This document shows positions 1-64,000 of a stretch of 64,000 bases of DNA, piece after piece; within the stretch, counting starts at the first letter, position 1, and every line of letters begins with the position of its first letter. The stretch comes from Rhizophagus irregularis (taxonomy: Eukaryota). Position numbers and translations under genes: made by a program. The notes under the pieces are model-generated. The model worked only from the letters and a program-made list of their open reading frames with translations, was not told the origin of the DNA and searched no databases. Location: assembly GCF_026210795.1 (NCBI RefSeq), contig NC_089429.1, forward strand, positions 3,348,001 to 3,412,000, written 5' to 3'.

Positions 1-2999
1 TCTATTCCTTGCCCGCAAGGAGTTCCCAGCAATAGTGTTTTTTTTTTCAACCTATATATAAATTGGTTGAAATTCTAATTATATTATATTAATAATTTAT
101 TTAAATTTATTTATAAAAGATTTTTAATATTTATAAAATAATGTAATTATTAAATATAGTAGTAATTAAAATTTAGTAATCAATAATATTCTTATATTAA
201 ATTTTCTTTATTTTTTAATATAATATTGTTAATTGATTTTTGATTTTTGGGCTTATAAAAAACAACTGATAAACATAATAAAAGCTATGCAGGAAACAAA
301 AATGATAATCCTTAATCTTCATTATTATGCCATCTAGAATCTATATAATTAAAATGTTTAGTCTGTATAAATAAATTATAATTGTGAGCCATCGTCCATG
401 ATCTATTATAAGCTTATTAATCAATTAATATCTGATGCAAAGCAACAGCTAAATTTATTCATATTGGATATTAGATGTATATTACGTATGATTATTCAAT
501 CAGATTATTTTGAAATATAAATTTACCAACATAATTTTATTTATGTTACGTCGATGTTGTTTAAGATAATAAAAAAATAATTCTGTAATATTTAAAAATA
601 TTAAAAATGATATAAAATTATATACATAAATAAAAAAAATTCTCAATAATCATTGATAAGTTTGTTCAATAAATAATTACATCAATAATATTATAAATCA
701 ACTTAATTTTCCAATAATCATCATTGTTATTGATATATATTAACCAATTAGGATCATTATGATTACATGCATGTGATATCTAAAAATAGATAAAATCGTG
801 TGATTGTTTTTTTGTTTATTTTAAATTCTTTTCTTATTAAAACTTACAAAGTAATAAAAAAAATGTACCCACCAACTCATTCAAAAGAAAAGAATAAAAG
901 AAAGAAAATAATATGCCCACCTACTCACATATAAAAAAGAGAAAAGCCGATTTAAAATAAATAGTAGAGCTGTTAAGTAAGGTATGAAAATAGGATATAC
1001 ACGTATTTTTCATATTTTCTTTACAATATGTTGTGGTTTGAGTCTTTCTTTGTGGTATAAGTGTGAATATATTTTTCAACGGCCATGTATCTATTGCTTA
1101 TTAAATATATTTGCAATTTTTTGTCTTTCTTTTGTTAGACTATGGTATTACAATATGAAGTGTGAATATATTTTTCAACAGCCATGTATCTATTGCTTGT
1201 TACAATTTCTTTTGTAATATTTGCTTTAGCCTGGAGGAAAATGTTATGAAATAGGGCTGGATATTTTATAACATTTTCTGCCTTCCAATTAATTTGTCTG
1301 GGGGTAGCCTGACAATTTGTCGTTGTCCGTCAGTTGTAGCAACCAGCATTTTTTTACAATATTATGATTTTAAGAAACAAAACTTTTTCAAAAATTTAAT
1401 AAAGAAAGAACTAACTTAAAAATATTATTTTATTATTCTTTACAAAACGCTGGCACTGAAGTTATTTTTTTTCTCACTTATCAAATCCCAACATGTCCAA
1501 AGACTAATCATGTAGTATGCTGTGGTCTGGAACACCCGAGGTTTATGACTACCTAAGGATGAAGTTGTAGGGTACTTCTGCCCGATAGGCTAGCCTCCTC
1601 TAACTTAGGGTCTTATTAATCGGGAGAAGAAGTAGTTTCTAAGTACCTTTCACATCAAGGATGGACATTTTTTGATACTGTGCATCAAGGTGGTAATCCT
1701 ATATCTGCGAATTCAAGAAAAAAAATCTAAATCAAAAGAAATTGGAACCAACACATGTCAAGGTAATTTAAGCATTCTTTTTAAAAAAATTTAATCAAAG
1801 ATTAATTTGGTTTATATACAGTAAACCCAAGGAAAAAGAAAATATAATGTATTTTCAGAAGAATATGATAGTAATGCATATCAAAGTAACTTAAATATTT
1901 ATTTTTTATTTTATTAAAAAAAATATAATAAAAATATAATAACAAGATCTATTTTCTCTTTAAATAGCAAACTTCGAAAAAAGAGGTGGAATAAAACTGG
2001 AATAATATAAAGGTATATTTTTTACTAATTTTTATTTATATTATTAATATTTTTTTTAACACTCTTTCTTTTTTCTAATCTAACGTTTGTTTCTACTAAT
2101 ACTACTAAACATACTAACATTTTCTATCCATTTTATTTTTCTTTTTTTTTACTAACATTTTCTAATACCATTCCTTTTCTTTAACAATTTTGTTTAACAT
2201 TATTCATACTAATATTTTTATTACTAAAATACTTTACTATTTCTATTTCTTTCTTTTAAATATTAAACAGATAAAAATATGCAGCAAATAAATGAACACA
2301 TTATTTGGTATACATAATTCTAATTTTTTATATAGCTAGAATAATTTTTATATGATTTTTTGTATACTGGTCGAAATAGTCCAAATCGGCTAGAAATCGG
2401 ATGTCTGATTTTAGGTTGAATTTGGTGATAAAGATGGCCGAATTATCAACCCAAAAAAAGGTCCGATTGGCAGGCCAATTGATGCCAATCAGAATGTCCG
2501 AATTGAATTTATTTTTTATTCTGAATTGTTTAGTAATTTTAATTTGAATTGTTTAACCAATTGTGATGAATTTTGTCTAAATTATGGCAAATTTTAGATA
2601 ATTTTTTCTGAATTGTTTTAACTAATTGTGAAGAATTTTGTCTGAATTACAGCAAATTTTAGATAATTTTTTCCGAATTTAATCTGAATTGTTTAACCAA
2701 TTGTGATGAATTTTGTCTGAATTACAGCAAATTTTAGATGATTTTTTTTGAATTTTGTCTGAATTCTGTCTAAATTTTAGATTGAATGTGGATGATTTTT
2801 CCAAATTTAGTTTTAATTTAATTCAATTTTATTAGACATTTTAAATTACATTGTTATTAAAAATTACATTTAATATATATTCTTTAATTAATGTCTACCT
2901 TTCTAATCTAAAATACACCTATGCTATATTAATACCTATAATAAATTATTCTAAATTCGCTATTTTTAACCTAAAGAATAAAAAACAAAAAGAATTAAT

Positions 3000-5000
3000 A
3001 AAAAATTAAGCAAAAAACTCACCAACAATTGACATTTCGAAATTTACCTGCAAATTGTTTCAAATTCATCATTCTTATATATCTAACCAAAACTTGCGTT
3101 TAAAGAGTCAAAAAGTTACCTAAAAGAAAAAACAAAGCATTAGAAATTGTTTTGCTAAAGAAATAGTCTAAATATCCCTTCTTACTAAAATCCACATCCG
3201 AAGATATTCAAAGAATCGGTAGCTATCTAAAAAGAATTCTAACCAAAAATCTATGTTTCAGATCATGATATTTCATGTCTTCTAAAAAAAATGGAAGAAA
3301 ATGAAACGTCAGTAAACATTTTGTTAAAATAAATCAAAAAAAAACTTCTATAGCACCTATATTGAATCTTGCACGTCCAAATATTCCAAGAAACTGGCCA
3401 TATTTCCATTAATATTTCCATATGCTCTCGTTAATAAACACAAAGGCTGGGCGCCTAAAAAAAAAGAGTAAATGAAACGTTAGTAAAAAACGCTTCGTTA
3501 AATGAATTAATTGAAAGTAATAACTAGTAAATAACCTTTCTCACCAAGCTTCTGATGCGTCATCCAAATATCGAAGAACTGGCCACCTATAAATAAAAAA
3601 ATAAAACATTATTAGAAACGTTTCATTAGGAGAATTATTTATTCAAAGAAAAAAAAATGAGAAAAATGAACGTTATCTAACGTTCATTAAAAAAAAAAAT
3701 ATTTCGAAGTTACCTTCAAAATAGAGTCCAAGACCCGCACTTTGGTATTCTGGGACCTACAAAAATTAAGAACGAACATTAGTAACGTTCGTTAGATAAG
3801 CTAATGAAATCTTTCGAAGTTTTACCTTCGAAATGCCACGTTGAACTCATCCTGAAACCTGACCGAGGATACAAAAGGGAAAAAAAGTTAATGGTTTTTT
3901 TTAAATTAAAGTTTCGAAAATTTGTTTCGAAACTTACCTGGAATTCAGTATTCACGTCGGAGCCGATTTTCCTGCAAAAAAAAACAAAAAATGTTAAAAA
4001 TTAACATTTTTTTTAAAGTTTCAAATAAAATTCGAAACTTTATTTGCAAGATTCTGGTATCCAAATTGGAGCCAATTTCTATACAAAAAAAAATAATAAA
4101 AAATAATAAAAATGTTTAACGTTTTTTATTAAGTTTCGTCAAAAAGTTTCGAAAATCGAAACTTTACCTGTAGGATGGCAAATTAGAGCCGATTCCCTAC
4201 AAAAAAATATATAAAAAATATATAAAAACGTTAAAATAACGTTTTTTTATAAGTTTCATATAGTTAATTCAAAACTTACATGGCCAAATCTCAAACCCGA
4301 TTTCCTACAAAAAAAAATATAAAAAACGTTAAAATAAACGTTTTTTATTAAGTTTTGAAAAGAAACTTCAAAACTTTACCTATTGGATTCCTAATATCCA
4401 ATTCAGCGATAAAAAAAGAAAAAAATAATGTTAAAATAACGTTTTTTTAAGTTTTTTTAAGTTTCAATCGAAACTTCAAAAAAATAATAAAATATAATAA
4501 AAAACGTTAAATTAAACATTTTTTATTAATATTTTCAAAAAGTTTTGAAAAATCAAAACTTTACCTGCAAGATTCCGGTATCCAAATTGGAGCCAATTTC
4601 CCTGCAAAAAATTTAATAAAATAATAAAAAAAATGTTAAATTAAACGTTTTTTATTAATATTTTTCAAAAAGTTTCGAAAAATCGAAACTTTACCTGCGG
4701 GATTCCAGTATCCAAATTGGAGCTGATTTCCCTGCAAAAAAATTAATAAAAATAATAAAAAACGTTAAGTTAAACGTTTTTTATTAATATTTTTCAAAAA
4801 GTTTTGAAAAATCGAAACTTTACCTGCAGAATTCCGGTATCCAAATTGGAGCTGATTTCCCTGCAAAAAATTTAATAAAATATAATAAAAAACGTTAAAT
4901 TAAACGTTTTTTATTAATATTTTTCAAAAGTTTCAAAAAATTAAAACTCTACCTGTGGGATTCTGGTATCCACATTGGAGCCGATTTTCCTGCAAAAAAA
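3000..5000 (-). repeat. Tandem micro-exon/intron array (host site, left part)
   Basis: Repeated minus-strand units TTTTTGCAG|~37-nt exon|GTAAAG, period ~129 bp near 4500-5000. Confidence 0.7.
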
Positions 5001-5668
5001 GTTGTCGGGCTGGTAGTGTGTCTCGCTAACGCTCACCCCACCTCGGCCTCACGGCCTCGCAGTACCTCCTTCCCCCTCCATGGGGTAGAGAATTCCCCCA
5101 TATATACTACCGCCATGGCCACAGTGGCCATGGCTGGTCACAGTACTTTCCAACTTCTTTTTTTTACTCCATTTTTTCTTATATATAAAACTACTATGAC
5201 CACTATGACCACTATGACCAGACTACTAAAAAGTGGATAAAAACGCGAATAAAGCCAAAATCAGACAGAATATCCGGTCATAGTACTGGCCACAGTTCAA
5301 AAAACTTATGATAATACTATGGCCACCTTAGTTAGCCCCTCAGGCTCTAAAACCCGATTCAAGCTATGACCACCCTTTATCTACTTACCTGGGACACCGA
5401 ACTATGCCACCGAACTATGACCACCGAACTATGACCGCCGAACTATGACCACCGAACTATGACCGCCGAACTATGACCACCGAACTATGACCACTCTATG
5501 TCCCAAACTATGGCAGCCGAACTATGGACACCTTAGTCAGCCCCTCAGGTTCTAAAATCCGATTCAAGCTATGGACACCTGCCCCTCTATCTCACTCGAA
5601 AAAATATATTCGGCAATTGAAGATTAGGTAACTATAAATTAGTACTCGATTTGATAGAACAAAAAATG
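5001..5668 (+). repeat. Left terminal inverted repeat
   Basis: Near-identical reverse complement of 53071-53939 once the MITE is removed. Contains tandem (ACCACCGAACTATG)n at ~5395-5530 and ends at the ATG at 5666-5668. Confidence 0.95.
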
Positions 5669-6088
5669 ACATATACCGTAGAAAAGTTGGCAGGAATCTT
5701 TAGCCGCACAGTCCCGGATGTTATGGGTATCAATAGGGAGATCCTAAAAAGCCACCAAAATCTGCACGCAGTATCAGTAATCCCCGAACTTGTAGGCCAT
5801 ATCCTGGAACGTATTCCAAGTAGCAATTTTAGACCGCATCTTCTAGAAGTCAGCCCAATCTGGAGAGCCGAAGCTGAACAAGTACTCTGGAAGCGGCATA
5901 AAGAAGCTGAGAAGGTATACAAACAGGCAGTAGACTACTACAGGGAGGCCATTGACAATTTCAATGAAGCCGATCAGAAAAAATACACTAGGTTCGCAGG
6001 AATGGTGGCAGTAGAAAGAGCTCTCCTCAGATGTGACTTTATAACGCAAGAGTCCGACTGGGGAGAAATGGACTCAAATAACGTATAA
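5666..6088 (+). CDS. Small protein with F-box-like motif
   Basis: IPELVGHILERIP...LLEVSPIWR resembles the F-box consensus. The ATG is the last codon of the TIR. Confidence 0.55.
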   Translation: MTYTVEKLAGIFSRTVPDVMGINREILKSHQNLHAVSVIPELVGHILERIPSSNFRPHLLEVSPIWRAEAEQVLWKRHKEAEKVYKQAVDYYREAIDNFNEADQKKYTRFAGMVAVERALLRCDFITQESDWGEMDSNNV

Positions 6089-6200
6089 CATCCAATTGCT
6101 TAAAGAAGGCCGCACTCTTGATGACTCAGACGATGAATCAGATGATGGAGAGGTATCTCTCGATGACTCAGATGATGAGGAATACTTTTAGAAGGCGATA

Positions 6201-6521
6201 CTAATCCGTCTTCCTCTTTTTTGCCTCCTTAAGGCATTTATCAATACACTGTTTACACGCGTCATCAGCCTCTAAAATTTTTTGCCCGAGTTTTTTGCAT
6301 TGCCGATTGTACGCCGTCTGATGTCTTTTAGCTGCGGTTTCTTTTTTCTTCTCCTTGGTTTTCTTTTTGATAACCCAGTCTATCCCAGTAAAAGTATTCT
6401 TATGCATCCCACAAACTACACAGTCACCATGTAAACGATAGCGGCCATTTGTGGTCATATCTTGTATTTCACTAGCAGTCTCGGTTTCCTTCTTACACTT
6501 TAGGCAGTAAAATCGTGTCAT
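6201..6521 (-). CDS. Small basic zinc-ribbon protein (DUF5679-like)
   Basis: MTRFYCLKCK...NGRYRLHGDCVVCG has two CxxC pairs and a Lys-rich tail. Real start is probably the ATG at 6521, because the longer ORF overlaps the integrase antisense. Confidence 0.65.
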   Translation of the reverse strand: MTRFYCLKCKKETETASEIQDMTTNGRYRLHGDCVVCGMHKNTFTGIDWVIKKKTKEKKKETAAKRHQTAYNRQCKKLGQKILEADDACKQCIDKCLKEAKKRKTD

Positions 6522-6565
6522 CTTAAGATTTGAAGTCCGAAATCTTTCCTTTAATTTGTCGTAAT

Positions 6566-7659
6566 ATGTCGCATTTAGAGAATTACTACAAATACTACAA
6601 TCTCTCCAGAGTACCGGCACGAATTCTAAAAGGTGAGGAGCACTACAACCTATATAAAAAGCCCCTAAAAAAGAAGTTATCAGAGCATCCACGAGTAGTT
6701 GTATGGAAACCAAATGCAACACATCAGGCAGATCTTGCAGAGATGCCAGTCGACCCCAAAGGATTCCACTATTTCCTCGTAGTGGTGGAAGTCGCGGGTA
6801 AACAAGTCGATGCAGAACCCCTAAAGGATAAGACTGCAAATAGGGTTCTAAACGTGGTTCGTAAAATCTACAGAAGAAATCGTATTAAGCCACCAACACA
6901 CAGACTGGAGACAGACTCCGGATTAGAATTCACTAACGACCAGGTACGTGATTTTTTCCTGAACAGCCTAAGGGTAATGATGAGGTTCAGGCGAACCAAG
7001 GACGGGACAAAACAGCAATCATCGCTGAACGAGCCATCCAAGCAATCCAGGAACCTCTCCTAAAACGAATGGTGGCGCGGGAGTTGAAGACCGGGGTGAC
7101 GTCCGTGGAATGGTCAGAAGATTTCTGTGATGTAGTTAATAAAATAGATGAAATCTGGCAGAGAAATCCCCCAGACATTCCGACAGGGTCACCCAAAGTG
7201 TCAAAAAAGACGGAACTTCTCTCTGAAGGAACACATGTCCGAGTCAAGTTAGACGAACCTATTTCAGTACTCGGGAATAAACTCCATGGAAAATTTCGTA
7301 CAGGTGACATAAGATGGAATCCCAATATCCGTGTCATCAAAAAAATGATCCTCTCACCTGAACAGCCTCCTACGTATCTTCTTGATGGACCACACGAGCG
7401 TCTAGGTGTATCCAGATGTGCGTACACCCGAAAAGAGTTGCAGATTGTTCCAGAAAATGAACATCCCCCACCTGACTCCGTGATAAGAGGGCAACTCGAA
7501 AGATTTGTACCTGAGCGGATACTCCGGCATCGCATCAGGAAGGGTCAAGACCAGTATCTAGTCAAGTGGGAACGATACCCAGATACCGAAGCCACTTGGG
7601 AACCCGCTGACCGGTTGGAGGAGGATGTCCCTGCCTTAATCCGCAAGTTTTGGAAATAA
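6566..7659 (+). pseudogene. Polinton-type retroviral-like DDE integrase with C-terminal chromodomain (one frameshift at ~6990)
   Basis: HQADL (D), ETDSGLEF (D) and, after the shift, IIAERAIQ (E). Followed by VRVK...W...Y..KELQIV and the chromodomain ERILRHRIRKGQDQYLVKWERYPDTEATWEP. Confidence 0.9.
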
Positions 7660-7673
7660 AAAATAAATATTCC

Positions 7674-8453
7674 CTATTTTTTGTCTCCTCGATTCACATC
7701 AGAAACTATCGGGATAAAAACATTCTTCTCATTACAAGTAAGGGCGATATGTTCACGTGATTCATGGACATCATAATTGTAACGTTTCAGACACGTCCGG
7801 CTCAATCCAATCTCCTTATGCTTGTAATCGCTTAAAACCGCGAGATTCTCAGTGATTACACAATCAGGGGTTAGTTTGATTGACACACCTTTTACCATGC
7901 CGAATGTCCTACCAGAACCCGGAGCGCCAGATATGTTATGTGTAATACTCTTGTCGATATCCAACCCTAATTCTTCAGCGGCTTCCCTCTGAATAAAAGA
8001 CGCGTTAGCACAAGTGTCTGCTAAACACTGAATTGCTATCCCATTGACCTTCCCATCCAGCGCTAAAAGATCTTTAGTATTCTCCAAACGAGCTATGTCA
8101 ATATCCATCGGGTCATCTTCCCTGATATCCTCTTCTTGTTTTTCCTCAACTAGGTCTTCCGGAATCTCCGTACTTTTACGAGCAGACTTTAATTCTTCCC
8201 AAAGAATCTCGCGGAGTAATTTTCTAAAATCTGCAGACCTTAATAAACTTAATGAATCATTTTTGGTGACGGCTTTTATAAGTGTGGGCTTACTACTAGT
8301 AACCTTCACAGGAATCTTAATAGGAGTCATTTTAACTGATTTTTTTGGAACAGATTTAAGAAGTTTCAAGATACTTACACCCTTATCCGAGTTTACTTTT
8401 TTTTGTACTTCGAACCGCACAAATCCGAAAACCACCTTCCTCATCGGGAACAA
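7674..8453 (-). CDS. Retropepsin-like aspartic protease (probably the C-terminal part of a Gag-protease product)
   Basis: GKVNGIAIQCLADTCANASFIQREAAEELGL and IGLSRTCLKRY match the retropepsin pattern, with DTG changed to DTC. Overlaps the upstream ORF at an A8 run. Confidence 0.8.
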   Translation of the reverse strand: MFPMRKVVFGFVRFEVQKKVNSDKGVSILKLLKSVPKKSVKMTPIKIPVKVTSSKPTLIKAVTKNDSLSLLRSADFRKLLREILWEELKSARKSTEIPEDLVEEKQEEDIREDDPMDIDIARLENTKDLLALDGKVNGIAIQCLADTCANASFIQREAAEELGLDIDKSITHNISGAPGSGRTFGMVKGVSIKLTPDCVITENLAVLSDYKHKEIGLSRTCLKRYNYDVHESREHIALTCNEKNVFIPIVSDVNRGDKK

Positions 8454-10582
8454 TTTTCAAGTCATCAAAACTCGCGGTATTAGTATCAATATCCATAGCA
8501 TCATCATTAAGATCAAGGTTTCTCATTGCTCGGGCTAATTCCAGATCATCGCGTCTATCTTTAGCCTTCTGAAGTCTCTTTGGAAATCTTTTAGACGTCT
8601 CATATCCCATAATAAGATCAATAACATGTTGATCATCCTCACTAGTCCACTCAGGAGCATCAGGGTCACCAGGGTCATCACCAAAATTATGATCTACATA
8701 ACCATCATCCCAATCTGGCATCCCTGATGATCCTGAACAACGCGTGGCCGTGGCTTTGGCCGAACAGGTTTAATCTGTTGTCTATAGACCGGTGGTTTAC
8801 GAACTGGCTTAGATGCTTGTAATTGTTTAAATTGTGCCTGGAAATTCTTGGTAAGTTCCTCGGCTTGTGCCTTGAGCAATTCTTGTAATCGTTCTTGAGT
8901 AATAACGTCTGTCGACCTTTGTATTACAGCACCTTCGTGTGGAGTCACGGGATGAGTATAGCCAGCCAATTCCTCTTTTTTAGCCTTTTCAATACCCTGA
9001 CGCCTTTGTAATCCATAGAACATTTCGCCCTTTCATCGCTCAAGATCACTCAATCTATCGATTAATGTATTAAGAGGTGCCGCCCCGATTCTGGAAGCTT
9101 CAATAACGTTTTCTGGCAAAAGTCCTTTATAGAACTGGTCAGTAACCATAATTCGATTATATCCTACAATATCCCCAGCCCTCTCAACTCGCTTGTAGTA
9201 AGATCGAACAGGTTCACCTTGTTCCTGGTAAAGGTTACTAAATCGTATTTGAAGTCTTTCTTCCACGACGGTTGGAAAATTTGTGCGCATATGCATAAAT
9301 GCTTGATCCAGGAGAATCCCCTGTAAGACTATCGGTTGATTCTGGGCAGCAGCATTGAATGGACCTCCATGATCTCCCAACCCATTAACGGGTAGATGAG
9401 TAGGACGTCCGCCCGCACGCCTCCACTGCTCTTCAACTTTAAAATTCGTTCTAACGATATCAGCGCGTGACGGGAAAAATGCGTCTCCAATAGTTACCGC
9501 CGCATTAGCCGCAACTAGAGAATATGCATGAGCAGCAGATCCAGGCACATAAGTATTAGGATGTAGTCGTCCAGCACCAGCATTTTCAGGAACAACCAAA
9601 GCTCTGAATGCTCGGCGAGTAGCACTGGCTCCACCATTTGCAGCAGCTACTAACTGAATATTCGAGAGTTCCCAATTTTTTCCAGTAAGTTCCACATCAA
9701 ACCACCTTGCCGCTTCATTTCTCATACAGCTACGAAGAACCCCCATCGCTCGCACCCGACCAGGAGGCGCACCGGCATCGTCCAATGGATCAATACCAAC
9801 GGTATTAATATACCCTAAAAAGTTATCAATAAAAAGATTAAGATCTTCATCTTCCCGACCATGAAATATGGGGGCAGCTATACCAACGGCAGCCATATCG
9901 TATTTTGTGGATGGTTGAGAGGAGGTGGAGGAAGGTTCAATTGTCTAATCCGAAACCATTGTACTTGGATACGCAGAGCGGCTATTTGTTGAAAAAGTCG
10001 ATTCCTAAGACGTCCCAATGTCTGAATTCCAAAAAGAACCCGATTATTGGCATATACAAGCCAATTTCATGCCGCATCACGCTCGCCTATAGCTCTATTA
10101 CGTTCACCTATAGCTCTATTACGTTCTCCTCTCATAAGATTATATTGCTGCTGAAGACGACGATTAGTCGTCCGCATACCACCAAACTCACGTTCCAATT
10201 CAGCCAAATTAGCTTCTAAACTAGTAATAGTATCTTGTACGTTATTTAGCTCATCTTGTGTAAGACCTAACAAACCCGTTTGAACCTCGAGTTCATCTTG
10301 TAATTCATCACGTTCTTTTCGAGATCGATCACGTTCCGCTTTTAATATATCACGTTCTTCATATGTTTCTCTACAGCGATGAATTAATAAATTAAGAGCA
10401 TGTTTAAGACGATGGTTTGCATTTTGTACATCTCGATTAACAACCATGCGATCACTGACAGTTAAAAAATCTGTTAGATCCTTAATTACCGCAACTAATG
10501 GTATATTATTCATATCACACAAATCCCTAGGAGGCGGTCCAGTAGGCTCTGAAGGAGTATAAATTGCAATTGGTGTCGACAT
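8383..10582 (-). pseudogene. Gag-like polyprotein: N-terminal coiled coil, Ty3/Gypsy-type capsid domain, low-complexity tail
   Basis: PIFHGREDED..FIDNF, AARWF, LYQEQGEPVRSYYKRV (major-homology-region-like) and QFYKGL. Four ORFs join through in-frame TGA stops (10067, 9033) and single frameshifts (~9900, ~8725). Confidence 0.75.
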
Positions 10583-10613
10583 CGTATTTAAACTAAGATA
10601 GAATAAAATTCAA

Positions 10614-11650
10614 ATGGATCTTTATGTATACAATTTGGACGAGTACACAACCGACTCGAGACAGGATAATGAGTTTGCCCCATCATGGCCTTTCCGTCTT
10701 GCCGTAGCAGGAAGTTCTGACTCAGGTAAGACAACTATGATTATTAATTTGTTAATGGGAGACAAGAAGGCAAAGGAGGATGGCGAAAGGTACATATTAT
10801 GTGATGCGGTAATTCTAGTTGGCAGATACCTCGATGAACCGAAGTGGGCAGTCGTACGTGATTTTTCAAAGAAGAAGAAATTCCGTTTACCGCAGTATCC
10901 CATAGTGAGATTCCAAATGTTAAGGACTTCAACTCCACCCAGGCTACTGTGGTAATCTTCGAGGATTTGATGGATGCGCCTAAAAAAACCCAGGATCTCA
11001 TCACTGGATTTTTTACATACGGGCGTCACAAAAATATCTCGTGTATCTATGTGGCCCAAAGATTCTTTACCATTCCCAAGGCTATTCGTGAAAATGTGAA
11101 TTATATTTCCCTACATGGAGGTCACGGAAGTTTGACCGATACTAAGAGGATCATCCGCCAGTATACAGAAGAATCGGAGTTACTAGCTCCAGTAATCGAT
11201 GACCTTACTCTACAACGCGAATTTATAGTATTTGATCTTAGAAGATCCAAGAGCGATCCGTTATCTATTCGGGTTAGATGGGATACTAGTCTCAGTTCGA
11301 TCACCGATCAATCTCAGTTCGATCCTAGTTCGATCTCAGTTCAATCCCCGTTCGATCCGAGTTTGAACCCAGTTCAATCAAAGTTTAGTTCCTATGGCCA
11401 GAAAGCCGTAGCTGAAGCAAAAAAGTCCTCCCAGCTAATCGAGTTTGCTCGGAAATATCCGTCGCCTAAAGAGAGAAAACACCTTCTCGTATCTGGTGTT
11501 ATAGCTAAGAACGCAGATACCTGGATTAAGTACGTCTTTCGGGAAGCCTACGGACTATCTGGTAAGACCTTGGGATCAGACTTCCAAAACTTCTTGCGAA
11601 AGTACGGGATAGGACCACGAAGACTGAAATTCCAAAACCTGAGACCGTAA
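10614..11650 (+). pseudogene. A32/FtsK-HerA-type DNA packaging ATPase (frameshift at T-run ~10865)
   Basis: Walker A AGSSDSGKT, Walker B VIFEDL and the A32 signature GRHKNISCIYVAQRFFTIPKAIRENVNY. Confidence 0.9.
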
Positions 11651-11815
11651 AGGAGTTATTCTCCCGATATGAAGTCCTGAAGTCTAGTCACCCTTTGGAT
11701 AATAAAAAATTAATAGAAGGCATCGGGGTCCTTTTACAGATCTTTTCTAAGGGTCATATGGACCGTCGAGCATTACGAGTAGGGATCAATAGTATTTTGT
11801 AAGAATCTGGCTGCT

Positions 11816-12367
11816 TTAGCAACCCATCTCGTGAAGTTCTTCCGCAGAAGCCCTAAGAATCATGGCGCTTTTTTTACGTCCTTCGAAGTCAATCCGTAGC
11901 ATCCTAGCTTTTAACCCAATAGCTCCTGAGGCTCGAGAAGCAAAGTTCTTAGTCATCGGATTTCTTACATGACTTACATAGTTTTCATAGAATGTAGTAA
12001 AGGGTTCGTCAATACCATCTGGGTATGTATTCCGTAAGAACTGATATAAGGCAATTTCCCCACTGTCACATCCAATGGCTATAAGCTGTTCAAGAAGCCA
12101 CTTCCTAGTATCCTCGTATGAATCTCCGTCCATAATTTTCATATCCAGTCTTTGTGTGAATAATTGCGTAAAATCCGCATTACTTGCCCGACGGATAATC
12201 TGGACCAACTTATCCCTGGCAAGTCCCAAGGCTTGTAAAGGTTCACTCTCGTCGCCAATCTTCTTTATAATCTGTCTATACAACACGCTGGATAATCCTC
12301 TATATGCCGCTTTTGCAGAGAATACTTCACAGTTCTGACACTGGTTTATTACGATTGATGTTGACAT
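11816..12367 (-). CDS. Hypothetical protein of the Polinton-like element
   Basis: Intact 183-aa ORF in the gene-dense arm; no confident motif. Confidence 0.6.
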   Translation of the reverse strand: MSTSIVINQCQNCEVFSAKAAYRGLSSVLYRQIIKKIGDESEPLQALGLARDKLVQIIRRASNADFTQLFTQRLDMKIMDGDSYEDTRKWLLEQLIAIGCDSGEIALYQFLRNTYPDGIDEPFTTFYENYVSHVRNPMTKNFASRASGAIGLKARMLRIDFEGRKKSAMILRASAEELHEMGC

Positions 12368-12527
12368 GGCTATCTTTCTTTGATTATTCGCTCACTTAGT
12401 ATCCTTCACAATCTTTTTTATATATTGTTATCTTTAAATACCTGTCATTTGTATAAAAAAAAATAACTGGCATTAAGGGATCGACCGTTGAAAAGACCGG
12501 AGGACCGGAGGACCAGAGGACTGACCA

Positions 12528-13112
12528 TTAGGAAGCGCAGTCCTTGCACAACTTGTCCGTTAAGTCACTTGGGCTCACAGGCATGAGACATTCCCTACAC
12601 AACTCAATATTAAGCTCTGCAAGTCTCGGGGCATGGTCCTCCAAAGTTCGTGGACGACCGGAAGGACCGGAGGAAGGTGTCCCGTTAGTCGTATCTTGCT
12701 GTAAGATAAAATCATCATATTCATCTTGGTCAGCCTGAATAGCGGCCCTGATTTGTTGTATATCATTAAAAGTTAACCGCTGGCCATCAAGATTTTCCTC
12801 ATTATAGCGCGTTTCATTGATGATTTCCTCTATAAGCTCCTCCTCTTCAGAATGAACAAGGTAGTAGTCCTCAACTACCTCGTAGTCACTCTCAACCAGT
12901 CTATGATACGTTCTAGTACCGTGTTGAATATAGCGTCCTGTATCTGTATTTAAATATACAGGTTGTTCCTGGGGTGGAGGCGGTACGGTTTGTCTACGGA
13001 CAAGCCTTCCATCGATATAATCATGGGATTCCATAACTATTCGATTAAAGGTATCTCCACCAACACGGATTGGACGTCCGATTATAGGATTAGTTATATA
13101 AGGGTATGACAT
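12528..13112 (-). CDS. Protein with two NPxTGRxI-type repeats (2-cysteine-adaptor-like) and a C-terminal C4 zinc motif
   Basis: TNPIIGRPIRVGGDTFNRI and LNTDTGRYIQHGTRTYHRL; CRECL...LCKDC; AATTGAAGAT upstream. Confidence 0.65.
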   Translation of the reverse strand: MSYPYITNPIIGRPIRVGGDTFNRIVMESHDYIDGRLVRRQTVPPPPQEQPVYLNTDTGRYIQHGTRTYHRLVESDYEVVEDYYLVHSEEEELIEEIINETRYNEENLDGQRLTFNDIQQIRAAIQADQDEYDDFILQQDTTNGTPSSGPSGRPRTLEDHAPRLAELNIELCRECLMPVSPSDLTDKLCKDCAS

Positions 13113-13463
13113 GTCTTTTTTCTGTACGTGTCTACATACCTAATTGTTATCTTCAATTTACAATAACCAAGTGACATCGTCATCAGTCCTTGTCAAGGCA
13201 AATATGGCATAGTAGCCTTTATCTTTATTAAATTTATTCAACGAACTTACAAAAATAAAATAAAATTTTCAAAGTACAAAAAAGAAAAATAAAATTAACT
13301 AAAAACAAAACTATATAGTCTCCAAAACAGTAATAAAGCTATAAAATTAATCTGAAAAAGAAAAATCGCATAAAACTAAAACTATCCTGATCCCCCGCCA
13401 AGATATATTCCAACCTAAGAAGAAGCAACTATGCAAACAAACTAACGAACAATGCGCCCATTA

Positions 13464-14668
13464 TTAAAATCGGCACACCACCCTGCTAAAGCTGTTAGTA
13501 AGTTGCACCGTTAGACGACCCATAAAACCCGAATAGTGATTAAACCAAGGCAAACCATATTTCATCGAGTTCTTTAAATAATCAACGTCGGAGTCACGTG
13601 CGGCGTCGGAAAGGGTCGGAGGAGGTAAAGTTGAGAAAGGTAAGTACGTAGACTTTGGCAAATTTGAAGGCCGAGAAAGTTTGAGTTTATGAGTAATATT
13701 CATCGCGTCTTCCCATTTAGATTTATCATAGGAGCGCGGGAGCCAAATTCGTTTTCTAATCTTTTGGATAAAGTGATTGTGGATAGCAGAGATAACCTTC
13801 ATCGCAGAGTTACGTGGAATAGAAAGTTCTTCAAACAATTTGACAAAGGATTTCGGAAGGCAGCCACGGACAAGGCTATATGAAGTCCAATTTGAAGAAA
13901 AAAAGGACCAACAAGGAAGAGATTTAAATTTGTTAATAATTAAAAAGGGATCTTTCTTAACAAGATCACCAGCTTCTTGAAGTTTGTTGATAAAATGATG
14001 TTGGTAGGAGAGGAGAATCTGTTCCATAGCGATTCGTCTACATTTGCACATAAACAAGTGCATAAAATCTTCCTTGGAGTCGAGGCACGAACGACACAAT
14101 AAGATGTCAATATACAAGTCCGGGCGAATTCTTTTAAGATGTTCCAAGGTAGGCAAATCTTCCAAAAAGAGTTTGAATTTGAAGGTGCGATGAAAGGAAG
14201 CATGAGCACGAGTAAATGAAGCATCATGCTGAGGTTCGGAGTTTAGCAAGAACCAGGTAAGATCCCAATCAATCACGAAATCTGAGATAGAGGATAAAGC
14301 AATGGTAAAGTTAAAACGCGATAAACGCGTTAATCTATGCATCCACAGCATTTGCGAATATTGCTTAAATAGGCGTCGTGGGTTGGATTCGCATAAAATA
14401 TCATCATATTTTAATAAGAAATCGTGAGGAGATACTTGATCCAGATCAGAAAGAAGAATTGCTGAAGAAGAAATATGCGCAGAGTTGGCCAGAGAGTCCG
14501 CGTAGTCATTATAGAAATTACCAGAGTGACCTTTCACTTTAACAGCCGTGACGGATAAAGATTTGGAGGAAATGAGACGTTCAATAATAGCCCAGAGTTC
14601 AAAATTGGTGGTCTTGTAATAAAGCCTGCTATTGGAATAGGAAAAGGTAGCACATAGACGAAGACCAT
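13464..14668 (-). pseudogene. LINE ORF2, 3' part: end of RNase H and C-terminal CCHC zinc motif
   Basis: KVKGHSGNFYNDYADSLA and CRSCLDSKEDFMHLFMC. Removing the CACTA and one CAT restores the frame (SAIDGLRLCATF). Confidence 0.9.
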
Positions 14669-14869
14669 CCCTATAAAAAATATGGATACTGTTAACATAC
14701 GGTATTACCGTATTTTGCGAACAGTATCATTACAGTATCATTAAAGTATTTTAACAGTATTTTCACATACGATATACATTCGGTATTTTGCACACCGTAT
14801 TATATACACGGTATTTTTAAATAGTGAAGATTTGTATACTTTATACTTATATACAGTATTATATCTCGG

Positions 14870-15670
14870 TTTATAACGTATGTGATTATTTGCGAACAGC
14901 ATGGTATTCCAGTTTATAACGTACGTTTTATACTTGTTGTTATTTGCGAACAGTATTATACCTCAGCTTATAACGTATGTTTTATACTGGTGGTTATTTG
15001 CGAACAGCATGATGCCTCAGTTTATAGCGTATGTTTTACACTGGTGGTTATTTGCGAACAGTATTATGCCTCAGTTTATAACGTACGTTTTATACTTGTT
15101 GTTATTTGCGAACAGCATGATGCCTCAGTTTATAACGTACGTTTTATACTTGTTGTTATTTGCGAACAGCATGATGCCTCAGTTTATAGCGTATGTTTTA
15201 TACTTGTTATTATTTGCGAACAGTATTATACTTCAGCTTATAACGTATGTTTTATACTGGTGGTTATTTACGAACAGCATGATGCCTCAGTTTATAGCGT
15301 ATGTTTTATACTTGTTATTATTTGCGAACAGCATGATGCCTCAGTTTATAACGTATGTTTTATACTTGTTGTTATTTGCGAATAACGTATGTTTTACACT
15401 GGTGGTTATTTGCGAACAGCATGATGCCTCAGTTTATAGCGTATGTTTTATACTTGTTATTATTTGCGAACAGTATTATACCTCAGCTTATAACGTATGT
15501 TTCATACTGGTGGTTATTTGCGAACAGCATGATGCCTCAGTTTATAACGTATGTTTTATACTTGTTGTTATTTGCGAATAACGTATGTTTTACACTGGTG
15601 GTTATTTGCGAACAGTATTATGTCTCAGTGTACAACGTATGTTTTATACTGGTGGTTATTTGCTAACAGC
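14870..15670. repeat. 54-bp tandem subterminal repeat array
   Basis: Unit TTATAACGTATGTTTTATACTTGTTGTTATTTGCGAACAGCATGATGCCTCAGT; gives spurious 18-aa-repeat ORFs. Confidence 0.9.
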
Positions 15671-16734
15671 ATAATATACGCATATTTTATCATATTTGCA
15701 AGTATTATTACTACGGTATTTTTATATATAATATTTATATATTTAACATGAAAATTTGTCCTTATAATTATTAAATTTTATTATTAAATTAAAAATACTA
15801 TAATCAGATATAGAAAAGTTAGAAGGTACAATTTTAATAGTGATAAAAAAGATAAAAAAATAAAATTAGTAGTAATAAAAAATTAATAAAAGATGAAATT
15901 AGTAGTAATAAAAAGATGTAGTTAGTAGTAATTAAAGATGAATTAGTAGTAACAAAAGAATGAAATTATTAAAGATTAGATTAGTAGCGATAAAATTAGT
16001 AGCAATAAAAAGGAGATACAATTAGTAGTAATAAAAAGATAAAATTAGTAAAATAAAATTAGTAATGATTAAAAGAAGACAAAACTAGTAGTAATAAAAG
16101 AAAAGGATAAATAAAGACAAAAAAAAGAAAAGAAAATAAATGACTGTACCTACTTTATTAAGTATATAAACATGTCTATATTAGAAAAGTTCAAGAAGTC
16201 AAAATAAATAATTAGTAATAACTGAAAGTTAACCAATATAAAAAACTATTATAACTTCACAATTCTTCTTAAATAATAAAAATAAAACAAATAAATGTAA
16301 TATCTGAAATAATAATAACTTGAGTAAAAAAGCAATGATAAAAAGAAACAAATAAATGTAATATCTGAGATAATAATAACTTGAGTAAAAAAGTAAAAAC
16401 AAAATAAAAGAAAGAGTTTGTATTTTTCAAACTTATATTATTCACGTTACAAAAACAAATGATCTGCAATCATCTATTGGCTAATTTTCACGTGGTAATC
16501 AACACTGATCAGCCAATAATTTTGTTCTTACATTATAGATTTAATTAACCCGGAAAAAGACGGTAAATAGCCTATAGTCCTATACAATAATCTATACAAT
16601 AACCACAAATGTGCATAATTTGATCAGAAATATGATTAAAAAGTTCTAAGTCCGATAATTACGATTGTTAAGATACCGCTCAACTTTAACAGTTTAACTT
16701 TTTAACTGTATAGTTGAAAGCATGATCGATAAAT

Positions 16735-17565
16735 TAAACAATGACAAGAAAAGTTCGCGAATTTTCCTTGGTACTGCTTAATTTTTTTAATTTTTAAGCA
16801 GTATCAAGAAAATTCGCGAACTTTTCTTGTCATTGTTTAATCGATTGCTTTGAAAAAAACAATGGTATACTTTGAACAATCCAAGAAAAGTTCGCGCGAA
16901 TTTTTCTTGCCATTGTTTAATCAATTGCTTTAAAAAAAAAAACAATGGTATACTTTGAATAATAGCAAGAAGAAAAGTTCGAGCGAATTTTTCTTGCCAT
17001 TGTTTAATCGATTGCTTTAAATAAACAATGATATACTTCGAATAATAGCAAGAAAAGTTCGCGCGAATTTTACTTGCTATTGTTTAATCAATTGCTTTAA
17101 AAAAAACAATGGTATGCTTCGAACAATAGCAAGAAAAGTTCGAGCGAATTTTTCTTGCCATTGTTTAATCAATTGCTTTAAAAAAACAATGATATACTTT
17201 GAACAATAGCAAGAAAAGTTCGCGCGAATTTTTCTTGTCATTGTTTAATCGATTGCTTTAAAAAAAAACAATGGTATGCTTCGAACAATAGCAAGAAAAG
17301 TTCGAGAGAATTTTTCTTGCCATTGTTTAATCAATTGCTTTAAAAAAAAACAATGGTATGCTTTGAACAATAGCAAGAAAAGTTCGCGCGAATTTTTCTT
17401 GCCATTGTTTAATCAATTGCTTTAAAAAAAAAATGCTACTTTGAACAATGGCAAGAAAAGTTCGTGCGAACTTTTCTTGCCATTGTTTAATCAATTACTT
17501 TAAAAAAAACAATGATATACTTTGAACAATGGCAAGAAAAGTTCGCGCGAATTTTTCTTGATACC
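16735..17565. repeat. ~81-bp palindrome-containing tandem array 1
   Basis: Unit core AACAATGGCAAGAAAAGTTCGCGCGAATTTTTCTTGCCATTGTT is an inverted repeat. Confidence 0.9.
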
Positions 17566-18148
17566 GCTTAATCTTTAAATTAAAACCTTAGTAAATTACT
17601 TTACAGAAATTTCAGTTAGAGTTACGGTCGATATAAAATCAATGTCGATTCTATATTGATCAGACGTCACCATGATGTCGTGATGAAAATCGATTCGACA
17701 TCTTTAAGTTGAACTTAAATACGTTGATTCGATGTCTATTCGTTTACTAATCGTAGTGATATCGATTCGACATCGAATAACTACGATTAGTAAACGAATA
17801 GACATCGAATAATAACATCGCACTTACATTGTTTCAATATTAAGTTAATGTCGAAAAATGTTTATTTTTCCCGCCTTGTGTACATTAAGTAAACATCGAA
17901 ATGACATCGAACAGGTGTCTATTTGACGTCACACAAACATTATGCGAATCGAGATGACATCGGACGAGCGTTGATTCGACGTCAATCAAACATTCGACAT
18001 CAGGACACGATGGCTTAGTGTATTTTATTCTAAAAGAAATAAAACGAAAAAAAAACCTAAAAGGAAGTTTATTGAGACTTTTTTACTCATTTCATATATA
18101 CCAGCATTGTATGTAATGTGATTTTCATTTATTAATTAAGGTTTAATA

Positions 18149-20205
18149 CTAGTTATTATTACTATTATAATACACGGAATTACTATTATAATACATGGAA
18201 TTATCTGGTGTACTGACAGTAGTACTTTGACTAGTATTACGAGGTGGGTTTTCTAATAACGCCTGCGTTATTAAACTTTTATTTACAATCATAACGTTCC
18301 TTAGGTTCAATAAAACACGTATAAGGGATTTAGTGTTTGTTAAATGTGGCGATATTGGGATTTCAGCATGATCAAGATGGAAATATCGCGGTATACCACC
18401 TAGATCCTTTACCAAAACATTTAATCGCATATCTAAACCAGCAATTTGAATACCAACAACTCCAAATTCATTACCGGCCGGTCTACATAATGCGTTTATA
18501 GCACTTGTCCCGTCTATCATTTCTCTCCACAATTTTACATCATAATCATCTTTTTTTTTTTCGCTACATGTAATGCGAGAGCTTTCAACATAAATCAACT
18601 CGATATCATTTGTGTCTTGCTTCATTATTCCCATAATATCGGGTTTTTTACCGATTCGTTCTCTATCGATCCCTTTATTTTTTCGAATCTTGCTTGCAAT
18701 ACTCTGACGTTCTGCACTGAAATTTGATAAAAATACACACTAAGTATCTGAGCCATGGTTAAAATAGTAATCACGTGACTACTTACATGCTTGTACAGAT
18801 ATAACCATTTGGTAGGTTCGCCAGGCTTGCACGAAGTAAAGGGACTATAACATCGGTAATATAAGTTCCTTCGCTCTGTTTATTACGGGAAGTACTTGTC
18901 GCATAAATTGGACTACTCCATATTTCGCCACTAGGTAAAATAAATATCGGAAAATGTTATCATACAATTACTATTTATATAATGAAGTTATTATTGAAAA
19001 ACTTACAGTACATCTAAAATTCGACCTGTTATTTTTAATAGATCAGAATCATCTTCTTTCCATTTATTATCGTGTTTGGCATTTTCCACGATTTTATGAG
19101 TAGACAATACTTCAAAATTTTCTAAGAAATCCTCACATTTTTTTACAACTAATTTGGGGGGAGTACATTTCATTTTATTGCATGGTTCCTGTTGTTATAA
19201 TGAAAAAGAATGAGTATGAATGCAATTCATCCAATAACACTAAATTGCTTCTCACCATAAAGATTGGTTTTAATTTGCGATGTAATCCTGTTACTATATA
19301 CGAGTTATCGCTTAGAACCATGTTTGCTACAGGATCTCGCCACGTAAGATCTGAAAGAACGATATTCTCAACTGTTTTCTTAAGGGCGCTATAGAGAGGC
19401 CCATCATCATCACCCAAAGGATGCTATATAGAGAATACCTTTATAAGTATTGGTACGTATGATTATAAAAAATAGAAAAACACATACTTTAAGCTTTTCA
19501 TTTAACATCTCAATATTTTTCTTTATTTCTTCCTCCGTAGTATCTGGCGTTGATTCCTTATTCTGAAATTATGATTGATTAGATCGTGATAAGATTTTCC
19601 AATCCATATATATATATATATTAAGAAATACTGTACCGTATCCAACACCTTGATCTTATTTAATCCTAATATGCTTTTATATCCGCTTTTCATCTACGAC
19701 AGTTAATTAGCAAATATCGATATAATATAAGTTAGTGACCACATTAATTTTATGAATATTAAATTTTGCTGCACGTGCACAATCATGTAATAGCTAAGAT
19801 AGTCACGCACAGCTAGAGGAGAGCAGAAACCCTCGACATCTAAAGGATTTGTTCCTAACAACATCGCTCTTCTGGGCCGGCATCCCCCAACCTTCAGCAG
19901 TGACAACCAAAACTACTATAACACATTACACTGCCGTAAATTCATCAGTTTGCACAATAACGAATATTAATGCGCCTATTATTACTAACCTCCGTTAAAA
20001 CCTCCATCACACTTTCTTTTCGTTGGAAATCTCTTATTCTTTTTAACGATGATTTAACCGCACTTTCTACTATTTTTATAACTTCTTCATATGGAAGTAA
20101 GTCATTTCTGTTCATTGTCTGGTATATAACGGTAGCAGAACATATAGCATCAAGAGGTCCTTCTAGTAAAAGTTTTTCAACCTTAGCTGTTACTAAACAT
20201 GACAT
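18149..20205 (-). CDS. Multi-exon hypothetical protein, possible C-terminal PD-(D/E)xK-like domain (CACTA cargo)
   Basis: Coding segments separated by GT-AG introns. Last exon reads GKKPDIMG...IELIYVESS...KLWREMIDG. Exon boundaries not fully resolved. Confidence 0.5.
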
Positions 20206-20899
20206 TATAAAAACTATTAGAGAAAAACGTATTGATATATAAGATATACAATATGAATACAGTAAACAATTAAAAGTCACCGAAGCTCCTTTTACTGCTC
20301 TTTTAAATGATATGTTGGGTCGAGCATAATGATATGTTGGGTCGAAACATAAGAATATGCATAAGAATATGCCTTTTACTGCTCTTTTAAATGATATGTT
20401 GGAGCATAGCAACGCCAGAAGTTGGGGGTGATGCATGTAAGCAAATGGCTATTTTTGTTTCACAGCGCCTATATGCATTGTGGCGGAGTGGAGTGAATTG
20501 ATTGATTGATTTGCTGATCGGGTTACACCAACAATAAAACATGTGATCAAAAATGCCGAGTATAAAGAACGTTAGAGCTGATTCGAAACGTAATAGTAAA
20601 ATTTTCACAAAAATATATAGTTTTATTAAATCATTACAATAGATAGAATGTTTTTATGTTTCAAGGACGAGGCGACCTTGCATTATGCAAAAGAGAAGAT
20701 AGAAAAGAGAGAAACGAACGAAAATAACGATTGTACGATTGTACAATTCATAAATTCAAAAATTACTCGAAGGTATTCAATATAAAATAAAGTGAAATAA
20801 GGGTACAATCAATCGAGAAACTAGAGAAGAAATAGCAGATGTGGAAAATGAAACGAATACGGACATTATGGAGTTAAAAGGATTTTATTTCTTTTCAAT

Positions 20900-22820
20900 C
20901 GCAATATTGCGCTAACAGTATCGACAATATCATGAAAAAAGGTCGTTTTTTCAACTTTAATCTTCAAAACAGCGACAATCCAAATGTCCGGAAAAGACAA
21001 CAAGCACGATTTGAACGCAAATGTAGGCAAGTTTTTCATAAGTCTGATCTTACAGCTGACGCCTCACTTGAAGATAAACTTTTAGCGTCAAAAAGAAAAG
21101 GTTTCCTATTTCAACAATCACAAAATTTCAGAAAGCCGATTATGCATTTGAAATATAAGAAGAAATTTCAGGTTCCACTACAGCGTTACTATACTTTTCA
21201 GCTACCGTTCCTTGAATCCTCAACACTACCCGAAGTGCAACGAGAAGTACTACTATATTGCTAAATACTTCGATTCAAATGTCCATGGATCTATATTTGA
21301 TCCGTCTTATGAGATAACAAAATGGCATCATCATCGATCGAGGACAACATTATTAAATCTCCAACGGACGACAATAATTCAACACCTGTCGTCAATACTT
21401 CAGTTGCTTTTGCTGATCCCTCTGGTTCTTCTTCATCTAATACTACTTCGAAAGATGGTCAATTTCCCCTCCATCTTATCCCATTTATCCCTGATGAACC
21501 TATCTACAAGGGTGGTCTTACATATTCTAAATTATCTAAGAAAGATAAGAAAAATCTTCAACCGTTGAAAGTTGGTAGCAAACAGTAGATTATTGAAATT
21601 GAGGCCATTAAAGCCGCCACGACCAAGAAATCTAAAAAAAATCGGATAAAGCTAATACGGTTTCTAATCCCGTTCCTATCCGTTTGTTCCCGAAGAGCCC
21701 ATGTATAAGGATGGCAAGCTACATTCTTCGTTATCTCATAATGAAAAGAAAACCCTTCGACCCTTACAAGACAAGTGGGTAGTAAACAGTGGGTAGTAAA
21801 CAGTGGATTGCTGCAATAAGAGCTATAAAGCTACACGAGATCGCGAAACTCAACTTGCGACACGCATCGATGATTTGAAAGTTCAATGGGAAGACTACTA
21901 CTGAAATCGCTCTCTATCGCGATAATTTGACTATCGCTCTTACTCATTATCAAAACGTTTGTTATGATTATCACACATACTTGAGACGACAACATTCTCC
22001 TATTGCATCATCTTCCTTACCTCCGACAAAAGGAAAAAAGAAACAAAAAGGTCGCGCTACCGACCCCTGATTTCAATATCAAACAGTTACAAATTTTAGA
22101 AGAAACAATGGACGAAAGCGGTCTCCATCTTGCTCTCACAGTACGGCATAATAAACTATATGAACCGGAATATGTTACTCATCAGGCGCCTCGTCAACTT
22201 AAACGGTCAGCCACTAGGAATTTTAATTCGGACTTGCATTACAATCTCCATATGAGGAAAAGGTTTCATCATTTTACTGAAGATTCAGCCTTGGTTACTA
22301 ATTTTTGTTCGAACTAATAATTTCATTTTATTAGATGCTCTCCCTCTTTTTTATATTTATAGATATATTGGTCCTCTTTTTTCACCACTTTATAGTATTG
22401 AAATTTTTCGTATTTTTATATATATAGTATTATAGTTATATAATAACTTAGGTTTTTCTTTTTTTTCACTATTATGCGATTTGTTCTCTTTTTGTTTTTA
22501 CAAATTTAACAACTTAAAATAGCGTTAACCACTCCACCTTTTACAGTATTCACAGGTGGCAACCTTATCTTATGGGTTGAAAGGAAAATACGGGTCTGCA
22601 CTTGTTGTTCGATTGTTTATTTGTGCGTTTTATTACTTTTATTACCTATTCTACTTCGGTTGGGTTTTAGAATAGTTTTTATATAGTTCTAGTCAGGGCT
22701 CGATTTATTGGGCGACGATTCTACATTGTGTGTTTTTATAATTTATTAGCTTAAAATTATCAATGTATTCTCCTGGCTTACCTTAAAATCCTTAAAATAA
22801 AATAAAATAAAATAAACAAA
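20900..22820 (+). pseudogene. Degenerate ORF with T-rich 3' UTR and (TAAAA)n tail; possible non-autonomous retroelement or retrocopy
   Basis: Fragmented intron-less ORFs at 20932-22317, followed by AAAATAAAATAAAATAAAATAAA at ~22795. Confidence 0.35.
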
Positions 22821-23164
22821 TTCTATATCACGTCATTTATATAAATTACCATTTATCACCATAATCAGATGGTGATGAATAACTATTTGTCACTATAAAA
22901 TTTCAACTATAGCAATGTATTTTATTATATATTAATAAAGAAATTATCTAACTGTTAAAATACAATGATTTTATTACATAATCCCATAAACCAAACATCT
23001 TGACCCTAATCCTAACGTAATTATAATTCAACGTACTGTCCCTAAACGCAATTATAATGCCAACGCACACTGACCTTAACTATAACACAATAGATTTTTC
23101 CAAAAAAAAAATCGCCCGACAAAACCCAGTTGAAATTATTAGAATTATAAAAAAAAAAGGATCT

Positions 23165-24358
23165 CTAATAGATAGAGATATTCAAAAAACCAAAAAAAAA
23201 CGAAAATAGAAGAAAAAAAAATGAAATCGCTAGTCGAATCATCATTTCATCATTATCACCGTCGTCATCTTCGTTGAAGTAGTATCTCGGAGAACCAGTA
23301 TCATCATGATCGCTCGCTTGAATCGATTTATATATTCTCTGAAGCTTATATTCCCTTAAATAATTCTCTTCAATTTTTTTATAATTATAAATTGTTTGTC
23401 CCTCTTCTTTGGTCATAATGAGTCCAGTCTCAATGAGTTTGAGCCAAACTTCATACGCGGCATTACTTGTTGTAGATTTGAAAAAATTTATGTCTAAATT
23501 TGGAAAAGCGTCAATAATTCCCCATTCACGATTTGAAAGACTAATTAACTTTTCAATTCTCTTTCCTGTTTTTATAAAAATTGATATATCTTGAGTTTTA
23601 AATTTGCTAGAACTGCTATATTCAATTATTTTTTTATTCGTTTGATTTTTAATCGTCTCTCCCCTAGCTCTAGTCTTATATAAATTACAATAAACCTCTA
23701 TTTTTTGATATATCATAAGAAAATTTACATATCCCCTAAACTTTCTTCTTCTTCTTATTTCCGTTTCGATATGCTCTTCAAGAATCTTGTCATAAACTTT
23801 TATTAAATGATTAACTAACGTTTTTATAGTATTTTCTTTTATAATATCAAAATCTGAATCAAGCTTTAAGAGGTTTGTTTCTGAAATGATTTCAGGAAAA
23901 TTTAGTTCATTCTGAAAATCAATTACTACTTTCTCTCCTTCCTCCTCTGAATAATAAACTTTTAAAAAATCCTTGTTATTTTGATTCTCAATTTCAGCTT
24001 CAAACTCCTCCTTTGTTAAAGTACTTAACTTTTCTAACAACTTTTTAATATACAATTTAACGTCAATATTGTTTGGATTCATTGTAGGAGGAATAGTTGG
24101 TAGATTATCAAAATATAATAGGAGTTTGTGTAGATTTTTTGCCATTTCGATTGCCGGCGCGGTTAAGAATGATCTTAAATCAGTGGTTCTTGCTGTTGAT
24201 GAACTTACTGAACTAGATCCCGGGGCTACATTTGCTGCTGGTAAAATTGTATTTTCTTCTTTATTGAAAAGTATTTTAAAAATTCCGAATTCTTTACTAT
24301 CTAAAATTGCTTCTTGGTTTGATGATATATTAAGAGAATTTATACCAAGGCTTTCCAT
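23165..24358 (-). CDS. Hypothetical protein (CACTA cargo); may have upstream exons
   Basis: 397-aa ORF in very AT-rich DNA; no recognised domain. Confidence 0.55.
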   Translation of the reverse strand: MESLGINSLNISSNQEAILDSKEFGIFKILFNKEENTILPAANVAPGSSSVSSSTARTTDLRSFLTAPAIEMAKNLHKLLLYFDNLPTIPPTMNPNNIDVKLYIKKLLEKLSTLTKEEFEAEIENQNNKDFLKVYYSEEEGEKVVIDFQNELNFPEIISETNLLKLDSDFDIIKENTIKTLVNHLIKVYDKILEEHIETEIRRRRKFRGYVNFLMIYQKIEVYCNLYKTRARGETIKNQTNKKIIEYSSSSKFKTQDISIFIKTGKRIEKLISLSNREWGIIDAFPNLDINFFKSTTSNAAYEVWLKLIETGLIMTKEEGQTIYNYKKIEENYLREYKLQRIYKSIQASDHDDTGSPRYYFNEDDDGDNDEMMIRLAISFFFLLFSFFFGFLNISIY

Positions 24359-24594
24359 ATTTTTATTTATATCTACAACAAATTTTACAATGTTCGATTC
24401 TAGAATTGAAACAGAAATAAACGTTTATTCTTATTAAAAATTTTATTTAATAATTATAAAAATTATATATATGATTCTACATACTATTTTGGCTTGATGT
24501 TACTTCTTGAACATTCACCTCTTGATGTTGACTTGTTGCTACTTCTTGATCAACTTCTTGATTAACATTCATCATTTGTAAGTAAGAATGTTCG

Positions 24595-24950
24595 GAAGAA
24601 AATTTATGAAAGAGGAAAATTTATTTATGAAAGAGAAAAATTTATGAAAAAGGAAAATTTATTTATGAAAGAGGAAAATTTATGAAGGGGAAAATTTATG
24701 AAAGGGGAAAATTTATGATAGAGGAAAATTTATATTTATGATAGAGGAAAATTTATGATTATGATAGAGGAAAATTTATGATTATGATGGAGGAAAATTT
24801 ATGAACGAGGGAAATTTATGATTATGATAGAGGAAAATTTATGATTATGATAGAGGAAAATTTATGATTATGATAGAGGAAAATTTATGATTATGATGGA
24901 GGAAAATTTTATGATAGAGGAAAATTTATGAAAAATTATGAAAAAAGAAA
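24595..24950. repeat. Minisatellite (ATGATAGAGGAAAATTTATG-type)
   Basis: Visible tandem 17-23-bp units. Confidence 0.85.
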
Positions 24951-25549
24951 ATTATTTAATTATTTCCAGGAAGACAGTTTAAATAGCAAAAGAATGTATT
25001 GTATTGAGCGTATGTATTGTTCGAAAGTTGTTATTAATTTTTAATGGCACAAAGAATATATATATACATAATTTGTTTAAATCATGATGTAATAGGTTTC
25101 CTTTTAAGCATCTCCGTTTCTGGGGCAGTTTTTAAGCAGCCCCAAATTAATGGCACAAAAGAAGCAGCCCCGTTTTCTGGGCGCGGTTTTTAAGCAGCCC
25201 CAAATTAATGGCACAAAAGAAGCAGCCCCGTTTTCTGGGCGCGGTTTTTAAGCAGCCCCGTTTTCTGGGCACGGTTTCTAATTCCCCGATCCTACTGTAA
25301 ACTGTATGTATAAATAAATTTCAAAAATAAATTTCACGTGATCATATAGAACCGCGGTATCTTTGGCTTACAGTAATTGGCATAACATTTGTTCTGGGTA
25401 TTGATTGCAGATATTACGGAGTTTAAAGTTCATATATCAGATATTCGCAATTCCGCAATAATGCAATTAATTGTGGTATCACAGTACTGCAGATTAATTG
25501 CGCTTTGGCTATATTTCGTTTTAAAGGGCTTCGGTTTTTGCAAAAAATA

Positions 25550-26590
25550 TACTTTGAACAATGGCAAGAAAAATTCGAGCGAATTTTTCTTGCCATTGTT
25601 TAATCAATTGCTTTAAAAAAAACAATGCTATACTTCGAACAATAGCAAGAAAAGTTCGAGCCGCGAACTTTTCTTGCCATTGTTTAATCAATTGCTTTAA
25701 AAAAAAAATGCTACTTTGAAAAATGGCAAGAAAAGTTCGAGCGAATTTTTCTTGCCATTGTTTAATCAATTGCTTTAAAAAAAACAATAATAGACTTGAG
25801 TTAAACAATGGCAAGAAATGTTCGAGCGAATTTTTCTTGCCATTGTTTAATCAATTACTTTGAAAAAAAACAATGGTATACTTTGAACAATAGCAAGAAA
25901 AGTTCGAGCGAATTTTTCTTACCATTGTTTAATCAATTGCTTTAAATAAACAATGATATACTTTGAACAATAGCAAGAAAAGTTCGCGCGAATTTTTCTT
26001 GCCATTATTTAATCAATTGCTTTTAAAAAAAAACAATGATATACTTTGAACAATAGCAAGAAAAGTTCGAGCGAATTTTTCTTTCCATTGTTTAATTAAT
26101 TGCTTTAAAAAAAACAATAATAGACTTGAGTTAAACAATGGCAAGAAATATTCGAACTAATTTTTCTTGCCATTGTTTAATCAATTACTTTGAAAAAAAA
26201 CAATGGTATACTTTGAACAATAGCAAGAAAAGTTCGAGCGAATTTTTCTTACCATTGTTTAATCAATTGCTTTAAATAAACAATGATATACTTTGAACAA
26301 TAGCAAGAAAAGTTCGCGCGAATTTTTCTTGCCATTATTTAATCAATTGCTTTTAAAAAAAAACAATGATATACTTTGAACAATAGCAAGAAAGTTCGAG
26401 CGAATTTTTCTTGCCATTGTTTAATCAATTGCTTTAAAAAAAACAATGGTATACTTCGAACAATGGCAAGAAAAGTTCGAGCGAATTTTTCTTGATACTG
26501 CTTAATTTTTAAATTAAAACATTAGTACTAAATTAGCTAATTAGAATTAAGCAGTATCAAGAAAAATTCGCGAGAATATTCCTTGATACT
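25550..26590. repeat. ~81-bp palindrome-containing tandem array 2
   Basis: Same unit and orientation as 16735-17565. Confidence 0.9.
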
Positions 26591-26989
26591 GCTTAATCTT
26601 TAAATTAAAATCTTAATACTAATTTATTAAATTTGATTTATAATTGAGCTTTAAAAATTAAACAGTATAACAGTATTATCAATCGGACTTTGAACTTAAA
26701 AATTAAACAGTATTAATGAAAATTCTTGTGAATTTTTCTTTACATCAGTAAATTTTTGGGTAGTGCATACTAGTGTCGAAGTATACATTATAAACATATG
26801 GGTTTAAAATGTAGTATTTAATATAAAGTTCATAAAGTTGTAAAATTTATAATAAAAATAATATAAAAAAATACCGTATCTATAGAAAATACGCTATAAC
26901 GTATGAAATTTTTTATAGAGGCTGGTGATTATTTGCGAACATTACAAATTTAAAACATTTTTTATTTTAGTTTATAAAAAAAAGTAAAT

Positions 26990-28746
26990 GATTATTTTTT
27001 CTTGGTTTTCTTTTTATTGTTCTTATTACTGGTACTAACAACCCCACTGGCACTACGATTGACCTCTTCTTTATTAACGGCCATAGGTCTTCTACGCAGG
27101 CTTCGTCCGTCTAATGTAATAAATAAGAAAAAATATTAAAAGTTATTTTATTTAAATTAATTAATTATAAAAAATTTTTTTACTTGTAATTTTACTTGTA
27201 ACTTTCAATCGTTTGTTGTTTGAATCCTCTATTAATAGAAAAAAAAATACATTTAATTATTTTTATTTAAATTAAAATATAATCATTTTATAAAAAAAAA
27301 ATTTTACTTTTCATAGGTTCTCCGGTTCGTTTTTTTGCTAAATAATAAAAATCACAAACATTAATCACAAACATTAAATTAAGTCATTTCCTATGGTTAA
27401 TTTGTTACAATATAATTATACCTTGATCTTCGTCTTCAACATCATTTTCTTCATTTCTATTTTGGATTTCTTCGTTTCCTTCAATTCTGATTATTACAGT
27501 TCTAATCTCCTCTTCTTGTTCCTCATTCCTAACTTCCTCTTCCTCTTCTTCTTGTTCCTCATTTCTAACTTCTTCCTCTTCCTCTTCTTCTTGTTCCTCA
27601 TTTCTAACTTCTTCCTCTTCCTCTTCTTCTTGTTCCTCATTTCTAACTTCTTCCTCTTCCTCTACTTCTTGTTCCTCATTTCTAACTTCTTCCTCTTCTT
27701 CTTGTTCCTCATTTCTAACTTCTTCTTCTTCCTCGTCTTGATTCCTTTTCTTAAAATATCCGTTTCTATTCTTGGCTTTATGATCGCCTTTCATTAATAT
27801 AAATTAAATATAAATTAGATTTTTGATCTTTTCTTTTTTTTTTAAAAAAAAAGAAAAAACAAATATACTCACGGACATGTTGGACGTGTTTTTTTAACAA
27901 TTCATACGCAAACCAATCATTAAAGCCGAACGGTATATGTAAGTCTTTCGTTCTTAATTTAAACTAAGAAAAGGTTATTATTTCATTATATTTATAAAAA
28001 AAAATCTATAAAACAAATAAAAATTACCTTTTCGATTATTTTGAATAAAATGTTCTTAGGAATGTCTTTATAGGCATAATTGTATTCAAGCTGATAATCA
28101 GCGCATATGCGCATTGCAGCCTAGTTTTATTGATTATTAAAGTCTTGTTTTGTATAACCAAATTATTTATGTATATACGCACCACACATGTCGTATACAC
28201 TTCATTCGAAATATTTAACGCGTTTAACATATCAGCTTTTGAAATATACTTCTTTTTTGGCCTTTGTATAAAACTATGTGTCTTTTAATGATATATTTAA
28301 AAAATAAATAAATAACTTAAATAATTAAATACAGTAATAATAATAAGGGCTTACAACAACAGAAGTTATGGACGACGACGGGGAGGGTCTTCGCGTACTC
28401 GCTGTGAATGATGTGGAAGGGCTTACAGCAACAGAAGTTATGGATGACGACGTGGAGGGTCTTCGCGTACTCGCTGTGAATGACGTGGAGGGTCTTCGCG
28501 TACTCGCTGTGGAGGAAGGCCTTTGGAAACTTAACGCTGTAGAAGGTCTATTATAACTTGTTATTGTTGTGGGAAACGAAAAAGTACTATCCAGAGAACT
28601 GAAAATAAATTTTTTTTTAATAAAATTTATGAAGAGTTGCATAAAAATCCTTATTTTTCATACACATACTTTATTTTTTCCAATAAAGCTTCATTTTGTT
28701 TCTTGATAAGGTCCAATTGTTCTTGGAGATCATTATTATTGCTCAT
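26990..28746 (-). CDS. Multi-exon low-complexity protein divergent from the transposase (accessory gene)
   Basis: Starts MSNNNDLQEQLDLIKKQNE; has Ser/Thr repeats and EEEEEVRNEEQ repeats; GT-AG introns. 3' end approximate. Confidence 0.45.
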
Positions 28747-29468
28747 AGTCACGTAAAAGTATCGAACGTATCGTAAACGTATAAATGTTAAAGAGAAAAA
28801 AGTAGGAAAAATACGTGGATTTTTATGATGACTAGGGTTTATTAACATCAGGTGATAAATTAAAATCGCGTACGTCCCCCGTGTAAACAGATACGTGAAA
28901 CAATGTGAAACATGACCTGCCTATATGTAGCGATCATAGGGGCACAAACACTTTAAAAGGACGGATCTCAGCCCATCATTTATTGTCGGGATTGTCGGGT
29001 ACTCGGGTTACTCGGCTAGTCGGGTTATTGTAGAAAAGATATATAACACGGGACATATATACACATATATATGATGGCGTAGTATAAAGTATAATTGTAT
29101 ATACTATATAATGTAATTATGTTATACGTTAATTTTAGAGTTTATTTTGAGCTTTACCGAATATTACCGAATATTTTCGAGTTCTTTAAAATTTGCTAAG
29201 TCCCGTACATTATGAAATCAGTTATAATAAATTTCAAGATTTTTCATTTCGATATTTGTATTTCGAGCTTATTAAGTGTCGGGCTTATGAAATGTCGGGA
29301 TTTAGAGTGTCGGGATAATATACCAAACTCTCGAATATATATATAAAGAAAGCGAATTCAAAGAAAGTACTAACAAATTATATGTGATAAAACTCTCCAA
29401 ATACATATAATAAACTTTATTAAATTAAAAAACCATTAAATAAATATATTTTTTTCCTAATTGAAATT

Positions 29469-32400
29469 ATGCCTAAGTGTGAATGTAAACATTGTTTAAA
29501 TTTATCAAATGGTAGGGGAAGAGTACTTCATAGGACAACAGTAGCTCGACATTTATTAGAAGAAAAAGAGGCACAAGCTCTAGAAGATGAATACCAAAGA
29601 CTTCATCCTGAAGAAAATTTTTATCATTCTGAAGAGGAAAATTTATACGAAGAAAACTTACGTGAAGAAGACTTGTATGAAGAAAATGAACGATCATTTA
29701 TGGTGACAAGTGATAATGAAGAAGAAAATGAACGATCATATATGGAAATGTGTGATAATGAAGAAATTCCAGAAGAAACTAATGATGATTTTAGTTTCCA
29801 AAATGAAGAAAATGAGAAAACTAATAATTATGAAAATGATCATTATTATTATTATGAAAATGATGATTCAATTTCTGATTCTCAAAATGAATCAGAATCT
29901 GATAACATAAATTCTAATGCTGATAATGAAGAAGGTGAATTCCAAAATAAATTATTAATAGTATTTAAATACATTAACTATTTATTAACAATAATGATAA
30001 ATTTTTTAGATAATACAATTATTTCTGATGAATTGCTTGAAGGATTAAGGCTTTTATATGTGAAATCAAATTTTAATTTTTCTGAAGCTGCATTTAATAA
30101 TATATATAAAGCTTTCAATAGAAATAAAATGAGCTTAAATAAAATAAAAAAAATACTTGGTTCGATAGTAGGAATTGAACCAAAAATATACGATATGTGT
30201 GTCAATTCATGTTGTGCGTTCGTAGGAGTTTTAGAAAATGAAAGAAAGTGTAAATTTTGTAAAGAGGACCGATATTATAGTAATGGTAAATCAAGAAAAA
30301 ATTTACCTTTTGTCTCTATAATTGAGCGTTTAAAGCTTCAATTTAAAAACTCTAAAAGATCCAAAGAATTATTATATAGGCATAACTATACTAATAATAT
30401 AGGAGATCTTGTTCATAGGGACATAGGTGATATTTTTGATGGGCTGATTTATAAAGAGTTATTAAATGATGCATATTTTCCCGATCCTAGAGATGTTGCA
30501 TTTACTGCATCTTGTGACGGTTATCAAATATTTCGACAAAAAACTGATGACTGTTGGGTATTTCTTTTTATAAATAATAATTTGCCTCAAGAATTAAGGG
30601 TAAAAAAAGAAAATTTAATGGTAACATTAATAATCCCAGGGCCAAAACAACCTCAAGATTTTAATTCATTTCTCTATCCATTAATTCAAGAGATGAAATT
30701 GTTACAAGGTATATTAAAAAATATGAAAAATAATAATTAATATAATATTTATTAATCATATTTTTGTATTTACAGATGGAATATTATGCTATGATGGAAA
30801 TAAAAAAGAATATTTTACTTTACGTGCTCACATATTAGCTTGGACTGGAGATCTTCCTGCTCTTTCAAAAATTTTATATTTAACGGGACATAATTCATAT
30901 TCAGGTTGCAGATTCTGTAATCTTCGAGGAACTTTAAATGAAATGAATAGACATGTATATTATCCATTACAACAAAATATTGATCCTATACGATTACCAA
31001 TTCGAACACATGATGAGATGCTGACTAGCATAAATCAAATAGAACATCTGAAAGGAGATCGTAGAGAAACTTATATACGTAACTGCGGTTAGTTCAATAT
31101 TTTAAATAAACTCATAGTAAAATTGATTAATATATTTTCTGAATTTTTAAAATTCTTGTTTAATAAAAAAAAATTAGGAATTAAAGGAAAGAGTATATTA
31201 TTTGAGTTATCTTCTATAAAATTTCCGCGTTCATTTCCAGTGGATATAATGCACCTTTTTTTCGAAAACATTGCACCTCACATGTTTCGACATTGGATAG
31301 GAAAATTCTATCCAAAAAATGATGAACGGAATTCAAATAATTATACAATAAGTTCTAAAACATGGATTGAAATTGGTGAAATCATGGAAAAAAATAGATC
31401 TAATATGCCATCTGATATTGGACGTCCTCCACGCAATATCATTAAACATTCGGCTGGGTTTAAAGCTGTGGAATGGGCAAATTGGATTATTTTATTTTCT
31501 TTACCATTATTAAAAGGAAGGCTGCCACAAAGGTAATAATAAATAAAAAGAGTTAATTGTTAAAAAATTGATAATATAGGAAAGCTTATTTAAATAATTT
31601 AAAATAATAGTTACTTCTTAGGATGGTCAAATTTTGTTGAAGCTGTTCAGTTATGTATTCAACCTCGAATAGATTTTGAAGATCTAGATAAAATCCGAAA
31701 TTTATTGATACAATTTTATAATCATTATGCAAGGTATCATCTTTATGGAATTATATAATAATATTTTATACATTAATTAACATGTCTTTTTATAATAATA
31801 GTTCATACGGGTTAGAAGGAGAAAGATTGCCGGTGTATTTAATTTCTTTTCATTACTCTCTGCATATAGGAGATTGTATTGAAGATCTTGGTCCTTGTCG
31901 TGGATTTTGGCAATTTCCGATGGAAAGGTATTGTGGAATGTTAATTCCACTTATTAGCTCTCGAAAACTTCCATATGTGAATTTAATTAATAATGTGTTG
32001 CTGCAAGAAAGGTTTAAGTATCTACAATTTTTACCAACGTATGATGAAAAAGTTTTTTCCAATTTCAAAGAAAAGGAAAAAGCATGGCCATCGCATAGGG
32101 TAAAGTCTAGTATTGTATATGATAATCAGTATGAATTTTATTCTCCGTGTGTTAATTGTAAACTAACAAAAAATGAGGCTATAAAATTAAAGCAATGCTA
32201 TGCAGCTATATTCCAAAAAAACGCCAGGGATATTAGAGTAATTTTTAATTATAACTACTTTGCATTGTATATTTATTTATTTTTGAATACTTTTACAGAT
32301 GTAATATCATTATTTATTATTTAGGACATTGAAGAAAGTTATATGAAGTATGGGAAACTTCGTACAAAAGATGGCAATATTGTATCTTCTAAATGGTGGA

Positions 32401-32782
32401 AAAAAGAAAATGATAGTAGTCGAAATGATTATTGTGTCGCTGTAAGAAATTGATAATTAGATTTTATAATTATTATAAATATCATTCAAATATTAAACAG
32501 AAAATTTTATTATAGATTAACTTAACTATTGATGAACAAGAAGAGGAGACTTTTGGACAAGTTGAATATTTCATGCTCCATAATATGCAAAATCAAGAAC
32601 GAATGTTTGCATATATTCGAAAAATCAAAAAATTGGAGAAAAATATTGGAAATTTAAAATTTTTTGATTGCTTCGGTCCTCTACAATATGTGGAAGTAAT
32701 TGGTATTGATAGAACTGTTGGATTTTTTGAAGTGTATGATAAAAAAAATTATTATATAATAGACAAATATGCAAACTGGTAA
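29469..32782 (+). CDS. CACTA/EnSpm transposase (Transposase_21/TnpD-like), about 8 exons, apparently intact
   Basis: YDMCVNSC, DIFDG, SCDGYQIF, IPGPKQP, GDLPA...GHNSYSGCRFC, DIMH, FKAVEW, GP...WQFPMERYCG. Introns at approximately 29935-30009, 30709-30775, 31088-31177, 31533-31610, 31734-31801, 32238-32324, 32442-32515. Confidence 0.9.
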
Positions 32783-33259
32783 TAACTGCAAGCTGATAAT
32801 AAAATAACATTTTTTCATCTTTATAAGAATAAAGTTTTCGTAAATTTTTATTTATTTTGATGATCGGGAATGTCAATTTACTTTTAACTTTATAAAGGCC
32901 TAAATTTAAGGAAAATTAAGTTTCAATCGCTAATATTTTCGAGTTCAATAAATCTTTATATTGGTTTCATAATAAATAAACGAGAATTTCAAATTTTTTT
33001 TTGTCGTAAAATAATAATTTTTTTGACGTAATTGAACCAGTTGCGATAAACATACACGTGATCGGTACTACGGTTAAATGTTATCGATTTTATACATATA
33101 GGTATACGTTACGGCGGGTACACAGATATAAATATGTAATCATTAAATTTGCGTGTCTGATAATGGTAAAAATTTTGGTTTTTGGCCAAATTTCGTTAAA
33201 TTAATTGAGATAATGGATATCTTGTTAACAAATTTATGTTTTATTTATTCAATAAATAT

Positions 33260-34290
33260 TTCTTTGTCATTGTTTAATCAATTGCTTTAAAAATAAACAA
33301 TGGTATACTTTGAACAATGGCAAGAAAAGTTCGCGCGAACTTTTCTTGCCATTGTTTAATCAATTGCTTTAAAAAAAAACAATGATATACTTTGAACAAT
33401 AGCAAGAAGAAAAGTTCGCGCGAACTTTTCTTGCCATTGTTTAATCAATTGCTTTAAAAAAAAACAATGATATACTTTGAACAATAGCAAGAAGAAAAGT
33501 TCAAGCGAATTTTTCTTACCATTGTTTAATCAATTGCTTTAAAAAAAACAATGGTATACTTTGAACAATAGCAAGAAAAGTTCGCGAATTTTTCTTGTCA
33601 TTGTTTAATCGATTGCTTTAAAAAAAAACAATGGTATGCTTCGAACAATAGCAAGAAAAGTTCGAGCGAATTTTTCTTGCCATTGTTTAATCAATTGCTT
33701 TAAAAAAAAACAATGGTATGCTTCGAACAATAGCAAGAAAAGTTCGCGCGAATTTTTCTTGCCATTGTTTAATCAATTGCTTTAAAAAAAAAAAATAATA
33801 GACTTGAGTTAAACAATGGCAAGAAATGTTCGAGCGAATTTTTCTTGCCATTGTTTAATCAATTACTTTGAAAAAAAAAACAATGGTATACTTTGAACAA
33901 TGGCAAGAAAAGTTCGAGCGAAATTTTCTTGCCATTGTTTAATCAATTGCTTTAAAAATAAACAATGATATACTTCGAACAATGGCAAGAAAAATTCGCG
34001 CGAATTTTTCTTGCCATTGTTTAATCGATTGCTTTAAAAAAAAACAATAGACTTGAGTTAAACAATGGCAAGAAATGTTCGAGCGAATTTTTCTTGCCAT
34101 TGTTTAATCAATTACTTTGAAAAAAAAACAATTGTATACTTTGAACAATGGCAAGAAAATTTCGAGCGAACTTTTCTTGCCATTGTTTAATCAATTGCTT
34201 TAAAAATAAACAATTGTATACTTTGAACAATGGCAAGAAAAATTCGCTCAAAATTTTCTTACCATTGTTTAATCAATTGCTTTAAATAAA
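33260..34290. repeat. ~81-bp palindrome-containing tandem array 3
   Basis: Same unit as arrays 1 and 2. Confidence 0.9.
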
Positions 34291-34899
34291 CATATTAATA
34301 TCAGTTACGAGATCCGATTCACTATCACTAACAATTACAGGAGGAACACAATGTTTAACATGTTGAGTATATCCAGATTTGGAGGAAAATGTTCTTGAGC
34401 AATATGGGCATTCCTGGGGTATCATTTTAAGGTATTTGTATAGGATTTGAATTATTTACTTGCTATTGCCTTTGGTAAAAATGACCGTATTTATACGCAA
34501 ATTTTTATTTCCTTCAGTAAAAATGGCCATATTTACATATAAAATTATTTATCATACGGCCGTGAATCTCATTAAGATCAGCCGATCCACAAAAATTTGT
34601 TACTTTGATCTTTTTTTTTGCACGTAATTAATAAAAAATATGTTTTTTCACCACAAAATACGTTTTTATTTTATTGTTTTTATTTTATTGAAGTTTTCTT
34701 TAAAAATCTTTGGTCCCGGATCAGCCGAATTGAATAAAATTTTACTAGAATTGGATAAATGATCGGCCGATAAAAGCTGATCATATTTCGATTATTTCCA
34801 GAGATCGGCACATGAAGTAAAAAGTCAAATTTGCCTTAAATTTATTATTGAATTGAAAATTTTATTTGGTTTGTTACAAAAAATTTGCAAATTTTTATA

Positions 34900-36294
34900 T
34901 ATAAAATTCTTGCTAAGCCCTTTACTTTAAAAAAAACATATTTCCATCAGCACCTCCCCCATTCAAAATTGAAAAACATGCACACTTGTTAAATTTAGTA
35001 ATATAGAAAAGAATTATATTAATTAGTCAAGAACCTTTAAAGGAAAAAGGATATAATATTATCGAAAAAGAAGAATTTTTTTACTTACGGAATCAATATA
35101 TTTTTTAGTTTTTGCCGTCTGTTCTATCATCATCTAATAATTTCTGACCGTTAATAATTTAAATAAATTAGTTAATAAATAGATACCATTATTACAATTT
35201 AAGTTCAAAATTATGAAATTTACCATATAATATTCTATTTTATTTTTCATTGTATTTTCATTTGTTTGTATTGTTTTAGACTTTGGGTCCAATAATACTG
35301 CGAACGTGGCTGTTACGAAGGCGAGATGCAAAGAAGATGGATATTCTCCAGCGAATACTCTTTCAAGTATTCGCGTAAGCACGCCCAAACTTCCATTTTG
35401 ATTAAAAAGTTTATTGTAACATTCAGCCACTGCAGGATGATTTTTCCATTCAATTATCCCTGCTGATGAAGTGTTAGTATTGATGGGTGGCAAAATTACT
35501 TCTCCAAAATAGCTGAATAAAGCATCTCTAGCTTTAGTTGTCAAGCAACTTCGTAGGGATCTTTGTTTTGATAGAAGCTTTTATTAAAAAAAAAAGATTA
35601 TTATTATTTATTAGTTTTCTAAAACGTAAATATTAAATATAAAAAATTTACTTCTGGACAAATTTTGTTGTTAAAATATGAAATCCACTGCGTTTTAGTA
35701 GTGAATTTGTTGTAAAAGTCTTGATGTCGAATTTTGAGAAATTCCTCAGTTGCTTCTCGTAATTCTTCTTTGGTAGGGTATATACTTATATTAAATGTTG
35801 CTTTAGCAACATCTTTTATTATGGTCTAAAGAAATATAATTTGAGTTATAATATGTATATGACTTTAAAATTTAAAAAAGCTAGACTAACCTTTATGAAG
35901 TTATTATCACCGGAATTATCAGATTCGACCATCTCCTCAATATGCTTCATTCTATTGCATAAAAATTCCAAATGTTTATTGGTTTTTACGTTCTCCTCGA
36001 TTAATTTAGTGTTGAACTGTTTATTTTGTTCTATCATATTATCAACCTTTTTGTTGAGTTTTATGAGTTGTTCTAATAAAATAAATTTTTGTTATAAAAT
36101 ATAAATTATCATAATTTTAAAAAACGATAATATTCAAATATTTGCATACCATTAAAAACTTCATAGCTATTTTCGCTCATGCTACTCGTGCTACTCATAC
36201 TACTTTCAATACCTCGGCGTTTGTTTGATGTTTCTTCACCCGCCGATAGAAGTTTTTGAATTTTATTTCGAAATTCTGATCTATCTCCGGACAT
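34900..36294 (-). CDS. Multi-exon accessory gene convergent with the transposase
   Basis: Exon ORFs 36109-36294, 35846-36037 and 35134-35544 linked by GT-AG introns. 3' end approximate. Confidence 0.55.
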
Positions 36295-38319
36295 GTTTGT
36301 AATATTGATGATAATAGAGAATTATAAAATTTATGATAAGGTAAGAATCCTCACGAAAAAAAATATTGAGCAAGTCTTTATTTTACGGTATTTATGAATA
36401 TTAAATGTACATACGTGGATATAAAAAAATCTAAATTAGGAAAAACTTAGAAGTTGCTATAAATGTATCCACGTGGAACCAATATCGATGTATGTGGAAA
36501 AGCTTAATAATATTTAATGGTTATGAATTATTATGAATGTACATACGTGGATCAGGGGACTAAAATAGTACTGTAAAAGTCGGAAAAAACGATAAATTTT
36601 GAAAATATACGAAAATTTTCATTTTTCCTGCGACCTGTTAATGCCAATATAAAAAATAAAAACAATCCCCTGAGCTCAATCAATACTAATGGTTACGAAT
36701 TATTAAATATATATGTGGATATAAAAAAATCTAAGAAGAAGTATAAATCATACCCAGAAGTTATTAAATGTGCCTACGTGGAACCAATATCAATGTATGT
36801 GGATCAGGGTCTAAAATAGTACGTGGAACAAATATCGATCAGGGTCTAAAATGGTACGTGGAACAAAGATCGAAACCCCAGAAAAATACGATATATTTAA
36901 AAAGTATCCAAAAATTTTCAGTAAAATAAACATAATATATAAAAACCAATAAATTAAAGCCCGTCAGCAAATTTTTTGTACCTACGTGGTAAATCATCGA
37001 CGTGGATCAAAAAAAATGATGGTAAATGTGATGTGAAGGAACACGTGGATTCGGGTCTACATATGTGGATATAAAAAAAATCTAAGAAAAAGTATTAATC
37101 ATACTCGGGTTATTATAAATGTACCTACGTGGAACCAATATCAATGTATGTGGATTAGAGTCTAAAATAGTACGTGAAACAAATATCGATCAGGGTCTAA
37201 AATAGTACGTGAAACAAATATCGATCAGGGTCTAAAATGGTACGTGGAACAAAGATCGAAACCGCAGAAAAACACGATATATTTTAAAAGTATCCAAAAA
37301 TTTTCAGTAAAATAAACATAAAATATAAAAACCAATAAATTAAAGCCCGTCGGCAAATTTTTTGATAAATCTGATTAAATCCTGATGCGAATACTAAAAA
37401 AGTATACATATGTAGTTATTCAGTAAAATTCGAAGCAGATATCACATATACGTACCGGGGACGATGATTTTTTGTTGTGATAAAATTTATAAAATATGTT
37501 TGTAATAAACTAGTATTTTGATTTTGTTTATTGGTGATATTTTGTTGGTTAATTAGCTTAATAAAGCAAAAAATATGAAAAAAAAACTAAATTAACAAAA
37601 AACTAGCTGTAAGTAAGAATCAAGATGCTGAAGTCGTGGTCAATAAAGGGGAAAATAGGCAAATTTTTTTGTTGAAAAAAATCGAGAGTATGAACAAATT
37701 CTTTTGAAAAAGGTGAAATAAAATGAAAAATGGTAGTAATTACTACCCTGATGGTAATTACCCCCCTTTGTTGATTATCTTGTAAAATAGCATGAATTTT
37801 CGCTATTTTTTTCATTTCTGGTATTAACTCGCAATTCAGCTTCATATAATCTTTAGCATAAAAAATCAGTCGAAACTAAGAATTCCACCGTGTTGCATTA
37901 GGTAACGGAATTTTACGTGGTGATGCAATTCCATGTTCTTTTAAGTGAACTGTGTACGTCTTCGTGTAGGAGCATTAACAAAAACGTTCTTTATATCTTG
38001 CATAAAGCTTTTTAGATGTTAAATTGGGAAAAGTCTCGCTGAAAAAAAAATTTTTTTATTAGTAAAGACAGGTAAGATTCAAAGATTAAGATTATCATGA
38101 ACTATACCCGATTTATGCGCACAACATGGCGCATGTATAACTGAGCATAACACTTTTCATATAAGCCGCAGAATTAGCGTATAATTTTAACTTTACCGAA
38201 TATTTCCGAGTTCTTTAAATTTTGCTAAGTGTCCCAACCTTTTTGAAAAATCCGAAGGCATCCGGTTTATTCATATCTAATCCGGATTTAAAAATAAATC
38301 CGGTTTGAAACTCTAGGTG

Positions 38320-38700
38320 CGAAGGATTTCGACGTAATATTTGTGCGTTCTAGTACATAAACTTGCGAAGTTGCGTAATATTTTATGCTTGATTCCGGTA
38401 CGTAAATTTTCGAAGGATTTCGAGCGTAATATTTCGCAACGATTACGGTACGTAAATTTTCGAAGGATTTCGAGCGTAATATTTTGTAACGATTCCGGTA
38501 CCGTAAATTTTTCGAAAGGTTTCGGCGTAATATTTCGCAACGATTACGGTACGTAAATTTCGAAGGATTTCGAGCGTAATATTTCGTAACGGTTACGTAC
38601 GTAAATTTTCGGGGGAAAAGTTTCGGCGTAATATTCCGCAACATTCTGAACGTAAAATTTGCAAAAGTATATGCTATAATATTTCGGAAGTTTACGATAC
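38320..38700. repeat. ~50-bp CpG-rich tandem repeat
   Basis: Unit CGTAAATTTTCGAAGGATTTCGAGCGTAATATTTCGCAACGATTACGGTA. Confidence 0.8.
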
Positions 38701-39213
38701 CCGTAAACTTACGTATGTTTACTCCGTAAATTTACGGACATCGTAACTTACGTAATATTATGCCCGATTAAATTTGCTGATGACTACTTCGAACAATAGC
38801 AAGAAAAGTTCGCGCAATGGTAGATCAAGTAGTAGAATATAAGGATTTTAATATACCGTATCTATTATTCACAGTAAAATACGTTATAAACGTATGATTT
38901 AATATACCGTATCTATAGCAGAAATGAATGATACGTTATAGACGTATGAATTTAATATACCGTATCCATATTTTGCGAACAGTATACAAAATACCGATAT
39001 ACAGTAGAAAGATATTTATACAATATACGTTACAAATGTATGAAATTAAAATACCGTATCATACAGTCTATTCACCGTATACTTTGTTACATTTTTTATT
39101 ATTGGCATTTTGCGAACAGTATACATAATACTGATGTGCAGTATATAAAATTGCGAACAGTATCAAAGATGCGAATATACAGTATATAAACAGTGTGCAT
39201 ATTTTTTATAGGG

Positions 39214-42200
39214 CATCTATGGCAGATTGAGAGTCAGTATGAATAGTGACCGTTGAAGACGAAGGAGTGACTGTAAGAGCAGCATGTATAGCGGCGATTT
39301 CAGCTCTTGTAGAAGAAGGCCAATTGTGAATAATTCCATGCGCGTGAGCAGCGATAGATTGGAAAAAACCAGCGCCATCGAGGACTTGAACCCAAGACCA
39401 ACCCATAGAAACATCAGGAGTGCCAAGGTTAATTAAAGAACCATCAGTATAAAAACAATAATGATTATCGGGAGGAGTTGCTAACGGTGAGGCAGCAAAA
39501 GCCAGAGAGGCAGCCGAACCCAAGGAGGGAGAAGGAGAAGGAGAAATGAAAGTAACCACATCTTCTTGTGAAAAATTAGGTAGAATGTCCAAACGACCAT
39601 AATAGGATCTTACAATCTCGTCAAGGTCCGCCCAAGTAAAAGGAGAAGTAATAGTGGTGGTGTCATGTCTAATACGCTCCTGCGTTGTTGGAAGAAGTAA
39701 AGATCTAAGAGGAGAAAGTTTTGGGATGATACATAAAGGAGTAACATCTGTTGGATTGCTTTTAGTATGGGTAACTGGTACATGTTTAGAACAACCAGGA
39801 CAAGGAGTGAGCGTGATAACATCATTAGGTCGAGTCACACAATCAGAGGTCCAATGGACAATCTTGCAGAAATATTGTTGTTTGCTAAGTTGTTTTCCAA
39901 AAAGAGGAGAGCCATCTTCGCTTAAAGTCACGATCCATTTCATGGATTTTCTAGAGGAACCAAAAGCTGGAGCCAAATCAATGTTTGAAGGGATAGCTTC
40001 AGAAGAAAATTGATCCAAGAGCAAAGAATTGGAATTTGGAAAAGTGACGCAATGGTGGATATCAGTGAACCATTTATGCGGGAGGACACGATGGCCTTTC
40101 CTACTTGATAGATTGGATAAATAAACATTCCAAGTGATCATATGGGTTCCTTGAGGCGTGATGAATTGAGATAGGTAATAGAGTTGCAAACTTCTTAGAC
40201 GTCGGAAGTAAGATATAAAAATTTTTGGAGTCATCACTTCAAATAAAGGCGTGTAACCATCAGGTACGGTGATGTCAGACAAGGTTGAAAATTGAGAACG
40301 TGACAACTTGAAAGGAGTGGTGGTCAGGAGAGCAATAGTGCAAGCGATATAATCCTGTTTAAAAGCGAAAAGTTTAGACCATAAAGTCCAATCTTTAACT
40401 AACAATGGAGAAATAGGAATCAAAAAAGAAAATTGAATTAAACGTAATCTATATAAAAATAAATTTTTTATAAAAAAGGAAGAAGAATTAGCTAATAAAA
40501 ACAAATTAGTTAAATGTGTTTGTGATTGATGAAAAAATAAATTAATCAATCCCAAGCCTTGAGATAAAAACAAAATAGAATCTGGGAGTACACGTGAAAA
40601 ATTGGCCTTATGTTTAACCAAGGAACGGATACTGCTGGTTGCCGAGGCGCATTCAGATTCAGAGAGGTGTGTGACTTGCATGCGATATTCCAATTTCGGA
40701 ATAAGGACAGTGTTGTGTAAATAAACAACTTGTTTAGCAGATAATTTGGCAGGACGAACGGTAGCAGCGAAAGAGTTACATTCTCGAGCAACTTGCTTTC
40801 TGACAAAATCACAAGATCTAGCGACATTGAACCAGACGCCCAGGAAGCGGAAAGAACTATTCATGGAAATAGGCACAATAGAAATGGAAGGAACTTTGTT
40901 CAGTCCAGATAATCGCAAGTCAAACACGACTGGAGAAGGCGAAGGAGCTGAAGTGGAAGGCAACGAATTAGTAATTAAAACATATTTGTTGTGATTAGCG
41001 GAAGTATTATTGATCTGATAAAATTCTTCCGTAATAGAAAGCATCGATTCCATTCCAGATTTAGATGACGAAATTAAAGTGGAATCGTCCATAAAGACTA
41101 AGTTGTTGATGCGTAATCCATCTGGACTTGCCTCAGCCAAGGGATTAGATAAAGAAGGAGCATGAAGTATATATGGGTCCATCATTTCATTCTTAAGAAC
41201 AGTCAATAAAGGGTCTATATATATAACCCAAAGTAAAGGAGAGATAACTTCGCCTTGATCTATACCAATACGAACGCGGTAAGAAGGTGTAGTTCCATGA
41301 GCAGTAAAAACGCGATTAGAGCGTTTCATAAAAAGGGATAAAATAAACTTGGTAGCAGAAGCAGGAAGTTTAATGCGTTCTAAAGCAAAACGCAACATCT
41401 TGAGATCAACCGAGTCGAAAGCCTTCGAAATATCTTGTGAAAGGATCCAAAGCGGCGATTTGTTGACATGGGCATCATGGATGATAGATTCGAGTACGAC
41501 AATAGGGTTGCGACAAGAACCACCAGGGAGACCGGCGAAGTTTCCTCCTTTGAGAACTTCATTCGAAGCCAAAGTGGAAGCGAGACGATTATAAAAGAGT
41601 TTGACCAAAGATTTTCTAATTACTTCAAGTAAAGTAATAGGTTTTGTATTCTTGAGTTGACATTTCCATTCGTGAGGTTTAGGGATAGGGAAAACCATAG
41701 CTTGACGCTATAAATCAGGAATGTCTGCAGTGCGGAAACATGATTGGACCAGGATTAAAACCAGAGCAGAAGCGTTTGAACCCAGATGCTTAAGCATCTC
41801 ATAAGTAATCATAGAAGGACCAGGAGCTTTGTCGTTAGGCATGGAAGAGACCGTAGACAACCATTCTTCAAGAGTAGGAGGATCCAACAAAGAATCATAA
41901 ATAGAAGAATTCACATCATCCATAGGGCGATAAGCAGAAGACCATTTGTCAGGAAGAGCTGAAATGTTATCAGGAGGAGATGATTTAATAGGTACGGAAT
42001 TCTGGAAGTGGTTGATAACAGCGTCGTCAATATCATGCAGGTCCGTTAAAAGTTTAGGTTGTGTAGGGTGGTCGATAAAGACACGATCCAAAGTGATACG
42101 ACGTCGAGTCCTTGAGAGAGCTGAATTAATGAATGAAGAAATATCAGATTCAAAATTGTTGTCCCTATCATCCAATTTGGCACGAATGGAAGAATCTTGA

Positions 42201-43633
42201 AAATCTTTTTCTTTGAAAAGGAGGAGGCCATAAAGGGCACGGGAAATAGTCTTTAAGGATTCTAATAAAGAATTAAAACCGTCTTGCCTACATGTGGTTA
42301 AAGAAGTAGGTAAAATAGGGGGGGAAGGAATAACCTTCTTATAAAGATGAAGAATTTTTTGAAGTCGAATGAAATGAATGGACCAAACATGTTCATATCT
42401 ATTAAAATATGTGGAAGGATATTTGCGCAATAAACGTATCGAATGCAAAAGACGGCTGAGGAAACGATAATGTTGAGTTAAAATTTCCAAATCTTTAGGC
42501 ATCGTAGGTGTGTGTTGATTACCAACCGTGACAGATGGAAGAGAAGCATTAGCAGCTTTCACGATACGGGAATGTAAATATTCACATTGTTGATTGATGT
42601 GCCATGTTGAAAAAGTAGAAGGAAGAACGTCGCAAAGTGAGTCAGTGTGAGTGGAAAAAGATTCCCATTGTTGAGTAGTGACTGAATCAAATTTGAAAAT
42701 GCGGCGAGTTCGACGTTGAAGTTGTTTAGCACGAGCAACCTTGATAGACGCAGCCAAGAGTGAATCATCAAAATACGTGATGACAGGATTGTGATCAGAA
42801 GAGCAAGTATCGTGGGCGTCGAATATGTAGGAAGTGAGAGCAAAGCTTTTTAGCATCGGGCAGGACCAAACATAGTCTATACGAGTAATCTGGTCATCAC
42901 GGTGGAAGGTGCCTAGGGAATCAGAAGCATTAACAGGAATGGTTTCTTCATAACCATGAGATAAAAGATGATGCAACAAACGGTAAGACCGTTGAGAAGC
43001 AACAGAAGGACGGTTAAAATAAATAGGGTAATAAGTATCTAAGTGCATATTAAAATCGCCACAAATGGCGTGATAAAAATTTTGTTGTTTAGTTTGCACT
43101 AACAATTGTAAAAGGAGATCAATAGTTTCAGATCGTAATTTAGAATCGGAAATAGGAGGGATATATATAACAAAAATACGCAATTTGACGTTGCCTTTAA
43201 AATAAAGGTCAACAGATAAAATTCGTGAGGAATGCGAAACAAAATCTTGTACATGAGAAGCAAGGGATTTTTCAATAAAAAGGGAAACGCCACCAGTAGA
43301 TTTGACTTGTTTAGTTTTATCTATGTCAGAGGAAAGGACAGTATAATTAGGAAGGCGTTTGGATAAAAAATGAATTTGTTTGGGGGATAAATGGGTATCT
43401 ACGATACCACCAAAGGAAATATGTTTGAGGTTGAAAAAGTTTGAAATTTGTTCAATTTTAACTTGACTATTATGGCGAAGACCATTAACATTAAAGGAAG
43501 AAATATTAAAAGAATTAGGGATAGGAGAAACATTTAAGGTAGTAAATAAAGATTCATGTGCTGAAAAATTATAAATATCTACAGAGTTGGGGGGGTTTCG
43601 AACGAACGTATCATAATCAAAATTGTCAGTCAT
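39214..43633 (-). pseudogene. LINE ORF2, 5' part: APE endonuclease, reverse transcriptase, start of RNase H
   Basis: SFNVNGL, ICGDFN, RIDYVW, SDHNPV (APE); KAPGPS, QDISKAFDSV, GIDQGEVISPLLW, FMDD, FLGVWF (RT); FYTDGS, TRAEIAA, TDSQSAI (RNase H). One in-frame TAG at 41708. Confidence 0.93.
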
Positions 43634-43680
43634 TAGAACACAATGATAATAATAAACGGGGAGGAGAAATGAGAAATCAG

Positions 43681-45813
43681 TTATTGCGAAGGAGCTGAAG
43701 CTCGATCGGAAGGAGAACCACCAAGAGAAGCGATAAAACCTTGAATGGAACCAGTGAGCGATTGCAAAGTATCTTTAATCGCTTTTTGATCTTGAATAAC
43801 CGAGTTCAATTCGTCATGCGGGGAAGGGGTAGAAGTGGATGTAAGAGTTGAGTGCAGAATATTATTGAGTGTAGATTTGGGGGAAGGGGAATTCTTGACA
43901 CCAGAAGATAAGGGAGCATTAGGATGTGGGATTAAGGTACCAGTAGTTTCAGGAGGGTCTTCTTCCATCCGATCAGGTTCAGAATTGACAACAGGAGCGG
44001 AGGGAGGATGGATGCCTAAATGGGCTTCAATAGCAGATAGCCGTTGATTGTTAAGTTCTAGATTTGAAATGCGGGATTCCACACGAGCAACATCTTGTTG
44101 AAGATTCTCTAAAACATTAAGAATCTTAAGGGCAGCCTCAAGAGCATTAGGAGAATTCGGATCCGGGAGTGGAGCACGAGCATTGGACGAAAAAGAAACA
44201 GATCTATCTTTGCCTTTTCGATTATTGGAAGGCGTACGTCCATGAGCAGTTGAGGAGGAGTTAACTGGACCAGAGGAGGAGGGTTTAGTATTGTTAGAGC
44301 TATTATTATTATTATTAGAGCGGTTAGAGTTTGAATTCAGACGCTGAGCAGAGGCAGAACGATCTCGGGATTTAGAGCGAGAGCAAGACCGAGAAATATT
44401 ACGCGGAGCTCTTTGTTGGGCAGGTCTTTGGACAATGTTGAAGCGTTCTTTAAGGGCGGCAACAGGGTCGCGTGTACGTGAGCGTCCGCGGCGTTGATTG
44501 AGCGGGCAGGAGGTAGGAGCACAACCAAGCTTACCACATCTGTGGCAGAGGGCTTTCGAATCGTTGGAAGTACCCCACCGAAGAGTACGACCTTGGAATC
44601 CAATTGTTTGTTCCATAGCGGCATCCATTGTCTCTTGCGAGTTGAAGGTAACATAAGCCCAAGGCTTGGGTTTATAAGAATTTAGGGAAAGGGGAATGTT
44701 AATAGCTTTTGCTCCATGTTCTTTGACCAAAGGAGCGAGATGGATATCTTTAGTATTAGCGGGAAGTCCAGAGAGAACAGCCACGAACACTCTACGAGCA
44801 GCTTTTTGATCTAAGGAGTAATGGCAAGGGGTAACACGCAAGCAGGTGGAAAAGCAATAAACTGCCTATTGAGTTGTGAAACGGGAGATGGCATCGGCAT
44901 GATCATAGACAATGCGAGCTTGTTGCATCTTAGCACCTTTCCTTGAGTAGAGATGGAGGGCAAGGAGATTGCCAAATTTCTTGAAGTAGGATTGGAGTTG
45001 CGGTTTAGTAATGAAGAACGGTATATCCGTGACTTGGATTGCACGGAGGTCTTCATCAGACCGGAGCTGTTTGGGATCGTACTAGTGGAATTGAAGGTCT
45101 GGAAAGTCGGAGTGTGTGCTTCCAACACACAAGTCACGAGCCTCCGCAGTATGGAAGTGAATGATGAGACGTTTAGCGTCTCCTGAACCAGTCATACGAG
45201 CCCGACCGGTATATGATTCATATGTTTCTAAAAACAAATTGTTAACGGCATCAATGATTGCCTTATTAGTTTTAAGTTTCTCTAGAGTTTGGGGAGTGGA
45301 GTTGGGCGCAGCCGCAGCCAGGAAATCTTGACGATTAATGGTAATGGTAGGGGAGGGATCGACAGCCTGATCGGGCGATGTACCATCATTCACGTCCATA
45401 TTAGGGGACGCGTTAGGGGATGAGTTATTTTCTTTGTTTCGGGGTGCATGAATTGACGCGTTAGTACCAGAAGACGCGTCTTGGCCAGGCGCAGGAGGCG
45501 CAGCAGAATTATTCGGGGTAGAAGCTTGAGTATTTTCTTGAGCGGTGCTGCGGGAATTATTTTGTTGAGGAATAGCGGTCGAAGTTGAACCAACTAAACC
45601 ACCATCAGCCGGCGCGTCGGCAACGAAATCTTCATAGTCTTCATCCATGGAGTCTTTTGTAAGTATACGGGAACGTTTTTGAGAATTATTATCACTATCA
45701 GAACCAGAGTTGTCAGAGAGTTGTTTTTTATTATTTTTCTTTTCTTGACGAGCAGCCTTATTACTATTAGGATTATAGCTGCCGCCACCTCTTCTAGCAA
45801 GGTTTCTAGACAT
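43681..45813 (-). pseudogene. LINE ORF1 (RRM-like, Cys knuckle, coiled coil), two in-frame stops
   Basis: PWAYVTFNSQETMDAA (RNP1-like) and CHRCGKLGCAPTSC. The pieces are in one frame, separated by TAG at 45082 and ~44868. Confidence 0.8.
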
Positions 45814-45954
45814 GTTAGAAGGTATGAGTTGGGTAAAATATAAGAGTTGTTAGTACGAAGATATAAAATTTTCTTTCCGAAAATTTTTGGTTAATAGATC
45901 GGCGGTAAGAGATCTATCATCAGTCCTATCAGTCCTATCATCAGTCCTTGTCAA

Positions 45955-46649
45955 GGTAAACATAGCATGAGCTTGAATTTTATTAATTAATGCCGAAGTA
46001 ACTTTAGAGAAACACAGAGTGATCTAAAAAGTACCGCAACAAGTGCAGAACTAATAGAAAAACAAAGAACAAATAATCTTCCGAAATTACAAATAAGAAA
46101 AGCTAAGATTAAAAACCCCACCCTCTCTATATAAATAACTACGGCTACTCCCCCCAAATATATCTCAAAATGAGTAAAGTCGACTATGCTATACGTAACC
46201 CATCCAGCGCCGTACCCACTCCTAGAATCGGTAAAGAACCTCCGAGCTACCATTAGCACTATCAAAAACGCCTAAAATTCAATTTCCCCTATTTGACTAC
46301 ATACTATGGATAACAAACCTATTTCACAAAGACCTCCGGGAACTTTTTAGTGTCGTGCAGTCCAGCCGATGGGGAACTTTTTAGTGTCGTGCAATCCCTG
46401 AAGGGACACCCACCTCATTTCGAATGATCCCAAACGGAGGACACCCACCTCATTGCGAACAATCCATCGACCTAAGATCTACCTAGATAAGTCAATCCAA
46501 TGATAGTCCATCATGTGACCACCTTGATCGGCATACTACAAAAACTGCGGTACCCAACCTGTCACCCCCCTTATCACCCCAATGATGATCGATTTTGAAA
46601 ATTGTAACACCAAGCCACCATGACGATCAAATTTTCCAGTATCCCCCCA
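45955..46649 (-). mobile_element. Short (~695 bp) non-autonomous or truncated non-LTR retroelement at the same target site as the LINE
   Basis: Bounded by ATCAGTCCTTGTCAA (45940-45954, 46650-46664). Its end GGTAAACATAGCAT resembles the LINE end GGCAAATATGGCAT, and both carry a TCCCCC..CAA.ATATAT motif ~190 bp in. Confidence 0.65.
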
Positions 46650-47144
46650 ATCAGTCCTTGTCAAAAAATGCTAGGATGCCTGATGATGAGTCATCAGTTC
46701 TTGTCGCAAAACACGAGGATACCTGATGAATAAGTTATTGGATTATTGGCGCAAAAGCATTCGTTGAAAAACTATGGATTATATTACAGAAAATGTGAAC
46801 GGAGTTCATGTCACGTGATACCCTGAACAAATGTGTAGAGTGTCGCGTGACTTCATGCGGGTACGTAGATCATTTCCTTTTTGGGCGATACCCGTTCCAC
46901 AAAAATCGATTTGGTAAGAATGCGTTTGGAACCTTGTGTAACATAAATTTCCTTTTTCGGTAATTCGGGATTACGCGGTAATGCCGGCCGGATCTAAAAA
47001 ATATGACTCTGCAGGGTAATTCCTACGAAAGTCAAGTACAAAATGCTTACTCCTGTTGAAATTCAATCATTCCACTTCCAGTCCAATCTCCAAGGATCGC
47101 CTCCCCATCTGCTCACTTAATGCATACTCTATGGTTTCCCTCTC

Positions 47145-47474
47145 TTAGGGGTCCACAACCATCCCATTCCTAAGCATTTTCTCCATAATATAAAGCTGAT
47201 CCTCGGTAAGGCGGTTTATCCATCTTTTATAGAGGTCGTTTACATCTTCAAACGTTATCCAGTCAATTTCCCTCTTTATATAATGCTTTCCGAGAGCTTG
47301 GATTTCACAGTACACATCCCCGATCGTAGTGGCATAATTTTCCCACCTCTTATATGCCTCTCGACGAACTTCCTGCCACCACACTCTATCTACCTTACTC
47401 GCTGCAATAAGGTCAGTATCCGGGATCTTTGTGACAATGCGTTCGACTATTTCTACTGGTAATCGGTCCAACAT
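47145..47474 (-). CDS. F-box domain protein
   Basis: MLDRLPVEIVERIVTKIPDTDLIAASKVDRVW matches the F-box consensus. The stop may be premature. Confidence 0.8.
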   Translation of the reverse strand: MLDRLPVEIVERIVTKIPDTDLIAASKVDRVWWQEVRREAYKRWENYATTIGDVYCEIQALGKHYIKREIDWITFEDVNDLYKRWINRLTEDQLYIMEKMLRNGMVVDP

Positions 47475-47583
47475 GATGTTATGTTACTTATACTATAGCT
47501 ATCTTCAATTACTGTATGCCTATTACACATGGATAAAAAATATAGACTAAATTCGTACAGAATCGTAGGACCACAGGAGCCGC

Positions 47584-48054
47584 TTATGCAAGAAGTTCTG
47601 TTAAGGTTTTCTCGGCCTCGTTTTTAGTAATAGCTCGCTTTGGGGGACCGGTTGATGAGTCCTTAGTCGCATTATAATACAATTCGAAGAGGGCCTCAAG
47701 CTTATCTAGGAGAGCTTGTTTATTCTTGTATGATTCGCGGATTTTTGCTATTTTAGCAGTATATGCCGCATTATCTGGGAAGAGTTTTCTGGCCACGAAC
47801 TTCACATATGATACAGGAGAATTTGCCGTCTGGATTCGCTTGATATACTTCACGTGGTCCTGGACGAGGTAACTGGTTTTGCTAAACCCAGATACTAATG
47901 CGACTACTATAGTATCTTTTAATGCGCGGATAATCTTGGGGACAGTTTCGTCAGTGATAACACTAGGCTGAATGCGCGATGCCTCGTAAATAACCTCCTC
48001 ACTAGTGCTGTCAGTGCTGTTAACAATGCTTGCGAATTCGGTATATGTTGACAT
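47584..48054 (-). CDS. Hypothetical protein of the Polinton-like element
   Basis: Intact 156-aa ORF preceded by AACTGAAGAT. Confidence 0.65.
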   Translation of the reverse strand: MSTYTEFASIVNSTDSTSEEVIYEASRIQPSVITDETVPKIIRALKDTIVVALVSGFSKTSYLVQDHVKYIKRIQTANSPVSYVKFVARKLFPDNAAYTAKIAKIRESYKNKQALLDKLEALFELYYNATKDSSTGPPKRAITKNEAEKTLTELLA

Positions 48055-48136
48055 GATTCTTTGTACTTTGTAAAAAATATAAATCTTCAGTTACCTGTTT
48101 ATTCGAATGAGAAAAAATAAATATGAAACTCGGGGT

Positions 48137-48633
48137 TTACACTTGGGATACTGCAAGGCAGTAGAAGCGTCGCTTGGCCTTTTGTATCAATGGAGAGCCT
48201 GGTCTATATAACCAGGGGATAGCGACTTTCTGGATGATCTTAGCCGCTTTATTGTTCCTTCTTTCTATATATCTCCTAAAGGCTTTCTGGATCATTTCAG
48301 CATGATGAGTATAATAGTCGAAATTAAAATGCTTCGAGCAACTATATAAATGTAGTCGTACCGCTTGATCCATGGAAGCATCGGCTCCCCATCCGCGATC
48401 AATAAAAGATTTACAGTAGGTACAGTACCACCTATTTGGTAGTCGTGATACTATTCTTCTAATGTGCACAATATAAGCATATACAGCTTTCGACGAGACC
48501 TTGGATAAGGTAGCCGCCTATGAAAACCTATTCTACTACAAGTCTCATAATATTGCACAGCATTCTGAATGCGCTTAGCCCACGTGTGGAAACTTTCGTC
48601 GTCTTGTCTACCTAATCCGTCGGTGTTTTGCAT
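48137..48633 (-). pseudogene. IQ-motif and zinc-finger-like protein (probably one frameshifted gene)
   Basis: WYCTYCK...HLYSC; IQ-like AEMIQKAFRRY and AAKIIQKV. The two ORFs overlap at ~48460. Confidence 0.5.
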
Positions 48634-48726
48634 TTGGGTATCTTGTAAGATTACATGTTCTATAGGTTTATTCAATTATGCTATCACGGTATGTCGGTAA
48701 AAAATAAACCTACCAGTTCTTAGCAA

Positions 48727-50578
48727 TCATGTCCAGATAACCTTGTTCGCATTTTTCACATGGCAGTATCCCACGGTTTCAAACTTGAAAGTCTTTAGAG
48801 TCGTATCTGCATTCTCTGAACAAGTGAAAAGCGCGGGGCTATCTGGCTGCTCTTCTAAAATAAATCCATCCGTATGGATACGTCGTACTTTATCCTTGTA
48901 TGGTTGAATTGCCTCAGATGTGATTTTGCGACCACGTGCTAATAAGAATGGGGCGATCCTGGGATACTCACCTTTGAAGGGATTACCCGGGTTTGTGAAC
49001 TGGAATCGCCACTGGTCAGATCCTACTGGTATGATAGAGTCGAGTGTATGGCCCTCTGGAAATGTAAATGGGTCTGTTTGATCTGCGGTGAGTGTCTTGT
49101 AATTACGCTTCCTCTGGCATAATGCTCCCCATAATGTGTTGAGGACTCGCTTTGCCACGCGGCCAGCTACGCCACCTTGGTTTTTAATTTTCAAGAGGAA
49201 GTGTACATACTCACCAAATATTACAGTTCCAGGGATTCTTGCTTCTCTATCATATATCAATGCATTTGGCTTCCCATCCTGTATTAACTGTATATTGAGA
49301 CCAAGTTTTTTTGCTCGTTGTAAGTCGATGAATGTATAGATTCCCCTTTTATTCTGTCGGAAGAGAATATTATTCCCACTTACCTTAGCATGGAATAATC
49401 CATACAAGGCATAACCCCTGTGGTCAACAAAGTCATTAAGTGTCTGGAATTTACCCCGTCTGATTGGAAAGTTCGCGTTCGATTGTTGGATACTCGGGTA
49501 TAAACTTGTTGCATCGTACTGTCTTCCATAGCCCTTCCACTCGTTATCTGCCCAGATTAATCCTCCCATCATTGCATCACTTAACCACTCTGCTTCTATC
49601 GGGTCAAGAGGATCATTGGCTGGAATCCCTACACTTAATCGTTCGAATAACCAGAGAGCCGTTCTTTTGTAAGACCAGTTATGGTATGATAAGTCGATTC
49701 CTAAACTGAACTTCTTTGTAGTTTGTAAGAAGATATCCCGCTCCTCGTGGATTTTCTGATATGCTTCTTCAAGAGTTTCATATACTCCAGTCTTACGGTT
49801 TTTCTCGACGGGGATGAAAGAACTCTTGGAATTCTTAGTCTTTTGAAACTGCGCAATTGTGCAAGACTTAACTGTTTTGCCGTTGTATATTGTGACTACA
49901 TTATTGGTCCCATCTTCATAGTATACAATGGGTAAATTACGCTTTCTATCTATTTTACTGGGGTGGAGTCTTCCGGGATTTAACGCGATGGAGTAATGGC
50001 CTTCTGATAGGATGAGAGTCGCACGTCTATCGGACTTACTCTTAGAGATTCGGGTAATGTCCCCCACAATATTAATTGCGAGACTTCCTGCAAGTTGTTC
50101 AACCTTGTCCATGCATGAAACTGGGATGGGAGCATCGCGATTGAGACCTAATGCCTTTTTGATATACTCGGGCTTTTCGATTGACTTTGGCATTTTAGAG
50201 AATGTGCCGTAGATATTTTTCAGGCATTCATACAGGCAATCATTTAGCTTCCCCGTTGCAACCTCCTGCAACCGGTGGGGCATCTACATAAATTATGAAT
50301 CGTTCAAAATAATCAGGGTCTGCGTCATCCGGTAGTTGTGCTTCGTCGTAATGATCCAAGAGTGAGAAAAGGCTAGCTGGTTGGTTTCCTGATGTCCAAC
50401 CACCGGGTTTCCAGTTTTCATAGGGAAGTAAAATCTGGAATTTACAATTTGGATATTGGGATTGGAGTCGCTGACCGAGTCTTGCTATTGCTCCTCTGGA
50501 AAAGCGGACGCCAGAAAACTGGAGTTCCTTGATGTCAGGTCGTGTTGGTAAGGCGCGTGCAATTTTTGAATGAGTCAT
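48727..50578 (-). pseudogene. Compact protein-primed-type family B DNA polymerase (frameshift at G-run ~50252)
   Basis: MMGG...YDATSLYPS (motif A), AKRVLNTLWGAL (motif B), RIHTDGF (motif C variant). The upstream ORF joins as GGCNG-KLNDCLYECL. Confidence 0.85.
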
Positions 50579-51164
50579 TTGATATACTATGAATTGTATT
50601 CAATTGTAATATAGCTTTTCTTTATAATAAGTGTAGGATAATTTAGGACAAAAAAATATAAGATAATTACACGTCACTTATCTTATTAAATGGAGTCAAT
50701 CATATCACAGACCTCATCAAAATACTCATCATCAAACTCGTCGATGATTCCATTGGCAGCTTCCCATTCACGTTCCATATTAGTCTTTGGACGTTCCTCG
50801 GGGATCTCTCGCGCTTTACCCTTATCTGCCCTCATAGTTTCATAACCAGAGGGGTGGGAATAATTTCGGCATTACGATTATCCTTGTATACTCTTATTAA
50901 ATCCGCGAGTTCTTTACGGCTAGGTGTTTTAGGTAAGTATCCATTATATTCAATCCAGTCCTTGAAACGGTCTACTACTTCCCTAAGGTAGTACTGGTAC
51001 TCGTCCTCAATACGCGTTGTGGGACATTCCTCTACTTCAAACGCGAGTATTTCCCAGTCATAGTCATCTGACGCATCTTGATACTTGGCCCATAATTCCT
51101 TACCTGTATTGTAGAGTTCATTGAAGACCTGGTCTTTTGAATTTTTAACCCACGGTTTGCGATC

Positions 51165-53073
51165 CTATCGGTGTCTTTCATGACAAGCCCAGTGCGCTCG
51201 AGTGCCTTCCTTTGGTTCAGGATTCCGGTCGACTTCTGGTTCTGTGTCGGGTTCTGGGATAAGTTGCTCTTCGGGAGCCGGTTCTGGGTCAGGCTTAGTG
51301 ACAGATGCAGAAGATTCTGCGGGAGACTCGGATTGTTGTTCAGGAGTTGGGTCCATGGTTGTAGAATCCGAGTCTGATAATAAGTCATCTAAGATGTCAT
51401 AGTTATCTGGCTCGGGGGCAGACGGTTTTTCAGGAACTGGGTTTGCGGTTGTAGAATCCGAGTCTGATAACAAGTCGTCTAAGACGTCGTAGTTATCTGG
51501 CTCAGGGGTAGACGGTTTTTCTTCCCTTGACTCTTGTGGGCGTTTTTTTAAGTGATCAGGCTTGGGTGGAAGCGGTGGAGGAGTCTTGCGAATTACAGGT
51601 GCAGGTTTTTCCTCGACAGGTTCGGGTTTTTTCTCGGCGGGTTTCTCGGCAACTAACTCTACTTCCTCTACTGGTGCTTTTTGTACGTCTTGTACATCTT
51701 GGATTACTTTACTAAAATTCTCCGTGATTTTTGCTTTATCTAGTATGTAATAGTTTATTCGGGCACCTGAACGTCTTGGGCGGGTTTTAGGAATGAATTG
51801 TTTAATCTCCATGCCAAACTTATTATCACTAAGTGTTTTGTTTTCGCCCTTCTCACTGCACCAATTCTGATAAGTGCTATAGAAATTTGTACACGAGATT
51901 TCAAGTGTGTCGCAATTGTCGGGCCACATCATTTCAAGGTAATATTGTATAAAACGCTGGGGATTTGGGATACTTGCTTCAATTAACTCCCGTTTCATTT
52001 GAGTATCAGGAATAGATCGGGGATTGAAGCTAGTTAAGTCTCGGCTAAGTAGATAGGACATGAAGGAACTGGCTGTATCCGGATTTTCTAATACTTTTAC
52101 GAGAGAACCGAAGTATTCTCTATTGCCTTTATATTTGGCTGAAACATTGAGAGCTACAAATCTTTCATCTCCCATTTCTATGCGGATTGGCATAGCATGA
52201 TTACTGAGGATCATGTAGCCAGCAAAGTCATCAATAACCTTTACATCTATCCCCTTTTCCTCAATAGAGATGTAAGACTCGGTGATTAAACTCTTGAGTC
52301 GGTTGTTTGCCGTGCCGTTCCTTGCCTGACATATCGCATTCATTGAGGATAATAAGTTTTTTGGCACGAACAGCCGCATTGAACCTTCCCATTACATCTT
52401 CAAGACGGGTAGTGGAGAGGAAGTTTTCACGGCCGAGAATACGTTCTCCGATAAAATCGGTTAAGATATTCTTACCACATCTGGGGGGACTGCGCATGAT
52501 AATTGCTGTACCGGGTTTTTTGTCTGGATTTTGAATTAGAAATGCGAGCCAGTTGAGGATGTATATGGTTAATTGCTTGTCCTCTGCACACCATACCTCA
52601 TGAACGTGTCGGATGATTGGATTAACTAGATTTGGTTTAATGCGCTCAGCGGGTTGGGCCCTGAAACCTAGGAAGAGATTGAAGAATTCAGGATTATACT
52701 TTGGTGCGTTTGGGGGATAAGGCATGAAGTTTACATCTGTATAACAGATCTTTGCGATTGAAGCTTGGAGAAGAAGATCCTTTAATTTTGTGGATGTGGT
52801 CGCGTCACTGTCTTCTCCGGTATCTGACCGAATAATTACCTTGTGCTTAGTAGAAATCCCCTTGAGATCTGCGGTGAACTCGAAGTATATGCTTCCATTG
52901 TAAGCCTTCTTTTTTCTAATCCACATGCTAAATTTTGTGGTGATGAAAGCCACAGAAGCCGAGATTGCTGAATTGACGCTTTCTTTCGTGTGTGTACCTA
53001 CACATTTTTTAAGAAGGTCATCGTAGAAGAAACGGTTGTTAGGGTTAAAGATTGCTGGAACTTGAGCGGCCAT
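51165..53073 (-). pseudogene. D5-like/SF3 helicase with winged-helix C-terminus and acidic Pro-rich tail (frameshift ~52312)
   Basis: FFNLFLGF, YILNWLAFLIQNP, SPPRCGKN (Walker A), LIILNE (Walker B), LKSLITE...MILSNH (motif C), FYSTYQNWC...SDNKFG. No primase domain is visible. Confidence 0.88.
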
Positions 53074-53939
53074 TTTTTGTTCTATCAAATCGAGTACTAA
53101 TTTATAGTTACCTAATCTTCAATTGCCGAATATATTTTTTCGAGTGAGATAGAGGGGCAGGTGTCCATAGCTTGAATCGGGTTTTAGAGTCTGAGGGGCT
53201 GACTAAGGTGTCCATAGTTCGGCTGCCATAGTTTGGGACATAGAGCGGTCATAGTTCGGTGGCTATAGCTCGGTGGCATGGTTCGCTGGCCAATGGGCGG
53301 CGGTCATAGTTCGGTGGTCATAGTTCGGTGGCATAGTTCGGTGTCCCAGGTAAGTAGATAAAGGGTGGTCATAGCTTGAATCAGGTTTTGGAGCCTGAGG
53401 GGCTAACTAAGGTGGCCATAGTATTATCATAAGTTTTTTGAACTGCGGCCAGTACTATGACCGGATATTCTGTCTGATTTTGGCTTTATTCGCGTTTTTA
53501 TCCACTTTTTAGTAGTCTGGTCATAGTGGTCATAGTGGTCATAGTAGTTTTATATATAAGAAAAAATGGAGTAAAAAAAAGAAGTTGGAAAGTACTGTGA
53601 CCAGCCATGGCCACTGTGGCCATGGCGGTAGTATATATCACAGGTCGAAATGCTAAAAATCGGCAAAAAAAATGGCGCGAAAAGCAGTGGCTATTTTTGG
53701 CTATTTTTGGCTATTTTTGGCTGTTTTTGGCTATTTACGAATTAACCTATACTATTTGTAAATAGTTTATACAAATTTGCGAATAGTTTATGCGATTTGC
53801 GCCATTTTTTTTGCCTATTTTTGATCATTTGACGTGTGTATGGAGAATTCTCTACCCCATGGAGGGGGGAAGGAGGTACTGCGAGGCCGTGAGGCCGAGG
53901 TGGGGTGAGCGTAGCGAGACACACTACCAGCCCGACGAC
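53071..53939 (-). repeat. Right terminal inverted repeat (contains a 200-bp MITE)
   Basis: Reverse complement of 5001-5668. Ends at the helicase ATG (53073-53071). Confidence 0.95.
53639..53838. mobile_element. 200-bp MITE (CACA termini, CMC-like) in the right TIR
   Basis: ~40-bp imperfect TIR CACAGGTCGAAATG...AAAAAAAATGGCGC; TSD TAT; absent from the left TIR. Confidence 0.9.
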
Positions 53940-54750
53940 AAAAATAATAAAATATAATAAAAAACGTTAAATTAAACGTTTTTTATTAATTTTTGTCAAA
54001 AAGTTTCGAAAAATCAAAACTTTACGGTAACCCTACAATAATATTAAAAAAAAAAACGTTTTTAATATTAAAAAATGTTTTTTAAAGTTTCGAAACTTTT
54101 GTTTTAAAACTTACCTTTGGAAATCGATATCTAAGTAGGAGCCGATTTCCTATATAAAATATAAAAAAAACGTTAGAAAACGTTTTTTTTATAAAGTTTC
54201 AAATTTTTTTTTCGAAACTTATCTGGGACATTGGTATCCACGCCAGAACCGATCTCCTTACAATAATATAAAAAAAAAAAATGTTTTTTCGTTAAAAAAC
54301 ATTTTTTTTAAATAGTTTCAAAGAAATTCTTCAAAACTTACCTTTGGAATTCAGTATCCAAGTAGGAGCCGATTTCCTATATAAAAGTATAAAAAAAACG
54401 TTAAAAAACGTTTTTTTTATAAAGTTTCAAATTTTTTTTTCGAAACTTACCTTTGGAATTCGGTATCCAAGTAGGAGCTGATTTCCTATATAAAAGTATA
54501 AAAAAAACATTAGAAAACGTTTTTTTTATAAAGTTTCAAATTTTTTTTTCAAAACTTACCTTTGGAATTCGGTATCCAAGTAAGAGCTGATTTCCTATAT
54601 AAAAGTGTAAAAAAAACATTAGAAAACATTTTTTTTATAAAGTTTCGAATTTTTTTTTTGAAACTTACCTTTGGAATTCAGTATCCAAGTAGGAGCCGAT
54701 TTCCTATATAAAAGTATAAAAAAAAATGTTAGAAAACGTTTTTTAAAGTA
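53940..54750 (-). repeat. Tandem micro-exon/intron array (host site, right part)
   Basis: Same family and orientation as 3000-5000; ~109-bp period, ~35-nt exons. Confidence 0.7.
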
Positions 54751-54930
54751 ATAGTTTTGCAAAAAAAAATTAATAAAATCAGAACGTTAACTAATATTCC
54801 GATTGAAAATATTAAATGAATAGTTAAAAAACATTTCGTAAAAAATAAAAATGTTAAAAATCAGAACATTATTTCTGATAAAAAATTAAAAAAAAATCCC
54901 AAAACATTTAAAACTGTTTTGTTTAGGAAT

Positions 54931-55194
54931 CTTTACAGAAACTTTAAGTTTTCAAGTGATATCATTTCGATATCATTTTGATATCATTTCAATATCAATT
55001 TAATATTGATACGATATCGAAATAAAGTATTATCACTTTGATATCATTTTGATATTAAATTGATATCGAAATGATATCAAAATGATAATAGAAATGATAT
55101 TGAAACAACATCTTTAAGTTTAGAAATGATACCGTTAAGATAAACTTAACGATATCGATTCTATATTGATTAAAAATGGTAAGTTTCTGTAAAG
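54931..55194. mobile_element. MITE-like element
   Basis: TIR CTTTACAGAAACTT / AAGTTTCTGTAAAG flanked by AT; internal GATATCATTT repeats. Confidence 0.65.
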
Positions 55195-55467
55195 ATGAAG
55201 TTAGATGAAGATAAAGTTTCGAAACTTTAGTTTAAATAAAGTCTAAATTCGGTAATAAATCAACTAATTGCCGGATTAAATTTACTGTAGCTGCGGCTTA
55301 GTACATCATAAGTTGATTTTAAAAAATCGTTTATTCAATTATTTACATTATCGATATATCGATATTCTACCAATTTTTATAAATCGACCATAAATCATAT
55401 ATGTCAAAATTTGAATAACTTCTGAAATTGAGCCGAAATGTGTGACAGATCTTTCGAACTTGTGCCA

Positions 55468-58400
55468 CACTGGTCAAAATCAATTCTATCGGGTACATAT
55501 CGGGTACCTATATATCGGTGGCTAATCGGATAAATATCAGGTATTTTTACATATCGGGTACCTGATATCTAAACTATTAGTCACTGATATGTATATCGGG
55601 CATTGATCTATCTTACACATATCAGGTACCCGATATGTATTTTAATACGTTAAGATTTTTATTTTGTATAACGTACTGTATTATTTATAATCCGTTTCAA
55701 CTAAAATTTTTTATTTAAATTCATTTTTTAGATAACTTTTATAAATAATTTTTTAAGAAATTTTAAAAGTCCATTTGAATAATATTTAATAGGGATTTTA
55801 TTTAAGAAACTTTTAGATTTTTTAGATTTTTTTGAGAAATTTTTTGAGTCCGTTTGGAAAAATTATTTTTTGAGAATTTTTTAACTAAGGGGATCGTTTA
55901 GAGCATTTTTTGATAGAGAATTTTCTAAGGGTTTATTTGAGAAAATTATTTTTTGAGAATTTTTTAATTGAAGGTATCATTTGATAAAAATTTCTAAGAG
56001 TTCGTTAGGGAAATTTTTTTGTATTTTTTAATTAAGGAAATTGTTTAGGGGCTAGTGCTCCTAACAGATCGGTTCAGACCTTCCTTTTTTTAAATCCTGG
56101 TCGTTCAGTTTCATCTCACGTCCAGGTTTTTTTTTTAAAAAAAAAGGGAATGTTAATTAGTACGTTCCCTTAAGTAAAAATAAAAAAAAAACAAAAAAAA
56201 GAAACGAACTTACCATAGTTCGTTCTTTTTTTTAAATCCTGGTCATTCAGCTTCGCTTCACGTCCAGGTTTCCTAAAAAAAAAAAGGGAACGTTAATTAG
56301 TACGTTCCCTTAAGTAAAAATAAAAACAAAACAAAAAAAAGAAACGAACTTACCATAGTTTGTTCTTTTTTTTTAAATCCTGGTCGTTCAGCTTCGCATC
56401 ATGTCCAGGTTTTCTAAAAAAAAGAAAGGGAATGTTAATTAGTATGTTCCCTTAAGTAAAAATAAAAAAAACAAAAAAAAAATGAACTTACCATAGTTCA
56501 TTTTTTTTAAATCCTGGTCGTTCAGCTTCGTCTCACGTCCAGGTTTCCTTAAAAAAAAAAGAAAGGGAACGTTAATTACGTTCTCTTAAGTAAAAATAAA
56601 AAAAAAACTTAAAAAAAAGGAACGAACTTACCATAGTTCGTTCATTTTTTTTAAATCCTGGTCGTGTTGTTAGACTTCGTTCATCCAGGCTTCCTACTAA
56701 AAAAGAAGGGAACTGTTAATTACGTTCCCTCAAGTAAAAATAACAAAAAAAAAGAAACGAATTTACCTAGTTCGTTCTTTTAAATCTTAGTCGTCCGGCT
56801 TCGTCCATTCATCCAGGAAAAGGTTTTTTAAAAAAAAAAATTTTTTTTTTTATTTAAAAAAAAATTTGATCTGAATCTGTTCAGATCGGATCAGATTTTC
56901 TTGTATTATAGGGCATTTCACTGGTTGAAATTTATGCTATTGGGTATTTAGTATATCGGTATATTTGATTGGCCGATCTACACATCTTTTTTTTTGTAGA
57001 TTCCGGGTAAGTCCTAAAAAAAAGGCCAAAAAAAAGTGAAAGTCCTAAAAAGACAAAAAAAATGACCAAGAAAAAAAGAAGACAGTGTCTTAAAAAAAGT
57101 GAAGACCGAAAGAAAGAAAAAACCGAAATGAAAGACCAAAAAAAAAGAGGGAGAAGTCCTAAAAAGAAAGACCGAAAAAAATGTAAAAAGTGTCTAAAAA
57201 TTTTGTTTTTTTATGTAAGAACGTTCATTAACGTTCTTTTACTGCTTTTTTTTTGTAGATTTTGGCCGGAACTTAGAAATGGAGATCGGTGAGTATTTTT
57301 AAAAGGAGTAAGCAAGTTTTTCTTTAATTTTTCATATGTAAGAACGTTTATTAACGTTCTTTTACTTTTCATTTTTTGTAGATTTCGGCCTGTGAACTTG
57401 AAATTAGGATCAGTAAGTGTTTTTAAAGAGGAAAGCAGGAGGTTTTTTTATGTAAGAACGTTTATTAACGTTCTTTACTTCTTTTTTTTGTAGATTTTAG
57501 CCTGCAATTCGGAAATAGGGACCGGTGGGTATTTGGAGAAGTAGGAGGTTTTTTTTTGTTTTTTTTATGTAAGAACGTTTATTAACGTTCTTTTATTTTT
57601 TTTTTGTAGATTTTGGTCCGGAACTCAGAAATGGAGACCGTTGGTGAGTATTTTTAAAGGAAGGAAGGGGATTTTTAAATTTTTCTTCATGTAAAAACGT
57701 ATATTAATGTTCTTTTATTTCTATTTTTTTGTAGATTTCGGCCCGGAACTCAGAAATGGAGACCGGTAAATATTTTTAAAAAGGGAAGTAGGGGTTTTTT
57801 ATTTTATTTATGTAAGAACGTTTATTAACGTTCTTTTATTTCTATTTTTTTGTAGATTTCAGCCCGGAACTCAGAAATGGAGACCGGTGAGTATTTTTAA
57901 AAAAGGGAAGTGGGGGTTTTTTATTTTATTTATGTAAGAACGTTTATTAACGTTCTTTTACTTCTTTTTTTTGTAGATTTTAGCCTGCAACTCGGAAATA
58001 GAGACCAGTGAGTATTTGGAAAAGTAGGGGTTTTTTGTTTTCTTTATGTAAGAACGTTTATTAACGTTACTTTACTTCTTTTATTGTAGATTTTAGCCTG
58101 GAACTTGAAAATGGAGACCGGTGAGTATTTCTAAATGTTTTTTTATATTTCTTCATGTAAGAACATTTATTAACGTTCTTTTACTACCTTTTTTTGTAGA
58201 TTTTAGCCCGGAATTCGGAAATGGTGACCAGTGGTGAGTATTTTTAAAGGGAGGAAGCGGATTTTTTTAATTTTTCTTTATGTAAGAACGTTTATTAATG
58301 TTCCTTTACTTCTTTTTTTGTAGATTTTAGTTCAGAACTTGGAAATGGAGACCGGTGAGTATTTCTAAAAGAGGAAGTTGTTTTTTTATATTTCTTCATG

Positions 58401-59879
58401 TAAGGACGTTAATAATGTTTCTTTTTTTTATCATTTTTATTAGGGACATGGATTCTTGGATAATAATACAAACTGTAAGTTGAGTGGATGAAGGAGATTC
58501 TAAATTAATATTTATTATTGTAATATTACGAAAAATCAGTGATTTAACTTGTTGACTGGTATATGCATGATAGGTTACCGATAGGTACCCGATATGTGAC
58601 TAATTGGTATATTTAAGTAGGGTTTTGTATTATTTAAAGCAATAAAGAGTTTAACTTGCAGTGTAATTCTAGTATAAATAGTATAAATGCATTTTATAAA
58701 TTATAATAACCCGGATTGATATGTTGGGGTTAAAATCTATGGCCCAATCAGAATTTGTTGTTGTAATCAAGCGATTGATTACATGATTTTGGTATTTATA
58801 TTTCGCACTTTATTTATTTTTTTTTTCTTTCGTAAAAACCTTTCTCTTAAACTTTTTATTTAAAACAAACTCTTTACTTAGTTATTATGAAATAATAATA
58901 TTATTATATTTTTTTATTTATTTTTATATTAGAAATAAACATAAAGGTATATTTTCATTATGCTTGTTTTTTTCTTTTATATATACATTTTCTATTGACG
59001 TTCTAATACTTTTTTTCTTTTCTCCCACTAATGTTTTTTACCACTTATTAACATTTTCTATTAATATTAAATACTACTAACATGTTTTTATTAACATTCT
59101 CGTATTAATATTTTCTATTTTACTAACTTTTTTTTCTTTCTACTAACATTTTTACTAACATTTTCTATATTTACCACTAACGTTTTTATTAACATTTCTA
59201 TTTTTATTTCTCTTATTAATTAATATACTTACTAATATTTTCACTAATATTTCTTTTAAATGTTAAACAGATAATTTTATTATCATTGCTACTTTCAGTA
59301 GAACTTTACATATTACATAGTATAATTATTTATTTTTAATGTTCAACTTTATTTGATTTTACGTATGTAGTAGATAGAGTAAGACTTGTATTATTGTTTA
59401 AATTTTAATAAAGTTGAATTTCATTTTATCTGAATTAAAATAAAAAAAAGAGATATATATCTATTAGTTTTAATATGAAATTTATAGCTACTAACTGATG
59501 TATTACAAATATTTTACTACCCGATATATGTGTGTTAAATATATGATATCTATAATATATATCACTGATATTTGACTACCCGATATGTATAAGATATATA
59601 CGTGATGTTTACAAGATATGTCACCAATATTTGACTACCCGATATGTATAAGATATATACATGATGTTTACAAGATATGTCACCGATATTTGACTACCCG
59701 ATATGTGTAAGATGTATATATGATGTTTACAGTATATGTCACTGATTTTCTACATTTCTACTACACATATCGGGTACCTGATATGTGTAGTATTGTTAAA
59801 TATCATACACATATATCACATATATTATACACATATCAGGTACCCGATATGTACCCGATAGTATTAATTTTGACCAGTG
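55468..59879. mobile_element. 4.4-kb non-autonomous CACTA-type element carrying micro-exon arrays
   Basis: ~41-bp TIR CACTGGTCAAAATYAATWCTATCGGGTACATATCGGGTACC; TSD CCA (55465-55467, 59880-59882); TACCCGATAT subterminal repeats. Confidence 0.9.
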
Positions 59880-60643
59880 CCAATTTGTCCATGCCCAAAA
59901 GTTTTGATTTTGACCAATGCAATTTGATATAAAAGTGCCATAAATCAGACAATATTAGGCAAATTTTAAGCTGTTAATCAAATATGATAATTTTTTGCTA
60001 AATTTTTATTGAATTTTTATTGAATTGTCAATTTTTCATAAATCTGAAGTACATATTTGAATATTGTAAATTTTAGGTTGATTTTTTGATTTCAACCAGC
60101 ATCAATCAGCCATCAATCAAATATGATGATTTTTTGCTAAATTTTTATTAAATTTTTATTGAATTATCAATTTTTCATAAATTGGAAGTACATATCACTA
60201 GTCGAAATAAGGCAAATCGGAAGTAAGGTAAATCGGCCAAATTTCGGCCAAATTTCAGATAAATTTCGGATATGATCGATAATCGGCTGACATTCGGCAT
60301 AGCTGATTTGTGGTGCAAAATTCCGATTTCGGATATGATTGATAATTGGCTGCATATCAGATGATATTCGGCATAGCCGATTTGCGGTGTAAAATTCCGA
60401 TATTTGTTTCAAATTCCGATGTTTGCGCATTATAATATTTCGACATTCCGATAATTATATTATATGTAAATTAGACATTTAATAATTCTGATATTTGTAT
60501 TGTATTGTTTTAACATTTAATAAATTTCGATATTTGTATTATTTGAAATTTGTATTATTTTGAAATTTAATAAATTCCGATATTTGTATTATTTGAAATT
60601 ATATGTCATTTCATCAAAATAAAGTTCGAAAAAGATACTAATT

Positions 60644-63600
60644 TCAGCGAATATGAAATTTTCTATTGACTGGATTTACCGCTAAATAGACGTTTGAACT
60701 TCTCCTGCCTGAAATTCGGTATTTCGTTGGTATAAATCGGCCAAGAATATGATGAACTGGAATAATACAGTCGCGGGATTCTAGGTAAAACTCGGTACCC
60801 CATAATTCAACATTGCATATTTCGTCATCTCTAACTCTGAAATGATACCAAATATTTGATGATTCTGCAGGTTTATACCAGCGAATAAATGCTAGATTAT
60901 GTTCGGATAACCCATCCGGCAAATTAACGGCATGTGTAAAAAAGTATTGGACTTGTCCAGGATAGCAATTGATATCACCACTTTCTGTCATAAATTTTGC
61001 CAAGATAAATGAGCTTTTTACATGACGTGATGATATCGAAGAGCTGAATATTTCAGAACCAATTCGGCACCTTCCAAATTGATTCATTTTAACTTGAACT
61101 ATTATCGAATCTTCTACACCTCTCTAAATGGTTTCTGAAATTCCATCGTTTCGTAGCTCGCCATGTAGTATTCAACTATTAAGTCAAGCATATCACTTGA
61201 AATTACAATATCGTTAAATACTGGTCTGAGCATTTCGCCCAGAAATGCTTCTTTTCCTGTGGTGGTCAATTCATGAATGTTTCTTGAAGTCAACCAAAAT
61301 CGCCTCATTTCATCAGCAGAAAATTGGTCGGCTTCTGATAGAGATCAAACAGATGGTCTATTACTAATCAAATCTAGGCCCTTTGATTCCACGCTGGAAT
61401 TAATGATATTACTGATTTGATTATCAAACATCAGGCGGCGCATAATTTCCGGTTCAATTTTCCTTCTGCTATTCAGAAAAGAGCCTAAATTTATTTTAAA
61501 CAAAAGTTGATAAAAATGCATTATTTTAGAAAGTAACAAAAATATTTAAAATATTATACCTAGCATGCCATTCATGCGCTCAAAGGAAAAACACCAGAAT
61601 GTATATAAAGGTCCATAGTCGAGTGAGCATTCACATAAGTGAAGTGATAAATGTAAATTCGGTGTGATTTTATCACGACCGTAATTTTCTTCTATCAACT
61701 TTACTAGGTTAATTAGCCTCTGATGCGCCTCTCTCATGAAATCAACTTCTACAATTCGACTTACTGAAATTGAACAAATTCTCACAAAATTCACGAGAAT
61801 CTTCTGGTCATTCTCAGAAAGATGTTCCCAGAGAGAGACCGTTGCATATATTGTAAAAAATATTTGCCATTGATCTGCAGTAAAATTTGAAAACCCATCT
61901 CCACAATCGACTTTTCCCGGGATTCGACCCAAGTCAGCTGGAACTTTAAATTCATCCATTTTTTTCTGAACTGTTTTCAAAATATGTGTTGTTAATATGC
62001 CATTTTCGATTCAAAGTCTTCTTACAATCCATTTTGCGATGTCCAGAAACAAGCAGTGCATCGGGTCGATTGTAATGAACCGAATTGAATCGAAATATGG
62101 TAGACGCAATAATTCAGACCATCTAACTCCAGTTTGCTTTACAAATCGTTTTTTTGCTGCGTCCGAATTACAGCGTCTCCATCCTATAGCATCTTGACGA
62201 TGTTGAGCTGAATCACGGCAAGTAAACCATTCGTCTATTTCATTTATCTCAGCGAAATTATGCTGCCGATTTTCATAATTCGCCTTCTTTTCGCATCTAT
62301 GACATGACACCAAAGCGGAAATATGTCCGCAAATTTTTCTTGCAGCCGGTATGTCACATGAAACAAGAATCAGAGCTGCGCGAATTCTTTTCCCTTCTTG
62401 ACATTCATACGTTTGATTTAATGTCACTCCTTCCCAAAGTGACTTCAACTCATCAATGATTGGCGCCAGATAGTGATTAATCTTATGTAAACTTACTTCA
62501 TCTGGGCCGGGTAATAAGCCAAAAATCAAGATATTATTACGCTTGAATCTGACATCCCTCGGAAAATTACCGATTGCAGCGTATATTACTCCGGTGCTGT
62601 GGATTGTGCCGTCGAAGGGTTGAAACCAATCCAAATTCAAAATCAATCCGAGGTGCGAATCAGCAACATCAGATCGGAAAAAATTATTCAAACTTTCATC
62701 TGTCGTTTCTTTAAAAGTTTTCCAAACTTCACCATCGTATATATCAGTTAGGATATTATCGAAAGTTGGACGATTTATCCAATGCCTTAGAGAATTTTCA
62801 AAGTTAGGTTGACGATACTAAGGTTGCTTGCCAAAACCTAGAGGTTTAGGCAAGATGGCGTTTTGCCGAAAAGCGAAATTCTGCCGAAACTATATTAAAG
62901 TTATATTAAAAAACTGGCGAAACTTTGGAGAAAGGCGAAACTGCTGAAACTTATTATAAATGCCGAAACTGCCGAAACTCTGCCAAAACTATAATAAATC
63001 TATAGTAAAATTTTGACGAAACTAATCGTAGGATTTTGAAGAGGTTTAGACAAGCAACCTTAGACGATACATTGCTTCCAATTGCTGCTTAATACTCACA
63101 AACGGAAATAATAATTCAGGTTTGATTGAAATTTGGTTATTTAACAATGTTGTTTTCTGTGCCAAAGGTGTTTGGCACAACCTTAATCTTTGAGTTGTCA
63201 AATTAGGAAATTCGACATGGCAACACTTCATGATGGCAGGTTGCTCATTTTGGAGAAAACTTTTTATTTCCTGTTTGTTGTATAATTTGTGGCATTTGGA
63301 ACACGCCACAAAACTATGAAACTGGTCTTCAAGATTAAGGGCTTTTCTTGCTAGATATAAAGTGTCAGGAAATGTGTCAAAATCAGGACTACCGATTTCT
63401 GTTAGAACAAGCTTCAAGAATTTTATCAATGATTCTGTAGCTGTTTCTGGTAAGTTAAACCTGGTTCAGAAGCTTATGATCCATAATAATATCCATAAGA
63501 ACCGATTATTTATTGATTGTTCAGTATCAGAATCTTGAAATATTTCGAAAGGTGGACATGAATAATCTTCAAAAATTTTGTGGTATTCGTCATCATTGGA

Positions 63601-64000
63601 TGGTTCATTATCGGATGATTCATTTCTATCATCAATATTTGCATCTTCCTCCGTAGTATATTCAGAAGATTCAGAAGATTTATCATCTACTATATCTCCT
63701 AATTCAGCAATTATAACCGGTCGAACATATTTTCTTGATCGTTGTCTACTAGGCAATTCAGCTTCCGATTCTCTCATTCGTGGTTCATCTGATATTGAGG
63801 CACTTTCGTATGGTTCGTTACTAGGCAATTCAGCTTCCAATCTTCGTGGTTCTCTGATATTGAGGCACTTTTAGCTTACTAGGCAATTCAGCTTCATCAG
63901 TTAGATGTACTTCTGTTCTTTCTGAATCATCATCTTCTGAATCTTGGTTAATTTCATGGATAGTTTTCGTACGATGATCTACTAATCGTCCATTACATTC
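60644..64000 (-). pseudogene. Disrupted CACTA/EnSpm-type transposase
   Basis: DIYDG, LNLDWFQPF, LPGPDE, CDIPAARKICGH, DPMHCLFL, FTADQW, TPNLHLSLH, GPLYTFWCFSFERMNG. Contains stops, frameshifts and a MITE insertion. Confidence 0.88.
62819..63062. mobile_element. 244-bp hAT-type MITE
   Basis: TIR TAAGGTTGCTTGYCWAAACC; 8-bp TSD GACGATAC (62811-62818, 63063-63070). Excision restores the transposase frame (EAMYRQPNFE). Confidence 0.9.

Follow-up and report, generated by a model that had tools for sequence, protein, structure and literature searches.

We found that the genes of a Polinton-like element in the fungus Rhizophagus irregularis are preceded by a conserved core motif, A[AT][TC]T[GA]AA.A, which is enriched there, strand-specific, held at a constrained distance from the start codon and conserved in the metagenomic relatives of the element. 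We consider it likely, with a probability of about two in three, that this motif serves as an early-type promoter for the RNA polymerase of a fungus-infecting giant DNA virus. The element itself lacks an RNA polymerase gene: the RNA polymerase Pfam families were absent among its ORFs, and no catalytic motif was found in six frames of its arms. Because the motif and the accompanying T-runs look like giant-virus start and stop signals, the element probably stays silent for as long as no giant virus infecting the fungus provides an RNA polymerase.

A decayed element split by a nested insertion

The 64-kb stretch of DNA that we analysed, here called the window, holds a decayed Polinton-like element of ~16 kb whose proteins match Rhizophagus irregularis and which is split into two arms by a 33-kb nest. 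The element has the hallmarks of Maverick/Polinton elements (Polintoviricetes), namely long terminal inverted repeats (TIRs), a protein-primed-type family B DNA polymerase (pPolB), an rve integrase and an A32-like ATPase. Its left TIR (5001..5668, + strand) reaches the first ATG, and segments 5029-5076, 5100-5461 and 5463-5668 are 96-100% complementary to the right end, where the right TIR occupies 53071..53939 (- strand). The nested insertion (13200..45950, - strand; RVT_1, Exo_endo_phos and Transposase_21) is foreign to the element, with a junction repeat at 13196 and 45954, and contains a LINE (39206-45813 and 13464-14351) broken up by AT-rich DNA that carries repeat arrays and a CACTA-like transposase. 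We rejected a Ty3/Gypsy LTR retrotransposon because the element ends in inverted repeats, not LTRs, and the sole reverse transcriptase in the window is that of the nested LINE. In the syntenic relative L008, a scan of nine ORFs in addition to those for the polymerase and two Gag pieces found no reverse transcriptase.

Most genes of this copy are broken. The pPolB gene (48727..50578, - strand; PF03175) has a frameshift near 50250 and matches R. irregularis proteins at 97%, with its L008 ortholog mapping across both frameshifted pieces, and the D5-like primase-helicase gene (50680..53073, 3' end approximate, - strand; PF19263, PF03288) is broken. The left arm carries a frameshifted rve integrase with a C-terminal chromodomain (6566..7659, + strand; PF00665, PF00385; 53-70% to its L008 ortholog), a DUF5679 protein divergent from it (6201..6521, - strand; PF18930) and a frameshifted A32-like packaging ATPase (10614..11790, + strand; PF04665). 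A broken gene for a retrotransposon-type Gag capsid followed by an aspartic protease (7674..9896, - strand; PF13650, with PF03732 in homologs) lies next to a broken coiled-coil ORF (9880..10582, - strand), the end of which overlaps the ATG of Gag in a different frame. The ORFs without assignment encode 60-200 aa, the coiled-coil ORF excepted.

A conserved motif upstream of element genes

All seven motif strings listed in a preliminary description of this DNA were recovered at their coordinates and on their strands. Since those at 5615 and 53124 represent one TIR site in its two copies, the seven amount to six independent sites. The distance of 18-41 nt to the ATG also held, when measured from the motif end (41, 41, 36, 26, 28, 35 and 18 nt). 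Offsets below run from motif start to ATG, and ranks are held-out ranks among 27,954 arm positions, scored with a matrix from 21 sites of distant loci. The left TIR holds one AATTGAAGAT site (5615..5624, + strand), 51 nt from the ATG at 5666 and ranked 5/27,954; its mirror in the right TIR (53115..53124, - strand; rank 4) precedes the D5-like helicase gene, whose ortholog in L002 has AATTGAAC 30 nt upstream of its start. All other sites of this set lie on the - strand: AATTGAATA before pPolB (50597..50605, -27), kept in relaxed form before polymerase orthologs; AATTGAATA before a broken 164-aa-type gene (48669..48677, -44; rank 2), the same in L004; AACTGAAGAT before a 156-aa gene (48083..48092, -38; rank 6); and AATTGAAGAT before an F-box-like gene (47501..47510, -36; rank 1) and before a 194-aa gene (13149..13158, -46; rank 3), the latter ~40 nt inside the LINE junction. 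Exact AATTGAAGAT occurs four times in the 64 kb, counting both strands, always upstream of element genes, and AATTGAA[GT]A occurs ten times, six of them in the element arms (all before genes) and four in AT-rich non-element DNA.

The preliminary description saw no motif before the Gag, ATPase or integrase genes and took this as a hint of two temporal gene classes. Its observation is correct for the strict string but fails for relaxed forms. We found relaxed ATTTAAAC before the ATPase gene (10586..10593, + strand, -28; rank 10), ATTTGAAT before the coiled-coil ORF at the head of the Gag cluster (10608..10615, - strand, -33; rank 7), weak ATTTGAAG before the integrase gene (6528..6535, + strand, -38; rank 58) and AATTGAAC inside the coiled-coil ORF remnant (9935..9942, - strand; rank 8), 46 nt ahead of the ATG that starts the Gag capsid at 9896, where it may be a chance product of coding sequence. 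Since relaxed sites precede ATPase, Gag-region and integrase genes in the window, the proposed division into temporal classes is weak and not established. Relaxed sites also precede the DUF5679 gene (AATTAAAG, -35) and a 183-aa gene (ATTTAAAGAT, 12430..12439, - strand, -72; rank 9), whose orthologs in L008 and L011 are likewise preceded by a TAAA-core site. As a separate observation, the relaxed sites of structural and integration genes are weak or missing in L008 orthologs, ranking 25 for the coiled-coil ORF and 62 for the ATPase, with no AATTGAAC-type site at the place equivalent to 9935..9942.

Of 31 dereplicated gene starts of the element and its metagenomic relatives, which were curated by hand with the upstream sequences already seen, 20 have A[AT][TC]TGAA at a distance of 18-60 nt upstream of the ATG, compared with 1.06 in shuffles, and none has it on the opposite strand. 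This bears out the enrichment and positional conservation in relatives on which the preliminary description had made its proposal depend. The stricter AATTGAA is found between -60 and -18 in 13/31 starts (0.42 in 1000 dinucleotide shuffles, maximum 3; opposite strand 0), and in 5/19 against 0.3 when the window and its five closest loci are left out. In distant relatives only, A[AT][TC]TGAA precedes 9/19 starts (0.76 in shuffles) and the relaxed form 16/19 (3.2). Unbiased 6-mer and 7-mer counts put AATTGAA and T-runs on top, and the held-out matrix placed 10 of 12 window gene starts within the top 11 arm positions. All 11 polymerase starts examined have a relaxed site at -26..-30, nine with a TGAA core and two with a TAAA core. 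As background, the core stands at the same distance before 2.3-3.0% of all ATGs in each window compartment, and the TGAA core was found between -60 and -18 in 0/14 valid non-element ORF starts, those of the LINE and CACTA-like element included. On these sequence statistics, the motif before element genes is not a chance occurrence.

Among 29 sites, the second base is A in 20, the core carries G in 20 and a TATA-like TTAAA/TAAA in 9, the base at -1 is T in 17 and the base at +8 is a conserved A in 26. The motif and its spacing persist though intergenic DNA is unalignable and the proteins are 33-60% identical, which suggests selection during the spread of the family. The mimivirus-type octamer AAAATTGA, to which the preliminary description likened the motif, is itself absent from all 31 starts and from both arms. 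The shared part is the core AATTGAA/TGAA, which in its letters is closest to the asfarvirus core AAAATTGAAT (PMC8906413).

Predicted initiator and terminator signals

Downstream of the motif, a predicted initiator keeps a fixed distance. Of the gene starts, 20 have their ATG 34 nt or more away; in these, A stands at +25 in 18, TA at +24 in 13 and TA at +20 in 10, a TA/A pattern that 0/5000 permutations reached. Where T6 runs lie between motif and ATG, all four (from two gene families) are at +15..+20 and end just ahead of the predicted start, as at site 48083..48092, where the run immediately precedes the predicted initiator.

Past the genes, T[AT]T6 follows 27 of 49 stops within 70 nt (1.36 in base shuffles; 2 on the reverse strand) and T6 follows 31/49 (4.6 in shuffles; 6 on the reverse strand), where the 49 stops include near-duplicates and some T-runs belong to the promoter of the next gene. 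There was no enrichment of AATAAA after these stops (4 against 4.9). T-rich tracts are a feature of polymerase II 3' ends in fungi, too. In the window, terminator-like TTTATTTTTT (48699..48708, - strand) follows the pPolB stop, and similar T-runs lie at about 50650-50656, 48112-48121, 47535-47540 and 12455-12463. Terminator-like TATTTATTTTTTATT (7655..7669, - strand) follows the Gag-protease stop and exactly matches the pacmanvirus 3' motif WWTTTATTTTTTAWW given in the accessible part of PMC11788076, a match found after only 1/49 stops; a + strand TAT6 run at 7675-7682 lies 3' of the converging integrase gene.

The TA at +20/+24 and the T(A/T)T6 run would, as predicted initiator and terminator, complete a Nucleocytoviricota-style transcription unit. 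A fixed-distance TA and poly-T after stops strengthen the earlier suggestion that a giant-virus RNA polymerase reads the motif. Enrichment, spacing, initiator and poly-T all agree with that suggestion, though transcription by such a polymerase is what we infer from these signals.

Which polymerase reads the motif

We propose that each gene would be laid out as core motif, TA 20 or 24 nt past the motif start, short leader, intron-free-looking ORF and T(A/T)T6. Host polymerase II would leave the integrated copy silent, and a Nucleocytoviricota helper supplying its polymerase and early initiation factor would switch the element on in the manner of a virophage. The best candidate helper lineage may be that of an asfarvirus-related virus endogenized in R. 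irregularis, where a 1.5-Mb insertion encodes both RNA polymerase subunits and a capping enzyme and related polB genes occur in all five strains studied (PMC10640383); that paper contains no promoter analysis. The promoter and T-run grammar is also present in the IMG/VR contigs L069 and L079, which are of other or unknown affinity, so asfarviruses are not singled out.

An unlikely alternative is that host polymerase II uses the motif as a core promoter, either as a TATA-like box ~25 nt upstream of the start or as a site for a host factor, in nuclear, transposon-like transcription when the element escapes silencing. The TTAAA core in 9/29 sites fits this view, and TATA-to-start spacing is 25-30 nt, similar to the spacing here. 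Nevertheless, the majority core has G (20/29); TG characterizes the early promoters of Nucleocytoviricota and makes a poor site for TBP. The lack of TGAA cores before the 14 non-element starts, which are not true host promoters, and of AATAAA enrichment past stops also speaks against the host polymerase. In four runs labelled as RNA and with the same species name, which have no host-gene control, the right arm drew only 59-89 of ~11 million reads each. Of those reads, 86-95% match in part only, and they are sparse, with no pile-up of read starts at any site. The scarcity of full-length reads counts against host transcription, but this copy is pseudogenized, and its near-absence from RNA reads is explained equally by host silencing. 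The chromodomain of the integrase favours host transcription over a viral helper, since it indicates a stage in the nucleus, where the host's polymerase is at hand. Maverick copies in the fungus are recently expanded and many are weakly methylated, according to the available part of bioRxiv 2021.03.30.436303, as the host reading would expect.

A rather improbable alternative is that the helper is a cytoplasmic linear plasmid, a pGKL2-type virus-like element (VLE) whose reduced poxvirus-like RNA polymerase reads the motif. In the accessible text of PMC6211774, the promoters of yeast VLEs have the consensus ATNTGA, lie 20-40 nt upstream of the ATG and are described as relatives of early poxviral promoters, and VLEs are known in Mucoromycota (PMC13348850, in part). 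Only a minority of element sites (ATTTGA/ATCTGA) fits this consensus, whereas the commonest form, AATTGA, does not, and VLE termination uses stem-loops (PMC6211774). Moreover, Glomeromycota and Rhizophagus have 0 mentions in the main text of PMC13348850, while a giant-virus insertion is documented in R. irregularis (PMC10640383).

We regard it as very unlikely that the motif is the site of an element-encoded regulator recruiting host polymerase to element genes, for which the 183/200-aa protein, predicted to have a D5-type winged helix, is an example. Its gene is conserved in both L008 and L011, and in the Atlas the 200-aa ortholog lies nearest to clusters of Pox_D5 C-terminal domains (score 0.87; to be taken as a lead only). 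However, the motif precedes the regulator gene itself and the earliest-acting genes, and fixed initiator spacing, poly-T ends and likeness to viral promoters would be left unexplained. Least probable of all is a non-working relic of a helper-dependent ancestor in an element that now spreads otherwise, as the broken genes and near-absence from RNA reads might suggest, for motif and spacing outlast the diverged spacer DNA, implying selection while the family spread.

If a giant-virus polymerase does read the motif, virophage-like dependence would extend to fungi, and giant DNA viruses would infect arbuscular mycorrhizal fungi often enough to sustain a spreading parasite family. Whether Polintons are autonomous or helper-dependent is an open question that the motif makes testable, as it predicts the helper's promoter, the position of transcript ends with a precision of a few bases and a silent element where cultures are free of virus. 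A search of AM fungal genomes with the matrix could also turn up early genes of the helper.

Relation to known systems

The following comparisons draw on the accessible portions of the sources. The likeness to asfarvirus and pacmanvirus signals is a match to published motifs of distant viruses, not to the helper's own promoters, and the A-run on the 5' side of known giant-virus early promoters has no counterpart here. The ASFV early unit (cEPM AAAATTGAAT) resembles the element in its AATTGAA core, a TA at about the same distance and a T-run at gene ends (poly-T terminators, PMC7163114), but ASFV encodes its own polymerase. Its core lies 15-16 nt upstream of the TA initiator (PMC8906413), equivalent to +22/+23 here, whereas the element's TA peaks at +20/21 and +24/25, with the conserved A at +8 in addition. 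Pacmanvirus lostcity (extended Asfarviridae) has an AATTGA early core and a TTTATTTTTTA-type 3' motif, and AAAATTGA with 3' WWTTTATTTTTTAWW is common to pacmanvirus and its transpoviron, a parasite that shares its helper's early promoter (PMC11788076). Unlike the element, the transpoviron lacks polymerase, integrase, ATPase and capsid and is episomal in amoebae, and the element lacks the 5' A-run of AAAATTGA.

Gezel-14T/PgVV of Phaeocystis globosa, which depends on PgV-14T, is Polinton-like and has its DNA polymerase and other genes under the helper's early AAAATTGA-type promoter as monocistronic units (bioRxiv 2022.07.28.501842). It differs in its algal host, mesomimivirus helper and only five genes with the motif, and in having a double jelly-roll capsid, tyrosine recombinase and TVpol where the element has a Gag capsid, rve integrase and pPolB; helper dependence is established for Gezel-14T and only proposed for the element. 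Mavirus and the EMALEs of Cafeteria are integrated and TIR-flanked with pPolB and rve integrase, and a giant-virus-shared promoter motif is taken as their reactivation switch (PMC8547959). The mavirus precedent invoked in the preliminary description stands for a motif shared with the helper, but that motif is the late CroV motif TCTA, and capsids are jelly-roll, the protease is a cysteine protease and the host is a protist (PMC8547959). For an early motif, Gezel-14T/PgVV and the pacmanvirus transpoviron are the right precedents. Yeast cytoplasmic VLEs (pGKL1 dependent on pGKL2) are fungal linear TIR elements with pPolB, a conserved ATNTGA 20-40 nt before each ATG and a virus-type polymerase in trans, but they lack integrase, ATPase and capsid, have a plasmid helper and terminate at stem-loops.

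Maverick-Polintons of Glomus/Rhizophagus share host group and core genes with the element and are reported as present and recently expanded. The accessible parts of those reports cover presence, ATPase phylogeny, expansion and methylation, with promoters, helper dependence and Gag capsid unmentioned; the open-access papers and bioRxiv main texts that we searched gave no description of promoters, helper dependence or Gag in these fungal elements.

A predicted Gag capsid in the structural slot

In both the window and syntenic L008, the structural slot holds a Gag capsid fold and an aspartic protease instead of a double jelly-roll major capsid protein and cysteine protease. PF03732 is present in 23/63 homologs, and the predicted capsid model (pLDDT 91) retrieved retroviral, Ty3 or Arc capsids at all of ranks 1-36 (best Z 9.8). 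By this model, the capsid of the element is a retrotransposon Gag rather than a jelly roll. We tentatively raise the possibility, which we hold to be doubtful, of a fungal virophage of new build: Polinton-like, with Gag-protease for jelly-roll, multi-copy in mycorrhizal genomes, woken by asfarvirus-like early machinery and possibly an inducible antiviral defence. The swap of jelly-roll for Gag is surprising in its own right.

Architecture of the element

The decayed Polinton-like element has TIRs at about 5001-5668 and 53071-53939. Its left arm covers about 5.0-13.2 kb and its right arm about 46-53.9 kb; both are richer in GC than the 33-kb nest that separates them, which is made up of a LINE, repeats and a CACTA-like transposase. 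The arms contain genes for a D5-like helicase, pPolB, an A32-like ATPase, a coiled-coil ORF, DUF5679, a Gag capsid with an aspartic protease, an rve integrase with a chromodomain and several small proteins, F-box-like ones among them, and the majority of the long genes are broken. No RNA polymerase was found encoded in the arms. The pPolB is 97% identical to annotated Rhizophagus irregularis proteins, of which many more copies exist. An 11-kb metagenomic contig, L008, has the gene order of the arms at protein identities of 33-70%, so the arms represent a single element of about 16 kb; this collinearity rules out two separate half-elements. No relatives were found in viral_contigs by polymerase and ATPase searches, nor any in genome_contigs.

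A positioned motif upstream of the element's genes

The preliminary description proposed that an AATTGAA-type motif upstream of the element's genes resembles a giant-virus early promoter. All seven of its motif strings are present, with 18-41 nt between motif end and ATG; since the TIR accounts for two of them, one copy at 5615 and the other at 53124, the independent sites number six. The window has four exact copies of AATTGAAGAT, every one ahead of an element gene. A polymerase profile search gave 37 metagenomic loci, and 50 gene starts were curated from their ORFs and the window. ATGs internal to ORFs that are truncated or carry a frameshift were left out, as were near-duplicates of other loci (L006, L007, L023), host-like ORFs (L027, L032, L037) and distant loci (L034-L036). 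Curation was manual with the upstream sequences already seen, a possible source of bias; starts lacking a site were retained. Outside the ATPase/Gag/integrase/DUF5679 module there were 42 starts, or 31 after dereplication.

Within -60 to -18 of the ATG, AATTGAA precedes 13 of these 31 starts, against a mean of 0.42 in shuffles and 0 on the reverse strand; A[AT][TC]TGAA precedes 20 (1.06; 0) and A[AT]TT[GA]AA 24 (3.62; 1), while AAAATTGA precedes none. The motif is enriched over both backgrounds, and the observation of it is confirmed and extended. Without the window and its five closest loci, the three patterns still precede 5, 9 and 16 of 19 starts (shuffles 0.3, 0.76 and 3.2). Each of the 11 polymerase starts, close relatives among them, is preceded by a site between -26 and -30. 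A matrix built from 21 distant-locus sites, with the window held out, placed 10 of 12 window starts within the top 11 of 27,954 positions; because the training set was itself anchored on the pattern, this is no independent discovery of the core. Motif density in AT-rich host-like DNA is not low, and it is position relative to the ATG that is distinctive: a TGAA core lies at the same distance from just 2.3-3.0% of arbitrary ATGs, and among 14 non-element ORF starts, those of LINE and CACTA-like ORFs included, the TGAA core was found at none and the TAAA form at 2. Chance occurrence in AT-rich DNA is ruled out by the shuffles, the held-out scan and the distant-loci counts. The distant pPolB loci L034, L035 and L036 (25-29% identity) have very AT-rich starts with a different upstream pattern common to all three, CTTAAAG followed by ATAT runs.

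Predicted initiator and terminator signals

Counting from the motif start, 26 of 29 aligned sites have A at +8 and 25 have A at +25. A Kozak effect behind the latter is ruled out, as the preference persists at sites 34 nt or more from the ATG. Of the 20 such sites, 13 have TA at +24 and 10 have it at +20, counts that 0 of 5000 permutations reach. Downstream, 27 of 49 stops, related loci included, are followed by T[AT]T6 in the next 70 nt (base shuffles 1.36; reverse strand 2), and AATAAA after the 49 stops is at background level only. T6 runs between motif and ATG were found in four cases from two gene families, all at +15 to +20 and stopping just ahead of the predicted transcription start, as expected if they served to terminate an upstream transcript without entering the next one.

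Gene classes

The preliminary description also proposed two temporal gene classes, the motif being absent before the ATPase, Gag and integrase genes. This holds for the strict string; in the window, relaxed sites do occur before these genes, equally far from the ATG. In the held-out scan two of the relaxed module sites rank 7 and 10, with integrase at 58 and DUF5679 at 78, and in L008 (21,984 positions) DUF5679 ranks 6, integrase 18, the Gag cluster 25 and the ATPase 62, a comparison of eight starts from two elements in which the patterns differ. A second lead on gene classes is the split between TGAA and TAAA cores. For a conserved protein of 183-200 aa (window 11816-12367, minus strand; L008 3549-4151), which has a CxxC at its N-terminus and for which a D5-type winged helix is predicted, the gene starts have the TAAA core, not TGAA, in 3/3 loci scored. 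The module includes two divergent gene pairs, DUF5679/integrase (window 6522-6565, gap 44 nt; L008 gap 32 nt) and coiled-coil-Gag/ATPase (window 10583-10613, gap 31 nt; L008 gap 55 nt), and both gaps hold back-to-back motif variants, an arrangement kept in L008.

Proposed relation to giant-virus transcription and a candidate helper

In the published text available, the asfarvirus early core AAAATTGAAT lies 15-16 nt upstream of a TA initiator (PMC8906413), which equals +22/+23 on the element's numbering, and asfarvirus terminators are poly-T runs (PMC7163114). Pacmanvirus is described with promoter AAAATTGA, common to its transpoviron, and 3' motif WWTTTATTTTTTAWW (PMC11788076, in part); an exact copy of this 15-mer lies downstream of the window's Gag-protease gene (1/49 stops). 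The element's predicted layout agrees with the early transcription units published for Nucleocytoviricota. Similar signals are reported across Nucleocytoviricota (PMC5294985, in the portion available) and occur in other IMG/VR contigs too, so that the grammar is not asfarvirus-specific; on the motif alone, we reject an assignment specific to mimiviruses or to asfarviruses. The available portions of PMC5974111 and PMC13533422 contain nothing decisive.

Scanning IMG/VR with a terminator-plus-promoter pattern gave at least 120 stretches; among the 120 listed, the motif is followed at 18-60 nt by the start of an ORF in 5, so the majority of those matches are chance. One IMG/VR contig, L069, has tandem genes at 1093-2536, each with AAAAATTGAAG ahead and TTTATTTTTTA at its end, the same grammar as in the fungal element. 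G001, the entry behind L069, gave no RNA polymerase or NCLDV capsid match, and TTTATTTTTTA is not enriched in the giant-virus bin G003 (50 vs 54 in the control).

We favor transcription of the element by a helper virus, with a probability of about 0.65. The element would integrate in the nucleus and stay silent under host polymerase II, and an asfarvirus-related virus would supply the early machinery by which it is expressed and replicated. An asfarvirus-like lineage is favored because of host co-occurrence, not the motif: according to the available text of PMC10640383, one R. irregularis strain has an asfarvirus-related insertion of 1.5 Mb that encodes a capping enzyme and the two large subunits of RNA polymerase, and related polB genes occur in each of the five strains examined. 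Early transcription factors were not found in the part of its supplement (protein alignments) that was available. Foremost among alternative helpers is a plasmid of the pGKL2 type (PMC6211774 and PMC13348850, in part).

RNA reads matching the right arm number 59-89 of about 11 million per run, 86-95% of them matching only in part, and full-length matches are too sparse to place transcript starts or ends. None of the listed holders of right-arm sequence was recorded as RNA. These counts, from a decayed copy and without a host-gene control, are weakly compatible with silence under the helper reading, and silencing would look alike.

We take the element to work like Gezel-14T, a Polinton-like virus described as using its helper's early promoter (bioRxiv 2022.07.28.501842, in part). 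Unlike mavirus, which uses a late motif according to the available text of PMC8547959, the element has an early-type motif. The element is at most a putative virophage. Mavericks have been described from fungi before; literature searches outside subscription journals and the supplements of bioRxiv preprints turned up nothing on their promoters, on dependence on a helper or on Gag. A search for published host core-promoter or poly(A) data found nothing relevant.

A Gag-type capsid

The capsid slot holds a Gag capsid with an aspartic protease (window 7674-9896, minus strand; L008 7215-9423). Retrotrans_gag is matched by 23 of 63 capsid homologs, and the capsid homolog clusters number 147. The capsid structure model (pLDDT 91) contains a beta-rich insert spanning roughly residues 70-190. 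It retrieved retroviral, Ty3, Arc and PEG10 capsids at ranks 1-36 (best Z 9.8, rmsd 5.8 over 164 residues), and on these sequence and structure matches the element's capsid is Gag-type. An earlier model from close copies had a pLDDT of 31; Foldseek with the second model gave nothing at E<=0.001, its list being headed by retroviral capsids. The Gag-protease slot occurs together with an A32 ATPase and pPolB, without a jelly-roll protein or reverse transcriptase, and the element thus departs from classical Polintons, which have a jelly-roll capsid. The coiled-coil ORF end overlaps the Gag ATG in a different frame (window 9880-9900, minus strand; L008 7210-7230), and the GATATGGCTG junction is identical in both, which suggests possible translational coupling or frameshifting. 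In P0227, a protein of one relative, coiled-coil and Gag are joined in a single annotation.

Termini and nested insertions

The element's ends at 5001 and 53939 read GTYGTCGGGCTGGTAGTG; A-runs flank it on both sides, with a possible 5-bp target duplication, and it is located within a host array of ~130-bp tandem repeats. The LINE of the nest (13200-45950) integrated upstream of the 13158 motif, at a distance of about 40 nt, and has the TTGACAAGGACTGAT repeat at both junctions, with another copy at 46664. The LINE is itself interrupted by about 25 kb of AT-rich DNA containing the CACTA-like transposase and 81-bp palindromic repeat arrays.

Follow-up and report, generated by a model that had tools for sequence, protein, structure and literature searches.

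Polintons (Mavericks) are on record from Rhizophagus irregularis (PMC7805220, PMC11952901, PMC11296320), and for the Glomus Polinton no major capsid protein (MCP) had been found, according to the part of PMC7805220 that deals with it. In other Polintons, as the relevant part of PMC4028283 has it, loss of the MCP accompanies loss of the protease and the ATPase. In the 2026 survey of mavirus-related elements (PMC13215967), the main text describes a fungal lineage without structural proteins as likely plasmid and mentions neither gag nor protease nor retropepsin. Its supplement holds complete Rhizophagus and Diversispora elements and records retropepsin together with the protein-primed DNA polymerase B (pPolB) 56 times in the group called pMVRE group 1. 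The domain table in supplement 5 gives retropepsin with pPolB 57 times, RT_LTR 5 times and MCP once, and no Pox_A32-retropepsin row stands among 75 of its 111 rows. Genes of the block described here are listed, without comment, on a MELD "related element" in the legend to Fig. 5 of Starrett et al. 2021 (PMC8502044). This legend names no host and lists an NC, whereas the clade studied here has no zinc knuckle; section 3.4 of that paper contains no discussion of the element and no test of conservation, frameshift or function. Among reverse-transcribing elements, LTR retrotransposons (Metaviridae) and retroviral gag-pro resemble the block in the two-domain capsid (CA), the retropepsin (PR) with its catalytic Asp, the -1 frame of the protease and the coiled coil upstream. 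The domesticated Gag proteins Arc, PEG10 and PNMA2 likewise keep Gag or Gag-PR without a reverse transcriptase (RT) and match at structural Z values of 7-9; their captor is a host genome, whereas here it is another mobile element.

We analysed a stretch of 64,000 nucleotides of R. irregularis contig NC_089429.1, hereafter the window, in which coiled-coil, Gag-capsid and protease genes lie between the integrase and the packaging ATPase of a Polinton-type element. We are close to certain that these genes are a fixed module of this type of element in arbuscular mycorrhizal fungi. The element is bounded by terminal inverted repeats of ~670-870 nt with matched arms of 96-100% and carries pPolB, an integrase with chromodomain, an A32 ATPase and an SF3 helicase (Table 1). 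Repeats, pPolB, rve integrase with chromodomain and A32-like packaging ATPase are shared with Polintons/Mavericks, and the trio of pPolB, rve integrase and SF3 helicase typical of mavirus-type virophages is present. With pMVRE group 1 it has pPolB, DUF5906 helicase, DUF5679, chromodomain and rve in common, and judged by this gene content it probably belongs to that group. AAAAA flanks both ends (5001 and 53939) as a candidate target-site duplication, which lies within an A-rich 129-bp satellite. Nested insertions are present elsewhere in the window copy, and once these are removed the element measures ~16 kb. The integrase is a single ORF of 363-364 aa in relatives, and an intact pPolB of 625-628 aa is found in the related loci L014, L027 and L038. 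The ATPase of L014 matches Pox_A32 at E 3e-09, and the top Foldseek matches of the ATPase are A32 and IVa2 ATPases (E 2e-09); its C-terminal domain is helical. F-box cargo genes shift position among relatives, and the integrase-to-ATPase block stays put.

Table 1. Features of the element in the window (positions are those of the window).
Feature	Position	Strand	Remarks
Left terminal inverted repeat	5001-5668		arms 5029-5076, 5100-5461 and 5463-5668 pair with 53071-53912 at 96-100% complementarity
DUF5679 zinc-ribbon gene, head-to-head with the integrase	6201-6521	-	Pfam E 5e-18; position kept in L013, L014, L016 and L037
Polinton-type integrase, rve plus C-terminal chromodomain	6566-7659	+	frameshifted in window copy; rve E 2e-07, Chromo E 3e-18
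Spacer between convergent stops, 14 nt	7660-7673		T6 run on each strand; 24-49 nt in 8 relatives
Retropepsin (aspartic protease) frame	7674-8456	-	basic N-terminal spacer, no RT behind; Asp_protease_2 E 3.5e-08
Gag C-terminal half	8383-9032	-	helical linker and acidic stretch, no zinc knuckle; broken in window copy
A-tract at the end of Gag	8397-8404	-	A8 in the window; A9 in relatives and most copies of the window family
Predicted two-domain retroviral-type capsid (CA)	9033-9896	-	~120 aa insertion in N-terminal domain; AlphaFold2 pLDDT 89
Coiled-coil ORF, separate frame overlapping CA start	9878-10582	-	premature stop at 10067 in window copy
Head-to-head spacer, 31 nt	10583-10613		WTTRAA-type motif ~27-32 nt ahead of each ATG in the window
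A32/FtsK-HerA-type packaging ATPase	10614-11799	+	frameshifted in window copy; Walker A, Walker B and GRH motif kept in family
Protein-primed DNA polymerase B (pPolB)	48727-50578	-	frameshifted in window copy; DNA_pol_B_2 E 5e-06
DUF5906 / D5-like SF3 helicase	51165-53073	-	domain match
Right terminal inverted repeat	53071-53939

What distinguishes the element from Polintons/Mavericks is the lack of a jelly-roll MCP ORF and of a cysteine-protease match, together with the presence of the coiled-coil/Gag-CA/retropepsin block between integrase and ATPase. Within the element, no unassigned ORF above 240 aa is left in the window copy, L014, L027 or L038, and Pfam gave 0 matches to a jelly-roll MCP; virophage jelly-roll capsids are likewise absent among ORFs above 240 aa and Pfam matches. 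Searches for a penton or an adenain-type cysteine protease gave 0 Pfam matches, with ORFs of 130-240 aa lacking a family assignment left over. The ORF at 11816-12367 yields no confident family in Atlas, and a gap of 1.2 kb (45960-47140) holds no 100-aa ORF and amounts to only 132 nt in L014 and L027.

The minus-strand frames between integrase and ATPase follow one another as coiled coil (10582-9878), Gag (9896 to ~8390) and the PR frame, open from 8456. The coiled-coil product is, by its position, matrix-like. In the window its stop overlaps the CA start by 19 nt; the junction is unbroken in 18 loci, with an overlap of 16-19 nt in 13 and an end 24-73 nt before CA in 5, and in 3 further loci the coiled-coil ORF is broken. 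In public gene models, introns whose boundaries vary by model span the junctions of coiled coil with CA and of Gag with PR; we take these introns to be a means by which the gene caller crosses frame changes. Gag is predicted to fold as a two-domain retroviral CA: the 20 VIA structure matches at Z≥8 (best Z 9.9) all belong to CA of retroviruses or retroelements, the Atlas score is 0.92, and a Retrotrans_gag domain is found in 26 of 70 aligned Gag members. For CA, Foldseek gives weak E-values (0.011 at best), a comparison with BFVD gave no match at E≤0.001, and a PDB sequence search no useful match. The Gag tail is net acidic (6/6), and a CCHC knuckle occurs in 0 of 22 Gag ORFs (loci plus window, some partial) and 0 of 99 protein models. 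The 7 of 146 Gag representatives that carry one all belong to a distant clade, for which a search found no long (952-2715 aa) relatives, a weak sign. In PR the catalytic D(S/T) is kept and the frame terminates after the protease domain, both in 11/11 cases, and intact Gag ORFs occur in several lineages.

In 10/10 loci from 5 lineages, the end of Gag carries a run of exactly nine A's and PR lies in the -1 frame; KKK or KKR forms the C-terminus of 11 of 12 full-length Gag representatives. The A9 tract occurs in three codon registers, and 75.9 kb of other coding DNA contain no run of nine or more A's. The tract is thus likely the Gag-to-PR frameshift site, which the earlier note had overlooked, as it had the lost zinc knuckle. 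No stimulatory RNA structure was detected behind the tract (z -1.1 to +0.7 in 11 tested). Because the tract is exactly A9, occurs in three registers and lacks downstream structure, slippage of the polymerase is at least as good an explanation as a classical, stimulated -1 frameshift on the ribosome. Compared to Metaviridae, the window element is different in the A9 tract without stimulatory structure, in the coiled coil with its own ORF and the ~120 aa CA insertion, as well as in having no LTR, RT, RNase H, cis integrase or zinc knuckle.

The window copy itself is decayed. It is interrupted by premature stop codons (10067, 9033), has an indel of one nucleotide near 8720 and A8 rather than A9 at the tract, and is also frameshifted in integrase and ATPase. 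In other copies the stop at 10067 is read through (10069 A>G, ~99% of depth, 3 runs), the extra base near 8720 is missing, and the stop at 9033 is read through in protein models. Runs X3 and X5 have the nine-T allele as their main contig; its share is about half in X1 and X6, and 5% in X2. Contig depth over integrase, Gag-PR and ATPase is level in run X2 (4427, 4519 and 4306; a weak sign) and uneven in run X1 (67k, 94k and 141k). In the ~24% covered of the single poly(A) RNA run, X24, the depth over 8344-9778 is zero, and the window family looks silent there.

As the Gag alignment is too diverse for a metagenome scan, 52 soil-metagenome loci were retrieved by the ATPase alone (43-89% identity), and the locus set is therefore unbiased for Gag. 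The order INT><PR<Gag<coiled-coil<>ATPase is common to the family. The coiled-coil gene stands head-to-head with the ATPase in 41 of 43 loci with readable upstream DNA, 17 of these 41 lying outside the profile training set; in the other two (L048 and L051, the most distant ATPases) another gene takes this place. Gag was reached in 22 ATPase loci and is seen in 20 of 22 loci with at least 1150 nt upstream, the remaining 2 ending inside the coiled-coil gene. Among the long loci PR is present in 10/10 and a convergent integrase in 8/10; in L024 a non-integrase gene adjoins PR. Scans of IMG/VR with CA, pPolB, the ATPase alignment and the distant Gag, as well as a scan of GTDB, gave 0 loci. The dN/dS comparison across copies proposed in the earlier note gives mostly 0.2-0.4 (CA 0.18-0.40 in 9 mid-distance pairs, PR 0.26-0.49 in 16 pairs), with mostly 0.02-0.4 for the ATPase, which is kept under selection though no MCP is recognised in the element. 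Some close pairs lie near or above 1 (L013/L041 0.82; L022/L031 1.9 on 14 changes), and values climb to 0.3-1.1 in saturated CA pairs.

These data bear on the possibility that the block is a nested LTR retrotransposon, which decayed in one ancestral copy and was then amplified passively. The block genes do derive from LTR elements, and the window copy is broken and has nested insertions elsewhere. Against this, the block occupies the same place in the same order across lineages at 35-50% CA identity, with intact ORFs, dN/dS below 1 and a conserved A9, and neither LTR nor RT nor empty site was seen. The earlier note had argued that the block is built in, being neither a nested LTR element nor a gag-pol remnant, and this is supported. 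As it claimed, there is no room for LTRs, since the minus-strand frames tile 7674-10582 completely with spacers of 14 and 31 nt, and no LTR-like direct repeat exists in the window or in 3/3 relatives scanned. No RT or RNase H relic is present, the block being filled by coiled-coil, Gag and PR frames, and the integrase on the opposite strand is indeed Polinton-type, with rve and chromodomain and no HHCC-finger match in the domain search. Neither refuting case was found: the integrase lies directly next to the ATPase in 0 of 43 loci, and of the Gag homologues none carries RT, all 99 longer ones having at most 921 aa and 92 of them ending at the protease C-terminus. The 147 Gag representatives all have at most 893 aa. 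We regard the nested LTR retrotransposon as refuted by cross-lineage gene order, frame tiling and dN/dS, and give it hardly any credence.

The short spacers were noted earlier as well. The integrase stop ends at 7659 (+) and the protease stop begins at 7674 (-), which confirms the 14 bp given for the convergent stops. The claimed distance of 31 bp between Gag and ATPase starts holds for the ATGs at 10582 (-) and 10614 (+), of which 10582 belongs to the coiled-coil ORF, CA starting at 9896. When spacers are compared across copies, as the note had suggested, order and short length recur (31-76 nt for the head-to-head spacer in 31/31 cases listed, 30 loci plus the window) and the spacer sequences have diverged between lineages. 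The arrangement is thus no one-copy accident, as it recurs in independent lineages with diverged spacers. The 31-nt spacer is likely a two-way promoter and the 14-nt spacer likely a two-way terminator; co-regulation of capsid block and packaging ATPase may follow from this layout. Taken together, 19 head-to-head spacers tend towards dyad symmetry (Fisher p 0.006), only 3/19 being singly at p<0.05 or so and the window spacer at p 0.57. Of 81 starts of mutually related genes, 19 have ATTGAA at 20-60 nt ahead of the ATG (shuffle mean 2.7, max 11, antisense 0). T6 follows 26 of 37 stops, again of related genes, the controls being shuffles (3.6) and other window DNA (19%). The PR side of the 14-nt spacer matches the pacmanvirus 3' motif WWTTTATTTTTTAWW exactly. 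By their sequence, the spacers appear to carry Asfarviridae-like promoter and terminator motifs.

CA evolves faster than integrase and ATPase, and the distances of CA and ATPase do not track each other (Mantel r 0.09, p 0.24, n=14; r 0.13, p 0.09, n=21). Agreement is limited to shallow clades, and the co-divergence test gave no support for joint descent of CA and ATPase. One protein, P0227, has 48% identity over CA-linker vs 73-74% over the Gag end and PR, and locus L001 has 82-94% for the ATPase and 44% for CA; these identities indicate that CA is swapped between close relatives.

Based on gene order, predicted CA fold, catalytic residues, purifying selection, A9 with the -1 PR, and the lack of LTR, RT and zinc knuckle, our best explanation, to which we assign a probability of roughly 55%, is that the block, rather than a jelly-roll capsid and a cysteine protease, makes up the particle of the element and that the ATPase loads the DNA. 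Hereby, gag-pro would have been captured anciently from an LTR retrotransposon and cut before RT. Slippage on A9 would yield many Gag and few Gag-PR molecules, coiled coil, CA and PR would form the particle, PR would mature the shell, the neighbouring ATPase would load the linear DNA genome, and the chromo-integrase would insert the new copy. Loss of the RNA-binding knuckle would be in keeping with a change from assembly around RNA to DNA loading by a motor. That the Gag block forms particles is probable; that these hold the element's DNA through the ATPase has about an even chance. By our estimate, 13.5-16.5 kb of dsDNA would call for a shell whose inner radius is ~20 nm or more. CA lattices normally co-assemble around their cargo. 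Jelly-roll shells are the setting in which A32 ATPases are known; we know of no portal for a motor in a closed CA lattice. The Gag shell might hence assemble around its cargo, be it RNA of the element or a complex of DNA and protein, and either shield it inside the cell or carry it from nucleus to nucleus within the coenocytic hyphae; the ATPase would then act at another DNA-handling step. CA is exchanged independently of the ATPase, and frameshift and protease suit any Gag particle; yet the RNA-binding knuckle is absent from the 22 Gag ORFs and 99/99 models, the Gag tail is net acidic (6/6), packaged RNA could not be copied back without RT, and the ATPase stays head-to-head in 41/43 loci. We thus consider an ATPase-independent shell unlikely.

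It is equally improbable, in our judgement, that the element is a capsid-less integrating plasmid or a transpoviron-like passenger of a giant virus with Gag-PR as accessory cargo, for example as a decoy spoiling host LTR-retrotransposon capsids or as a protease source for element proteins. In section 7 of PMC13215967 the fungal lineage of group 1 is regarded as likely plasmids, a transpoviron too bears Asfarviridae-like signals (PMC11788076), and CA is both faster-evolving than integrase and ATPase and swapped. This would, however, leave unexplained the conserved frameshift setting the Gag to Gag-PR ratio, the two intact CA domains and the retained packaging ATPase; moreover, F-box cargo genes change place between relatives and the block does not. 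In our preferred reading of a DNA-loaded Gag particle, the element may even be a dsDNA virus with a retroviral capsid, i.e. a Polinton/virophage replicon which swapped shell and protease for Gag-PR and forms DNA-containing CA particles, a proposal we place slightly below even odds. Its Gag to protease ratio would be set by A9 slippage and its transcription would start from Asfarviridae-type signals. More tentatively still, the element could be virophage-like and depend on a giant virus of mycorrhizal fungi. Asfarviridae-like viruses are recorded in the same fungus (PMC10640383), and the transcription signals of the element point to a link with them.

We found no DNA virus described with a retrovirus-type capsid beside a DNA-packaging motor; the original 2006/2007 Glomus accounts and Repbase may say more. 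The Polinton of Glomus intraradices is presumably the one named Polinton-1_GI. The block offers an answer to a stated open question, the capsid of Glomus/Rhizophagus Polintons, in what is probably the same lineage that the 2026 survey filed as capsid-less plasmids (PMC13215967). If the Gag shell packages DNA, capsids would have been exchanged across the divide between jelly-roll DNA viruses and reverse-transcribing elements, and a CA lattice would be served by a packaging motor; in the reading as a dsDNA virus, the element would be a chimera across two virus realms. As Mavericks have expanded in Glomerales (PMC11952901), the way in which they spread matters for how the genomes of these plant symbionts change.

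In the window, the integrase (INT) and the A32 ATPase are separated by a block consisting of a coiled-coil ORF, a Gag capsid protein (CA) and a retropepsin (PR). As the earlier note had described, the block is joined to its neighbours by two short gaps: 14 nt separate the end of the integrase stop (7659) from the start of the protease stop (7674), and 31 nt separate the ATGs at 10582 (minus strand) and 10614 (plus strand). The ORF at 10582, formerly taken for the Gag start, however encodes the coiled-coil protein in a frame of its own; CA starts at 9896, where the coiled-coil stop overlaps it by 19 nt. Minus-strand frames tile 7674-10582 without a gap and thus leave no room for RT, RNase H or LTRs, which bears out the earlier statement on LTRs; LTR-like repeats were found neither in the window nor in the three relatives scanned. 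The window copy is decayed: stop codons interrupt it at 10067 and 9033, an indel lies near 8720, and the INT, ATPase, pPolB and helicase genes are frameshifted. The lesions in its Gag block are read through in other copies.

To evaluate the conservation of the block, soil-metagenome loci were retrieved by the ATPase alone (127 stretches matched, 52 confirmed, 43-89% identity); upstream DNA was shorter than 100 nt in nine of these 52 loci, and the other 43 were scored. Hereby, the coiled-coil gene stands head-to-head with the ATPase in 41 of 43 loci, 24 of them inside and 17 outside the training set of the profile. Gag is reached in 22 scored loci and PR in 10, eight of which show the convergent integrase; a different gene lies beside PR in L024, and the contig of L011 ends 30 nt past PR. 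The ten long loci represent five lineages, not ten independent cases. INT adjoining the ATPase, the arrangement that the earlier note had set against its own reading, occurs in none of the 43 loci with readable upstream DNA. Spacers are conserved in their short length (head-to-head 31-76 nt, tail-to-tail 24-49 nt in relatives) but not in sequence, which has diverged. Gene model P0012, which is antisense and extends across the ATPase and the coiled coil, shows that this junction also exists in a further Rhizophagus copy. In the two loci with the most distant ATPases, L048 and L051, a helical ORF with repeated motifs, which we take to be IQ-like, replaces the coiled coil. The block is fixed in the element family, and the view that the cassette is no nested LTR element holds across it; that it is a nested relic appears very improbable. 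In L021 and L022, the same ATPase/coiled-coil/Gag lineage lies beside a 1176-aa polymerase with an endonuclease VII domain, which replaces the 625-aa type; the block may reside on two replicons, or this arrangement may reflect a nested insertion. Independently of these loci, the 75 of 111 retropepsin_like rows covered in supplement 5 of PMC13215967 pair this domain with pPolB 57 times, with rve 48 times, with RT_LTR 5 times and with MCP once; none of the 75 is a Pox_A32 row.

The whole 287-aa CA ORF gave no Pfam match, whereas its C-terminal part matches Retrotrans_gag (E 0.002), as do 26 of 70 aligned CA relatives. The predicted CA model (pLDDT 89) has an insertion of about 120 residues in the N-terminal domain. 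All 20 of its structural matches with Z of at least 8 are retroviral or retroelement CA, and the resemblance extends over both domains; they include HIV-1 (Z 9.9, rmsd 5.6, 165 residues) and the RSV CTD (Z 9.7, rmsd 1.9, 71 residues). Foldseek E-values are weak (0.011). The longer CA homologues, 99 in all, are without exception R. irregularis models and reach 100% identity where they match; more distant ones (20 representatives looked up) belong to Entrophospora, Acaulospora, Diversispora and soil metagenomes. The window's Gag clade lacks a zinc knuckle; the 7 of 146 representatives that carry one all belong to a distant Gag clade of the same fungi. In this distant clade the coiled coil and CA share one continuous frame, a CCHC knuckle is frequent and a protease is present; RT was not seen. 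The clade may be the donor or a sister Polinton family. PR retains the catalytic Asp in 11/11 cases, and its ORF stops after the domain. In the ATPase, the Walker A, Walker B and GRH motifs are retained, and Foldseek relates the protein to A32 and IVa2 ATPases (E 2e-09).

PR lies in the -1 frame, with Gag ending on exactly nine A's, in 10/10 loci and in three codon registers. Elsewhere, A runs never reach nine in 75.9 kb of coding DNA, a KKK or KKR terminus is found in 11 of 12 full-length Gag representatives, and no RNA structure was detected downstream of the tract (z -1.1 to +0.7). The window tract has eight A's; among the sequencing runs compared, X3 and X5 have the nine-A allele as their main contig, and its share is about half in X1 and X6 and 5% in X2. 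The dN/dS comparison proposed earlier, carried out by simple substitution counting (pairs with dS <1.2 and at least 4 changes), gave 0.18-0.40 for CA (9 mid-distance pairs) and 0.26-0.49 for PR (16 pairs). Some close CA pairs approach or exceed 1, and saturation affects the distant pairs. Values are lower for ATPase and INT. CA-ATPase co-divergence was not seen at depth, and CA is exchanged between close relatives. One poly(A) RNA run gave no reads over Gag.

Based on position, selection, frameshift, knuckle loss and the rule that capsid-less Polintons also lose protease and ATPase (PMC4028283), the block is most likely the element's putative particle module. Gag would be made in bulk, Gag-PR would result from slippage on the A9 tract, PR would mature the putative shell, the ATPase would load the linear genome, and the chromo-integrase would carry out integration. 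A shell that the motor does not fill is unlikely, and we consider it similarly improbable that the block is accessory cargo on a capsid-less element.

ATTGAA lies 20-60 nt upstream of 19 of 81 gene starts, which are not independent; shuffled sequence gives a mean of 2.7 and the antisense strand 0. The motif facing the ATPase and the coiled coil is ATTAAA or ATTAGA. In 5 of the 11 cases compared, ATTGAA also stands 31-45 nt upstream of CA (L001, L010, L024, L030 and window 9941-9946, there inside the coiled-coil ORF), which suggests a separate promoter for CA. A T6 run comes after 26 of the 37 stops (3.6 after shuffling; A6 7; other window DNA 19%), and T7 is absent from 39 kb of coding strand; fungal 3' ends are likewise T-rich. 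Each strand of the 14-nt window spacer carries a T6 run, and the spacer is an exact match to the pacmanvirus 3' motif. AAAATTGA serves as early promoter in mimivirus, pacmanvirus and ASFV (PMC11788076), polyT halts the ASFV polymerase (PMC10965686), and R. irregularis harbours an Asfarviridae-like region including RNA polymerase genes (PMC10640383). Tentatively, the element might be transcribed by a giant-virus polymerase, as judged from motif counts controlled by shuffles, antisense and window DNA, not host signals.

Between its inverted repeats, the element encodes an F-box-like ORF, DUF5679, the chromo-integrase, the block, the A32 ATPase, small ORFs, pPolB and a DUF5906/D5 helicase, and measures about 16 kb without its LINE insertion. 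No jelly-roll major capsid is apparent, since the window element, L014, L027 and L038 contain no unassigned ORF >240 aa. The LINE, which has a roughly 19-nt repeat at either end, is interrupted by about 25 kb of DNA that contains satellite arrays and a Transposase_21 ORF. In poly(A) run X24, coverage of the LINE 3' end is heavy, at a depth of about 300 on each strand. Insertion in AT-rich satellite would fit heterochromatin targeting by the chromodomain. 2-cysteine adaptor-like domains, as in one small ORF, occur in large DNA viruses.

Coordinates of features in the window and in related loci
Feature	Position	Strand	Remark
Terminal inverted repeats	5001-5668 and 53071-53939		bound the element
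AT-rich satellite, 109-130 bp unit	3939-5000 and 53940-54836		flanks the element
ORF with 2-cysteine adaptor-like repeats	12528-13112		also in relatives; Pfam 2C_adapt E 0.002 in L038
LINE (endonuclease, RT, RNase H)	about 13200-45940	minus	ORFs 45813 to 39206, 14351 to 13464
Arrays of 80-86 bp units (n=3)	16774-17615, 25535-26754, 33245-34338		internal palindrome CAAGAAAAGTTCGCGCGAACTTTTCTTG
Helical ORF facing ATPase	L048 367-549; L051 148-834		beyond is off the contigs
Block lineage beside 1176-aa polymerase	L021 2151-5681		also L022
ATPase gene giving way to bacterial-type ABC transporter ORF	L005 1226-3129		contig probably a chimeric assembly
Distant Gag clade members			P0277, P0281, P0283, P0275, P0265, P0284, P0329

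The host element family is already known. No MCP was found for the Rhizophagus/Glomus Polinton (PMC7805220), section 7 of a 2026 survey regards a fungal lineage with the same gene content as likely plasmids (PMC13215967), and a 2026 preprint reports Rhizophagus A32 ATPases from fragmented assemblies, with gag absent from the text available (10.64898/2026.06.19.733378). The legend of Fig. 5 in Starrett et al. lists Matrix/Capsid/NC/Pro, undiscussed in section 3.4 (PMC8502044); the gene combination has thus probably been drawn once before. The accessible portions of PMC11161782, PMC8321522 and 10.1101/2025.04.19.649669 contain nothing on the block, and those of PMC11952901 and PMC11296320 record Mavericks in arbuscular mycorrhizal fungi and nothing more. 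Our literature search turned up no account of the block as a conserved capsid module, and no mention of the A9 site or of the transcription signals. In conclusion, the block is genuine, is conserved and does not represent a nested LTR element, and its host is a variant Polinton; if DNA-filled CA particles are shown, this would be categorically new.
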